From contig CM097887.1 of assembly GCA_044892525.1 (NCBI GenBank), positions 121,808,397 through 121,872,396 on the forward strand: a stretch of DNA of 64,000 nt, written 5' to 3'. Below the pieces are notes generated by a model. That model saw only the letters and a list, made by a program, of their open reading frames with translations. It had not been told where the DNA came from and searched no databases. This document shows positions 1 through 64,000 of this stretch, piece by piece. Numbering within the stretch: position 1 is the first letter of the stretch; each line of letters opens with the position of its first letter. The translations under genes and the position numbers were made by a program. This stretch comes from Schmidtea polychroa. Taxonomy: Eukaryota.

Positions 1-250
1 TATGAAAATCAGTTGTTATGCATGATTTGTTCAATTTTATCAAAATTTTTTAACTTTTACACTATTTCAACTATTAAAAACATAATTTTAATAAAATTAA
101 TTAATAATAATTTAAGTAACTTAATGTAATGTAACTTAGTTTGTGAATTTTTTTGGTTTCAAATAGACTTTATATTTTAATTTTATATTTTACATTAAGT
201 TTTGATAATTGACAAAACCTCATATAAACATAAAGTTTATTCGCCTGAAG

Positions 251-594
251 CAGTGGTTCTCAACTCGTGCTCCACGAAAAAAATGACATTTTATCTTTAA
301 ATTTGCATTTAAGATACATATCATCAAAAACCTCAATTAATTTTATAAGATGATTCAATAAGAAAGCCGTTACACAGATATATAAACGTACAAATATAAA
401 AGTGTTTTTATTTCTTGTTATTGTTGCGCGTGGCATTTTCTTTGCTTATAAGAAGGCGTTGTTTACGTTTACGACAGATTTATAGTAATTTGTGATTGGT
501 CACTCGTTGTGGGCAAGTATTTTTTTGTCAATGTTCCGCGTAAAAAAATCATGTGAATGGTGTTCCGCGCTTTTATATTAATTGAGAACCACTG
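251..594. mobile_element. hAT (Charlie-type) MITE
   Basis: Perfect 13-bp TIRs CAGTGGTTCTCAA (251-263) / TTGAGAACCACTG (582-594); 8-bp flanks GCCTGAAG / GTCTAAAG match 6/8 (decayed TSD); non-coding interior. Confidence 0.8.
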
Positions 595-847
595 GTCTAA
601 AGCTCCGCACCTGAAATACGTCAGTCTATTAAAGGATACAATATGACTAATATAAATCTAATTAAAAAAAAATTACATTAATAAATAAGCTATATAGTCT
701 AATCAAAAAGTGTCTTCTAAAAATTTGCGAAGAAAACAAAACAAAATTTTATAAATATATATGTATTATTGTCGTTATATTTTATGATTCCAGGTAAAGT
801 TGACAATAAGATTTTCTATAATGTAATATTTAAATATTAAAAATATT

Positions 848-1341
848 TTAAATAAATTCAACTTATTGATTTGAATATTTGTCTAATCAATTTTAATTTC
901 AATCGACATGACATTTTTATTCCAATAATATCTGAAAATTATCTGTTATACGATGTTAAATATTAAAAATTTTGATTAAATAAAATTAAATGAACATATA
1001 TTTCTATATATTTTATTAAAATACAAATAAAAAATACTTGCGACCAAAACATTCCCGGAACGTTTAAATAACCATCTCACAAAAATTGTTTCAATTTTCA
1101 CTCAGTTTGAACTGCAAAGGTCCATTATTAGATTTTCAGTCGTTAATATTATATACACATCATTATTATACAAATAATTTAAAATAAAAATTTTTTGTTA
1201 AATAAATTCAACTTATTGATTTGAATATTTGTCTAATCAATTTTAATTTCAATCGACATGACATTTTTATTTCAATAATATCTGAAAATTAACTGTTATA
1301 GGATGTTAAATATTAAAAACTTAGATTAAATTAAATTAATT
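848..1341. repeat. ~140-bp direct repeat, two copies 350 bp apart
   Basis: AATAAATTCAACTTATTGATTTGAATATTTGTCTAATC... at 851-991 and 1201-1341 with few substitutions. Confidence 0.85.
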
Positions 1342-1753
1342 TCGGAAATCATACACTTTCAAATTTTATTTCACATTAAATATCAAATATGGATTAAATT
1401 TGTTACTCCACTACCAGATGTTTTTCGTTTTCTCCAAAAATATAGAGTATAAACTTACCGAAAATGTTACGCAACCTATTTTTGGCAGCCGACTTAATGA
1501 GCACATTAAAAACAAAACTAGAGTGTTCCATCTAACAAACAAAATGCCAACTTCTGCAAAGCGGATTAAATAATTCATTAGAAAGATTTGTTTCCGAAAG
1601 TTATTCAATTCTAAAGAATCTCGTTTAATTTAAAATTTTAGCTATCTTTTAAGATTAAATTTATATAACGATCAAAAGTGAATTACAAACATTAAAATGA
1701 AAAATATTGAATTAAAAAGGTGAAACCAAAAGATAAATGAGATTATTATTTAG

Positions 1754-2232
1754 ACTCTTCAATGGAAATTTACTTAAAACTAATCAGCAGTTACCAAGAG
1801 CAAGTGGTGGTTATGTATATCGACGAAATTGTTCAAACTGTTGGACAATGGTTTAAGAAACTCGTCGACAGTAACAGTAAAATATCGCTACGAATTGAAG
1901 CTTTGAAAGCTGTTTGCAATTTGAATTCATCTGTAAATCACCTAGAGAAATTTGCAGATGACATTGCGGGAAATATTATTTCAACGGGAAACTCTATTGG
2001 GCTTCTCAGTGTGGTAAGGAATATGAATTGACAACTCCATTACAATTGTGTTCCTTTTTAGCGTGACCGATATTTTCTGGCTGAAGTGATTGGATGGTTC
2101 TGTGTATCATTTCCAAAACATAAATCAGATCAGTTTATGATCGATGTCAAACTGGTATTACGCAAATTGATCGATGACAAAAAGCGAATAGTTCGAATGG
2201 AAGCAGCTAAATCACAGGCGATTTTGTTTTGA
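1754..2232 (+). CDS. MMS19: 3' exons of an MMS19-like HEAT-repeat protein (5' part unresolved, possibly a gene fragment)
   Basis: Exon ~1754-2013, a 48-bp GT..AG intron (2014-2061) and exon 2062-2232 splice in frame to ...VKLVLRKLIDDKKRIVRMEAAKSQAILF*, resembling the MMS19 C-terminal motif LDDKKRLVRKEAV (recalled, not searched). No stop-free upstream exon could be joined. Confidence 0.55.
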
Positions 2233-2477
2233 TACTTTTATGAATACATTTCATCGCTCTTGTTTCTTTTCCCTATTTTGGTAACTTATTTTTATGGAAA
2301 ATTTGTGAGACACAAACTATATCGGTCAGTTAAAATCTTATTTGCATCGGTTGGTTCTATCTTATCTGAATCGTTTGGAGTACCTATACATTGCATCGAT
2401 CATCTTAGGAATAATGGGGCGATTTACACAGAAATTCAATTGTCTGCCATAGTTTCCGGATGGGCACTCGTACCACC

Positions 2478-2565
2478 TGCAAGGAGTTGGATCGGGAGGA
2501 TTTGGCGTGACTGAGACTGAATTCTTGCTTCACCATTTTTCGCGTGAGGTTTTCCAATTATTTAC
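2478..2565. repeat. Dispersed repeat (family 'B'), homologous to 36779-36866
   Basis: GATTTGGCGTGACTGAGACTGA(A/G)TTCTTGCTTCAC...GAGGTTTTCCAATTATTTAC is shared in the same orientation on both sides of the amplicon. Confidence 0.75.
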
Positions 2566-2724
2566 CGCAGATTTTCAAGCAGCACATCCAGGTTTGGAAT
2601 TGTGAAGTAATTGGCTTCTTGGTTGTCATCATAAACGTGATCGTCTTGTGGTCTGTCCTTAGTGTGAATCTCGTTCTGTAGAGATAGGGCTTAAAATGAA
2701 TACAAAAATAGTATACTGCCAATA

Positions 2725-2978
2725 CTGCCCTCCTTATCAAATAGACCGTAACTGACAAAACTACAAAAATCGAGTTAGAGGCGTCAACTGTATGCAGTTG
2801 CAATTAACCTTCATTCTGCTTAGCGATAAGACCGTATCTGCATCACTAGGCCTAGATGCATACACATATAAATGGATGATTGGTTTAGGTTAACTGGTTG
2901 GCAGAATTGAAAACACGTTTTGCTATTTATCTCCTAAGTGTATTTTTGCATTTACGGTCTATTTGATAAGGAGGGCAG
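2725..2978. mobile_element. MITE with 27-bp TIRs and 4-bp TSD
   Basis: CTGCCCTCCTTATCAAATAGACCGTAA (2725-2751) is the perfect reverse complement of 2952-2978; AATA on both flanks; removing it restores the gypsy codons for KELLAVYY. Confidence 0.88.
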
Positions 2979-3114
2979 AATAGTTCCTTCTTTGTAATGC
3001 AATATCCTTTTCATGGCTCGTCACCGAGTGTGATCCATACGCAATTACTCTCTCCTATCCATCTTTATCTCTTTGTGAAAGCACTGCTTCAATGGTATCA
3101 AAACTGGCATCAGT

Positions 3115-3405
3115 CAGTGGCGTAGCGAGGGGGCGAGGGGTGACAGGGGCCAAGCATTGAAAATTTTTTAAAATAAACGATGAAAAAGGGATTTTATTTT
3201 TCGGTTTTCCAGTTTTTTTCTAGTTTTGTTATATTTTTATATTTTATATTTTTTTTAAATATTATTTTAGAATTTATTAATATGCATTTTATATTTGGCG
3301 TTTTTACATATGTCTATTTTAATATCACAAAAAAATTTTTATAAAAAGCCCAGGGCGCAAAAATATCCCTGCCCCCTGGCGCCAAGTACTCTAGCTACGC
3401 CACTG
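3115..3405. mobile_element. hAT MITE
   Basis: 12-bp TIRs CAGTGGCGTAGC / GCTACGCCACTG; perfect 8-bp TSD GCATCAGT; inserted in the gypsy RNase H TDAS motif. Confidence 0.92.
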
Positions 3406-4620
3406 GCATCAGTCTCTCAAATGAACTCCTTTCTCAGATCTGGAAAGCATAAAATCGGTGCCGTTGTGAGTGCTAACTTCATTCCCTCGAATACGTTATT
3501 CGTTCCTTCAGTCCATTTCAGTTTTTTGTTACTCAGACCGCTACATAATTGTTCTAACATCCTTGCTTTATTTGCATACTCACTGATGAATCTTCTATAA
3601 TAATTGCAAATGCCTAAAAAGCTTCGAAGTTTCTTTACGCAACTTGGCTTTCCAAAGTTTTGTATAGCCTGAATCTTAAAAGGATCAGCTTTTACTCCTT
3701 TACTGCTTATGTGTCCTAAGAATCTGATATCTTTATTATTTGACACTTTTCTGGGTTCATTTTTAGTCCTGCTTCAGAATATTGTATAATGTTTTTCTTT
3801 ACTATTCGAATAAATCAAAATGTCATCCAAATAGACCATTGCTCCATTTATTTTGCCTATTACCTTTGTCATCATTTCCTGAAACGTACCTGGTACTGCA
3901 GCAATTCCGAAAGGCATTCTATTGAAAAAGTATTGCCCTTTCTTTGTTGAGAAGGCTGTTTTCTCTTGCGCTTCTTTGTCTAACTCCACTTGGTAATATG
4001 CATTACCAAGATCGATTGAGCCTAATTAAACGGACCCTCCTAACAAATCTAAAATCTCGTCTATGTTTGGCATTGGGAAATTTGATGATTTTTAGATGAT
4101 TATAGAGAGTAATCAATCATGCGCTTGTATATAACAAATGGTAGAATGGTGTAATTTAGAGTAATTAATTTAGAAAACTTGTTCATTCAATGTTATCATT
4201 CGTGGGCTTATGTCAGTCCTTTTAAAAATTTAATGATAATTATTTAGATATTTCTAAGGTAAATTATTGACTTTGATAATTGTAAATGAGTTTTTACTGA
4301 ATTTCCTAAAATATTTAAGCAATCTGTAAATCAAATTGAGTATACATGTGATAAGCTTACTTATAAGTAATTTTTAAATTAATTTATTCAATCTAAATAA
4401 ATTATTTACTAGATTTTATTAGAAAAATCTAAAAATACATGATAGCTCGACGTGATCTCCAGGCGTACTAAGTTTTTATGTAATGGTATATCATTGTGTA
4501 ATATCTATTGAAATATAATAAAAAGGAGAAACTAATAATAATTGTTGAGTATATCATTAAAACAAATAATTTATTAAGAATTTATTTCTTTGGCAACTTT
4601 TATAATACATCAAAACTATT

Positions 4621-4646
4621 TCACTTTTTTTCTATTACGAACACTA

Positions 4647-4678
<32 letters not shown>

Positions 4679-5627
4679 AAATAATAAATAAATGAGATAT
4701 TAATTGCAAATAATATCTTACCTCCATAAACCTCAAGTTCTGCAAAATTTAGTATTTCATTTTTCGTTTGTCTTACACGAATTTTATCAGCTAATTTTCT
4801 GTCACAATTGAGGTTATAAACCGGCTTGTTTTCCGTGATTATTCCACATTGTCCAGTAATCTCATCCTCTTTGTTAAGCAATTCAATAACTGTTCCAACC
4901 ATTCTTTGTGAACAACAATCTTTCCTGTTATGCAAAACTAAAGATTCAATATTGAATGTCCTTCCTAGGAATACTGTCCAAGACGAGTTTAGTGCCTGAG
5001 TTGTGTGGCAAAAATTATCGAACTTCTCGTCATTACAAAATGCTGCTGGATATTGATTATGGCTTTGCTTATTTAAGATAGAATTCTTTCCTTTGGCAAT
5101 GTTGATCGTAGCTTTTGCTGCATTTTTATATGAAGCACCTTAAATGCAGTAAAGACCTTTTATAATTTTAAATATTTCTAACCTTTTACTTCTAGTTCTC
5201 GAAAATTGAGATATTCGTTTCTGGTATGTCTAATTCGAATCATGTTTCCGATTTTATTTCCACATGAAAATACATACGAAGGTTTACTTTCAGTGATTTG
5301 TCCACATTGATGAATGAGTTTATTGGTCTTGGACAACAATTCTACTACTGCTCCAACAATCCTATCTTGACAACAATCAACTCTATTGTGTAGAACAACA
5401 GAATCGATGGTGTATGAACCCTCTAGATCAACCATCCAATATGGATTTCTTTCTGAATTTGTATGGCAGAAATTGGATAAATTGCCATCAACACAGAAAC
5501 TTGAAGGATATTTATTTCCATAATTGCTGCTTTGAGCTGTTGGTTTACCTTTAGAGATAATGTCTTGTGAACGTACGAATTCACACAAAATCAACATAGA
5601 CCATGACACAAGTATTAATTTAATCAT
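4621..5627 (-). CDS. Secreted tandem F-type lectin (two fucolectin domains plus acidic tail), copy 1
   Basis: Exons 5183-5627, 4722-5138, 4621-4676; 44- and 45-bp GT..AG phase-1 introns; hydrophobic N-terminus; both domains have H-X26-R-X-D-X4-R; Glu tract one codon longer than in the other copies. Confidence 0.88.
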
Positions 5628-7054
5628 TTTTATCTAACTTTTAAAATCTTCATTCGGTATTTATAATCATTATTTTGAGTTCAACTGGCTGAAAAATGAA
5701 AAAATTTTAAAATAATATTTTTGAAAGCCACAGGTGTGAGACAGAAGTGTCGAAAAGATAAATATTTAAAGATCAACTATCCTGCTCGAAATATTTACAT
5801 ATTAATCAATTTTATCAAAATTATTTTTCTTGATAAAATAACTCAAAATTTATACATTAAAAATAATAATAATAATATTAAAAATAATAATATTCACCTT
5901 TTTATTCACTAGCTTCTTTTGACCAACTCTTTTCTTTTATATTTGATTTAATTCTATTTTCTTTTCGTAAGTATCTCCTAATTCTATATTTTCGTTTTCC
6001 CTAAACGTCCTATTCTGTCTTTTCCTTTTTCCTACTTTCGATTTCTTCGAATTACTAGCTGAGGCTAAAAGCCGGTTTGCTTTGATTTTCCCATTCCTTA
6101 TATACTCTTCGAAATCGGAATGACAAATGGTTAAATCTAAAACGATTGGATCGCAGGTAAAAGCCAAAGGCAGTGGTACCATCAAGAAATTAATACAGGG
6201 CTTTACATAATAGTGTTAATCTGATGTGATGCAAAAAGAATTGGTGTTAGAGTACGTTCTTGTAAGCTAGGATGAACGCGTTGAATAGAAATGGTGGATA
6301 GTGTAGTGGTTGAAGAGGTTAGGACTAGACCGTAATTCACAAATAGGGTGGTAATTGAATCTTTTCTTTCATAACTTTGTCGTGATTTATTTCCACGTAC
6401 CCAGGGGTAGTCTAGCTAAATTTTCTTTTATAAGCATTGAGTTTGGTTGAAATTCTGAAAACGGACAAGAAAGCCGACCAGCATGCTGACGAAAAATTAC
6501 AATTCCGGGTCAACAAACTCAAGGCTCGGTGTCGGGAAATGAAGTGCACCTGGTTCCACCCAAAAGACATGAGAAAACACATGCGCCAGATTCAAAAATT
6601 TGCAGACGCATAGCGCCAAAAATCACACAGAATTGAGGGTATTATGAATTCAAATGCGACGGTAGGAGAACCATCCAGATATTTCTTCTCTTAAAAACCA
6701 AAAATGTTCTAAATATTTTTATGCAATTGATAAGTTTAGTAAAATAATTTTAAATAAATGCTATTAATACTTAATATATCTCCTTCTTCTCATCAGAAAT
6801 ATTTCAATAACAGTTCTCAAAAGTATTTTTCCTTTTCATTTTGTAATTATACCTCCCGTAGTGTCATAATACATATTGCAAATTTTACCACGTATATTTT
6901 TGCTCATCTTGTTTGTTAGTATAAATACTCATATTCACTACATCATTCGACATATCAGTCAATTTACATTCATTCATACTACAATCCTTAGCATTATTCA
7001 TACATTTATCAACAGCCTCTTTCAACGTTAACAATAAAAACCGTTTTGAATAGC

Positions 7055-8855
7055 TGAAAGGGTAGAATTCACGTTTAAGTTAAAACGGAACATTGCTAAT
7101 AAACATTTAAATTGTATATATCAGATTGCTTAAATTTTTATATAAATATTCAATTTAATTAATTAAAGTAAGTGAATATGAAGAATATGAAGTCGACATT
7201 AATAACCGCACCGATTTTGGTATTTCCGGATTTTAAGAAAGAATTCATACTGGATACGGACGCAAGTTTCGATACAATCGGCGCAGTCTTATCACAGGAG
7301 GATGACATGGGATATGAGCAAGTTATCGCATATGATTCACATGCGATGAATGACCACGAAAGAGGCTATTGTATTACAAGAAAAGAACTCCTGGCTATAT
7401 ATTATTTTTGTAGGCATTTCAATCACTATTTATATGGGAAAAGATTTATACTACGTACAGATCATAAAGCAATAACATTTATGCTAACGAAAAAGCCAAT
7501 TACAGCTCAATTCCAGACCTGGATAAACTATTTAAGTAGCCTTGATATAAAAATAGAATTTAGAAAGGGTACACTACATACGAAAGCAGACATGTTATCG
7601 AGGAAAACGTGTGGCACATGTGTACAATGCCTTATGGAGCACGATAATCCTAAAATGGGAAGAATGAAAACCAGGTTGTTATATATAATGACTGAAGACA
7701 AAGGAGAGGAATGGCAAATGAATAGTGATGAAATAGAGGAGATTAAAAATAAAATAAGAACGCAAACAAGTGGAAGGTTTATAATAGAGGATAACATTAT
7801 TTATACCAAAGATAAAAGAATATGGATACCAGAGAGCAAAAGAAGAGAAATGATTAACAAAACAAATCTATTATTGTGACATGCTAGAGTTGACAAAGTT
7901 ATCAAATACATACAAAACAATTTTGATATGAGAGATCTAATAAAGGAAGAAAAAACGACAATATGAAATTGCGAATCGTTCCAAAAAGTTAAAGTTGTAA
8001 CTACAAAGATGAAAGAGAAACCAAAAGTACTTGAAGCATCCGAACCTTTTGAGAAAATATATATGGATATCTGTGGCCCAATGAAAGAAACATTTAACAG
8101 GAAAAGATACATTTGCGCAATAATCGACCATTACAGCAAATACATCTCGTTAACAGCAATCAATAAACAGGATGAAGAGACAGTTGGAAAGATATTTTTA
8201 AACAACTGGATTCAAAAATTTGAAGCACCAAAAGAACTACATGTAGATTGCGGGAAAACATTCGAAGCTAATAGCATAAAGAATATAAGCAAAAATGCAG
8301 GGTTCGAGATAGTGTATTCGAGCCCATATCATCATAATACGAATGGTATAATCGAAAGACAATTCCGGACAATAAGAGATTTTATTAATGCATCGCTGAA
8401 AGACGGAAATACAAAAGACTGGGCAGACCTTATCCCATAATATACACTCAACGCGACAATCCAAAACAAAACAGGAGTAAGTCCAGCTGAAATTATTTTT
8501 GGTAGGAAAATTGATAGATCGAAATGGTAAAATGATAGTAGAATCAACAGGAACGATATCGCATTGAAAATTGAATGTAAAAGACGAAATGATGAAACAA
8601 CAACTGCAAGGAGGTTGGATGTTGGAGACAAAGTGTTAATCAAACGAGAAATACGAAATAAGGATCAAGATAGATATGAAGGACCATACATGGTAACAAA
8701 ACGAATACACGATCGTAGTTATATGCTGAGAGATAAAAGTGGGAAATCTTTAATCAGGAATATTGAAAAGATTAAAGAATTTTCAAAGAAGGGGGATGAA
8801 AGAATAGAATTCACGTTTAAGTTAAAACGGAACATTGCTAATAAACATTTAAATT
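7055..8855 (+). mobile_element. Internally deleted Ty3/gypsy element (LTR remnant - RNase H - integrase - PPT - LTR remnant), unit copy
   Basis: 59-bp direct repeats starting TG at 7055 and 8797; polypurine tract AAGAAGGGGGA before 8797; RNase H (LDTDAS..KELLAI..RTDHK) and integrase (MDICGP..HVDCG..NGIIER, YEGPY) with stops and frameshifts. Confidence 0.88.
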
Positions 8856-8861
8856 TATTAT

Positions 8862-9545
8862 TATTCATCTTTACGCTTAATTAATAAGTCAAGAAATGCT
8901 ATGGATGAATCCTTCCCAGTTTCACATGTGAATATAATGTTCTTATGCAATCCATTCATGTAATGCAAAAACAGTTTCACGTTCCTTATTTTTAAATATC
9001 AAAAAAATATCATCAACATACCTTTTATACACAATTGGTTTTTCATATTGAAAAGAAGCAATTTTCTTTTCAAAATATGCCAAAAATATTGACAATGCCA
9101 TTGTTGGTGCTAAGGGCGAACCCATAGCCACTCATCAATTTGTTCATACCATTCATTACTAAGAAAATTAACTTTGGAAGTTGCAAACTCTAAAAGCTTC
9201 TAAATGCACTTCCATCACACATTTTATGCGCATCAATATTTATATTTCATAATTCACAACATAAATCGATTGTTTCTTTCAACGGGACATTAGTAAATAA
9301 ACTACATACATCAAACTAAACCATATACTCATTAACATTATTTTTATTCAATTGTCCTATATTGTATAGGCTTTACATAATCTAAATTGAAAACTGTCCT
9401 TACATTCAAACTCAGATTTTATTAAGGGTTTTAATAATCCATCCAAATACTTCGCTATTTTATACTGAGCGGTTCCAACCATAGTTAAAACAGGTCTCAC
9501 GGGAACTCCGTCTTTATGAACTTTGGGAAGTCCGTATAATTTATA
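8862..9545 (-). mobile_element. Penelope-like element RT relic, unit copy
   Basis: KLYGLPKVHKDGVPVRPV..YKIAKYLDGLLKPL, AMGSPLAP, YKRYVDDIFLIF, MNGLHKNIIFTCE..SIAFLDLLI are PLE-type RT motifs; frameshifted. Confidence 0.85.
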
Positions 9546-11832
9546 AGTTAGTCATCCGTCGTGAATGTAGGTATCCTGATGATGACAGTGATGCTATCGA
9601 AATATATAGTGAAAAAGATGTATTAATGATAAATTCCAGTTTTAATGATTTTATTTGAGTGATTATTTAAGAAATTTGATTGTCTAAGGCAATTAAATTC
9701 ATTAGTAATATTTTAGAGTTAATGCCAGCTGGTTTTAAGAAATATTTAAATGAATTTCTATCATTTTTTGTGAATTTCTTTGTTGATTCAAAGAGTATTT
9801 TAAATAATGAGGTTTTAATGGTTATTCTAAGATAAATTTAATTAATTTCTTGATAATTTGTTCTTAAAGTTTTTAATTTGAGTTTTTACAATAATCATGT
9901 GATTTATTTAATTTTGATGATAGTATGAACTTTGTAATGATATTAAATTTGACAAAATGATTTTTTCAATAATTATATTTTCCATGAACTTTTCAATTTC
10001 TCATTAGGCAGTTTACACATTAATGAACTATTAAATATTGAAAATTTTAAACTAAGAAACCAGTTAATTTTATCAAGGATAGATGATGGTAAAATATTTG
10101 AAATTTACATGAAAATTATTGTAGGATATACTGAAATTTCTGATTTGGTTTGAAAGATTTATAATTGCTAGAAAATTATTGAGGGAATCTGTGAAAATTA
10201 TGATCAATCAATGAGAAAATATAATCTCTAGTTAGGTATTTGATGGTAAATTGTGTTAAAACTTTGTTGATTTGTAGAAAATATTGGTTTTAGTGAATTT
10301 GTTCTTTGAAAGTCTTATAATACGGATTTAGCTACTCAATTATTTCAATGGAAGACTGGTGGATGTCAGTAATGTGTAGTTAAAGAAAATTCATAATTTT
10401 TGATGAATTTTTAAAATTTTCAATCGGTTTTAAGAGGATTTAATCGACTGAATTGATATTTTAAAAAGGGATGTGGCAGGTGGGAGAAATCTTTACGGAA
10501 GTTTAGGAATATAGTTGGTTGGATATATATATTTAAAGGTGGTAGAATTATAATTATTTAGTGTGACTTTTAGATCTCTAGAAGACAGCGATTTTATTAA
10601 TATTTGAGATCTTTAGAGATAATTGGAATTGATATCAATTGATATATTAAATTATTTTACTTTTATTTAAAATGTAATAGACAAGTATTGATTGTAAGGG
10701 TATCGATGACAAAATTTGTGAAATATTAACTTAAAAGAGTAATTTTGGGTGTCGTAACAACAAATGAAAGTTAATCTTTATTGAAAGAAATTTCTGATTT
10801 TTCAAATGGCTTTTAATTATATTTCTGGAGATTGAATCAGCTGAATATCAGTTAAGAATAGAATATGGCCATTTGAAGGAATATAGAGATTTTATCGAAT
10901 GGATAAATTTAATCTTTCGATGAATCAAGGTGGTTAATTGTGAATTATACAAAATCAATTGAATAAATTCTTTAATTGATTTTATTTTAAATTTCAAGGA
11001 GTGACTTTCCGTAAGAACAAAGATTTAATTATTTTTAATTATAACTAATTTTATAAATTAATTCTATGAATTTATTAATTTACTTAATTTTGAATGTTTT
11101 ATAATGAAATATTTGTGATATTTAGATAATAGGAATTAAGATCAAAATTAATGGGAGTAGAGTAGAGATAGTCATTTAAAGGGATTTTAATGAATTATAT
11201 TGGTTTGATATTAAAATGGGAATATATAATACTTTACGGATACTTATCGCTAAAATATCAATCTTTAAAGATGGATAGATATTTTATGGAAATTTGATGA
11301 TTTTTAGATGATTATAGAGAGTAATCAATCATGCGCTTGTATATAACAAATGGTAGAATGGTGTAATTTAGAGTAATTAATTTAGAAAACTTGTTCATTC
11401 AATGTTATCATTCGTGGGCTTATGTCAGTCCTTTTAAAAATTTAATGATAATTATTTAGATATTTCTAAGGTAAATTATTGACTTTGATAATTGTAAATG
11501 AGTTTTTACTGAATTTCCTAAAATATTTAAGCAATCTGTAAATCAAATTGAGTATACATGTGATAAGCTTACTTATAAGTAATTTTTAAATTAATTTATT
11601 CAATCTAAATAAATTATTTACTAGATTTTATTAGAAAAATCTAAAAATACATGATAGCTCGACGTGATCTCCAGGCGTACTAAGTTTTTATGTAATGGTA
11701 TATCATTGTGTAATATCTATTGAAATATAATAAAAAGGAGAAACTAATAATAATTGTTGAGTATATCATTAAAACAAATAATTTATTAAGAATTTATTTC
11801 TTTGGCAACTTTTATAATACATCAAAACTATT

Positions 11833-12836
11833 TCACTTTTTTTCTATTACGAACACTATTACTTCTTCTTCTCCTTCTTCTTCTTCTAAATAATAAATAA
11901 ATGAGATATTAATTGCAAATAATATCTTACCTCCATAAACCTCAAGTTCTGCAAAATTTAGTATTTCATTTTTCGTTTGTCTTACACGAATTTTATCAGC
12001 TAATTTTCTGTCACAATTGAGGTTATAAACCGGCTTGTTTTCCGTGATTATTCCACATTGTCCAGTAATCTCATCCTCTTTGTTAAGCAATTCAATAACT
12101 GTTCCAACCATTCTTTGTGAACAACAATCTTTCCTGTTATGCAAAACTAAAGATTCAATATTGAATGTCCTTCCTAGGAATACTGTCCAAGACGAGTTTA
12201 GTGCCTGAGTTGTGTGGCAAAAATTATCGAACTTCTCGTCATTACAAAATGCTGCTGGATATTGATTATGGCTTTGCTTATTTAAGATAGAATTCTTTCC
12301 TTTGGCAATGTTGATCGTAGCTTTTGCTGCATTTTTATATGAAGCACCTTAAATGCAGTAAAGACCTTTTATAATTTTAAATATTTCTAACCTTTTACTT
12401 CTAGTTCTCGAAAATTGAGATATTCGTTTCTGGTATGTCTAATTCGAATCATGTTTCCGATTTTATTTCCACATGAAAATACATACGAAGGTTTACTTTC
12501 AGTGATTTGTCCACATTGATGAATGAGTTTATTGGTCTTGGACAACAATTCTACTACTGCTCCAACAATCCTATCTTGACAACAATCAACTCTATTGTGT
12601 AGAACAACAGAATCGATGGTGTATGAACCCTCTAGATCAACCATCCAATATGGATTTCTTTCTGAATTTGTATGGCAGAAATTGGATAAATTGCCATCAA
12701 CACAGAAACTTGAAGGATATTTATTTCCATAATTGCTGCTTTGAGCTGTTGGTTTACCTTTAGAGATAATGTCTTGTGAACGTACGAATTCACACAAAAT
12801 CAACATAGACCATGACACAAGTATTAATTTAATCAT
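11833..12836 (-). CDS. Tandem F-type lectin, copy 2 (304 aa spliced)
   Basis: Exons 12392-12836, 11931-12347, 11833-11885; same motifs as copy 4. Confidence 0.88.
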
Positions 12837-14263
12837 TTTTATCTAACTTTTAAAATCTTCATTCGGTATTTATAATCATTATTTTGAGTTCAACTGGCTG
12901 AAAAATGAAAAAATTTTAAAATAATATTTTTGAAAGCCACAGGTGTGAGACAGAAGTGTCGAAAAGATAAATATTTAAAGATCAACTATCCTGCTCGAAA
13001 TATTTACATATTAATCAATTTTATCAAAATTATTTTTCTTGATAAAATAACTCAAAATTTATACATTAAAAATAATAATAATAATAATAAAAATAATAAT
13101 ATTCACCTTTTTATTCACTAGCTTCTTTTGACCAACTCTTTTCTTTTATATTTGATTTAATTCTATTTTCTTTTCGTAAGTATCTCCTAATTCTATATTT
13201 TCGTTTTCCCTAAACGTCCTATTCTGTCTTTTCCTTTTTCCTACTTTCGATTTCTTCGAATTACTAGCTGAGGCTAAAAGCCGGTTTGCTTTGATTTTCC
13301 CATTCCTTATATACTCTTCGAAATCGGAATGACAAATGGTTAAATCTAAAACGATTGGATCGCAGGTAAAAGCCAAAGGCAGTGGTACCATCAAGAAATT
13401 AATACAGGGCTTTACATAATAGTGTTAATCTGATGTGATGCAAAAAGAATTGGTGTTAGAGTACGTTCTTGTAAGCTAGGATGAACGCGTTGAATAGAAA
13501 TGGTGGATAGTGTAGTGGTTGAAGAGGTTAGGACTAGACCGTAATTCACAAATAGGGTGGTAATTGAATCTTTTCTTTCATAACTTTGTCGTGATTTATT
13601 TCCACGTACCCAGGGGTAGTCTAGCTAAATTTTCTTTTATAAGCATTGAGTTTGGTTGAAATTCTGAAAACGGACAAGAAAGCCGACCAGCATGCTGACG
13701 AAAAATTACAATTCCGGGTCAACAAACTCAAGGCTCGGTGTCGGGAAATGAAGTGCACCTGGTTCCACCCAAAAGACATGAGAAAACACATGCGCCAGAT
13801 TCAAAAATTTGCAGACGCATAGCGCCAAAAATCACACAGAATTGAGGGTATTATGAATTCAAATGCGACGGTAGGAGAACCATCCAGATATTTCTTCTCT
13901 TAAAAACCAAAAATGTTCTAAATATTTTTATGCAATTGATAAGTTTAGTAAAATAATTTTAAATAAATGCTATTAATACTTAATATATCTCCTTCTTCTC
14001 ATCAGAAATATTTCAATAACAGTTCTCAAAAGTATTTTTCCTTTTCATTTTGTAATTATACCTCCCGTAGTGTCATAATACATATTGCAAATTTTACCAC
14101 GTATATTTTTGCTCATCTTGTTTGTTAGTATAAATACTCATATTCACTACATCATTCGACATATCAGTCAATTTACATTCATTCATACTACAATCCTTAG
14201 CATTATTCATACATTTATCAACAGCCTCTTTCAACGTTAACAATAAAAACCGTTTTGAATAGC

Positions 14264-16064
14264 TGAAAGGGTAGAATTCACGTTTAAGTTAAAACGGAAC
14301 ATTGCTAATAAACATTTAAATTGTATATATCAGATTGCTTAAATTTTTATATAAATATTCAATTTAATTAATTAAAGTAAGTGAATATGAAGAATATGAA
14401 GTCGACATTAATAACCGCACCGATTTTGGTATTTCCGGATTTTAAGAAAGAATTCATACTGGATACGGACGCAAGTTTCGATACAATCGGCGCAGTCTTA
14501 TCACAGGAGGATGACATGGGATATGAGCAAGTTATCGCATATGATTCACATGCGATGAATGACCACGAAAGAGGCTATTGTATTACAAGAAAAGAACTCC
14601 TGGCTATATATTATTTTTGTAGGCATTTCAATCACTATTTATATGGGAAAAGATTTATACTACGTACAGATCATAAAGCAATAACATTTATGCTAACGAA
14701 AAAGCCAATTACAGCTCAATTCCAGACCTGGATAAACTATTTAAGTAGCCTTGATATAAAAATAGAATTTAGAAAGGGTACACTACATACGAAAGCAGAC
14801 ATGTTATCGAGGAAAACGTGTGGCACATGTGTACAATGCCTTATGGAGCACGATAATCCTAAAATGGGAAGAATGAAAACCAGGTTGTTATATATAATGA
14901 CTGAAGACAAAGGAGAGGAATGGCAAATGAATAGTGATGAAATAGAGGAGATTAAAAATAAAATAAGAACGCAAACAAGTGGAAGGTTTATAATAGAGGA
15001 TAACATTATTTATACCAAAGATAAAAGAATATGGATACCAGAGAGCAAAAGAAGAGAAATGATTAACAAAACAAATCTATTATTGTGACATGCTAGAGTT
15101 GACAAAGTTATCAAATACATACAAAACAATTTTGATATGAGAGATCTAATAAAGGAAGAAAAAACGACAATATGAAATTGCGAATCGTTCCAAAAAGTTA
15201 AAGTTGTAACTACAAAGATGAAAGAGAAACCAAAAGTACTTGAAGCATCCGAACCTTTTGAGAAAATATATATGGATATCTGTGGCCCAATGAAAGAAAC
15301 ATTTAACAGGAAAAGATACATTTGCGCAATAATCGACCATTACAGCAAATACATCTCGTTAACAGCAATCAATAAACAGGATGAAGAGACAGTTGGAAAG
15401 ATATTTTTAAACAACTGGATTCAAAAATTTGAAGCACCAAAAGAACTACATGTAGATTGCGGGAAAACATTCGAAGCTAATAGCATAAAGAATATAAGCA
15501 AAAATGCAGGGTTCGAGATAGTGTATTCGAGCCCATATCATCATAATACGAATGGTATAATCGAAAGACAATTCCGGACAATAAGAGATTTTATTAATGC
15601 ATCGCTGAAAGACGGAAATACAAAAGACTGGGCAGACCTTATCCCATAATATACACTCAACGCGACAATCCAAAACAAAACAGGAGTAAGTCCAGCTGAA
15701 ATTATTTTTGGTAGGAAAATTGATAGATCGAAATGGTAAAATGATAGTAGAATCAACAGGAACGATATCGCATTGAAAATTGAATGTAAAAGACGAAATG
15801 ATGAAACAACAACTGCAAGGAGGTTGGATGTTGGAGACAAAGTGTTAATCAAACGAGAAATACGAAATAAGGATCAAGATAGATATGAAGGACCATACAT
15901 GGTAACAAAACGAATACACGATCGTAGTTATATGCTGAGAGATAAAAGTGGGAAATCTTTAATCAGGAATATTGAAAAGATTAAAGAATTTTCAAAGAAG
16001 GGGGATGAAAGAATAGAATTCACGTTTAAGTTAAAACGGAACATTGCTAATAAACATTTAAATT
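14264..16064 (+). mobile_element. Deleted gypsy element, unit copy
   Basis: 7055-8855 shifted by +7209. Confidence 0.88.
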
Positions 16065-16070
16065 TATTAT

Positions 16071-16754
16071 TATTCATCTTTACGCTTAATTAATAAGTCA
16101 AGAAATGCTATGGATGAATCCTTCCCAGTTTCACATGTGAATATAATGTTCTTATGCAATCCATTCATGTAATGCAAAAACAGTTTCACGTTCCTTATTT
16201 TTAAATATCAAAAAAATATCATCAACATACCTTTTATACACAATTGGTTTTTCATATTGAAAAGAAGCAATTTTCTTTTCAAAATATGCCAAAAATATTG
16301 ACAATGCCATTGTTGGTGCTAAGGGCGAACCCATAGCCACTCATCAATTTGTTCATACCATTCATTACTAAGAAAATTAACTTTGGAAGTTGCAAACTCT
16401 AAAAGCTTCTAAATGCACTTCCATCACACATTTTATGCGCATCAATATTTATATTTCATAATTCACAACATAAATCGATTGTTTCTTTCAACGGGACATT
16501 AGTAAATAAACTACATACATCAAACTAAACCATATACTCATTAACATTATTTTTATTCAATTGTCCTATATTGTATAGGCTTTACATAATCTAAATTGAA
16601 AACTGTCCTTACATTCAAACTCAGATTTTATTAAGGGTTTTAATAATCCATCCAAATACTTCGCTATTTTATACTGAGCGGTTCCAACCATAGTTAAAAC
16701 AGGTCTCACGGGAACTCCGTCTTTATGAACTTTGGGAAGTCCGTATAATTTATA
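16071..16754 (-). mobile_element. Penelope-like RT relic, unit copy
   Basis: 8862-9545 shifted by +7209. Confidence 0.85.
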
Positions 16755-19041
16755 AGTTAGTCATCCGTCGTGAATGTAGGTATCCTGATGATGACAGTGA
16801 TGCTATCGAAATATATAGTGAAAAAGATGTATTAATGATAAATTCCAGTTTTAATGATTTTATTTGAGTGATTATTTAAGAAATTTGATTGTCTAAGGCA
16901 ATTAAATTCATTAGTAATATTTTAGAGTTAATGCCAGCTGGTTTTAAGAAATATTTAAATGAATTTCTATCATTTTTTGTGAATTTCTTTGTTGATTCAA
17001 AGAGTATTTTAAATAATGAGGTTTTAATGGTTATTCTAAGATAAATTTAATTAATTTCTTGATAATTTGTTCTTAAAGTTTTTAATTTGAGTTTTTACAA
17101 TAATCATGTGATTTATTTAATTTTGATGATAGTATGAACTTTGTAATGATATTAAATTTGACAAAATGATTTTTTCAATAATTATATTTTCCATGAACTT
17201 TTCAATTTCTCATTAGGCAGTTTACACATTAATGAACTATTAAATATTGAAAATTTTAAACTAAGAAACCAGTTAATTTTATCAAGGATAGATGATGGTA
17301 AAATATTTGAAATTTACATGAAAATTATTGTAGGATATACTGAAATTTCTGATTTGGTTTGAAAGATTTATAATTGCTAGAAAATTATTGAGGGAATCTG
17401 TGAAAATTATGATCAATCAATGAGAAAATATAATCTCTAGTTAGGTATTTGATGGTAAATTGTGTTAAAACTTTGTTGATTTGTAGAAAATATTGGTTTT
17501 AGTGAATTTGTTCTTTGAAAGTCTTATAATACGGATTTAGCTACTCAATTATTTCAATGGAAGACTGGTGGATGTCAGTAATGTGTAGTTAAAGAAAATT
17601 CATAATTTTTGATGAATTTTTAAAATTTTCAATCGGTTTTAAGAGGATTTAATCGACTGAATTGATATTTTAAAAAGGGATGTGGCAGGTGGGAGAAATC
17701 TTTACGGAAGTTTAGGAATATAGTTGGTTGGATATATATATTTAAAGGTGGTAGAATTATAATTATTTAGTGTGACTTTTAGATCTCTAGAAGACAGCGA
17801 TTTTATTAATATTTGAGATCTTTAGAGATAATTGGAATTGATATCAATTGATATATTAAATTATTTTACTTTTATTTAAAATGTAATAGACAAGTATTGA
17901 TTGTAAGGGTATCGATGACAAAATTTGTGAAATATTAACTTAAAAGAGTAATTTTGGGTGTCGTAACAACAAATGAAAGTTAATCTTTATTGAAAGAAAT
18001 TTCTGATTTTTCAAATGGCTTTTAATTATATTTCTGGAGATTGAATCAGCTGAATATCAGTTAAGAATAGAATATGGCCATTTGAAGGAATATAGAGATT
18101 TTATCGAATGGATAAATTTAATCTTTCGATGAATCAAGGTGGTTAATTGTGAATTATACAAAATCAATTGAATAAATTCTTTAATTGATTTTATTTTAAA
18201 TTTCAAGGAGTGACTTTCCGTAAGAACAAAGATTTAATTATTTTTAATTATAACTAATTTTATAAATTAATTCTATGAATTTATTAATTTACTTAATTTT
18301 GAATGTTTTATAATGAAATATTTGTGATATTTAGATAATAGGAATTAAGATCAAAATTAATGGGAGTAGAGTAGAGATAGTCATTTAAAGGGATTTTAAT
18401 GAATTATATTGGTTTGATATTAAAATGGGAATATATAATACTTTACGGATACTTATCGCTAAAATATCAATCTTTAAAGATGGATAGATATTTTATGGAA
18501 ATTTGATGATTTTTAGATGATTATAGAGAGTAATCAATCATGCGCTTGTATATAACAAATGGTAGAATGGTGTAATTTAGAGTAATTAATTTAGAAAACT
18601 TGTTCATTCAATGTTATCATTCGTGGGCTTATGTCAGTCCTTTTAAAAATTTAATGATAATTATTTAGATATTTCTAAGGTAAATTATTGACTTTGATAA
18701 TTGTAAATGAGTTTTTACTGAATTTCCTAAAATATTTAAGCAATCTGTAAATCAAATTGAGTATACATGTGATAAGCTTACTTATAAGTAATTTTTAAAT
18801 TAATTTATTCAATCTAAATAAATTATTTACTAGATTTTATTAGAAAAATCTAAAAATACATGATAGCTCGACGTGATCTCCAGGCGTACTAAGTTTTTAT
18901 GTAATGGTATATCATTGTGTAATATCTATTGAAATATAATAAAAAGGAGAAACTAATAATAATTGTTGAGTATATCATTAAAACAAATAATTTATTAAGA
19001 ATTTATTTCTTTGGCAACTTTTATAATACATCAAAACTATT

Positions 19042-20045
19042 TCACTTTTTTTCTATTACGAACACTATTACTTCTTCTTCTCCTTCTTCTTCTTCTAAAT
19101 AATAAATAAATGAGATATTAATTGCAAATAATATCTTACCTCCATAAACCTCAAGTTCTGCAAAATTTAGTATTTCATTTTTCGTTTGTCTTACACGAAT
19201 TTTATCAGCTAATTTTCTGTCACAATTGAGGTTATAAACCGGCTTGTTTTCCGTGATTATTCCACATTGTCCAGTAATCTCATCCTCTTTGTTAAGCAAT
19301 TCAATAACTGTTCCAACCATTCTTTGTGAACAACAATCTTTCCTGTTATGCAAAACTAAAGATTCAATATTGAATGTCCTTCCTAGGAATACTGTCCAAG
19401 ACGAGTTTAGTGCCTGAGTTGTGTGGCAAAAATTATCGAACTTCTCGTCATTACAAAATGCTGCTGGATATTGATTATGGCTTTGCTTATTTAAGATAGA
19501 ATTCTTTCCTTTGGCAATGTTGATCGTAGCTTTTGCTGCATTTTTATATGAAGCACCTTAAATGCAGTAAAGACCTTTTATAATTTTAAATATTTCTAAC
19601 CTTTTACTTCTAGTTCTCGAAAATTGAGATATTCGTTTCTGGTATGTCTAATTCGAATCATGTTTCCGATTTTATTTCCACATGAAAATACATACGAAGG
19701 TTTACTTTCAGTGATTTGTCCACATTGATGAATGAGTTTATTGGTCTTGGACAACAATTCTACTACTGCTCCAACAATCCTATCTTGACAACAATCAACT
19801 CTATTGTGTAGAACAACAGAATCGATGGTGTATGAACCCTCTAGATCAACCATCCAATATGGATTTCTTTCTGAATTTGTATGGCAGAAATTGGATAAAT
19901 TGCCATCAACACAGAAACTTGAAGGATATTTATTTCCATAATTGCTGCTTTGAGCTGTTGGTTTACCTTTAGAGATAATGTCTTGTGAACGTACGAATTC
20001 ACACAAAATCAACATAGACCATGACACAAGTATTAATTTAATCAT
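19042..20045 (-). CDS. Tandem F-type lectin, copy 3
   Basis: Exons 19601-20045, 19140-19556, 19042-19094; same motifs as copy 4. Confidence 0.88.
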
Positions 20046-20354
20046 TTTTATCTAACTTTTAAAATCTTCATTCGGTATTTATAATCATTATTTTGAGTTC
20101 AACTGGCTGAAAAATGAAAAAATTTTAAAATAATATTTTTGAAAGCCACAGGTGTGAGACAGAAGTGTCGAAAAGATAAATATTTAAAGATCAACTATCC
20201 TGCTCGAAATATTTACATATTAATCAATTTTATCAAAATTATTTTTCTTGATAAAATAACTCAAAATTTATACATTAAAAATAATAATAATAATAATAAA
20301 AATAATAATATTCACCTTTTTATTCACTAGCTTCTTTTGACCAACTCTTTTCTT

Positions 20355-20612
20355 TTATATTTGATTTAATTCTATTTTCTTTTCGTAAGTATCTCCTAAT
20401 TCTATATTTTCGTTTTCCCTAAACGTCCTATTCTGTCTTTTCCTTTTTCCTACTTTCGATTTCTTCGAATTACTAGCTGAGGCTAAAAGCCGGTTTGCTT
20501 TGATTTTCCCATTCCTTATATACTCTTCGAAATCGGAATGACAAATGGTTATTGTCGAGTCAATCTCTCTCTTGACATTCGACTCCACATATCTGTATCG
20601 GTTGTCACCCAT
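20355..20612 (-). other. Unidentified 85-aa basic ORF (repeat family 'A'); truncated at the A|B junction in the other units
   Basis: MGDNRYRYVESNVKREIDSTITICHSDFEEYIRNGKIK...KRKRQ; a diverged homolog at ~40830-41130 reads MDDSRSKHVGENVKRKIGSAITICHPDFKEYISKGKIR. Confidence 0.5.
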
Positions 20613-20881
20613 GTGAATATAATGTTCTTATGCAATCCATTCATATAATGCAAAAACGGTTTAACGTTCCTTATTTTTAAATATCAAAAAAATATCATCA
20701 ACATACCTTTTATACACAATTGGTTTTTCATATTGAAAAGAAGCAATTTTCTTTTCAAAATATGCCAAAAATATTGACATTATTGTTGGTGCTAAGGGCG
20801 AACGCATAGCCACTCCATCAATTTGTTCATACCATTCATTACTAAGAAAATTAACTTTGGAAGTTGCAAACTCTAAAAGCT
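20610..20881 (-). mobile_element. Diverged Penelope-like RT fragment in the palindrome centre
   Basis: Paralog of 8924-9198 with several substitutions and indels; keeps an open frame (QIDGVAMRSPLAPTIMSIF..YVDDIF) where the unit copy is frameshifted. Confidence 0.85.
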
Positions 20882-21242
20882 GCCTACAAAAATAATATAT
20901 AGCCAGGAGTTCTTTTCTTGTAATACAATAGCCTCTTTCGTGGTCATTCATCGCATGTGAATCATATGCGATAACTTGCTCATATCCCATGTCATCCTCC
21001 TGTGATAAGACTGCGCCGATTGTATCGAAACTTGCGTCCGTATCCAGTATGAATTCTTTCTTAAAATCCGGAAATACCAAAATCGGTGCGGTTATTAATG
21101 TCGACTTCATATTCTTCATATTCACTTACTTTAATTAATTAAATTGAATATTTATATAAAAATTTAAGCAATCTGATATATACAATTTAAATGTTTATTA
21201 GCAATGTTCCGTTTTAACTTAAACGTGAATTCTACCCTTTCA
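20881..21242 (-). mobile_element. Truncated copy of the deleted gypsy element at the inversion junction
   Basis: LTR remnant plus the RNase H N-half, broken after YYFCR. Confidence 0.85.
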
Positions 21243-22599
21243 GCTATTCAAAACGGTTTTTATTGTTAACGTTGAAAGAGGCTGTTGATAAATGTATGAA
21301 TAATGCTAAGGATTGTAGTATGAATGAATGTAAATTGACTGATATGTCGAATGATGTAGTGAATATGAGTATTTATACTAACAAACAAGATGAGCAAAAA
21401 TATACGTGGTAAAATTTGCAATATGTATTATGACACTACGGGAGGTATAATTACAAAATGAAAAGGAAAAATACTTTTGAGAACTGTTATTGAAATATTT
21501 CTGATGAGAAGAAGGAGATATATTAAGTATTAATAGCATTTATTTAAAATTATTTTACTAAACTTATCAATTGCATAAAAATATTTAGAACATTTTTGGT
21601 TTTTAAGAGAAGAAATATCTGGATGGTTCTCCTACCGTCGCATTTGAATTCATAATACCCTCAATTCTGTGTGATTTTTGGCGCTATGCGTCTGCAAATT
21701 TTTGAATCTGGCGCATGTGTTTTCTCATGTCTTCTGGGTGGAACCAGGTGCACTTCATTTCCCGACACCGAGCCTTGAGTTTGTTGACCCGGAATTGTAA
21801 TTTTTCGTCAGCATGCTGGTCGGCTTTCTTGTCCGTTTTCAGAATTTCAACCAAACTCAATGCTTATAAAAGAAAATTTAGCTAGACTACCCCTGGGTAC
21901 GTGGAAATAAATCACGACAAAGTTATGAAAGAAAAGATTCAATTACCACCCTATTTGTGAATTACGGTCTAGTCCTAACCTCTTCAACCACTACACTATC
22001 CACCATTTCTATTCAACGCGTTCATCCTAGCTTACAAGAACGTACTCTAACACCAATTCTTTTTGCATCACATCAGATTAACACTATTATGTAAAGCCCT
22101 GTATTAATTTCTTGATGGTACCACTGCCTTTGGCTTTTACCTGCGATCCAATCGTTTTAGATTTAACCATTTGTCATTCCGATTTCGAAGAGTATATAAG
22201 GAATGGGAAAATCAAAGCAAACCGGCTTTTAGCCTCAGCTAGTAATTCGAAGAAATCGAAAGTAGGAAAAAGGAAAAGACAGAATAGGACGTTTAGGGAA
22301 AACGAAAATATAGAATTAGGAGATACTTACGAAAAGAAAATAGAATTAAATCAAATATAAAAGAAAAGAGTTGGTCAAAAGAAGCTAGTGAATAAAAAGG
22401 TGAATATTATTATTTTTATTATTATTATTATTATTTTTAATGTATAAATTTTGAGTTATTTTATCAAGAAAAATAATTTTGATAAAATTGATTAATATGT
22501 AAATATTTCGAGCAGGATAGTTGATCTTTAAATATTTATCTTTTCGACACTTCTGTCTCACACCTGTGGCTTTCAAAAATATTATTTTAAAATTTTTTC

Positions 22600-22669
22600 A
22601 TTTTTCAGCCAGTTGAACTCAAAATAATGATTATAAATACCGAATGAAGATTTTAAAAGTTAGATAAAA
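22600..22669 (+). promoter_or_regulatory. Putative lectin core promoter (TATA-like)
   Basis: TATAAATA at 22632, 38 nt before the ATG; the ~65 bp before the ATG are retained unchanged in the otherwise diverged paralog at ~39720-39783. Confidence 0.35.
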
Positions 22670-23673
22670 ATGATTAAATTAATACTTGTGTCATGGTCTA
22701 TGTTGATTTTGTGTGAATTCGTACGTTCACAAGACATTATCTCTAAAGGTAAACCAACAGCTCAAAGCAGCAATTATGGAAATAAATATCCTTCAAGTTT
22801 CTGTGTTGATGGCAATTTATCCAATTTCTGCCATACAAATTCAGAAAGAAATCCATATTGGATGGTTGATCTAGAGGGTTCATACACCATCGATTCTGTT
22901 GTTCTACACAATAGAGTTGATTGTTGTCAAGATAGGATTGTTGGAGCAGTAGTAGAATTGTTGTCCAAGACCAATAAACTCATTCATCAATGTGGACAAA
23001 TCACTGAAAGTAAACCTTCGTATGTATTTTCATGTGGAAATAAAATCGGAAACATGATTCGAATTAGACATACCAGAAACGAATATCTCAATTTTCGAGA
23101 ACTAGAAGTAAAAGGTTAGAAATATTTAAAATTATAAAAGGTCTTTACTGCATTTAAGGTGCTTCATATAAAAATGCAGCAAAAGCTACGATCAACATTG
23201 CCAAAGGAAAGAATTCTATCTTAAATAAGCAAAGCCATAATCAATATCCAGCAGCATTTTGTAATGACGAGAAGTTCGATAATTTTTGCCACACAACTCA
23301 GGCACTAAACTCGTCTTGGACAGTATTCCTAGGAAGGACATTCAATATTGAATCTTTAGTTTTGCATAACAGGAAAGATTGTTGTTCACAAAGAATGGTT
23401 GGAACAGTTATTGAATTGCTTAACAAAGAGGATGAGATTACTGGACAATGTGGAATAATCACGGAAAACAAGCCGGTTTATAACCTCAATTGTGACAGAA
23501 AATTAGCTGATAAAATTCGTGTAAGACAAACGAAAAATGAAATACTAAATTTTGCAGAACTTGAGGTTTATGGAGGTAAGATATTATTTGCAATTAATAT
23601 CTCATTTATTTATTATTTAGAAGAAGAAGAAGGAGAAGAAGAAGTAATAGTGTTCGTAATAGAAAAAAAGTGA
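22670..23673 (+). CDS. Tandem F-type lectin, copy 4
   Basis: Exons 22670-23114, 23159-23575, 23621-23673 total 915 nt with no internal stop. Domain 1: FCVDGN..FCHT..HNRVDCCQDR..ELEV. Domain 2: FCNDEK..FCHT..HNRKDCCSQR..ELEV. Tail EEEEGEEEVIVFVIEKK*. Confidence 0.9.
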
Positions 23674-23805
23674 AATAGTTTTGATGTATTATAAAAGTTG
23701 CCAAAGAAATAAATTCTTAATAAATTATTTGTTTTAATGATATACTCAACAATTATTATTAGTTTCTCCTTTTTATTATATTTCAATAGATATTACACAA
23801 TGATA

Positions 23806-25906
23806 TACCATTACATAAAAACTTAGTACGCCTGGAGATCACGTCGAGCTATCATGTATTTTTAGATTTTTCTAATAAAATCTAGTAAATAATTTATTTA
23901 GATTGAATAAATTAATTTAAAAATTACTTATAAGTAAGCTTATCACATGTATACTCAATTTGATTTACAGATTGCTTAAATATTTTAGGAAATTCAGTAA
24001 AAACTCATTTACAATTATCAAAGTCAATAATTTACCTTAGAAATATCTAAATAATTATCATTAAATTTTTAAAAGGACTGACATAAGCCCACGAATGATA
24101 ACATTGAATGAACAAGTTTTCTAAATTAATTACTCTAAATTACACCATTCTACCATTTGTTATATACAAGCGCATGATTGATTACTCTCTATAATCATCT
24201 AAAAATCATCAAATTTCCATAAAATATCTATCCATCTTTAAAGATTGATATTTTAGCGATAAGTATCCGTAAAGTATTATATATTCCCATTTTAATATCA
24301 AACCAATATAATTCATTAAAATCCCTTTAAATGACTATCTCTACTCTACTCCCATTAATTTTGATCTTAATTCCTATTATCTAAATATCACAAATATTTC
24401 ATTATAAAACATTCAAAATTAAGTAAATTAATAAATTCATAGAATTAATTTATAAAATTAGTTATAATTAAAAATAATTAAATCTTTGTTCTTACGGAAA
24501 GTCACTCCTTGAAATTTAAAATAAAATCAATTAAAGAATTTATTCAATTGATTTTGTATAATTCACAATTAACCACCTTGATTCATCGAAAGATTAAATT
24601 TATCCATTCGATAAAATCTCTATATTCCTTCAAATGGCCATATTCTATTCTTAACTGATATTCAGCTGATTCAATCTCCAGAAATATAATTAAAAGCCAT
24701 TTGAAAAATCAGAAATTTCTTTCAATAAAGATTAACTTTCATTTGTTGTTACGACACCCAAAATTACTCTTTTAAGTTAATATTTCACAAATTTTGTCAT
24801 CGATACCCTTACAATCAATACTTGTCTATTACATTTTAAATAAAAGTAAAATAATTTAATATATCAATTGATATCAATTCCAATTATCTCTAAAGATCTC
24901 AAATATTAATAAAATCGCTGTCTTCTAGAGATCTAAAAGTCACACTAAATAATTATAATTCTACCACCTTTAAATATATATATCCAACCAACTATATTCC
25001 TAAACTTCCGTAAAGATTTCTCCCACCTGCCACATCCCTTTTTAAAATATCAATTCAGTCGATTAAATCCTCTTAAAACCGATTGAAAATTTTAAAAATT
25101 CATCAAAAATTATGAATTTTCTTTAACTACACATTACTGACATCCACCAGTCTTCCATTGAAATAATTGAGTAGCTAAATCCGTATTATAAGACTTTCAA
25201 AGAACAAATTCACTAAAACCAATATTTTCTACAAATCAACAAAGTTTTAACACAATTTACCATCAAATACCTAACTAGAGATTATATTTTCTCATTGATT
25301 GATCATAATTTTCACAGATTCCCTCAATAATTTTCTAGCAATTATAAATCTTTCAAACCAAATCAGAAATTTCAGTATATCCTACAATAATTTTCATGTA
25401 AATTTCAAATATTTTACCATCATCTATCCTTGATAAAATTAACTGGTTTCTTAGTTTAAAATTTTCAATATTTAATAGTTCATTAATGTGTAAACTGCCT
25501 AATGAGAAATTGAAAAGTTCATGGAAAATATAATTATTGAAAAAATCATTTTGTCAAATTTAATATCATTACAAAGTTCATACTATCATCAAAATTAAAT
25601 AAATCACATGATTATTGTAAAAACTCAAATTAAAAACTTTAAGAGCAAATTATCAAGAAATTAATTAAATTTATCTTAGAATAACCATTAAAACCTCATT
25701 ATTTAAAATACTCTTTGAATCAACAAAGAAATTCACAAAAAATGATAGAAATTCATTTAAATATTTCTTAAAACCAGCTGGCATTAACTCTAAAATATTA
25801 CTAATGAATTTAATTGCCTTAGACAATCAAATTTCTTAAATAATCACTCAAATAAAATCATTAAAACTGGAATTTATCATTAATACATCTTTTTCACTAT
25901 ATATTT
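23806..25906 (+). pseudogene. Possible decayed leucine-rich-repeat gene (also 31015-33115 +; 9600-11700 and 16809-18909 -; partial at 4076-4490)
   Basis: Stop-riddled frames contain LRR-like segments: VFLDFSNKI (23856), IRIIRLSKNKFTK (25179), IINLSNQIRNFSISYNNF (25341). Pattern recognition only, in very AT-rich DNA. Confidence 0.35.
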
Positions 25907-25960
25907 CGATAGCATCACTGTCATCATCAGGATACCTACATTCACGACGGATGACTAACT

Positions 25961-26644
25961 TATAAATTATACGGACTTCCCAAAGTTCATAAAGACGGAG
26001 TTCCCGTGAGACCTGTTTTAACTATGGTTGGAACCGCTCAGTATAAAATAGCGAAGTATTTGGATGGATTATTAAAACCCTTAATAAAATCTGAGTTTGA
26101 ATGTAAGGACAGTTTTCAATTTAGATTATGTAAAGCCTATACAATATAGGACAATTGAATAAAAATAATGTTAATGAGTATATGGTTTAGTTTGATGTAT
26201 GTAGTTTATTTACTAATGTCCCGTTGAAAGAAACAATCGATTTATGTTGTGAATTATGAAATATAAATATTGATGCGCATAAAATGTGTGATGGAAGTGC
26301 ATTTAGAAGCTTTTAGAGTTTGCAACTTCCAAAGTTAATTTTCTTAGTAATGAATGGTATGAACAAATTGATGAGTGGCTATGGGTTCGCCCTTAGCACC
26401 AACAATGGCATTGTCAATATTTTTGGCATATTTTGAAAAGAAAATTGCTTCTTTTCAATATGAAAAACCAATTGTGTATAAAAGGTATGTTGATGATATT
26501 TTTTTGATATTTAAAAATAAGGAACGTGAAACTGTTTTTGCATTACATGAATGGATTGCATAAGAACATTATATTCACATGTGAAACTGGGAAGGATTCA
26601 TCCATAGCATTTCTTGACTTATTAATTAAGCGTAAAGATGAATA
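25961..26644 (+). mobile_element. Penelope-like RT relic, unit copy
   Basis: Mirror of 16071-16754. Confidence 0.85.
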
Positions 26645-26650
26645 ATAATA

Positions 26651-28451
26651 AATTTAAATGTTTATTAGCAATGTTCCGTTTTAACTTAAACGTGAATTCT
26701 ATTCTTTCATCCCCCTTCTTTGAAAATTCTTTAATCTTTTCAATATTCCTGATTAAAGATTTCCCACTTTTATCTCTCAGCATATAACTACGATCGTGTA
26801 TTCGTTTTGTTACCATGTATGGTCCTTCATATCTATCTTGATCCTTATTTCGTATTTCTCGTTTGATTAACACTTTGTCTCCAACATCCAACCTCCTTGC
26901 AGTTGTTGTTTCATCATTTCGTCTTTTACATTCAATTTTCAATGCGATATCGTTCCTGTTGATTCTACTATCATTTTACCATTTCGATCTATCAATTTTC
27001 CTACCAAAAATAATTTCAGCTGGACTTACTCCTGTTTTGTTTTGGATTGTCGCGTTGAGTGTATATTATGGGATAAGGTCTGCCCAGTCTTTTGTATTTC
27101 CGTCTTTCAGCGATGCATTAATAAAATCTCTTATTGTCCGGAATTGTCTTTCGATTATACCATTCGTATTATGATGATATGGGCTCGAATACACTATCAC
27201 GAACCCTGCATTTTTGCTTATATTCTTTATGCTATTAGCTTCGAATGTTTTCCCGCAATCTACATGTAGTTCTTTTGGTGCTTCAAATTTTTGAATCCAG
27301 TTGTTTAAAAATATCTTTCCAACTGTCTCTTCATCCTGTTTATTGATTGCTGTTAACGAGATGTATTTGCTGTAATGGTCGATTATTGCGCAAATGTATC
27401 TTTTCCTGTTAAATGTTTCTTTCATTGGGCCACAGATATCCATATATATTTTCTCAAAAGGTTCGGATGCTTCAAGTACTTTTGGTTTCTCTTTCATCTT
27501 TGTAGTTACAACTTTAACTTTTTGGAACGATTCGCAATTTCATATTGTCGTTTTTTCTTCCTTTATTAGATCTCTCATATCAAAATTGTTTTGTATGTAT
27601 TTGATAACTTTGTCAACTCTAGCATGTCACAATAATAGATTTGTTTTGTTAATCATTTCTCTTCTTTTGCTCTCTGGTATCCATATTCTTTTATCTTTGG
27701 TATAAATAATGTTATCCTCTATTATAAACCTTCCACTTGTTTGCGTTCTTATTTTATTTTTAATCTCCTCTATTTCATCACTATTCATTTGCCATTCCTC
27801 TCCTTTGTCTTCAGTCATTATATATAACAACCTGGTTTTCATTCTTCCCATTTTAGGATTATCGTGCTCCATAAGGCATTGTACACATGTGCCACACGTT
27901 TTCCTCGATAACATGTCTGCTTTCGTATGTAGTGTACCCTTTCTAAATTCTATTTTTATATCAAGGCTACTTAAATAGTTTATCCAGGTCTGGAATTGAG
28001 CTGTAATTGGCTTTTTCGTTAGCATAAATGTTATTGCTTTATGATCTGTACGTAGTATAAATCTTTTCCCATATAAATAGTGATTGAAATGCCTACAAAA
28101 ATAATATATAGCCAGGAGTTCTTGTCTTGTAATACAATAGCCTCTTTCGTGGTCATTCATCGCATGTGAATCATATGCGATAACTTGCTCATATCCCATG
28201 TCATCCTCCTGTGATAAGACTGCGCCGATTGTATCGAAACTTGCGTCCGTATCCAGTATGAATTCTTTCTTAAAATCCGGAAATACCAAAATCGGTGCGG
28301 TTATTAATGTCGACTTCATATTCTTCATATTCACTTACTTTAATTAATTAAATTGAATATTTATATAAAAATTTAAGCAATCTGATATATACAATTTAAA
28401 TGTTTATTAGCAATGTTCCGTTTTAACTTAAACGTGAATTCTACCCTTTCA
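26651..28451 (-). mobile_element. Deleted gypsy element, unit copy
   Basis: Mirror of 14264-16064. Confidence 0.88.
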
Positions 28452-29878
28452 GCTATTCAAAACGGTTTTTATTGTTAACGTTGAAAGAGGCTGTTGATAA
28501 ATGTATGAATAATGCTAAGGATTGTAGTATGAATGAATGTAAATTGACTGATATGTCGAATGATGTAGTGAATATGAGTATTTATACTAACAAACAAGAT
28601 GAGCAAAAATATACGTGGTAAAATTTGCAATATGTATTATGACACTACGGGAGGTATAATTACAAAATGAAAAGGAAAAATACTTTTGAGAACTGTTATT
28701 GAAATATTTCTGATGAGAAGAAGGAGATATATTAAGTATTAATAGCATTTATTTAAAATTATTTTACTAAACTTATCAATTGCATAAAAATATTTAGAAC
28801 ATTTTTGGTTTTTAAGAGAAGAAATATCTGGATGGTTCTCCTACCGTCGCATTTGAATTCATAATACCCTCAATTCTGTGTGATTTTTGGCGCTATGCGT
28901 CTGCAAATTTTTGAATCTGGCGCATGTGTTTTCTCATGTCTTCTGGGTGGAACCAGGTGCACTTCATTTCCCGACACCGAGCCTTGAGTTTGTTGACCCG
29001 GAATTGTAATTTTTCGTCAGCATGCTGGTCGGCTTTCTTGTCCGTTTTCAGAATTTCAACCAAACTCAATGCTTATAAAAGAAAATTTAGCTAGACTACC
29101 CCTGGGTACGTGGAAATAAATCACGACAAAGTTATGAAAGAAAAGATTCAATTACCACCCTATTTGTGAATTACGGTCTAGTCCTAACCTCTTCAACCAC
29201 TACACTATCCACCATTTCTATTCAACGCGTTCATCCTAGCTTACAAGAACGTACTCTAACACCAATTCTTTTTGCATCACATCAGATTAACACTATTATG
29301 TAAAGCCCTGTATTAATTTCTTGATGGTACCACTGCCTTTGGCTTTTACCTGCGATCCAATCGTTTTAGATTTAACCATTTGTCATTCCGATTTCGAAGA
29401 GTATATAAGGAATGGGAAAATCAAAGCAAACCGGCTTTTAGCCTCAGCTAGTAATTCGAAGAAATCGAAAGTAGGAAAAAGGAAAAGACAGAATAGGACG
29501 TTTAGGGAAAACGAAAATATAGAATTAGGAGATACTTACGAAAAGAAAATAGAATTAAATCAAATATAAAAGAAAAGAGTTGGTCAAAAGAAGCTAGTGA
29601 ATAAAAAGGTGAATATTATTATTTTTATTATTATTATTATTATTTTTAATGTATAAATTTTGAGTTATTTTATCAAGAAAAATAATTTTGATAAAATTGA
29701 TTAATATGTAAATATTTCGAGCAGGATAGTTGATCTTTAAATATTTATCTTTTCGACACTTCTGTCTCACACCTGTGGCTTTCAAAAATATTATTTTAAA
29801 ATTTTTTCATTTTTCAGCCAGTTGAACTCAAAATAATGATTATAAATACCGAATGAAGATTTTAAAAGTTAGATAAAA

Positions 29879-30882
29879 ATGATTAAATTAATACTTGTGT
29901 CATGGTCTATGTTGATTTTGTGTGAATTCGTACGTTCACAAGACATTATCTCTAAAGGTAAACCAACAGCTCAAAGCAGCAATTATGGAAATAAATATCC
30001 TTCAAGTTTCTGTGTTGATGGCAATTTATCCAATTTCTGCCATACAAATTCAGAAAGAAATCCATATTGGATGGTTGATCTAGAGGGTTCATACACCATC
30101 GATTCTGTTGTTCTACACAATAGAGTTGATTGTTGTCAAGATAGGATTGTTGGAGCAGTAGTAGAATTGTTGTCCAAGACCAATAAACTCATTCATCAAT
30201 GTGGACAAATCACTGAAAGTAAACCTTCGTATGTATTTTCATGTGGAAATAAAATCGGAAACATGATTCGAATTAGACATACCAGAAACGAATATCTCAA
30301 TTTTCGAGAACTAGAAGTAAAAGGTTAGAAATATTTAAAATTATAAAAGGTCTTTACTGCATTTAAGGTGCTTCATATAAAAATGCAGCAAAAGCTACGA
30401 TCAACATTGCCAAAGGAAAGAATTCTATCTTAAATAAGCAAAGCCATAATCAATATCCAGCAGCATTTTGTAATGACGAGAAGTTCGATAATTTTTGCCA
30501 CACAACTCAGGCACTAAACTCGTCTTGGACAGTATTCCTAGGAAGGACATTCAATATTGAATCTTTAGTTTTGCATAACAGGAAAGATTGTTGTTCACAA
30601 AGAATGGTTGGAACAGTTATTGAATTGCTTAACAAAGAGGATGAGATTACTGGACAATGTGGAATAATCACGGAAAACAAGCCGGTTTATAACCTCAATT
30701 GTGACAGAAAATTAGCTGATAAAATTCGTGTAAGACAAACGAAAAATGAAATACTAAATTTTGCAGAACTTGAGGTTTATGGAGGTAAGATATTATTTGC
30801 AATTAATATCTCATTTATTTATTATTTAGAAGAAGAAGAAGGAGAAGAAGAAGTAATAGTGTTCGTAATAGAAAAAAAGTGA
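29879..30882 (+). CDS. Tandem F-type lectin, copy 5
   Basis: Exons 29879-30323, 30368-30784, 30830-30882; same motifs as copy 4. Confidence 0.88.
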
Positions 30883-33169
30883 AATAGTTTTGATGTATTA
30901 TAAAAGTTGCCAAAGAAATAAATTCTTAATAAATTATTTGTTTTAATGATATACTCAACAATTATTATTAGTTTCTCCTTTTTATTATATTTCAATAGAT
31001 ATTACACAATGATATACCATTACATAAAAACTTAGTACGCCTGGAGATCACGTCGAGCTATCATGTATTTTTAGATTTTTCTAATAAAATCTAGTAAATA
31101 ATTTATTTAGATTGAATAAATTAATTTAAAAATTACTTATAAGTAAGCTTATCACATGTATACTCAATTTGATTTACAGATTGCTTAAATATTTTAGGAA
31201 ATTCAGTAAAAACTCATTTACAATTATCAAAGTCAATAATTTACCTTAGAAATATCTAAATAATTATCATTAAATTTTTAAAAGGACTGACATAAGCCCA
31301 CGAATGATAACATTGAATGAACAAGTTTTCTAAATTAATTACTCTAAATTACACCATTCTACCATTTGTTATATACAAGCGCATGATTGATTACTCTCTA
31401 TAATCATCTAAAAATCATCAAATTTCCATAAAATATCTATCCATCTTTAAAGATTGATATTTTAGCGATAAGTATCCGTAAAGTATTATATATTCCCATT
31501 TTAATATCAAACCAATATAATTCATTAAAATCCCTTTAAATGACTATCTCTACTCTACTCCCATTAATTTTGATCTTAATTCCTATTATCTAAATATCAC
31601 AAATATTTCATTATAAAACATTCAAAATTAAGTAAATTAATAAATTCATAGAATTAATTTATAAAATTAGTTATAATTAAAAATAATTAAATCTTTGTTC
31701 TTACGGAAAGTCACTCCTTGAAATTTAAAATAAAATCAATTAAAGAATTTATTCAATTGATTTTGTATAATTCACAATTAACCACCTTGATTCATCGAAA
31801 GATTAAATTTATCCATTCGATAAAATCTCTATATTCCTTCAAATGGCCATATTCTATTCTTAACTGATATTCAGCTGATTCAATCTCCAGAAATATAATT
31901 AAAAGCCATTTGAAAAATCAGAAATTTCTTTCAATAAAGATTAACTTTCATTTGTTGTTACGACACCCAAAATTACTCTTTTAAGTTAATATTTCACAAA
32001 TTTTGTCATCGATACCCTTACAATCAATACTTGTCTATTACATTTTAAATAAAAGTAAAATAATTTAATATATCAATTGATATCAATTCCAATTATCTCT
32101 AAAGATCTCAAATATTAATAAAATCGCTGTCTTCTAGAGATCTAAAAGTCACACTAAATAATTATAATTCTACCACCTTTAAATATATATATCCAACCAA
32201 CTATATTCCTAAACTTCCGTAAAGATTTCTCCCACCTGCCACATCCCTTTTTAAAATATCAATTCAGTCGATTAAATCCTCTTAAAACCGATTGAAAATT
32301 TTAAAAATTCATCAAAAATTATGAATTTTCTTTAACTACACATTACTGACATCCACCAGTCTTCCATTGAAATAATTGAGTAGCTAAATCCGTATTATAA
32401 GACTTTCAAAGAACAAATTCACTAAAACCAATATTTTCTACAAATCAACAAAGTTTTAACACAATTTACCATCAAATACCTAACTAGAGATTATATTTTC
32501 TCATTGATTGATCATAATTTTCACAGATTCCCTCAATAATTTTCTAGCAATTATAAATCTTTCAAACCAAATCAGAAATTTCAGTATATCCTACAATAAT
32601 TTTCATGTAAATTTCAAATATTTTACCATCATCTATCCTTGATAAAATTAACTGGTTTCTTAGTTTAAAATTTTCAATATTTAATAGTTCATTAATGTGT
32701 AAACTGCCTAATGAGAAATTGAAAAGTTCATGGAAAATATAATTATTGAAAAAATCATTTTGTCAAATTTAATATCATTACAAAGTTCATACTATCATCA
32801 AAATTAAATAAATCACATGATTATTGTAAAAACTCAAATTAAAAACTTTAAGAGCAAATTATCAAGAAATTAATTAAATTTATCTTAGAATAACCATTAA
32901 AACCTCATTATTTAAAATACTCTTTGAATCAACAAAGAAATTCACAAAAAATGATAGAAATTCATTTAAATATTTCTTAAAACCAGCTGGCATTAACTCT
33001 AAAATATTACTAATGAATTTAATTGCCTTAGACAATCAAATTTCTTAAATAATCACTCAAATAAAATCATTAAAACTGGAATTTATCATTAATACATCTT
33101 TTTCACTATATATTTCGATAGCATCACTGTCATCATCAGGATACCTACATTCACGACGGATGACTAACT

Positions 33170-33853
33170 TATAAATTATACGGACTTCCCAAAGTTCATA
33201 AAGACGGAGTTCCCGTGAGACCTGTTTTAACTATGGTTGGAACCGCTCAGTATAAAATAGCGAAGTATTTGGATGGATTATTAAAACCCTTAATAAAATC
33301 TGAGTTTGAATGTAAGGACAGTTTTCAATTTAGATTATGTAAAGCCTATACAATATAGGACAATTGAATAAAAATAATGTTAATGAGTATATGGTTTAGT
33401 TTGATGTATGTAGTTTATTTACTAATGTCCCGTTGAAAGAAACAATCGATTTATGTTGTGAATTATGAAATATAAATATTGATGCGCATAAAATGTGTGA
33501 TGGAAGTGCATTTAGAAGCTTTTAGAGTTTGCAACTTCCAAAGTTAATTTTCTTAGTAATGAATGGTATGAACAAATTGATGAGTGGCTATGGGTTCGCC
33601 CTTAGCACCAACAATGGCATTGTCAATATTTTTGGCATATTTTGAAAAGAAAATTGCTTCTTTTCAATATGAAAAACCAATTGTGTATAAAAGGTATGTT
33701 GATGATATTTTTTTGATATTTAAAAATAAGGAACGTGAAACTGTTTTTGCATTACATGAATGGATTGCATAAGAACATTATATTCACATGTGAAACTGGG
33801 AAGGATTCATCCATAGCATTTCTTGACTTATTAATTAAGCGTAAAGATGAATA
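33170..33853 (+). mobile_element. Penelope-like RT relic, unit copy
   Basis: Mirror of 8862-9545. Confidence 0.85.
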
Positions 33854-33859
33854 ATAATA

Positions 33860-35660
33860 AATTTAAATGTTTATTAGCAATGTTCCGTTTTAACTTAAAC
33901 GTGAATTCTATTCTTTCATCCCCCTTCTTTGAAAATTCTTTAATCTTTTCAATATTCCTGATTAAAGATTTCCCACTTTTATCTCTCAGCATATAACTAC
34001 GATCGTGTATTCGTTTTGTTACCATGTATGGTCCTTCATATCTATCTTGATCCTTATTTCGTATTTCTCGTTTGATTAACACTTTGTCTCCAACATCCAA
34101 CCTCCTTGCAGTTGTTGTTTCATCATTTCGTCTTTTACATTCAATTTTCAATGCGATATCGTTCCTGTTGATTCTACTATCATTTTACCATTTCGATCTA
34201 TCAATTTTCCTACCAAAAATAATTTCAGCTGGACTTACTCCTGTTTTGTTTTGGATTGTCGCGTTGAGTGTATATTATGGGATAAGGTCTGCCCAGTCTT
34301 TTGTATTTCCGTCTTTCAGCGATGCATTAATAAAATCTCTTATTGTCCGGAATTGTCTTTCGATTATACCATTCGTATTATGATGATATGGGCTCGAATA
34401 CACTATCACTAACCCTGCATTTTTGCTTATATTCTTTATGCTATTAGCTTCGAATGTTTTCCCGCAATCTACATGTAGTTCTTTTGGTGCTTCAAATTTT
34501 TGAATCCAGTTGTTTAAAAATATCTTTCCAACTGTCTCTTCATCCTGTTTATTGATTGCTGTTAACGAGATGTATTTGCTGTAATGGTCGATTTTTGCGC
34601 AAATGTATCTTTTCCTGTTAAATGTTTCTTTCATTGGGCCACAGATATCCATATATATTTTCTCAAAAGGTTCGGATGCTTCAAGTACTTTTGGTTTCTC
34701 TTTCATCTTTGTAGTTACAACTTTAACTTTTTGGAACGATTCGCAATTTCATATTGTCGTTTTTTCTTCCTTTATTAGATCTCTCATATCAAAATTGTTT
34801 TGTATGTATTTGATAACTTTGTCAACTCTAGCATGTCACAATAATAGATTTGTTTTGTTAATCATTTCTCTTCTTTTGCTCTCTGGTATCCATATTCTTT
34901 TATCTTTGGTATAAATAATGTTATCCTCTATTATAAACCTTCCACTTGTTTGCGTTCTTATTTTATTTTTAATCTCCTCTATTTCATCACTATTCATTTG
35001 CCATTCCTCTCCTTTGTCTTCAGTCATTATATATAACAACCTGGTTTTCATTCTTCCCATTTTAGGATTATCGTGCTCCATAAGGCATTGTACACATGTG
35101 CCACACGTTTTCCTCGATAACATGTCTGCTTTCGTATGTAGTGTACCCTTTCTAAATTCTATTTTTATATCAAGGCTACTTAAATAGTTTATCCAGGTCT
35201 GGAATTGAGCTGTAATTGGCTTTTTCGTTAGCATAAATGTTATTGCTTTATGATCTGTACGTAGTATAAATCTTTTCCCATATAAATAGTGATTGAAATG
35301 CCTACAAAAATAATATATAGCCAGGAGTTCTTGTCTTGTAATACAATAGCCTCTTTCGTGGTCATTCATCGCATGTGAATCATATGCGATAACTTGCTCA
35401 TATCCCATGTCATCCTCCTGTGATAAGACTGCGCCGATTGTATCGAAACTTGCGTCCGTATCCAGTATGAATTCTTTCTTAAAATCCGGAAATACCAAAA
35501 TCGGTGCGGTTATTAATGTCGACTTCATATTCTTCATATTCACTTACTTTAATTAATTAAATTGAATATTTATATAAAAATTTAAGCAATCTGATATATA
35601 CAATTTAAATGTTTATTAGCAATGTTCCGTTTTAACTTAAACGTGAATTCTACCCTTTCA
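33860..35660 (-). mobile_element. Deleted gypsy element, unit copy
   Basis: Mirror of 7055-8855; carries two private SNPs in integrase. Confidence 0.88.
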
Positions 35661-37017
35661 GCTATTCAAAACGGTTTTTATTGTTAACGTTGAAAGAGGC
35701 TGTTGATAAATGTATGAATAATGCTAAGGATTGTAGTATGAATGAATGTAAATTGACTGATATGTCGAATGATGTAGTGAATATGAGTATTTATACTAAC
35801 AAACAAGATGAGCAAAAATATACGTGGTAAAATTTGCAATATGTATTATGACACTACGGGAGGTATAATTACAAAATGAAAAGGAAAAATACTTTTGAGA
35901 ACTGTTATTGAAATATTTCTGATGAGAAGAAGGAGATATATTAAGTATTAATAGCATTTATTTAAAATTATTTTACTAAACTTATCAATTGCATAAAAAT
36001 ATTTAGAACATTTTTGGTTTTTAAGAGAAGAAATATCTGGATGGTTCTCCTACCGTCGCATTTGAATTCATAATACCCTCAATTCTGTGTGATTTTTGGC
36101 GCTATGCGTCTGCAAATTTTTGAATCTGGCGCATGTGTTTTCTCATGTCTTCTGGGTGGAACCAGGTGCACTTCATTTCCCGACACCGAGCCTTGAGTTT
36201 GTTGACCCGGAATTGTAATTTTTCGTCAGCATGCTGGTCGGCTTTCTTGTCCGTTTTCAGAATTTCAACCAAACTCAATGCTTATAAAAGAAAATTTAGC
36301 TAGACTACCCCTGGGTACGTGGAAATAAATCACGACAAAGTTATGAAAGAAAAGATTCAATTACCACCCTATTTGTGAATTACGGTCTAGTCCTAACCTC
36401 TTCAACCACTACACTATCCACCATTTCTATTCAACGCGTTCATCCTAGCTTACAAGAACGTACTCTAACACCAATTCTTTTTGCATCACATCAGATTAAC
36501 ACTATTATGTAAAGCCCTGTATTAATTTCTTGATGGTACCACTGCCTTTGGCTTTTACCTGCGATCCAATCGTTTTAGATTTCGCTCTGAGAACTGGGAG
36601 TACCTATTTTGATTCTGCTCCCATTTGTCATCGACCAACAGCTGAAGTTCCTGTTCAATATATCGAATCATACCGTCTTCAATTTTTGCTCAAAGCGATT
36701 GAGCATGTCGTCGTCTCAACAGGGAACAGTTCCATCTTGAACGTCCCTCTCGGTCTGACATAGTCTCCGGATGTCACTCTGCAGGGAGTTGAATCAGGCT
36801 GATTTGGCGTGACTGAGACTGAGTTCTTGCTTCACTATTTTTCGCCCGAGGTTTTCCAATTATTTACAACTTATTTTTGGCGCAGATTGTCTATCAGCAC
36901 ATCAAGCTTTAATCGATTATAATTTGAAAAGAGTTTTAATTATTTAAATTAATTATTTAAGATTTTTTACAAGAATATATGGTCAAATATTTTGATAAAT
37001 CGATGGCCACGTGAAAT

Positions 37018-37640
37018 TTGGTTGTTGATAATAACCTGATGGGTTACTTCAACAAACCAGAATGTAGCGCTAAAATAACAACACAACACGAAATTGTTAT
37101 AAATGATATCGTCAGATCATTTCTAGCAAGGCGTTTATTTGTAGACAAATTTAAAGTTGCCAAAGATTGGTTTTACAAAATGGTAGACACTGGAAAATGT
37201 CGATTATCCAACTCTTCAATTTCTTCGCCATTAGTTGTAATAAATCGAAACGGAAAATACAGATTCTGCGGTGATTACAAAATTTTGGACACTGCGACCA
37301 TTCCTGGTAGATAAATAATTCCCAGAATCGACGATTTACTGCAAATTGTTCAAAATAAAAAATACTTTTCCACTATTGGTCTTGAGAAGGTGTATTTACA
37401 AATTCCAATGAACAAAAGTGACATTCCAAAAACAGCAATAACTACTCCGTTTGGTATGTATGAATTCCTTTACAAGCTATTTGGGTTACAAAATGCCCAA
37501 TCTGGCTTCAAAGAATAATTAATACAATATTACGAAATTTTACATTTTCAAGAGCATACTTGGATGATGTACGTAATGCGTCAGACACAGAAGAAGAGCA
37601 TAACAAGCATTTTAAATTAATCGCGAACAGAATTGAATAA
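37018..37640 (+). mobile_element. Ty3/gypsy RT relic (different family) between ~62-bp direct repeats
   Basis: SSPLVV..YRFCGDYK, IPRIDDLL, KYFSTI, QIPM..DIPKTAITTPFGMYEF, frameshifted YLDD; repeats at 36960-37022 and 37747-37810. Confidence 0.85.
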
Positions 37641-38054
37641 AGTTGGATTGTTAATTAATTGTAATTTCTGAAAATCTATAAGCAACATTACAGTTATTAT
37701 TATTTTCTGACCCTCGTTAAAAAATTCAAAATATTTCAAGGTCTCTAGATTTTTTTACAAGAATATATGGTCAAATATTTTGATAAATCGATGTCCACGT
37801 GAAATTTGGTAATGTTATTAAATTAAAGTAAATTAAGGGCAATATTTTAAAAATAAGTATTATATTTAAAATTCAGTTAGATGTTTAGAATGACATTAAG
37901 ACAATAAGGTAATAATTAAAAATTAAGTAAATTAAGGCAATATTTAAAGGTAAAGTAATAGGTTTAAACTTTTTAGTAAAATATTTAGAAAAACCATTAA
38001 GGTGATACATTAATGTAATAATTTAAGATTTAGTAAAATTAAGTAAATTAACAT

Positions 38055-38158
38055 TGTATTTATTAAAAAGCTTGACTAGAAATCCGTAAATGTATCGATG
38101 CTTTTTTGATATTCACGAATATTCAAGACTGTCTTTTCCAAGTGAATTTGATCCAAAA
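38055..38158. repeat. Dispersed ~100-bp repeat (also 58414-58518 and partial 42249-42305)
   Basis: Shared TAAAT(G/A)TATCGATG..TTTTGATATTCACGAAT core and flanks. Confidence 0.7.
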
Positions 38159-38879
38159 TCATATAATGGGGGTGTACACTGGATGGTCTGCTCCGGAGGG
38201 CATCTAACTACATACTAATTATATAATATAGCAACGATTTGTAAAATGAATAAATCATAGTTGATCTTTAAGTAACGTGAGGTCCCTAGAATAAAAATTA
38301 TTACTTTAGTTTATTATTATTAGTTTCTTTTATGGAATTACTTTATTTTTCATTTTTGTGAAAGACTCTTATTATAGTAATAAAGTCGATTTTCTTGAAT
38401 AAATTAAAAATTAATGATTAATATAATATAAATACTCGGCACCATTGAAATCAATTACAATTAGAATAATTCATCAAATAAACAAAACGATAATAAACTG
38501 AAAAATTAAAACAAAAATAAAATAGACAAATTTCATTGTAATTGTTTTTTTTCATTTGCAGCAATTATTTTCAAAAATAATTTCTGAAAATAATCGATAA
38601 TATTTTCAGTACAATTGTTTTGTTGTTTGATTATTTAGATATATTTTTTATTGTTGTTTTGTTTGATATAACAGAGCAAAATATACCAATGAAATATAAA
38701 ATTCAAATAATGTTTATTATGATTTATACTTAAAAACAAATTAATTATAAAAAATAATCTGGGGATAAAAAGAAATCAAAAAGATTAATGATAAATAATT
38801 AGACAATAATAATAATAAGGATAATAATGATAATTAACATATACGCAACATTACAGTTGTACCAGGGAAAGTATACAAT

Positions 38880-39512
38880 TAGGCTTGCCAGGTGTACGTT
38901 ATTTTGGCTTACAAAATAAGAATGTACGTTATTTACGGAATTAGTGAAAACGTACTTAAAGGTACGTTTAATTACTGATTATTTTTTGATTTGTTTTGTT
39001 ATAATATAATTTTTGTCCAGTTCAACTTTAATGAATCAGCGTTTTTGTATTTTTAAAGTATTATTTCTGGAATATTTGTTAAAAAAAGTATTTAAATGTA
39101 AATCTTCTTTTAATTTTATTTAAGATCTATATATGATGGAAAAAGAAATTGGTGTTTTTGGAATTTGTGCCATAAAATTAAATATTTAAATTTTTTGATT
39201 TGTTTTGTTATAATATAATTTTTGTCCAGTTCAACTTTAATGATGCAGTATAATACTATTCATATAATTAATTTTAATATTTTATTGAAATGATATAATT
39301 AATTTTTTGTTAAGGCAGAATTAAAGATCTTGTGATTTATTTTTTAAATTATTTTATTTTTTAAAATAATTTAATAATTTTATATATAACATATTTACTG
39401 ATAATTATAATAATAAAAAAAATTACATAACATGTATCTTTAATTGTTTTCTTTTTTATGCTGATCAATTTTTGTATGTACGTTTTTTCGAAATTTCTAT
39501 CTGGCAAGCCTA
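38880..39512. mobile_element. hAT MITE (TAGG-type TIR)
   Basis: 12-bp TIRs TAGGCTTGCCAG / CTGGCAAGCCTA; perfect 8-bp TSD TATACAAT; repeated GTACGTT subterminal motifs; internal ~55-bp duplication. Confidence 0.92.
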
Positions 39513-39575
39513 TATACAATAGAGTTTAATCAACAATATCAATATGGCACAAAGAGAAATCTTCGCGTTTCCTGC

Positions 39576-39617
39576 ATAGTACTGATGAGAGCCAATAGCT
39601 CAAAACTAGTCTACTAT
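39576..39617 (+). ncRNA. Minimal type I hammerhead ribozyme motif, probably inactivated (G12A)
   Basis: Stem I ATAGTA/TACTAT; core CTGATGA; stem II GAGC-caata-GCTC; AAAA in place of GAAA; minimal stem III AC-ta-GT; GTC cleavage triplet at 39609-39611; a (TTA)n tract follows at 39662-39696. Confidence 0.75.
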
Positions 39618-39783
39618 TGGGATTCTCACTGAGTATCACAAAGATTGTTACGTTTATATTGTTATTATTATTATTATTATTATTATATCAAAAATAATAT
39701 CTGAAATTTTTTTGAATTTTCACCAGTTGAACTCAAAATAATGATTATAAATACCGAATGAAGATTTTAAAAGTTAGATAAAA

Positions 39784-40140
39784 ATGATTAAATTAATACT
39801 TGTGTCATGGTCTATGTTGATTTTGTGTGAATTCGTATGTCCACAAGAGTCTTATCTCTAAAGGTAAACCAAAAGCTCAAAGCAGCAATTATCAAAATAA
39901 ATATCCTGGAATAATGTGGAAAAATGTGGAATAATCAAGGAAAACAAGCCGGTTTATAAACTCAATTGTGACAGAAAATTAGCTGATAAAATTCGTGGAA
40001 GACAAACGCAAAATCAAATACTAAATTATGCAGAACTTGAGGTTTATGGAGGTAAGATATTTATTATTTAGAAGAACAAGGAGAAGAAGAAGAAGAAGAA
40101 GAAGAAGAAGAAGAAGAAAAAGAAAAATTAGTGTTCGTAA
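39784..40140 (+). pseudogene. Internally deleted, diverged F-type lectin paralog
   Basis: Signal peptide MIKLILVSWSMLILCEFV with an early frameshift, joined directly to the C-half of domain 2 (CGIIKENKPVYKLNCDRKLADKI..AELEVYG); shortened intron 2; expanded (GAA)n. Confidence 0.85.
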
Positions 40141-40261
40141 TAGAACAAAAATTAAATAGTTTTGATATATTACAACAGATCCTAAATAAATAATAATAAA
40201 AAAATAATAATAATAATAATAATAATTTATTAGAAAGATCAATAAATAAATCAATAAATAT

Positions 40262-42248
40262 CAGTGGCGTAGTTACCATATAACAAGAGTAAGCAATGTA
40301 TAGGGGCCACAAGACAGGGGGGCCTTTTTTCCAAGTTTCCTTAATTTTCTTCAGAAAACAATGTCAAACAACGGAACGGTCGGCACCAGTCAGCAGGGAC
40401 CTCCAAATGATCGATTTGTGGTTTTATGTAATAAAGCTCCACTGTTTTGTTTACTTATTGCATTAACTACATTATTTACCTGAATTTTACCTATTTATGC
40501 AATCTCCTCTGCCTCTCCCTCGATAATAATATTGTTGGGTTTTGGATTATTTCAAGTCGGTTCTCTCTGACTCCTGGTGTTCTTTAAATTAAAATAATGA
40601 ACGACCCAACGTATATTGAAACAACAAGTTCACAATTTATTCTCACGCTACAATTACCAATCAAAGTTTTACACGATTCTCCGCTCGGCGTTGATGGAAA
40701 AATCATCGAAATCGAATGGGAAAAACGGGACAGGTATAGATTAGCTAATGGTCAACAAGATGATGGTTAGGGATTTATCAGAAAAGGGTTAGGAAGGGTC
40801 GAAAAACAACAACTTTGCCAACAAACAATATTCACCTTTTGATCCTTTAGTTCTCTCGACTCTCTTTTTCCTCGGTTTCTCTTTGGTTTGATCCCTTTTT
40901 GTCTCTCCGTATTCTTAACTCTATTTCTTCTTTTCCCTACTTCCCTAATTCGTTTACCACTTTTCCTACAGTCTAATTCTTCTTAACCTATCTGAGGCAA
41001 AATGCCGATTTTCTCTGATTTTCCCTTTGCTTATATACTCCTTGAAATCAGGATGACAAATGGTTATTGCCGAGCCAATCTTTCGTTTGACATTTTCTCC
41101 TACGTGTTTGCTTCGGCTGTCATCCATAATGGTCCAACGAATCCAGATAATTAATGGCCCTACCGGTCTTCCTACGCGCGTTATCTTCTCCTTACTCTTT
41201 TCCCATTAATCATTGTGTCAAACTAATGGGCCCAAATCTTCCTTTTGTTTGCCTTTCTTCTTGTTTACCCAGCTCGGGTTTCCTTTATCTCTCGGGTTCT
41301 CCATTGGCTCGGGTTTCCCATTAGCTCGGGTTTTCCATTAGCCAATTAATTAATTAATTAACGTTTTCTGTTTTCATACGTTTGAATGTTTTTCGACCCT
41401 TCCTAACCCTTTTCTGATAAATCCCTAACCATCATCTTGTTGACCATTAGCTAATCTATACCTGTCCCGTTTTTCCCATTCGATTTCGATGATTTTTCCA
41501 TTTATTGATTTTTCTCGGATTTCCGGATTCTCGCCTTTCGTAATTGCTTTTTGCATTTTCTAATACTGTTTCCATCGCACTTTCCTTTACTATTAATTCT
41601 GTGCACGATCCCGCTTTTATTTGCCATTTTTCCTCGCTTACTTTCCATTTGAGTTATTATCCTAAATTTTATTTAAATTTTAATTTTAATTTACAGACCT
41701 CAACAATATACTGTATAAGAAAGCAACTTTAGTTATCTAAGTAAATCGCCCATTCATATAGGGGTCGAAAAAAGTGTTTCGCTTGTCGGCTATACACACT
41801 TATCCCTGATACATTACTATCATTTTATAACGATTTATACTGTTATACTGTATATTGAGCTCTAATTATTTAATTAAATCGTCTTTCCAGAGGACCCAAA
41901 AAAATGTTTTGTCTGCGGCGCAAAACTCCTCTGTAACTATAAGCCCTTCTTTCAATAAACACTCTCCCCACCCCCTTAAAATAAATCTAGGGTAGGCCTA
42001 CACCATTGGTCTCATACCGTATAAAATAAACAAGGTGTTCCATCAAAATTTCGAGAGTTACGAAGTGTTCCGTCGCAGGAAAAGTTTGGGAAACCCTGGT
42101 GTAATTCAATTGTGCCTCCAAAGGGGCAAAAAAAATTTTTCCCTGCGGCGCCATGGTGCTCCGCACCTATTTCACTTGTGTATGTAGTATAAGGGGGTCA
42201 ATCTATGACTCATTGCATAGGCGCCCAAAATTTCTAGCTACACCACTG
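40262..42248. mobile_element. Non-autonomous hAT element (1,987 bp) carrying captured sequence
   Basis: TIRs CAGTGGCGTAG / CTACACCACTG (10/11), same family as 3115-3405; perfect 8-bp TSD ATAAATAT; no transposase. Confidence 0.88.
40694..41501. repeat. 115-bp inverted repeat with a 578-bp loop
   Basis: 40694-40808 is the reverse complement of 41387-41501, no mismatch seen; the loop holds the family-A homolog and four CTCGGGTT repeats at 41271-41340. Confidence 0.9.
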
Positions 42249-42548
42249 ATAAATATATCGATGTTTTTGATATTCACGAATTTTCGGCACTGCCATTTTC
42301 AAGTATTAATAATAATAAATAATATAATAATGTTATTTGCCTTTATAATTATGAGCAGGGTTCTCAAACGAGCTTTTTGTGTTCATGTTAATTAAAAAAA
42401 TCAGTGATTTGGTTAAGGATCGCGATTCAAAATTTAAAAAGGCAGTAAACATTTTTTAAAAGTTATTATGTTTTAGAAATATAACATTTTCAAAAATTCA
42501 GTAATGTTAAGTGGTGTTACCTAAGAATTTATTCTCATTCACTTTAAA

Positions 42549-42699
42549 NNNNNNNNNNNNNNNNNNNNNNNNNNNNNNNNNNNNNNNNNNNNNNNNNNNN
42601 NNNNNNNNNNNNNNNNNNNNNNNNNNNNNNNNNNNNNNNNNNNNNNNNNNNNNNNNNNNNNNNNNNNNNNNNNNNNNNNNNNNNNNNNNNNNNNNNNNN
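42549..42699. other. Assembly gap (N run); further gaps at 52194-52344 and 61123-61269
   Basis: Runs of n. Confidence 0.99.
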
Positions 42700-44139
42700 T
42701 ATTTCGGATTGCATAATTTTTTATGAAATTTGCTAAAGTTCGGGTTCGTATTTCATTAAAATGCTTTTATGGGATTGGGACAAACAGGAACTAGTACCGG
42801 TTCGGTTCAGAGCCCAGGTTATGAACAATTTTGAGACAAAATTTGATAAAATCAATCTATCATTTTATTTATTTCATAATTTGTTAATAGTTGTTATGTT
42901 GAAAATAACACTAGGACCTATAAAGGTCCCTGACTATTTCATATTCCAGTTTAATGAAATCGAATAAATACGTCGTTTTTAACCCTTTCAATGATGCTGG
43001 CGCCTATATACACTCGTCAATGTGATAAGTCAACATTGACAACGCCAATAGTTAGGGAATGAACCGATGATAAGGTTATAAAAGAAAATTGTTGACGTAC
43101 TTTATATAGTTTCAAAAGTATTTATTATGTAATGATTGTCTGGGAAAAATTTCCAACATATTTAAAAGGAATACCTCAAATTCTGTATTATATTACAATT
43201 TCTGTACTAAATTGTCAAATTTTCTTGGCTACAAGTCATTATTACGGAGGTTGCGTAAATTCAGTTAAATAAGCATAACAAACTAATGCCAAATTCGTGT
43301 TAAAACGCATCAAATTCTCGGAAGATCTCTTATAAAGCGTTTAATACCATAAAATTGACTTTATGGACCTTTAATCACGAGTATAAATGCCTCCCTAGAT
43401 ATTTTGCCATTTTCTCCACTAAAGCTTTCTATTTACTTTCCAAACAAAGAATAGAATAAAAAATTATGAAATAATAAAACAAATGGTCTTGACCAGGGAT
43501 GGAGAACCGCCTTTGTTAAAATTGACAAGATTTTATCTAAGACCAAAATTTTTTTGTGTGCCAGAAACTTTTTGAAATAAAGGTAAAATTTTAAAATTGG
43601 ATTGGATAGGACAATAAAATTTGAAAATAATCAGATTAAATAAAATCTTAACAAATATTAAGAAATTATAAGATTTCCAAAGTTTTTATAGAATAGCGAG
43701 CTAATTAAATTGGCTTGGCGTGCCACTTTGGGAATTTGTGTTATATAAATATAAATTAAAACAAAATATTTAAATTTTGAGTATCGTAAATGGCTATAGT
43801 AAAACACAATTAAGGACTGATATGTTTCCTCGACAAAATATCCTCGATTTGAATCAAGAATAAATTATTAAAAAATATTTAACAAAATTTTTCCAATTTA
43901 TTTATCCAAAAACAAAATCGATAATATTTCAATCAATATTTCAATCACAAACACAACGTCTAATCAATCAATAATAATGACGATAAATAAACAAAAACCA
44001 ATAAATAAAAATTGGAGTGTTCGAATTCCAAAATAAAAAAATTTGGAGTTATGGATTAAAAATAAAAATCGATAAGTTTATTTTACGAAAATAATAACAT
44101 CAATAATAAGTTTTGTTTAACTAATATCATCATTAACTA

Positions 44140-45812
44140 TCAAACGGTCTGTCCTCTCGTCCGATTATACACATAGGTACCCGAATAAACAACTCCAGCT
44201 CTTTTGATCAGTTCATCTGCTTCAAAAGGTCCATTTCGACTAAAAGCAATAGGTAAGTCACAATAAATCAATAATAAAACTCATTCACAGCAAACAAATT
44301 AATATTACTAATTATTTTTTTTCGTTTTAATAATAACTGACAGTTAAATTAATACAAAATGAGTTATTAAAACAAACAATAAAATAAATATTTACCGTTA
44401 ATAAATATTTAACTAAACTAATTCAACTTACAGCAATTTGACTAAAACAATTCAATTAGGACATTGATGGGCAAACTTTGAGAACTAATGGGACACTGAC
44501 TTTTTTAGAAAAAAAAATATTGCGGCCCATATACCAAATATTAGCGTTAAAGTTTTAAAAGAACAGCTATCTATGAAAACACTTTATTATTATAAACTCA
44601 AGAATCCAGTAATACTTTTTAATTAATATGATAATTATTGATGTGCCGGTTTTTGGTTCAGGTAATTTTTTGTCGGTTTTTTTGTTTAAATTGCAATACA
44701 GAAATGATTTCTGCAAGTTTTTTTGTATTCCCGCTATTTTATCCCGCACAATTTTACATTACCACATTTTCAGCATTTCATACAGTATAATGACCAAATA
44801 ACATTTCACTGTCTAATTAGATGCACTTATTAATAATATTTTGATTCCATTGAAAGATTATGTGAAGTGGCACTCACGCTTCAAATCAACCAGACCAGGA
44901 ATATTATGCAGTCCTGTATATAAGTAGAGATACGGGAGTGCATTCACTAGATGATATGGTAAGTAAGCACGTCAAGGGTGCCCACACATTGACAATAATT
45001 TTACCACTACATTCATCACAGAGCTAAGTACCAGCATTTATTGAGCCTGTAGAAATCCTTGCAATTGTTATATGCCTGCAATATGATCACAAGTCCGGAC
45101 TTGTGATGTGTACCCCCCACCTATCAAACTAATTATGTGCGTCACCAAATGGTGGCTTGATTTCACATTACAAGTGCCACTTGTGCTAATCTTTTAAAAG
45201 CGAGAATCTTTTCACCATGTCATTCAAGATTGTATATACTATTCGTTCATCAGTAACCGACACTATTATATATTATAAATGCCTACCACATTTATGGTAG
45301 TAGTTATCACCATGAGTGGAACACCAACACGACCGAAGTCCAGCCCAGTGTGGCAATATTTTCCAAATACTAATTGACAGCCATTTTGTCTATTTTGTAG
45401 CATTTCCATTAACTGAACCTCAAAGTCATTAACATTCGTAAAGTGGAAGGTAATGAAAAATATGTCATATGTTAAGCATTACATACAATTCAAAAAATAT
45501 CTAAAACTGAAGTGGTTTAAAATGAATTCTTCGAATCGCCGAGTTGAAATATACACAACTTAAATCGTTGGTTTTTGAATATTAGACAGCCTCAAAACTT
45601 GTGGACAGGAAATGACGATATCAACAAAGGTAAGAGACAGCATTTTTGGGAAATTACACCATTAGCTAAGATTAGGATTAGATTACGAATTATTTTATAA
45701 TCGAAAATTCAAAATTTGCTATAAACGGCTTACAATTGTTACCAATTCAATATATGTAAAATAGGCCAATATGATTCTACCAAGAAACCATGAATATTTA
45801 TAATTATTATTA

Positions 45813-45897
<85 letters not shown>

Positions 45898-47278
45898 GTT
45901 TATTATCCATTAAGAATCATCACCTTCCAGAATAATACTCAAAAGGTTTCACTTTATTTTCGACCAATTGATTTAGAGCATAGTCAACAATACGCCAAGC
46001 TTCCTTCAATTCATTCACATGCACGAAATCCATCTGCAATCCATTGAATACATCGAGTATCAAGTTCTCATAAGCATCCGGCACTCGAATTGTCTTACAT
46101 AAAATAGAATTTAATATCGTGAGAATTTCACAATTAATTAAAGATGTCGAATTTCAAAATGATTGAACCTTAAGATTTTCAAATGGTATAGAAAATATGA
46201 AGATAATAAGTTGTGACATATGAACTTTTGGACTGGAGTGAATGAAAGAAATTATGAATTATGACACTAAGAAATTTTGTTTTTAATTATGTTTAAAATA
46301 ATATACATATTCCAAACAAATTTATTAGTCTTGACAAATATATACATTAGGGACATTAAGAAGTCATTTTGTTATTTGTTGATTTTTAATATGAATAAAA
46401 TGCAAGTGTTTCATTAGTCTAATAATTAGTGTCTAATTTGACTAAATATTGTTTTCTTCATAGTTGTTAGTATCTTCTTTTCCCGAACTTCGGGTGTTAA
46501 TTGCATCGATCATTAAATTACAAGTAAATTCACGCTTTCAATAAAATATTTTTTTGTTACACAATATGATCTTTTTAAATATGCATACATACATTCAACA
46601 TACAATTTTTAATTACTATATTTTTTTATTGTGATTTATTTATTAAATTAATTTCAGTCATATTTTAATAAACCTATATATTTAATAAAACTTTATTAAA
46701 CTTTTTATTGTAATATTAAATTCTAATTTAATATTCTAATTATTAAAAGTTTTACTTGATAATTATTTTTACTTTAAAATAATTGTTTCCTTTACAATAT
46801 ACTTCTTTATAGAAATCTTTAGAGTATTTTTAAACATCTCACAATAGTTATTTTCTTAGTTTGTTTTATTAACCCTTTAACCACTATATCAAAACATTTT
46901 CGCGTTCCAAACAATAAGACCGTTTTTCGTTTGTAAAACTACACACCACAACTTGCAGGTTTGAACACGATCAAACACATGGTTTGCTTGTAACGGTCAG
47001 TTTGGTGAAAAAAATTAAAAAATAACTACTCATATTCAAATAGATATTATTATTTTTTGTTGAATTATTATGCTTCTCAGAAAATTCGTTTAATTTTGTT
47101 CAAGCAGATAATTATTCTCTATTTACTTCACCAATCACGACTTAAGTACTTAATGCACATATTAATTTTGAATTTTTTGTCAAAAATTGATAAAATAATA
47201 TAATCAAGAAAATCCATTTTAATAAATTGAATCCTATAAATCAATTACAGTGAAAGTAATTCAAAATAAAATAATGAC

Positions 47279-47335
<57 letters not shown>

Positions 47336-50300
47336 AAAATATATATTCACTTACTAAACAATTATGATGAAAATAAGGCACATTAGATAAGAGAGATAAA
47401 AAGCCCATAAATATAATGACCGCTCGTGTCCCAGTCGAGCGTGTAAAAAATTCCCCGGCGCGCTCGTATCTGATAAGGGGACGGAGGTTAAGTGATTAAT
47501 TCAGGTGATGTTTTGCCAAGTAAATAATAAAATATTAAAACATTTCTATACTCTATACTGCATAGATATTAGGCAATACTTTATATTCTGGGGTATTTGG
47601 CTTAGGTATATGACTGGGGTATATGACTGCTTTTAATATTTCAAAAATATTACTTTATATCTTTCCTTATACGTTAATTCCAATTCAGTTTCTTCGACAT
47701 TAACAAACGCCATCGAGTCACCAGTCCCATCATCATTGGGAACTCCTGGTTTCTTCGTCATCATTTTGATATAAATTGCTTCACCAGGTTGAACCCGAAT
47801 CACTAGTTCATTACGTTTCAACTGTCCAACACAAAAAATATCTCCCGGAACATCTTTGAATTGAATTCGTATTTCGGCTTTTCGTTCGTTAAGTGCTACA
47901 GCAGCAATATAATGGATAATTCCAAATTATATTCAAATTATGCACCTTTCCCACACCGAAGGATAAATGGCACACCATCCCATCGTTCGTTATTCACATA
48001 AAGTACTGCACAAGCATAAGTCGGAGTAATGGAATCTATAAAACTACAAGTAAGAAGCATATATGCTCTAAATAAAAATAGTTCTAATCCATTAAACGCC
48101 CTATGTATAACTTTAAAAAGTAAAACTGTAACGTTTATATCTAATACAATCTATGATAGGAATTAACCATAAGTGAGAAATATGATATATGAAATCATAA
48201 AAATATTGTTAGTATAGGATCCTAAAGTTGAATACTCAGTACCGTTGAGGAATGGAGATTTTATGAAAATGCTTACCATACTGCTTTTGAAATGAAAAAG
48301 GCCAAAGTAAACTAAATATGATCAATTAGTAAATGGGAATTTATTTGAGAAAACAATAATTGCAATAAAATTGAGCTAATATTCTAATATTTAACAACGA
48401 ATAAATGAAAATGCGACTATAACATTTTCTCTCAATACTTTTTTGAACGCAATACAATATAATCTATGGCAGTGATGGACGATCATGTTTAGAAGAGTCA
48501 GATTCAAAAAAAATTAATCAGCTGGGTCACACTTTAGAAGAAATTTGAATTACACTTTGAATCATTAATATAAAACAAATCATTCTTTTTAAATAGGGCA
48601 TCCGATACGGGAAAATCTTTTCAATCCATGAATCCTGATTTATTATAGATATTGTATTTCAATAAATAAATACATTTTTCTTGATTTGTAAAGAAAAAAA
48701 CGTAAAAAGCATAATGCATATAATGTTTCATCATTTGGACTAGATTTCAGTTTATTTCTAAGTTGCTGGCTGATGAAATAACTCTTGAAATCTACTGAAG
48801 TCGTTGATAGTTGATCACAAATGTTTTTGAGATAATATTCATTTTTAACATGGTCAACTAAAATTGGAATCATATTTTTATCAGGTAATCAAGATCAAGC
48901 TACAAGCGTTCTTCAATGCTGTTATTTTCGCTTTTACTCCCAATTGCAACATCCCAATTAGTATTAGAATCGCTTGCTACCGTTTCAATACACTTTAATC
49001 TCACAAGTGCTGCCAAGCAATAGTTTTCTGCTTTCAATTGCAAATATTGGTAAATTTTAGAATCATGAAAAAAATTGATAATATCTTTACGTTCGAGGAA
49101 ATAGAGCTTATTTTAAGTACAGGCTAACTTCTTATTCGATGGAAATCATTGAGACTCAAGATCGTTGATTGCAAAATTCTAAATAGCATCCGCTGTAATT
49201 AAACTTGTATCCCTTCTGCAGAATATTTCTACGGCTGCCTGCCTTTATCGGTTTCAGTCATTTATCCATATACAATGTAATTCCAAAATCAAATTTTGTT
49301 AAATAATCTTGAAGGTTCAAATTAATAAAAGCTGTTGGAATCGGATTTTTAAGTCTATTATCCGTCTAGCTTTTGAGTCTAAATTAAATTTAAAGTTGGT
49401 TCTCGTTCTTTTAAATCGTATTCCTGAAGATTCCCATTTTTTAATTGAGATGTCTTATCTTAGAAACAACATTCCAGAAGTAGCAGAGTCCATATTAGTG
49501 TCGCTATTATCTTCTTGAAAACTGAAATTATATTCTATTTGGGAACTTTCGAACTATTCGTATATAGTTTCCAATACGGCAAGTTAAACTCCATGTATCA
49601 AACATAGCTGTTGATCGGAATAAATGAGTTATATACGATCTCTTTCATCATTGAACAACTATCAACAGTAATATTAACAATATCATTATTGAGATCAAAA
49701 CTATATTCGTGAAATCAAACTTTAATATTTTCAACATAGATTATTGCTGAATATTTTCCTTTTATCCTAAGACTAAGTTATGCACCAGTTACCATTTAGT
49801 TCACTTCTGTGAACAATGAAAAGTGACTTATAAAACAGAAAATGTGACTGACTCAGACAGTTAGGAAATAATAATTATATAAAGACTAATGCTACTACCC
49901 GGTTTCTCCCTGTATTTCAAATACCTTTATACCACTGTAAAAAGTTCATAATTGCAAGAAAGAAAAAAGAAAAACAAATCAGTTTCAATAATTCAGTCAT
50001 CACAAATTGCTTACTAAGTGTTATTATTTCAAATCTTTACCATACACTGTAAAAATAAATCAAAGGTAACTTTAAATGTGCATTCTTTTTGAGTAGCATA
50101 TCTCAAATTTTAGGGCCATCATAAAGGTTTTACAAACATGGAGAAACCTTACTCCCTTTCACAAAGCGTATTATTGTTATAAGTGTCATAAAATTTAGTT
50201 CAATAACCATTTTTCTAACAACGGTACTTGAAAAAAGTTGTTGTGTTCTTTTACATTGTGAGGAAAGGAGCAATGTAGGCAACTGTAACTAGTTGCTTTG

Positions 50301-53300
50301 ACCTAGAAATTCCATAAACTGTGTAAAATGTTCGAGTTTTCCTTGCTTTAGACAAACAAACAAACGAAGAGATTTTCTATTCTTTATTTAATAATTAATA
50401 TATACTATCACATCCACTGTAATTAGGAAATTATACAATTCCTTAACATTACATATAAAAGACTAATCTAATTTTCTTTAATCGCCATTGATCGAAACAT
50501 AAAATTTCTTTCTCCAATGACAATAGTTAATTTATACACATTTTTATAACAGCTTCTATCGGGTGTCTGAAACCAATCATAATTTATCTTTTGTGTTTCA
50601 TAATGAAAAATATATAAGATTTGTTGAGGTCTTGTGATGAAGGTAAGAGGTGAGAAAATATTATAATTATTATACTTATCGATATTATAATAATACGTAT
50701 GACCAGTCTGTTCAATAACATGTAATTCAGTAACAGAGGTTTAGGCCCCCTATTAATTGGTCCCAGCCAATTCGGTAGCAATGTATTTGGTCCCTTTAAT
50801 TACATCACAAGTAATAAAATAATACGTAATAAACTAATACAATTAATAATACATCATCAGTATTCAGGAGTACCGTCAACATAAAGTTTGTGTCTCTGGT
50901 ATAAAAAACCAGGGTGTACTATCATCATTCTGTAATCTCTAGCGCCTTCGGAAATTCCCATATTGAACAATAAATTTGAATTAATATAAAGTATATTATA
51001 AAATAAATAAATGTATATGTGTAGTTTATAACCCCTCTAAGGATGCTTTCAATTAATTGGTTTCATTAATTTTAATATTTCAAAGGATAGCCTTTTTTGC
51101 TGTCTTGGTTGTCCAACGTATTTAAAACAGTTGAGTAGTTGACTTCATTTAATATCATAAAGAAATTTCAAAATGGTTTGTCTATATTGCACTTACTTGA
51201 AGTAGTTGGTTTTATTAATCATTCCTCTTACCGAATTGCCTGTAACCGAAAACAACGGGACCGAACTGTTTGCCAGTTACCAAAATGCCCTCGATATGGA
51301 TAAAGTGCAAAAATGATAGAAATCTGATACAATTACCAGACAATATGAAACAGTGAATATTAATCAAAATATACAGTACCACTAATTTCATGCGACTGTG
51401 CAATTTGTTATTAAAAACTTTGCTATCGTATTAGGTGCAGCGAGGTTAGCATTATTTATATTTACAATGACATTCCATCAATTTTGATAAAAATTAAAGT
51501 CCATTGCACACGCCCAAATTGGTTGGTAAAGTACACATCTGGCACAGAGGTGAAAATTTGTGAATTTATACTGTGAAACACTCAAGGAATGTGTTATTTT
51601 GTGAGTTATTAGGTGAATCAATAAATATTTGTATTTAGACTCAAAGAATGAAAAATAAAATTCACGTTTAGCAAATAATAGGCTATAAATAATTCAACCG
51701 TCACCAAAAATATACCATTCATAGGTTAAGTGAACAACAAATTTTGTTAAATAGAATATTTTGTAAATTTCAAGAGATTCCCACCTTTTGGAACGCCGCT
51801 GTCATCTTTGTAGGAAATACGATGCTTTGGGTTTTCAGCTTTAGGATCTCCAACGTATTGTCCAACTACCAAATTTTTGAGAGATAGAGCTTCTACTGCT
51901 CGAAGAGCTTTCAGCTTAAAAAGATTTATTTATATTTTTATTTTTAAATCTATATTTAATACACCTTTAAATTATTTATAGAAAAATCATTTTTATGGTG
52001 TGAGGTGTTCTAAATATAAATTAAAATATTATTGTATGTTGCTTGTATGTTAAAATCTTTACTTATGCATTAATTATTTTTATAGAAACTCCTCAAACAA
52101 ATGATGATGTGAATTGTTTTAAATATTATTGTAATTAAATAATAAAACGTATTTGGAATCTTGATTTTAAATGGATTCAATTATTACCAGAAGNNNNNNN
52201 NNNNNNNNNNNNNNNNNNNNNNNNNNNNNNNNNNNNNNNNNNNNNNNNNNNNNNNNNNNNNNNNNNNNNNNNNNNNNNNNNNNNNNNNNNNNNNNNNNNN
52301 NNNNNNNNNNNNNNNNNNNNNNNNNNNNNNNNNNNNNNNNNNNNATAAGAATTTTTTTATTATTAGAAAGACAAATTCCATTTTAGTTTAATTACCACGT
52401 CGATCTTTATTATTTTTCCAAAAATTGAAAACTTTTTGTACATCAATTTCGTCACTACGCCTTAAAAATAATTTGATACGCATGAGATGGTCCAAATGAA
52501 ATGTGCCCAATCTGTTTCTGGCCTTTGTTTTAATGGCATTCATTTGACTAAACCCACGCTCGCAATCTGCACTGGATGCTTGAAAGGTCGCAGAAATGTC
52601 TATTAAAGAGAAAAACTCTTGAAACACCTCCTCCTTGTTGGCAAGGTCTACCATATCCGCGAAACTGCTTACGACGTTAGAGTTAAATTTGGTTTGGTAT
52701 AAAAATTTAAAATTCGAATATTGGCTTAAAATTTGCTTCTTCACTTCTTCACTATAATTTGGAATAATTTTCGAGTATTTGTTAAGAAGATTCAGTAAGT
52801 TTTGGTTTCCAAAATTAAAGTTGTTGCTGTTTGCGATTCCTATGTGATCAAATGCAGCCCAGTCTTTCATTTCTTCTTCTGGAAATCTAGTATGGATATT
52901 GTAATGTTATGCTGTGTTGCATGAACAATTACATTTTGATGAATATAATCAGAGTAAAAGATTTTATTTATTCTCATTCCTCGTGTTATTATACAATTTT
53001 TATTTTAGGAATAAATAGAATTGTTATCAACGAAATATAATTATACATAAACATCGTGGGAGAAAAAACTTAAATTATTTAAACCAAATTTGCTACTGTT
53101 TATTTATTGAAACTTTTTTCAGCCGTTACACGCATACTAACTACTAATTTTTATGATTAAAAAAATATAATAAATAAAAATAAACCAATAAATTTCATGG
53201 CTTCGTTTCTTAGCTTTATTTGATTATAAATTATTTTTTTAGCAGATAAATTTTATAATTCAAAAACTATTTTATATAACAATAGGAATAGTTTTCCCTG

Positions 53301-56300
53301 CTGTCAAAGCTTCATAAATTCCAGACTTCTTATGCATTTTAATCTAAGGTCGTCCCCGGTAGTCATCATTAAGCAAAGGCGTGTTTTCAGAAGAATCCAG
53401 CAATTACTTACACCTGGAATATTGTTCAAAAAATTCTAAAACATTTTGAGAAAACTCAAAATCTTTAGAAGTTTCATTACTTGCCTTCGAAATGCAATGA
53501 AAAAAAGCTTCCGCTATTCCAAGGCCAGTACCTATCAGCATCGATATCCAAGAAAAGATTTTTATTTTATTTTAATAACTGTCCATAACTTGATTCCCAC
53601 ACTTTCGAATCAAATTCATAATCCCCAGAAAAAATTTTAATGGATTATACAATTTATGAATGTCAAATTCATCTTTTGGTACCAGTTCACAAACTTAAAA
53701 CGGACTGTTAGAAGGGTAAATATAACAATAAAACCTACTATACATTAATATAGTTATAAATCAAAACATTATCAATGTGTAATCACAAGTTCTTTTGCTT
53801 ATTAACAGTTATCAATTTTGTTTGTTTAAATCAGCGTTTTTCAACCGCTGATCCGCGACGCAATATGAGGCGGCGAAAAAATAAAATTGGTCCGCGTACA
53901 AAGAATAGATAGATTTTTGATTCGCAGTACGTTTTGGTTGGGTAACACTGGTTTAAATTAACATTATAAATTGTTCCATAAAAGACAAACAATTTTTCCA
54001 GTGAATAATTCCCGATTTCAGTTCCTTCATAATGTACAATCGCTTTGTCACTGAAATCATTGTAATAAAAGATCCGTACGCCGTACTGAGTGATCTGTGA
54101 TGGACTGCATCGACAATTAGAAATATTTCCCGTTATTAGAAATAAACCATTCGACTTGATAACAAATTTTCGAATGAAAAGCAAATATTTACTAATCAAA
54201 TAAACAAACCACATATATTTGGTAACATCAAATTTTGTATTTATGGGATTAATTTATTTTTATACATTTTAATCTCTCAGTTCACTTCTGACAGGGGTCA
54301 TTGAGGCTTCAAAATTCTTATTTTGTTTTAAAATGTTTTATCTGATTTGAATGACCTAATTTTACAAGTAATTTAAAATTGTTGAGAGCCACAACTTGGC
54401 AAATACCATCAAGGGTCACAATACTTAAAGATTGAGAATTTATGCTTTAACACTAGAACTACCAAAAAATTACTTATTTAGACTGATGTTGGTGAAAAAA
54501 ACTTTTTCTATAATTAAGCAAACACAAAATAAAATTCATTATAATAAAAATATATGTATCACGAGTAAAGTCAACATAATTCATAAAAAAATAATAAATT
54601 GATAAATTAATGATAAAAAGTAAAACCAGTCATTTTTAGAGCTTGGCGAGTCGATTAACCGAAAACCGTCGATTTTTAACTCCTGTTTTGTATTTTCTTT
54701 ATGTCGTCATCAAATGTATGGAAATATGCAGTAAAAATAAAAAATCCATAAACGAAAGAGTGTGAAGGTGTTTGTAACAATTGTGGAGCGGCAATAAAAT
54801 GTAGTGACGGATCTACAACTTCGTTGAAAACCATATTTTAAGGCACGGTATAAAAGTAGATTCTGAAGTATCAAACGTCAATATGGGTCCATCAACATCA
54901 AAGAAAGTCAACACACTGGGAAGTTATTTTAAATTAGTATCATTAAATGAACGATATGGTCACAGATGATGTTTCAATTCGAGCCATAACTAGAAACAAA
55001 ATTATTCGTAAATTAATGCAAGAAGGTGGCACAAAACTGCCGACTTGTGAAAGAGATGTACTGAGACTAATTTATGAAGACTTTGAAGAGAAAAGGTTGG
55101 TACTAATTAAAGATATTAAAAAGAGAGTTGATAATGGTGAAAAATTTAGCTGCACGTTCGATAAGTACTCAAATGTCAGACGAAGGCGATACATCGGAAT
55201 TAATCTGCACTATCGTAACGAGAAAAAGATCTGGGTTAGTTAAGATCTTCGGAGCATGTCCAGCAGAGACATTAATCGAAAAATTGATGAACATTTAAGA
55301 TCATTCGGATTGTGTTTAGATCGTGATATTGTCGGTTCGACACAGGATGGCGCATCCGTTAATAAAAAAGCTTTACGTTCAACAAGCATAATCGAACAAT
55401 ACTGTCTAAATCACGCTATTCATTTAGGCGTAAGTGATACTCTTTACAAAAAAGCAAAGGAAGCAGTACAAATTGAGGAAGAAAATGAGCAAGATACTGA
55501 GAATAATGATGGTGATAATTTCGAGACTTATGGAGGTATTTTGGAGATTTTGAAAAGTAGTCAAATTTATTAAACTTTCTCCTATTCGCAGTAATGTTTT
55601 TTATCAGAAACAAAAGCTGAATTTGGACAAGAAGTTGAATTACATCTCGTCAGAAATTCTTCAGGCTAGATTTGGAGGCTCTTGCGGAATTTAAAAATTC
55701 ATTGGCTCCATAAAATTAGCAATAAGAGCTCTAGGGAGAGATGTGACCTTATTAACGGCAGATAAAGTTTTAAAATTTATGATGAAGTTTAGTTTCCATT
55801 TATGCAATAATATATTAAAAAATAGACAAAATCTTCTAAAAACCGAAAACTGCGGTTTTCAAAAAGACCGGTTTTTCCCTAACTCTAGTCCTTTTGACTG
55901 GTCTGGTAGTTCCAGTGTTAATGCAGTGATTCTCAACATGTATAACGCGTATCCCAAGGGGCACGCATTTGATAGCTTAGCGGTACGCGAAAAAAATTTA
56001 GTAATGGCGGATGTTAAAAATATACTACTCTCCTCTCGTCTCGATCCAGTTTCAGAGTGATGGCAAACAGTGGGAAAGGAAATTGTTTTAGCGCACACTT
56101 TACAATTAAAATATTGTTCCAAGTTATGTTTTTTTTGTTTAAAATAAAAATGTATATGTGCAGCGCTATATTTATTATTTTCTGTCGCAACATTTTTCAG
56201 CACTTCTTATCTGAACATGAATTGTATTATTCATAGTCAGATACCGTTCACACAATTCTTGTATCATTCAGTGGATGATATCTATTGGCGTATAGCGATG

Positions 56301-59300
56301 GATTTTGTAATAAAGTTAGTGTTAGAATTCCAATAGTACGCAGCATTTCTATGGTAGCGTGACACATTCAATACTCGTTTCTTGAGATTACACAATTCTT
56401 ATCAATTTTATTTTCGTTCGGTAATTTTTAACATTGTTTTAATTTAAAATTAAAATTAATTTCTAAATTAATATAGGGTTAAATATGAAGACAGCCCTAA
56501 ACCAAAATGTGAAGTATGTGGGGAAGTACTGTCAAATGACTATATATTTAGTGTTAGAACAAGTTTAAAATAATAAAAACTACGAGAATTTAAATCATAA
56601 AATTTTTTCTAATGTAAGGTGTAATTTAAGATAATGAACTGCCAACGGGTACGCATGCCAAAAAAGGTTGATAACCTCTACTTTAATGAAACTATTTTAA
56701 TTTTATGATTTCGTTTATTGAAATGTCAAATGGTTTCTGTTTATCAAACCTCCAGCTTTATTTAATTATTTATGAATATGTATTACCGAATAATTTACTT
56801 AAGAAATATTGACCATTTGCCGATTAATAACACAAATCCTCATTAAATATCTGAACTATTCGTTACTAGAAGTCTCCAAATGTTGATTTTTACAATAAAG
56901 AAATATAATTTGTAAAAGATAATTATTATGGCACAGCGGAAATGAAAAAGGAGATAATAATTTCAAATAAAGACATGATAAGGATCCCTGTATATTACTA
57001 AGATTTATTCGGAAATATAATGATATTCACTTTTTAGTTGGAAATCAATTCCTTATCAGTAATCTGAAATGACCCGAAATACTTTTAATAGGATATAAAA
57101 TATGACGAAATGATTTTGAATATTATATTGCTAGTAAGGTGTTGTTCAAGAGTCACCACTGACAGACTACCTGGGCACAGAAGAAACATTCGAGACAATA
57201 TAACTTGGACTCAAGAAAACAGTTTTATGTGCAGATTTTATCGTAAAGTGAAAAAATTTCATAAGTTACTTTTTCTGAACGAATGTCATCAGCATTCGTT
57301 GTCAGTGGTTTTTCCATGGCTATCAACGACATAATCTGCAACAGATGATTCTGAATGACATCTCTGGAATACAGTATTAATTAATTACATATCCATTCAA
57401 ATTTAGTACTTCAATAATCATTGTTTACAGAAATTTGTGTATTGGTAAATGTGCAAAAGTCAACAAATAAACGCATAATAACCAATTATACGCAACCATT
57501 TTTGTACAGGAGAAATTTATTATTAATAATTAAGGTTCATATAAATACATAAGTAATAAATTAATTTATGACTAATTTATTTTAGCCTACAAACTGGACT
57601 TTTTTGTGAGTTAAATTTTTTTCGACAACAAAAACTCGGTCAAATGACTAGTGACAAATGAGGAGTATAAACAAAAGCAAATATCCCAGGATATATCGTA
57701 TTAGGTAATATCTATATGGGGCATCAAACATGATAGGTCATTACATAACTTTATAATTGTATTCATATATATATATATATATATATATATGGTGACATAA
57801 TAGTTGAACTCTAATATAATAAATTCCATAACTGACCTTTTACATATGATATCATAATTGACGTTTGACCTCGTCACTATTTGATATCTATTTGCTAACT
57901 AGTATATTTTTATTACTAACTCTACATCAACACACACATACATAATCATCATCTACACATATGAATTACTAGAACTCTGAAATACAGTCGTAACAGTACT
58001 ATTAATATTTCTACTTTGTTAGTTTCTATTTCTTATAAATGGAACAATTTCGCAATGCTTCATCTTTCATATCATTTGCATGACACTTATTTAAAGATTT
58101 TAATACATGGAATTTTTCGATTGTTAATTGAAATGTATTACATGAACTACTAATCCAAGCATAAAATAAAATAATCACCACGTGGTCTGAATAATAATGC
58201 CAAAACACATAAGTTAGTTTATTGACTAGTTTATTGTCTGAATCTTATACAAATTCTTATTAAATTTCTTAAGAAATCCTTGGACTATATTTCTAAGAAT
58301 ATTTTAGCAAATAAAATATGCTGATTCATATTCTACTAAAAAATAAATTTTTTAACAAAAATTAAAAAATATAAGAACTTTTTGTTTCAAATTTCACCAC
58401 TGATTTCTTTTCCATTGTATTTATTAAAAAAGCTTGACTAAGAATCAGTAAATATATCGATGTTTTTGATATTCACGAATATTCGGCACTTCGTTTTTCA
58501 AGAGAATTTGATCAAAAAAAATTAAAAAGTCGCCCAACTTTCAAAATCATAAAAATCACCAAAAATAAATAAGAAATTTTACATTTAATAGAAAAGAAAA
58601 GTTTATTTAAAATCTTTTACTAAAATTTTTATGATCAGTAAAATCCTTAATATTTTACTCATATTTGATCTGTTTTTGTTTTCTTTTAACATAATATATC
58701 TATTTTCATTAGGACTGTAAATGTGGTACTAAGTTTTATGTTTGTATTACGGTTATTTTAATATCAATCATAGTTCTGTTAGATAATATCGAAATTAGTC
58801 TTTTACATTCGTTTGGATATTGAGAATTGATGATTTCAAAGTATTTATAATGTAATAACTTTTAATTATAAATTATAGTTATGATATTTTTCGTAACAAA
58901 ATTTAATAATTTCAATACCATATGATTGAAATGTGATTTTTTACATTGTACATATTTGACTTGCATTGCCATAATTTCAAGCAAAACGAATAACAAGAAT
59001 TTCCATAGAACAAATGCAAATGAAAATTTCCATTTATGGAAAAAATTTTGTTACTTATTCGCATTTCATTCTGTACTCTAGCCCATTTTAATATCTGAAA
59101 AGTCATTATTAGCTGTCATTTCGTCTACGATGACAAAGACCACTCCAAAATCATATCTTAAGTATCCCCAATATTTATAAAGACTTTTATTATTAACCCT
59201 ACACTGCATGACTTTTTATATTTGATAGGAAAAAACTGTAAGACGTTTTAAAAATTGATTTGGTAATACAAAACTATTGAGAATTACATTACGGTTTTTT

Positions 59301-62300
59301 TGTATTATATTGCAAATATAGCCAATACAATGTAATATGAGAGAACATTTACCGAGAACAAGAGCGAGACAGTTTTTATTCTAATAAGATAATTGTGTAT
59401 CACCAGCGATACAATATGCAGTGTAGGGTTAAGCTCACATCTTTTATCATTAAATATATAACTTTTATGTTCATATAGTAATCCTTTGACAAAGTGACAT
59501 TTATTGTTTCAACACCTCAAGCACATTCAATAATATCGAATTTTTTTAAACTTTAATTCCAAACATTCCTTCCAAAAATTTTGAAGTCAAATTTTTACAT
59601 AAATCTGTTAAAGGAATTGGCCTAAAAAATTATAATTCATATATTTTATTGATATTTTAGATAAATTTCAGAAAAAAATTTAAATGGTAAAAACAGAAAC
59701 AGAGCAAATGGAATTTTACCGAATAATCCCAGCATCATTGAAATAGCCTCCACGACCTTCAACTCCAAAGTCTTCCTTGAAAATGATCTGCACCGAAGCG
59801 ATATGATTACGATCCCATAAAGACCGAAATAAAATGTTTCCAAATCTACACGATATCAATATTATCAGCAAATTTACATTGTGTCAAAATAGAAGATATG
59901 GTAACCTTAATACGAAAAGATTCTTCACCATTTCCTTCCCAAGATAATGATCAATTCTGTATATTTCCGATTCATAAAACAAATTAGAGATATGATTCGA
60001 CAATTTATTTGAGCTTTCTAAATCATGTCCAAATGGCTTTTCGATTATTATTCTGCCCCAGCCTTTTTTCCTAGATTTCACAATAAATAGAAAGCAAGTT
60101 AAATTGAAATTTTATTAACAATTTTATGTGGTACATAGTCAACATTTGGAGGGAAAGAATCTTAGTTCATCATGAAACGAAGCATTTTAACAATAATAAT
60201 TACTATCAATAAAATAATGGTCAATTCGCTTAAAGATCATAATATTTGGTGAAATGTTTATGATTATTCATTGCATTAAAATCGTTCTGCTTAATAAAAC
60301 ATGATTTTAAAATTGTTTCTCGTAATTTATCGAAACAAGGAAACCAACTTAATTTTCGCCTAATTAATCCCAAACTTAGTAATTTAGTTCATTGGTATTA
60401 GCCATATATTTCATTAATGTTACTTCAGGAGCCCTATGAAGTGTTAGCCTCAAAGGGTTAGATGTCACTGAACTAGATCAATTTTAGACATTATATTGGG
60501 TTACTAAATGAGATAGCGATATTTCTATAAATGTAACATTAAACAGTCATCTGTGACCAATTCTTATTAATTTTAAGGAAAAGATAAAAACATAAAAGAC
60601 TTAATAAGCACTCATTAACAAGTATATGTTAAAGACGCATTTATTTCTAAAAGTAATAAAATCCAAAAAAGAGCAATTGGATATCAGACTGATATGGACA
60701 ATCATTTGAAAAATCTTCAAGAGAAAATTTTTATAAGATTATAAGATTATAATTGACTGCATATTGTGCTTATCAATTGGCATTTGTGATAATACTGGCT
60801 ATAGCACATTTCTATCAGTACATTGAAAGTATGAAACTTAGCGAAACTAACTAATAATACAATAGTAATAAAATGCTAGAGCAATATAGTTAATGCTATA
60901 ATGATTCAAGTCGGTGGGAAAACTTAAGCAAAAATTACAGGCACAATTTCATGCATAACTAACTCAATTAAATGATCAGGATGATTTAAATAATCAACAT
61001 ATATAGACGATGTCCTACAAATTAAATTAATTCATCAATTTAATTAAAATTAAATATTCTATTTTTGTCTTCCTAATTTGTTTCAACCAATAATAACAAT
61101 GGCAATAATGATAACAATAATANNNNNNNNNNNNNNNNNNNNNNNNNNNNNNNNNNNNNNNNNNNNNNNNNNNNNNNNNNNNNNNNNNNNNNNNNNNNNN
61201 NNNNNNNNNNNNNNNNNNNNNNNNNNNNNNNNNNNNNNNNNNNNNNNNNNNNNNNNNNNNNNNNNNNNNTAATATGAATATTAATAAGTTTTTTATTGTC
61301 TTTTCAAATTATGTTCCTGCAACCCTTCTTAAGGAGCACAAATGTATTTACAATTTTATTCATAACGAAAAACTTACATAGCATACGATTTATTTGTATT
61401 TAATTCATAAATAAATGTTTGAAAAGAAAACTATATTAAATTTGTAGCCAAAGTTAAAACTGGGAATTCATTTTTAAAGGTAAGCTCCAAAATATTCTTT
61501 TAATGTTCCTGGCCTTAAACACCGAAGACAATAAATCAGAAAGGCCACACCAATAGTGTGTGGTTTGACCATTAGAAGACTTACGGTAACTTAATGAATT
61601 AAAAAATTATTTTTTGCTTGGTATCGTACATTAGTCTTTAAAGAGTTAACTAATCATACCAATAATCTATCAAAAATAAACTATTTTACTAAATGGTTCA
61701 TCAAAAAAATAGTTTTGATAATTTATTTGTCAGTAATTTAACATCATTTTAAAGTAATTTAATTTAATACATCGACTTTCTATTTATTTTCCCAAACAAA
61801 TACATAGAAAATTGAAATTTGTTGCTCATACGAATACGGAATGTGAAAAAAAAATGAATACATCTATATAATTACTATTAAAAATAAACTACTCCCATCA
61901 ATTTATATAAATGAATAATTAAGAATCCATTCCATTAAATGCCCTAGTATTCCAAAGTACAGTTCTCAGAGATAATTATACCGTTTCTATGGAAACTCTG
62001 GCATTTAAAATTCCATAAAAATAAACTGCATTATCCAAATGGCTAAATTATTCAATTTATATTCATATATTAATCTTGTTATAAATATAATTAACTGAAT
62101 CTTCTGTTCTTTTAATACAATATACAAAAATCAACTAACTGTTCTGGCCAACACTCCTGTCGAATCATGGTGGAAACTTGCATGAAAACAGATGGAGGAA
62201 GAGCCAGATAAAAAATTCGGTTACTATTATTTTTACCAGTAACTTCGTCAATTAAATTATTAAGAGTTTTGAAATCTTCGGGATTATTATATTTTCCAGA

Positions 62301-62357
62301 TAAATAATAATTGTTCTTGAAGAACGCTTCCACTTTGTCCTGCTCATCGTCTTTTAT
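44140..62357 (-). CDS. G6PD: Glucose-6-phosphate dehydrogenase, 9 exons (N-terminal exons not found in the window)
   Basis: Exons 62140-62357, 59906-60070, 59720-59845, 57270-57363, 51785-51914, 47946-48035, 47654-47895, 45924-46093, 44140-44239. All introns GT..AG; one open frame of 444 aa with [56 protein letters not shown] at 44077-44082. Confidence 0.97.
45312..45480 (+). mobile_element. BED zinc-finger relic (hAT transposase N-terminus) in the last G6PD intron
   Basis: [17 protein letters not shown]...FCLFC with in-frame stops. Confidence 0.55.
45802..45897. repeat. (ATT)n microsatellite
   Basis: About 30 ATT repeats; the source of the poly-Ile ORF in the track. Confidence 0.95.
47281..47336. 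repeat. (TA)n(TG)n compound microsatellite
   Basis: Read directly; another (TA)n lies at ~57766-57790. Confidence 0.95.
52388..52870 (-). mobile_element. hAT transposase C-terminal dimerization-domain fragment
   Basis: [32 protein letters not shown] matches the hATC consensus (S..CER.FS.M..IKT..RNRL). Confidence 0.85.
54637..55887 (+). mobile_element. Internally deleted hAT transposon with a decayed transposase
   Basis: Imperfect TIRs TAGAGCTTGG / CCTAACTCTA (8/10); TSD GTCATTTT / GTCCTTTT; BED finger (SNVWKY..CNNC..GSTTSL), [21 protein letters not shown]; C-terminus missing. Confidence 0.85.
55924..56680. mobile_element. Decayed Charlie/Buster-type hAT derivative
   Basis: CAGTGATTCTCAAC versus GTTGATAACCTCTA (10/14); flanks TGTTAATG / CTTTAATG (6/8); internal [15 protein letters not shown] resembles the Buster/Charlie N-terminal zinc finger. 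Confidence 0.65.
59197..59428. mobile_element. piggyBac-type MITE
   Basis: TTAA on both flanks; perfect 13-bp TIRs CCCTACACTGCAT / ATGCAGTGTAGGG. Confidence 0.9.
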
Positions 62358-63174
62358 CTATAAATTCTTTCATTATTATCTTATTTTTTATTAATTGTTT
62401 ATTATTATTTATTTTAATTATTTAATTTTAATTTTAATTAATTTTATTTATTATTATCAATTGTTATTTATTAATTTAATAAATTCGAACAACGATCATT
62501 TTAATACAAATTCTGTCAGGAAGTTTACAAAGCACATAAAAAGCTCAGGATGCTGGTGCTATTGTGTTGTTATCATCATTTACATCTGTAATAATCACCA
62601 TAAATCTTTGGGATTCATCTCATTGTGGTCTATCCGTTCGCATCTGGTGCAAATAGAAAGCAAAGATCAATATTGAACAAACGAAAGTCTTTAATGAAAA
62701 AAATATTAAAATTTAAACTTATAAAAAATAAAGCTGTCTCTATCTCAGAGCGATGTGAACAGTTGGGACTAGGAAATGATAAAATACCGGACATTCTCAA
62801 TTGAGAATTGTTGTTCCCAGAAAATCTGAGATTGAATGGAAAAAAATAGATTCATACTTAGAACTAATTAGAACTAACTTTTCAAATAGCGTTTTTGCGC
62901 AAAAAAAGTATATATTTAAAAAAAAATTTGCGATATAAAATAAGTTAAATACAGTAAATTTTAGTACAGAATTAAAGTTTTAGCTTCGAATTCAAACCAC
63001 ATTATGTAATTGAGCGTTAGTATAAAATAGGCACAAATGTTTTAGTTGTAAACGCTGTATTGGTATTGCTGTAACTAGCACCTTTGTATGTGTCCAAGTT
63101 AAGACAGCACACATGTAGTATAAATACTTGAAAAAAAGCAAATATTCATAAAAACTAAAAAACACTATAAAATT

Positions 63175-63841
63175 TATTAGAAGACTTTGGAGACATATAA
63201 TTTATTAATATCAAAAAACTGATTATCCCCCCGGAGGAAGTAATTATATTGTAAGTACATACATGCATCAATAATACAATATTACAACTTTGACATTCAA
63301 ACATACATTACATAATAATAATACTCATTGGAGCATCAAATTTCAAAATCCATTTTTTCATTAATAATTATTGCAACTGTCTTTTCATCTTGCTCAGAAA
63401 CTGCACATTCATTACCTTTTATGTAACGAATAGCATCATTTAAATATCTTCCTTAATTTGAAGGTTGTTCGAAGGCTTTTCGGCATCTTTCTGCATAACT
63501 GTCAATTTCTTCATTGATACCTTCATATAATTTAGCCGCTTCGATTGACACGAATGCTCTTATGAACGATTTTGTAATTGAATTGGAATTTGAGTTAAAT
63601 CAAAGAATCTTCTAAACTTTTCTAAGAAAATATCCAGACTGTGTCCTATGGTAAAGATTTTCGGCGTTGGAATAAAGGCATTTAGTGGATTATTTGTCGT
63701 GGTTGCCATATTAGAAGACTTTGGAGACATCATTTATTAATATAAAAAAACTGATTATTCCTCCGGTGGAAGTAATTATATTTAAGTATCTTGAGCAGGA
63801 TACACACACCTTTGACATTCAGACATACATTACATAACAAT
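63175..63841 (-). mobile_element. Possible miniature LTR element (diverged ~140-bp direct repeats around a gag-like relic)
   Basis: Repeats 63175-63317 and 63709-63841; minus-strand MATTTNNPLNAFIPTPKIFTIGHSLDIFLEKFRRFFDLT starts at the inner edge of the right repeat; frameshifted; no clear PPT. Confidence 0.4.
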
Positions 63842-64000
63842 CATACATACAAATTCAACATGCAATTATGTTATTTCAAACAGGTATTATTTACATTTAT
63901 CCTACAAAATTTAAATATGAAAAGTGAAAAAATAAGTAATAATTCTCAATTCTTCATCAGGCACACAGCCCTCCCGGGCACACATGGAATAGCGCATTTG

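Follow-up and report, generated by a model that had tools for sequence, protein, structure and literature searches.

Frequent gene duplication is a hallmark of the F-type lectin family (PMC5712786, PMC8878817). Among its members with solved structures, the eel agglutinin (PDB 1k12) consists of a single domain and FBP32 of striped bass (PDB 3cqo) is a binary protein with two domains in tandem. The fucose-binding motif of the family comprises a His and a downstream Arg-x-Asp-x4-(Arg/Lys), and is written with X24 (PMC5712786). Gene families are also carried by the palindromes of the primate X and Y chromosomes (PMC8327919, PMC8600007), whose arms exceed 8 kb, are more than 99.9% identical and surround a short spacer. 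Inverted junctions with minimal microhomology around a kilobase-scale centre are, in turn, known from fold-back, template-switch and staggered-break events (PMC3907307) and from origin-dependent inverted-repeat amplification (ODIRA; PMC10766183).

The locus of Schmidtea polychroa described here resembles each of these systems in part. Within the stretch of DNA analysed (64 kb, hereafter the window), positions 4076-36582 form a 32-kb mirror-image block made of a 7,209-bp unit and bearing five copies of an F-type lectin gene. In contrast to the primate palindromes, each arm is itself a tandem array, no arm-to-arm conversion is seen, and the amplified gene is an immune-type lectin instead of a testis gene family. 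With respect to lineage-specific F-type lectin expansions, the copies are still essentially identical and the junctions readable, and the mechanism of duplication can therefore be reconstructed. The reading that we consider likely is that a 7.2-kb lectin segment has genuinely been amplified at this locus in recent times, first by tandem duplication and then by a rearrangement in inverted orientation.

Architecture of the block

The unit is composed of two parts, R (2,058 bp), which bears the lectin gene, and U (5,154 bp). The forward array (4076-20551, plus strand) reads R-U-R-U-R and amounts to 2.29 units of 7,209 bp, with direct copies starting at 4076, 11288 and 18497 (spacings of 7212 and 7209). 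When reverse-complemented, the inverted array (20881-36582, minus strand; copy starts at 20881, 28090 and 35299) reads U-R-U-R followed by the initial 1,283 bp of U, which makes 2.18 units. The first-pass annotation had put these numbers at about 2.3 and 2.2, and all of its coordinates for the block were reproduced to the base. No further copies of the unit were found elsewhere in the window.

The two mirror arms span 14,419 bp each (6133-20551 and 22164-36582) and differ by 10 mismatches and no gaps (99.93% identity, a divergence of 0.07%). They enclose a centre of 1,612 bp, a length that had been correctly recognized; the centre taken as a whole to be non-palindromic, however, consists of 1,283 bp of further inverted array and only 329 bp of non-array sequence (segment J, 20552-20880, plus strand), which sets the two arrays apart. 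With these dimensions the block falls within the class of large palindromes (arms >8 kb, >99% identity; PMC8327919).

Content of the unit

A single intact gene of three exons is present in each unit; it encodes a secreted lectin of 304-305 residues with two F-type domains. In the first forward copy (F1, 4621-5627, minus strand, 305 residues), exon 1 (5627-5183) encodes the signal peptide and the first F-type domain, exon 2 (5138-4722) the second domain, and exon 3 (4676-4621) an acidic tail and the stop codon; the introns measure 44 and 45 nt. The DNA is AT-rich (29% GC). The other copies, all of 304 residues, lie at 11833-12836 (F2) and 19042-20045 (F3) on the minus strand and at 22670-23673 (I3) and 29879-30882 (I2) on the plus strand. 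Four of the five are identical and the remaining one, F1, differs solely in a coding GAA microsatellite, its tail variant (nine Glu vs an interrupted run) setting it apart from the other four. A 149-residue open reading frame is identical in all five (minus strand, 5178-5627, 12387-12836 and 19596-20045; plus strand, 22670-23119 and 29879-30328), and the copies have in common at least 506 bp upstream and at least 545 bp downstream of the gene.

The identity proposed for these five near-identical copies is supported by domain and structure matches as well as by the reading frames. The lectin matches the Pfam families F5_F8_type_C_2 (PF22633, E 5.5e-15) and PF00754 (1.4e-09) and, in the PDB, 3cqo (FBP32, 1.5e-16) and 1k12 (eel agglutinin, 9e-11), as well as 3le0 and 2j1r, although identity to the solved structures is only about 25-30%. 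The structure model (pLDDT 89.8, pTM 0.81) predicts that the protein adopts the F-type beta-jellyroll fold; in line with this, the top 11 Foldseek matches of the predicted structure in the PDB are all F-type lectin domains (TM 0.71-0.79). As in FBP32, a signal peptide is followed by two F-type lectin domains, and with both FBP32 and the eel agglutinin the planarian lectin shares the predicted fold and a His/Arg/Arg triad (PMC5712786). The triad is found in both domains and aligns without gaps to the motif of 1k12, the His and Arg-x-Asp-x4-(Arg/Lys) elements being spaced by 26 residues here vs the X24 of PMC5712786. This conserved triad suggests that the lectin may bind fucose or fucosylated glycans. 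The protein differs from the solved ones in its short Glu-rich tail, encoded by the coding microsatellite, and in its second domain, 49% identical to the first, which has lost most of the conserved motif after the His.

The three-exon model is collinear with an independent database protein of 301 residues (P0003) and aligns to it without gaps, at 79% and 74% identity. Used as a query, P0003 returned only itself. The lectin had no matches in a word-indexed protein search, exact-sequence contig look-ups with the lectin reading frame, P0003 and the RNase H reading frame returned nothing, and scanning metagenomes for a 29-nt string from an exon was equally fruitless; overall, the lectin gene and the unit had no match in the outside collections searched.

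The lectin is the sole intact gene of the unit, as had been noted. The description of the rest as retroelement debris holds for about 2.4 kb, a third of the 7.2-kb unit, but not for some 2.8 kb of no recognizable content. The recognizable part includes a 5'-truncated Ty3/gypsy-like pol remnant (7172-8881, plus strand) with RNase H, integrase core and a C-terminal piece, all in a single frame with four stops between them; no gag, protease or reverse transcriptase (RT) domain was found upstream of it within the unit. Further copies occur at 14381-16090 (plus strand) and at 26625-28334 and 33834-35543 (minus strand), together with a cut piece at 20881-21125 (minus strand). The retroelement reading frame matches only environmental contigs and distant elements of spiders and mussels. 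A second RT fragment, unrelated to the first remnant, lies at 8864-9551 on the minus strand, with a weak RVT_1 match; it is present in every U and heavily degraded, with many stops and at least one frame change. It may be Penelope-like, a lead that no tool confirmed. The repeat formed by 8925-9198 and 20610-20880 was considered as an LTR and rejected, being coding-type RT sequence on the minus strand. Rfam gave no matches on the window.

Two older relatives of the block lie to its right on the plus strand. A fragmentary lectin paralogue (39688-40193), 84-93% identical to R at the nucleotide level, retains only pieces from its N-terminus and C-terminus, which lie in different frames. An older copy of the repeat that crosses the boundary between R and J (40824-41126), about 73% identical, served as the outgroup in the junction analysis. 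Farther along the window lie the exons of G6PD (47633-62333).

Junctions and the order of events

The joint between the end of R and the start of U (6133|6134, 13342|13343, 22163|22164 and 29372|29373) is the same at all four occurrences, the two inverted ones included, with microhomology of at most 1 nt and no element termini. The repetition is a tandem segmental duplication and, since its junction is present in both arms, it is older than the flip. Two further junctions are unique. At 4075|4076 the array is joined to flank A, a minus-strand gypsy-like RT remnant; at 20880|20881, J is joined with 1 nt of microhomology to the inverted array, at a unit position equivalent to 7416.

The first 58 bp of J carry on the older repeat that starts inside R, which identifies J as an ancestral flank. 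In this regard, the older copy of that repeat runs through the breakpoint between R and J, with 45/61 positions identical beyond it, where U is at chance level. The remainder of J (20610-20880) is a 96.7% copy of the RT fragment at 8925-9198. Where the inverted array ends on its outer side (36582|36583), U begins at the exact nucleotide of the R|U junction and adjoins flank Z, which is the other ancestral flank. The breakpoints are sharp. Flanks A and Z were also considered as the two parts of a single retroelement that the inversion had divided, an idea rejected because both contain the same RT region.

Transposable-element fragments in and around the unit could suggest that a mobile element, either rolling-circle or a composite transposon, picked up the lectin gene and underwent repeated insertion. 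Such an origin is hardly credible: the copies are all contiguous with a single common head-to-tail junction, none lies elsewhere in the window, and terminal repeats, target duplications and poly-A are all absent. Moreover, the end of R falls inside an older repeat that runs into J and is therefore a breakpoint, not an element terminus. Helitron-type and composite-transposon origins were accordingly rejected.

The distribution of the flanks also bears on how the mirror image arose. Inverted arms around a kilobase-scale spacer recall human inverted duplications of the simple intrastrand fold-back (breakage-fusion-bridge) type, with spacers of 766 bp to 70 kb (PMC3907307). In that mechanism, however, an arm may hold only sequence of the other arm, whereas here J is confined to the inner end of the left arm and the Z|U flank to the outer end of the right. 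The retention of a different ancestral flank in each arm, neither of which copies the flank of the other, excludes simple fold-back copying. In addition, the 1 nt of microhomology at 20880|20881 compares with 2-8 nt in the published series, where shared arm content and inverted microhomology of at least 2 bp are characteristic; neither is found here. We regard a fold-back origin as very improbable. The arrangement differs as well from the forward-inverted-forward triplication of ODIRA (PMC10766183).

Under the favored reading of tandem duplication followed by inversion, two steps are recorded directly in the sequence. In the first, a non-homologous duplication fused the R end with the beginning of U. 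In the second, a rearrangement with microhomology of 0-1 nt at each of its two unique junctions (4075|4076 and 20880|20881) set the J-retaining half of the array, now inverted, next to the half retaining Z, giving a palindrome with 14.4-kb arms. The ancestral locus would have had a direct Z-U-R-J order, its lectin gene on the strand of the remnant at 39688-40193. The second event may have been an inversion with two breakpoints, at which sequence was lost, in an array of at least five units. Alternatively, a replication template-switch or staggered-break inverted duplication may have acted on a two-unit array, each arm later gaining one unit by unequal crossing-over; growth after the flip probably proceeded in this way. 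Equal unit counts in the two arms need coincidence or some further mechanism. An ancestor of three units that underwent a staggered duplication of 10.5 kb was rejected: forward unit 1 should then equal inverted unit 2, and these differ at more sites than units within an arm. Five gene copies could raise lectin output up to fivefold, if all are expressed. The first-pass annotation saw here a putative dosage amplification, which might be unstable or vary between individuals.

Age and significance of the amplification

Eleven columns vary among the units, most of them outside homopolymers. Three are substitutions fixed between the arms, one is common to two inverted units, and all others are private; sites differing between arms include 6563/36152, 8307/34408 and 9861/32854. 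All columns are consistent with one tree which, together with the arm-specific substitutions, argues for real paralogues. At one site the innermost of the inverted units groups with the forward ones. The three fixed substitutions extend over U with no mosaic pattern of arm-to-arm conversion, the sites being few and conversion elsewhere possible.

The structure is known from one assembly, and it could be asked whether a shorter direct array was extended head-to-head by the other haplotype or by a chimeric-read path. Two haplotypes would likewise give three fixed differences, arms 99.93% identical have a length near that of typical long reads, and the collections searched offer no outside confirmation of the structure. 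On the other hand, there are no N runs within 4076-36582, the centre differs from the perfect fold-back of a missed-adapter read, and the site linking the innermost inverted unit to the forward ones departs from a pure two-haplotype pattern. The two unique junctions, which lie outside shared repeats, make a graph mis-join unlikely and are the reciprocal pair expected from a single rearrangement. An assembly artefact is a possible but unlikely explanation, made less likely by the tree-like arm-specific variants and the paired junctions that no repeat mediates.

The very low divergence between the arms fits the very recent origin proposed at first sight; near-identity could also reflect concerted evolution instead of youth. 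The dimensions of the block and the protein-coding gene in its arms would suit a large palindrome that is not a recent event. Nevertheless, non-coding retroelement remains are conserved as well as the gene, the arm-specific substitutions across U speak against recent conversion there, and the older local relatives are just 73-97% identical, so that we hold a long-standing palindrome to be quite improbable.

If the assembly is right, the locus is an ordinary local gene amplification of known kinds, an ampliconic palindrome and an expanded lectin cluster, and shows no novel type of element or mechanism. By analogy with the primate ampliconic palindromes, it might represent an invertebrate counterpart outside a mammalian sex chromosome, selectively maintained and dynamically resizing, a doubtful prospect in our view; if true, the copy number of an innate-immunity lectin would shift quickly between individuals while the copies stayed homogeneous. 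The paralogue-specific sites and the tail microsatellite are ready markers for copy number and expression. Provided that the assembly is correct, the block offers a clean snapshot of the expansion of an immune-type lectin, in which the junctions and the order of events are still legible.

Architecture and junctions of the amplicon

A repeat finder and self-BLAST recovered exactly the amplicon coordinates proposed in the first-pass annotation. Within the block at 4076-36582, a forward array (4076-20551; 16,476 bp, 2.29 units of 7,209 bp) is followed by an inverted array (20881-36582; 15,702 bp, 2.18 units). The longest mirror pair, 6133-20551 and 22164-36582, extends over 14,419 bp with 10 mismatches and 0 gaps, its arms being spaced 1,612 bp apart. 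This centre is mixed: the sole part foreign to the array is a 329-bp segment, J (20552-20880), and the other 1,283 bp are the inverted array running on. No N runs occur within the block; three, of 147-151 bases, lie outside it (42549-42699, 52194-52344 and 61123-61269).

The single true breakpoint inside the unit divides it into two parts, R (4076-6133) and U (6134-11287). U carries two retroelement remnants: a 5'-truncated Ty3/gypsy-like pol remnant (7172-8881), whose single frame, interrupted by four stops, covers RNase H, the integrase core and a C-terminal piece, and, on the opposite strand, a heavily degraded second reverse-transcriptase fragment (8864-9551). Some 2.8 kb of the unit matched nothing. 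Apart from the lectin, then, the unit yielded no intact gene, as originally claimed; the description of everything else as retroelement debris is correct for roughly one third of its length.

All block boundaries are sharp. The R|U join is nucleotide-identical at 6133|6134 and 13342|13343 and, inverted, at 22163|22164 and 29372|29373; since both arms carry it, tandem duplication preceded their separation. Where the forward array ends on its inner side, R continues into J and not into U. An older repeat copy at 40824-41126 (~73% identical) is collinear through the R/J point, with 45 of 61 positions identical beyond it, whereas its alignment to the start of U is at chance level only. Therefore, R-to-J is the ancestral continuity and R|U a derived junction. 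Where the inverted array ends on its outer side, U starts beside the right flank, Z, at the exact nucleotide of the R|U join, and Z is the second of the ancestral flanks. Most simply, the ancestral locus would have read Z-U-R-J in direct orientation and carried the lectin on the plus strand, the strand on which a fragmentary older paralogue lies at 39688-40193. The older repeat belongs to an unclassified interspersed family whose first copy comprises 5886-6133 plus 20552-20611, and the tandem-duplication breakpoint lies within that copy.

Only two junctions are unique. At 4075|4076, a gypsy-like RT remnant is joined to R with 0 nt of microhomology; at 20880|20881, J is joined to the array at a position equivalent to 7416, with 1 nt. 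Neither lies in a shared repeat. Both outer flanks (2585-4075, minus strand; 37015-37637, plus strand) are degraded remnants of other LTR-type elements, with reverse-transcriptase/RNase H sequence; they are not halves of one element, as both cover the same RT region.

The lectin gene and its neighbours

The lectin gene lies in R, on the minus strand in the forward array. Its first exon (149 aa) encodes a signal peptide and a first domain, matching Pfam F5_F8_type_C_2 (5.5e-15) as well as the solved F-type lectins FBP32 and eel agglutinin. A 44-nt intron separates this exon from a second domain; the two domains are 49% identical. Beyond a further intron, of 45 nt, the gene ends in a short tail rich in Glu, followed by the stop codon. 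The nearest relative in protein collections is a single UniParc entry, P0003 (301 aa, 74-79% identical). Against this independent protein the three-exon model is collinear and gap-free, at 79% and 74% identity and with the tail ending alike, so the introns are common to a relative. A search of ~15 billion proteins gave neither an exact match for the ORF of the first exon nor any close copy of the gene. The first-domain structure model is confident (pLDDT 89.8), its best eleven structural matches all being F-type lectin domains, and the His/Arg/Arg triad of the fucose-binding motif, as defined for F-type lectins (PMC5712786), is kept in both domains. Within this family the protein is an ordinary one, of binary type.

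The five copies encode 304 aa each, except the leftmost (305 aa), which deviates only in a coding GAA microsatellite, where it has a single additional Glu and a single Glu/Gly change. This microsatellite encodes the acidic C-terminal tail (4624-4676 and equivalents) and already varies among copies, with nine Glu or an interrupted run of eight; it could tag individual copies in transcripts. With at least 506 bp upstream and at least 545 bp downstream common to all five genes, a lectin dosage of up to fivefold would be plausible. A TATA-like string and AATAAA signals were spotted by eye only.

The older paralogue (39688-40193, plus strand) shares 84-93% nucleotide identity with R. Only its N-terminal ~41 aa and C-terminal ~45 aa are recognisable, in differing frames, and an (AGA)18 microsatellite follows at the place of the intact copies' acidic-tail repeat. 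Further right, glucose-6-phosphate dehydrogenase exons (47633-62333, minus strand; Pfam G6PD_N 4.9e-24 and 4.3e-11, G6PD_C 1.4e-07) span more than 14 kb, with hAT-like transposase ORFs between them (52388-52870, minus; 54947-56060, plus). The window also holds a ~165-bp direct repeat pair, 92% identical (825-989 and 1173-1339), a (TTA)36 microsatellite (45798-45906) and two open frames resembling host-gene exons (1762-2232, plus strand), whose sole match is a weak, below-threshold one to Cullin (E 0.0018).

Origin of the two arms

Eleven columns vary across units. Three substitutions split all forward from all inverted units, one variant is restricted to the pair of outer inverted units, two occur solely in the outermost of these, and three solely in the leftmost R, where two fall in the microsatellite; no difference separates the two forward copies of U. 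All variants are compatible with a single tree. We propose that a tandem array underwent a paired-breakpoint event. Within a direct array of at least five units, the J-side half may have inverted, with sequence lost at the breakpoints; alternatively, a two-unit array may have undergone inverted duplication by staggered breaks or template switching, each arm later gaining one unit through unequal exchange. Both versions would fit the variants without any conversion, and these do not tell them apart.

Two other routes were rejected. After simple intrastrand fold-back (compare PMC3907307), the inverted arm could hold only the other arm's content, yet each has a flank of its own that is missing from its partner. 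The nearest neighbours expected under a three-unit ancestor with a 10.5-kb duplicated breakpoint are the wrong ones, so that this model would require later homogenisation.

An assembly artefact, in the form of two haplotypes joined head-to-head, would likewise yield arm-specific alleles, and no outside copy of the locus was found. However, the variants are mostly substitutions outside homopolymers, shared in a tree-like manner, the block is gap-free, its centre falls short of a perfect hairpin, and the unique junctions, neither of them repeat-mediated, make up a reciprocal pair from a single rearrangement. We consider an artefact unlikely, although its chance is more than negligible.

Age and relation to known systems

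The arms diverge by 0.07%, which would make the amplicon at most tens to hundreds of thousands of generations old, a figure that hinges on the mutation rate. In primate palindromes, concerted evolution mimics youth (PMC8327919), and it could do so here; the arm-specific sites, together with dead retroelement sequence that is equally conserved, argue for a young amplicon. The block falls within the operational definition of large palindromes, with the difference that each arm is itself an array, and frequent duplication is already known for F-type lectins (PMC5712786). Both the lectin protein and the palindrome block belong to known kinds; the value of this amplicon lies in the youth of its copies, which leaves the mechanism readable.

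Follow-up and report, generated by a model that had tools for sequence, protein, structure and literature searches.

How did two blocks of the same repeat unit come to lie next to each other in opposite orientations, and can the event that founded them still be read? Self-comparison of the window, i.e., the whole stretch of 64,000 nucleotides analyzed here, identified a 7,209-bp unit that is repeated head-to-tail at 4076-20551 (2.29 copies) and lies reversed at 20881-36582 (2.18 copies). These results confirmed what had been predicted from the sequence, namely inverted blocks of one unit, a fusion of a repeat family A to a family B, and the ends of both blocks. The features of the locus are compiled in Table 1.

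Table 1. Positions of the repeat units, flanks and genes in the window.
Feature	Positions	Strand	Basis
Left flank X with Gypsy-type pol fragment (RT, then RNase H; ~4079 down to 2333)	1-4075	-	tblastn, Pfam, ORFs
F1, partial unit (5155-7209)	4076-6133	+	self-comparison
F2, full 7,209-bp unit, last base is the shared A at 13342	6134-13342	+	self-comparison
F3, full unit, ends on junction base 20551	13343-20551	+	self-comparison
5'-truncated Gypsy pol of the unit (RNase H and integrase)	14381-16093	+	Pfam, tblastn
Second F-type lectin domain within each unit, 49% identity to that of the intact ORF	19141-19518	-	sequence comparison
Intact F-type lectin ORF, 149 aa	19596-20045	-	Pfam, PDB match
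Native continuation of family A past the duplication breakpoint, 61 nt	20552-20612	+	alignment with 41067-41127
C', distinct and older copy of unit 2792-3065 (96.7% identity), RT fragment with Penelope-like motifs	20610-20880	-	self-comparison, Pfam RVT_1
R1, partial unit (1-1283), reverse complement	20881-22163	-	self-comparison
R2, full unit, reverse orientation	22164-29372	-	self-comparison
R3, full unit reversed (29373-36581) plus shared A at 36582	29373-36582	-	self-comparison
Flank past unit position 1, presumed native B side	36583-36910	-	self-comparison
Paralog of family A (73%) spanning the breakpoint position	40824-41127	+	alignment

Its first 1 kb aside, the unit combines two retroelement pieces, namely a truncated Gypsy pol and a Penelope-like RT fragment, with two F-type lectin genes and a portion of repeat A; the amplified material is thus transposon debris together with fucose-lectin genes. 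Rfam and tRNA scans returned nothing. The Gypsy pol is supported by Pfam matches to RT_RNaseH (5.5e-32) and rve (1.2e-13), and a word search with its RNase H ORF retrieved transposon proteins only, the best of them 71-81% identical on short ENA contigs and the named ones (spiders, mussel) ~50% identical. A tandem LTR-retrotransposon array of the type LTR-internal-LTR-internal was rejected, as self-comparison found only one internal direct repeat in the unit, of 59 nt, and the 5'-truncated Gypsy pol lacks RT, protease and gag. Helitrons have 5'-TC and 3'-CTRR termini, the latter after a hairpin, and insert between A and T. A multimer of such a rolling-circle transposon was likewise rejected, since the unit ends in ...AATGGTTA and not in CTRR, and family A homology crosses the unit end.

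To define the founding event, the junction between consecutive units was compared with its two sides. The 23-mer GACAAATGGTT-A-AATCTAAAACG occurs exactly four times in the window, with zero occurrences expected, and its shared A falls on 6133, 13342, 22164 and 29373, solely at unit boundaries, where the fusion of A to B had been placed. Since these four occurrences lie on copies with differing substitutions, a chimeric-read artefact is ruled out for this junction. Over 40 nt each way the two sides are unrelated and have a single A in common, so that the head-to-tail copies are linked by one identical novel junction whose founding breakpoints lack extended homology. The 1-nt microhomology that had been noted is a real overlap but an uninformative one, as ~29% of random joins share one base (calculated from the base counts of the window). 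A search with the junction sequence gave no match among JGI metagenome contigs, which is uninformative for a eukaryote. A single non-homologous join thus gave rise to the head-to-tail duplication of a 7,209-bp chromosomal stretch, whose end, lying within repeat A, was linked to its start with an overlap of at most 1 nt. The junction comparison thereby supports the proposed origin from a single-copy B...A segment.

If the array arose in place, its outer ends should continue into source sequence. On the A side, the sequence after 20551 runs on as TTGTCGAG..., and the 61 nt past the junction are identical to the paralog at 41067-41127 at 43 of 61 positions without gaps, compared with a mean of 15.8 in the null distribution (sd 3.5, maximum 29; 9046 windows). 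The paralog crosses the junction point at the terminal copy only (aligned with 20304-20612), whereas against all four internal junctions the alignment ends at 41066; the downstream end is therefore uninterrupted source sequence. The window holds no second copy of 20552-20612. The claim that the forward array continues into un-rearranged A accordingly stands for these 61 nt but not for most of the 329-nt spacer, because the remainder, from 20610, is the copy C'.

On the other side, the sequence at 36582 reads, in unit orientation, ...CTCAGAGCG-A-AATCTAAAACG, and the reverse block terminates precisely at unit position 1. The chance that a random secondary break would land there is about 1/7209, and on the strength of this exact end the flank beyond 36582 is presumed to be native B. 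Sensitive blastn within the window revealed no second B copy spanning unit position 1, and 36583-36752 has no second copy in the window, while a Gypsy pol-like fragment at 36753-36910 is 76.6% identical to 2442-2595. The predicted stop of the inverted array at 36582 is thus exact, whereas its continuation into un-rearranged B is presumed from that exact stop; on the A side the continuation is shown by a paralog. The same distinction applies to the view that the source flanks have been retained on either side of the array.

Each block has a single native flank, that on the B side by presumption, and the partial units (R1 and F1) complement each other without overlap. The two "arrays" are therefore better read as a single array of five or more units that was split in two, with unit 1284-5154 (3.9 kb) absent between the halves. 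Both blocks do end at the same nucleotide of the unit, and 20551 and 36582 are real ends; however, this is not an independent coincidence, as two ends of one array share their end nucleotide after any tandem duplication.

The copies themselves record how the array may have grown. They differ by substitutions or a microsatellite step only. F2 and F3 are identical, while F1 is 99.76% identical, with a 3-nt microsatellite indel, and carries private variants (unit 6954 T, 5740 T and +3 nt in a CTT run). The reverse full units R2 and R3 are 99.92-99.95% identical to F3, differ from each other at two sites and have 1249C, 2174T and 3728C in common. Fixed differences between forward and reverse units occur at unit 430, 2174 and 3728, and R1 has the R allele at unit 430 but is F-like at 1249. 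Arranged as R3-R2-R1/F1-F2-F3, the copies show a gradation of variants, and the variants common to neighboring copies favor stepwise unequal exchange, through which the initial duplicate would have grown to at least five copies.

These variants also bear on the first of the two mechanisms that had been left open, in which a 7.2-kb extrachromosomal circle (A joined to B) is copied by rolling circle and the concatemer re-enters the genome. While a simple end-to-start join with 1 nt overlap and nearly identical copies would be expected from a circle as well, none of the features found favors it. Both blocks adjoin flanks that are native or, on the B side, presumed to be so, which leaves no sign of reinsertion, and homologous re-entry at the source locus would be indistinguishable from duplication in place. 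Moreover, the variants shared by R2 and R3 and the identity of F2 and F3 indicate stepwise copying of mutated units and not one burst, and neither block comprises a whole number of units, their limits being unrelated breakpoints. We consider a circular intermediate very unlikely and favor in-place duplication followed by unequal exchange.

The change of orientation was approached through the secondary junctions, of which there are exactly two, J1 (4075/4076) and J3 (20880/20881). J1 had been overlooked in the earlier reading. Each of them lies inside a retroelement reverse-transcriptase fragment, with an overlap of 0-1 nt (1 nt, T, at J3) and no N gap. At J1, the Gypsy pol of the left flank, assigned by tblastn with the homologues P0011 and P0099, is broken in the middle of its RT (Pfam RVT_1, 3.6e-12, 3774-3989, minus strand). 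At J3, C' is truncated, as the unit's own C extends beyond unit 3065 with more RT motifs; the missing remainder (the counterpart of unit 3066 onward) was found neither beside 4075 nor elsewhere in the window. Together, J1 and J3 suggest a rearrangement of the inversion type accompanied by losses, or perhaps a contig misjoin.

Three simple routes to this layout were rejected. A clean two-break inversion does not account for the missing continuation of C' or for the 3.9 kb absent between the halves, and because of these gaps we assume that sequence was lost at both breakpoints or that the event was more complex. Recombination between inverted transposon copies would not explain the flip, since neither J1 nor J3 joins homologous element positions. 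Finally, a forward half inserted at a site between 4075 and 20881 was discarded, as the Gypsy fragments on either side are non-contiguous (RNase H N-terminus versus RT residue ~33, tblastn).

We propose that the array was later cut inside its middle unit and that the half with the A-side flank was reattached in the opposite direction, probably by end joining or template switching, with the loss of unit 1284-5154 at one breakpoint and of some sequence at the other. Cutting the array and reversing one half would leave one block with the A flank only and the other with the B flank only, both ending at a unit boundary. A single inversion is supported by there being only two secondary junctions and by the presence of each native flank just once in the window. 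The whole sequence of events, i.e., non-homologous tandem duplication, unequal exchange, and then a cut with inversion of one half, is in our judgment the probable history of the locus.

A rival view has the structure built by one FoSTeS/MMBIR-type event, in which replication of the array and the A flank switched to 272 nt of a Penelope-like element and then to the opposite strand at unit 1283. A short filler between the two orientations and joins with 0-1 nt microhomology are typical of such events, and both are seen here. However, the filler is 96.7% and not 100% identical to its sole other copy in the window, neither flank is duplicated although inverted duplications of that kind normally duplicate material, and junction 4075/4076 is left unexplained. 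A single template-switching event is thus improbable, and we retain the cut and inverted half.

The misjoin hinted at by J1 and J3 would mean that the genome has a single direct array here and that the joins at 4075/4076 and 20880/20881 stem from the assembler or from chimeric reads. Near-identical 7-kb repeats are difficult to assemble, both odd junctions lie within dispersed retroelement sequence, and fold-back and chimeric long reads are known (PMC12870357, PMC6218980). Nevertheless, this would take two independent chimeric joins in 17 kb, at junctions free of N gaps, and false haplotype duplication was rejected because it would have doubled the flanks. Long-read artefacts of the fold-back or palindromic type (PMC12870357; Pacasus, PMC6218980) likewise have two long opposite arms close together, the second arm by definition mapping to the opposite strand no more than 200 bp from the first (PMC12870357). 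In our case the closest complementary point lies at a distance of 1.6-6.3 kb, with a spacer of at least 1,612 nt, and the turn is not at one point. In addition, the reverse block is not a mirror of the forward one but is shifted in phase, with three fixed differences and unrelated outer flanks, and the private variants of F1 are absent from R3. A fold-back artefact is therefore excluded, and an assembly error of any other kind appears unlikely, leaving the inverted half-array as our preferred reading.

The lectin ORF of 149 aa is intact in five identical copies, three on one strand (the one in Table 1, 5178-5627 and 12387-12836, all minus) and two on the other (22670-23119 and 29879-30328, plus). 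It has an N-terminal hydrophobic leader and belongs to the F-type lectin family according to Pfam (PF22633, 5.5e-15; PF00754, 1.4e-9) and to solved structures (PDB 3cqo, FBP32, 1.5e-16; 1k12, 9.3e-11). The fucose-binding pattern of F-type lectins is H-x26-R-x-D-x4-R/K. The ORF carries H-x26-R-x-D-x4-R from residue 55, which lines up with HT...NRGDCCPER of FBP32. Judging from the sequence, the product is a predicted secreted F-type lectin with putative fucose binding. A word search with the ORF gave no match, hence no close relatives by that search. The second lectin domain has no start codon in the exon that encodes it.

Since the copies differ by 0.03-0.08% only, one can still read the breakpoint of the founding event, the outer ends on both sides and the order of the later copies, which makes the locus a clean, datable example of gene cluster growth. 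The dose of the F-type lectin gene has been raised five-fold, which may matter for host innate immunity. For genome curation, J1 and J3 mark the spot where copy number and orientation need caution. One could go further and regard the locus as a genuine palindromic amplicon, very young and not yet stable, of a secreted lectin gene, in which 7.2-kb units were amplified, perhaps initially via a circle, and then inverted, the half-arrays homogenise separately and the spacer flips, so that copy number and orientation would be polymorphic, perhaps under selection for lectin dosage; we consider this combination a long shot.

Among known systems, the F-type lectins or fucolectins, such as eel agglutinin (1K12) and striped bass FBP32 (3CQO), resemble the 149-aa ORF in sequence and in the H...RxDxxxxR pattern, but the latter is single-domain and very short. 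The 7.2-kb end-to-start junction has the same topology as the circle junction of eccDNA and rolling-circle amplification; unlike in those systems, there is no sign of excision or reinsertion, the array is at its source locus and its variants speak for growth in steps. Two secondary junctions with 0-1 nt overlap and a single copy of each flank are also what inversions with breakpoint loss or complex end joining show, whereas the reciprocal ends here do not match, so that material would have been lost at both breakpoints. The closest likeness in overall structure is to young tandem segmental duplications, or gene amplification, that start from a non-homologous join and expand through unequal crossing-over, many clusters of immune and lectin genes being examples; these have the same head-to-tail copies, novel junction, source sequence at the outer ends (presumed on the B side here), most-alike neighbors and an amplified gene family member. 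Unlike in these, the array is broken within its middle unit, with one half reversed and 3.9 kb of that unit missing; even so, the locus is an ordinary, very young gene amplification.

Self-comparison of the window shows that the 7,209-bp repeat unit lies in a forward block (copies F1-F3) and a reverse block (copies R1-R3). The locus is an ordinary tandem segmental duplication of very young age that still sits between its source flanks and was later split with one half reversed. Unit numbers are non-integer in both blocks (2.29 forward and 2.18 reverse), so each has one native and one secondary end. Of the two flanks, A borders the forward block alone and B the reverse block alone, A and B being the repeat families fused at internal unit boundaries; neither flank sequence has a second copy in the window. 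The partial units R1 and F1 are complementary and do not overlap.

Positions of the blocks, unit contents and associated features (window coordinates unless marked as unit)
Feature	Position	Strand	Evidence or remark
Left flank (X)	1-4075
F1	4076-6133		unit 5155-7209
F2	6134-13342
F3	13343-20551
Family A continuation	20552-20612
C' (RT fragment copy between blocks)	20610-20880		96.7% copy of unit 2792-3065
R1	20881-22163		reverse complement of unit 1-1283
R2	22164-29372
R3	29373-36581
Shared A (junction base)	36582
Right flank	36583 onward
No assigned identity	unit 1-1040
Gypsy RNase H and integrase	unit ~1040-2750	+	Pfam, 5.5e-32 and 1.2e-13
Penelope-like RT fragment	unit 2792 to ~3500	-	motifs
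Two F-type lectin domains	unit ~5800-6176 and 6254-6703	-
Part of family A	unit 6962-7209		self-comparison
Family A-edge ORF	13146-13394	-
Family A-edge ORF	20355-20612	-
Family A-edge ORF	36530-36763	+
Family A-edge ORF	40966-41127	-
59-nt direct repeat, example	14264-14322 and 16006-16064

The copy variants form a gradient along R3-R2-R1/F1-F2-F3. F2 is identical to F3, R2 departs from R3 at two sites (unit 1988 and 2172), and three positions (unit 430, 2174 and 3728) separate the forward from the reverse copies. R2 and R3 carry C at unit 1249, where R1 has the forward allele, and three changes are private to F1, one being a step in a CTT run. All differences are substitutions or a microsatellite step, none is a homopolymer error, and full copies diverge by 0.03-0.08%. 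Most simply, the copies would once have formed one array of at least five units, in the order upstream B, R3, R2, a middle unit, F2, F3 and A flank, which would then have been cut within the middle unit and its A-flank half re-joined in reverse. That both arrays end at the same nucleotide, as originally predicted, was observed, but on this reading it follows automatically from their being the two ends of one tandem duplication.

The 23-mer spanning the A|B junction occurs exactly four times, at the predicted positions (none expected by chance), and the sequences either side of 20551 and 36582 also agree with the prediction. An A paralog at 40824-41127 aligns with 20304-20612, 61 nt beyond the breakpoint, whereas its alignment to the four internal junction copies ends at 41066. 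These 61 nt match the paralog at 43 ungapped positions, against 15/61 for the unit start and a null mean of 15.8 (sd 3.5, maximum 29, 9046 windows). Together these results bear out the originally predicted layout, and the A flank is native. Un-rearranged A extends for these 61 nt but not over most of the 329-nt spacer, of which 20610-20880 is C'. No second copy of the B side across unit position 1 was found within the window. The reverse block stops to the nucleotide at the unit boundary, where a secondary break would fall by chance in about 1 in 7,209 cases, a good indirect argument for a native B flank. As the overlap at the A|B join is at most 1 nt, and about 29% of random joins in this base composition would show the same, the join is only shown to be non-homologous.

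Family A may be the interior of an element of foldback or MITE-like type. The A paralog lies, together with a 17/34-nt tandem repeat (41271-41342), in a 578-nt core enclosed by a perfect inverted repeat of 115 nt (40694-40808 and 41387-41501), 808 nt in all; no obvious target-site duplication was found at this element. A short ORF, similar in both copies, has its ATG on the outer margin of family A (20612, and 41127 in the paralog) and no Pfam match. In the internal units an ORF running in from the B side takes the place of its first 20 codons.

The original prediction had offered a DNA circle with rolling-circle reinsertion or unequal exchange as the source of the repeats. Neighbouring copies have variants in common (1249C, 2174T and 3728C in R2 and R3; F2 = F3), so already mutated units were copied again, which favours unequal exchange in steps over a single rolling-circle burst. 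Both halves are anchored at the source locus, so nothing shows reinsertion, and a circular first step of the amplification, though conceivable, has no positive support. A Helitron was rejected, the unit ending in ...GGTTA and family A running through this end, as was an LTR-element array, given that the unit has no LTRs, an internal repeat of 59 nt only and a 5'-truncated Gypsy pol.

The reversal of one half was examined at the secondary ends. Exactly two new junctions were found, the number made by one inversion. At J3 (20880/20881) C' meets R1 with an overlap of 1 nt (T), and at J1 (4075/4076) unit position 5155 lies against the mid-RT domain of a minus-strand Gypsy copy. C' is a separate, older copy of the RT fragment also present in the unit, reading ...EQIDGVAMRSPLAPT...YVDDIF... 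on the minus strand; Pfam gave only a weak RVT_1 match, and from its motifs we take the fragment to be Penelope-like in both copies. The unit copy continues upstream with the motifs YGLPKVHKDGVPVRPV and FDVCSLFTNVP (unit 3066-3500, minus strand), indicating that C' is broken at J3. A 154-aa ORF (20661-21125, minus strand) is open through J3, fusing the Gypsy RNase H N-terminus of R1 to C', probably by chance.

A clean inversion does not fit: it would need 4075 to have adjoined the part that C' now lacks, and unit 1283 to have adjoined 5155. That part of C' was found nowhere in the window, and between the halves there is no unit 1284-5154, pointing to loss at both breakpoints or to a more complex event. 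Recombination between inverted transposon copies was rejected as the junctions are not at homologous positions. That the forward half had inserted into a Gypsy element was dismissed because the two Gypsy pieces are not contiguous. Template switching was likewise discarded, the filler being 96.7% rather than 100% identical to the other copy and no flank being duplicated.

Along with transposon debris, the duplication has multiplied an F-type lectin gene. Its 149-aa ORF at unit 6254-6703, with a hydrophobic leader and an H-x26-R-x-D-x4-R pattern, matches FBP32 (3cqo, 1.5e-16) and eel agglutinin (1k12, 9.3e-11), and the five copies are all intact and identical; no close relative emerged from a word search. 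The second domain, 49% identical to the first, lacks a start codon in its own exon. In a relic lectin gene at 39784-40050 (plus strand), residues 1-41, which match the unit's lectin 1 (86% and 76%), are joined to a C-terminal stretch matching lectin residues 105-149, whereas the DNA of the relic matches the unit's lectin-2 region (82.5%). Its make-up suggests that unequal exchange or a deletion produced it within an older part of the lectin cluster. Family A lies there on the other side of the lectin, in opposite relative orientation. In every unit a 59-nt direct repeat (unit 922-980 and 2664-2722, 96.6%) flanks most of the Gypsy fragment.

The window (29% G+C) has the character of nuclear DNA, rich in transposons, from an AT-rich eukaryote that is probably an animal, with no sign of human sequence. 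Its ORFs are short, and recognisable coding remnants are limited to Gypsy-type pol fragments, a second reverse-transcriptase family, hAT transposase pieces and F-type lectin domains. Among protein matches the best fall on transposon proteins from short ENA contigs (71-81% identity), named ones (spiders, mussel) reaching about 50%; tRNA and Rfam scans of the window gave no matches. hAT-like remnants lie at 52388-52870 (minus strand; weak Pfam match to the hAT dimerisation region) and 54947-55573 (plus strand), one abutting the N run at 52194-52344. Short direct repeats in the flanks occur at 828-989/1177-1339 (92.7%), 38981-39034/39190-39243 (100%) and 36963-37022/37751-37810 (98%), the last bracketing a plus-strand Gypsy RT N-terminal fragment (37018-37518). 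A long (TTA)36 microsatellite occupies 45798-45906, and shorter TAA/TAT runs lie just ahead of family A in each unit (e.g., 20276-20310).

The inverted layout needs read-level confirmation. A contig misjoin is an unlikely source of it, as two chimeric joins would have had to arise independently within 17 kb, both of them gap-free; the three N runs (42549, 52194 and 61123) are all distant from the arrays. False haplotype duplication was rejected, as it would duplicate the flanks, which are not duplicated. In fold-back read artefacts the second arm maps less than about 200 bp from the first on the opposite strand, usually symmetrically about the read midpoint (PMC12870357), and whole-genome amplification palindromes are similar (PMC6218980). 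In contrast, the closest complementary point here is 1.6-6.3 kb off, the outer flanks are unrelated, and the reverse block is not a mirror of the forward one, showing three fixed differences and lacking in R3 the private variants of F1.
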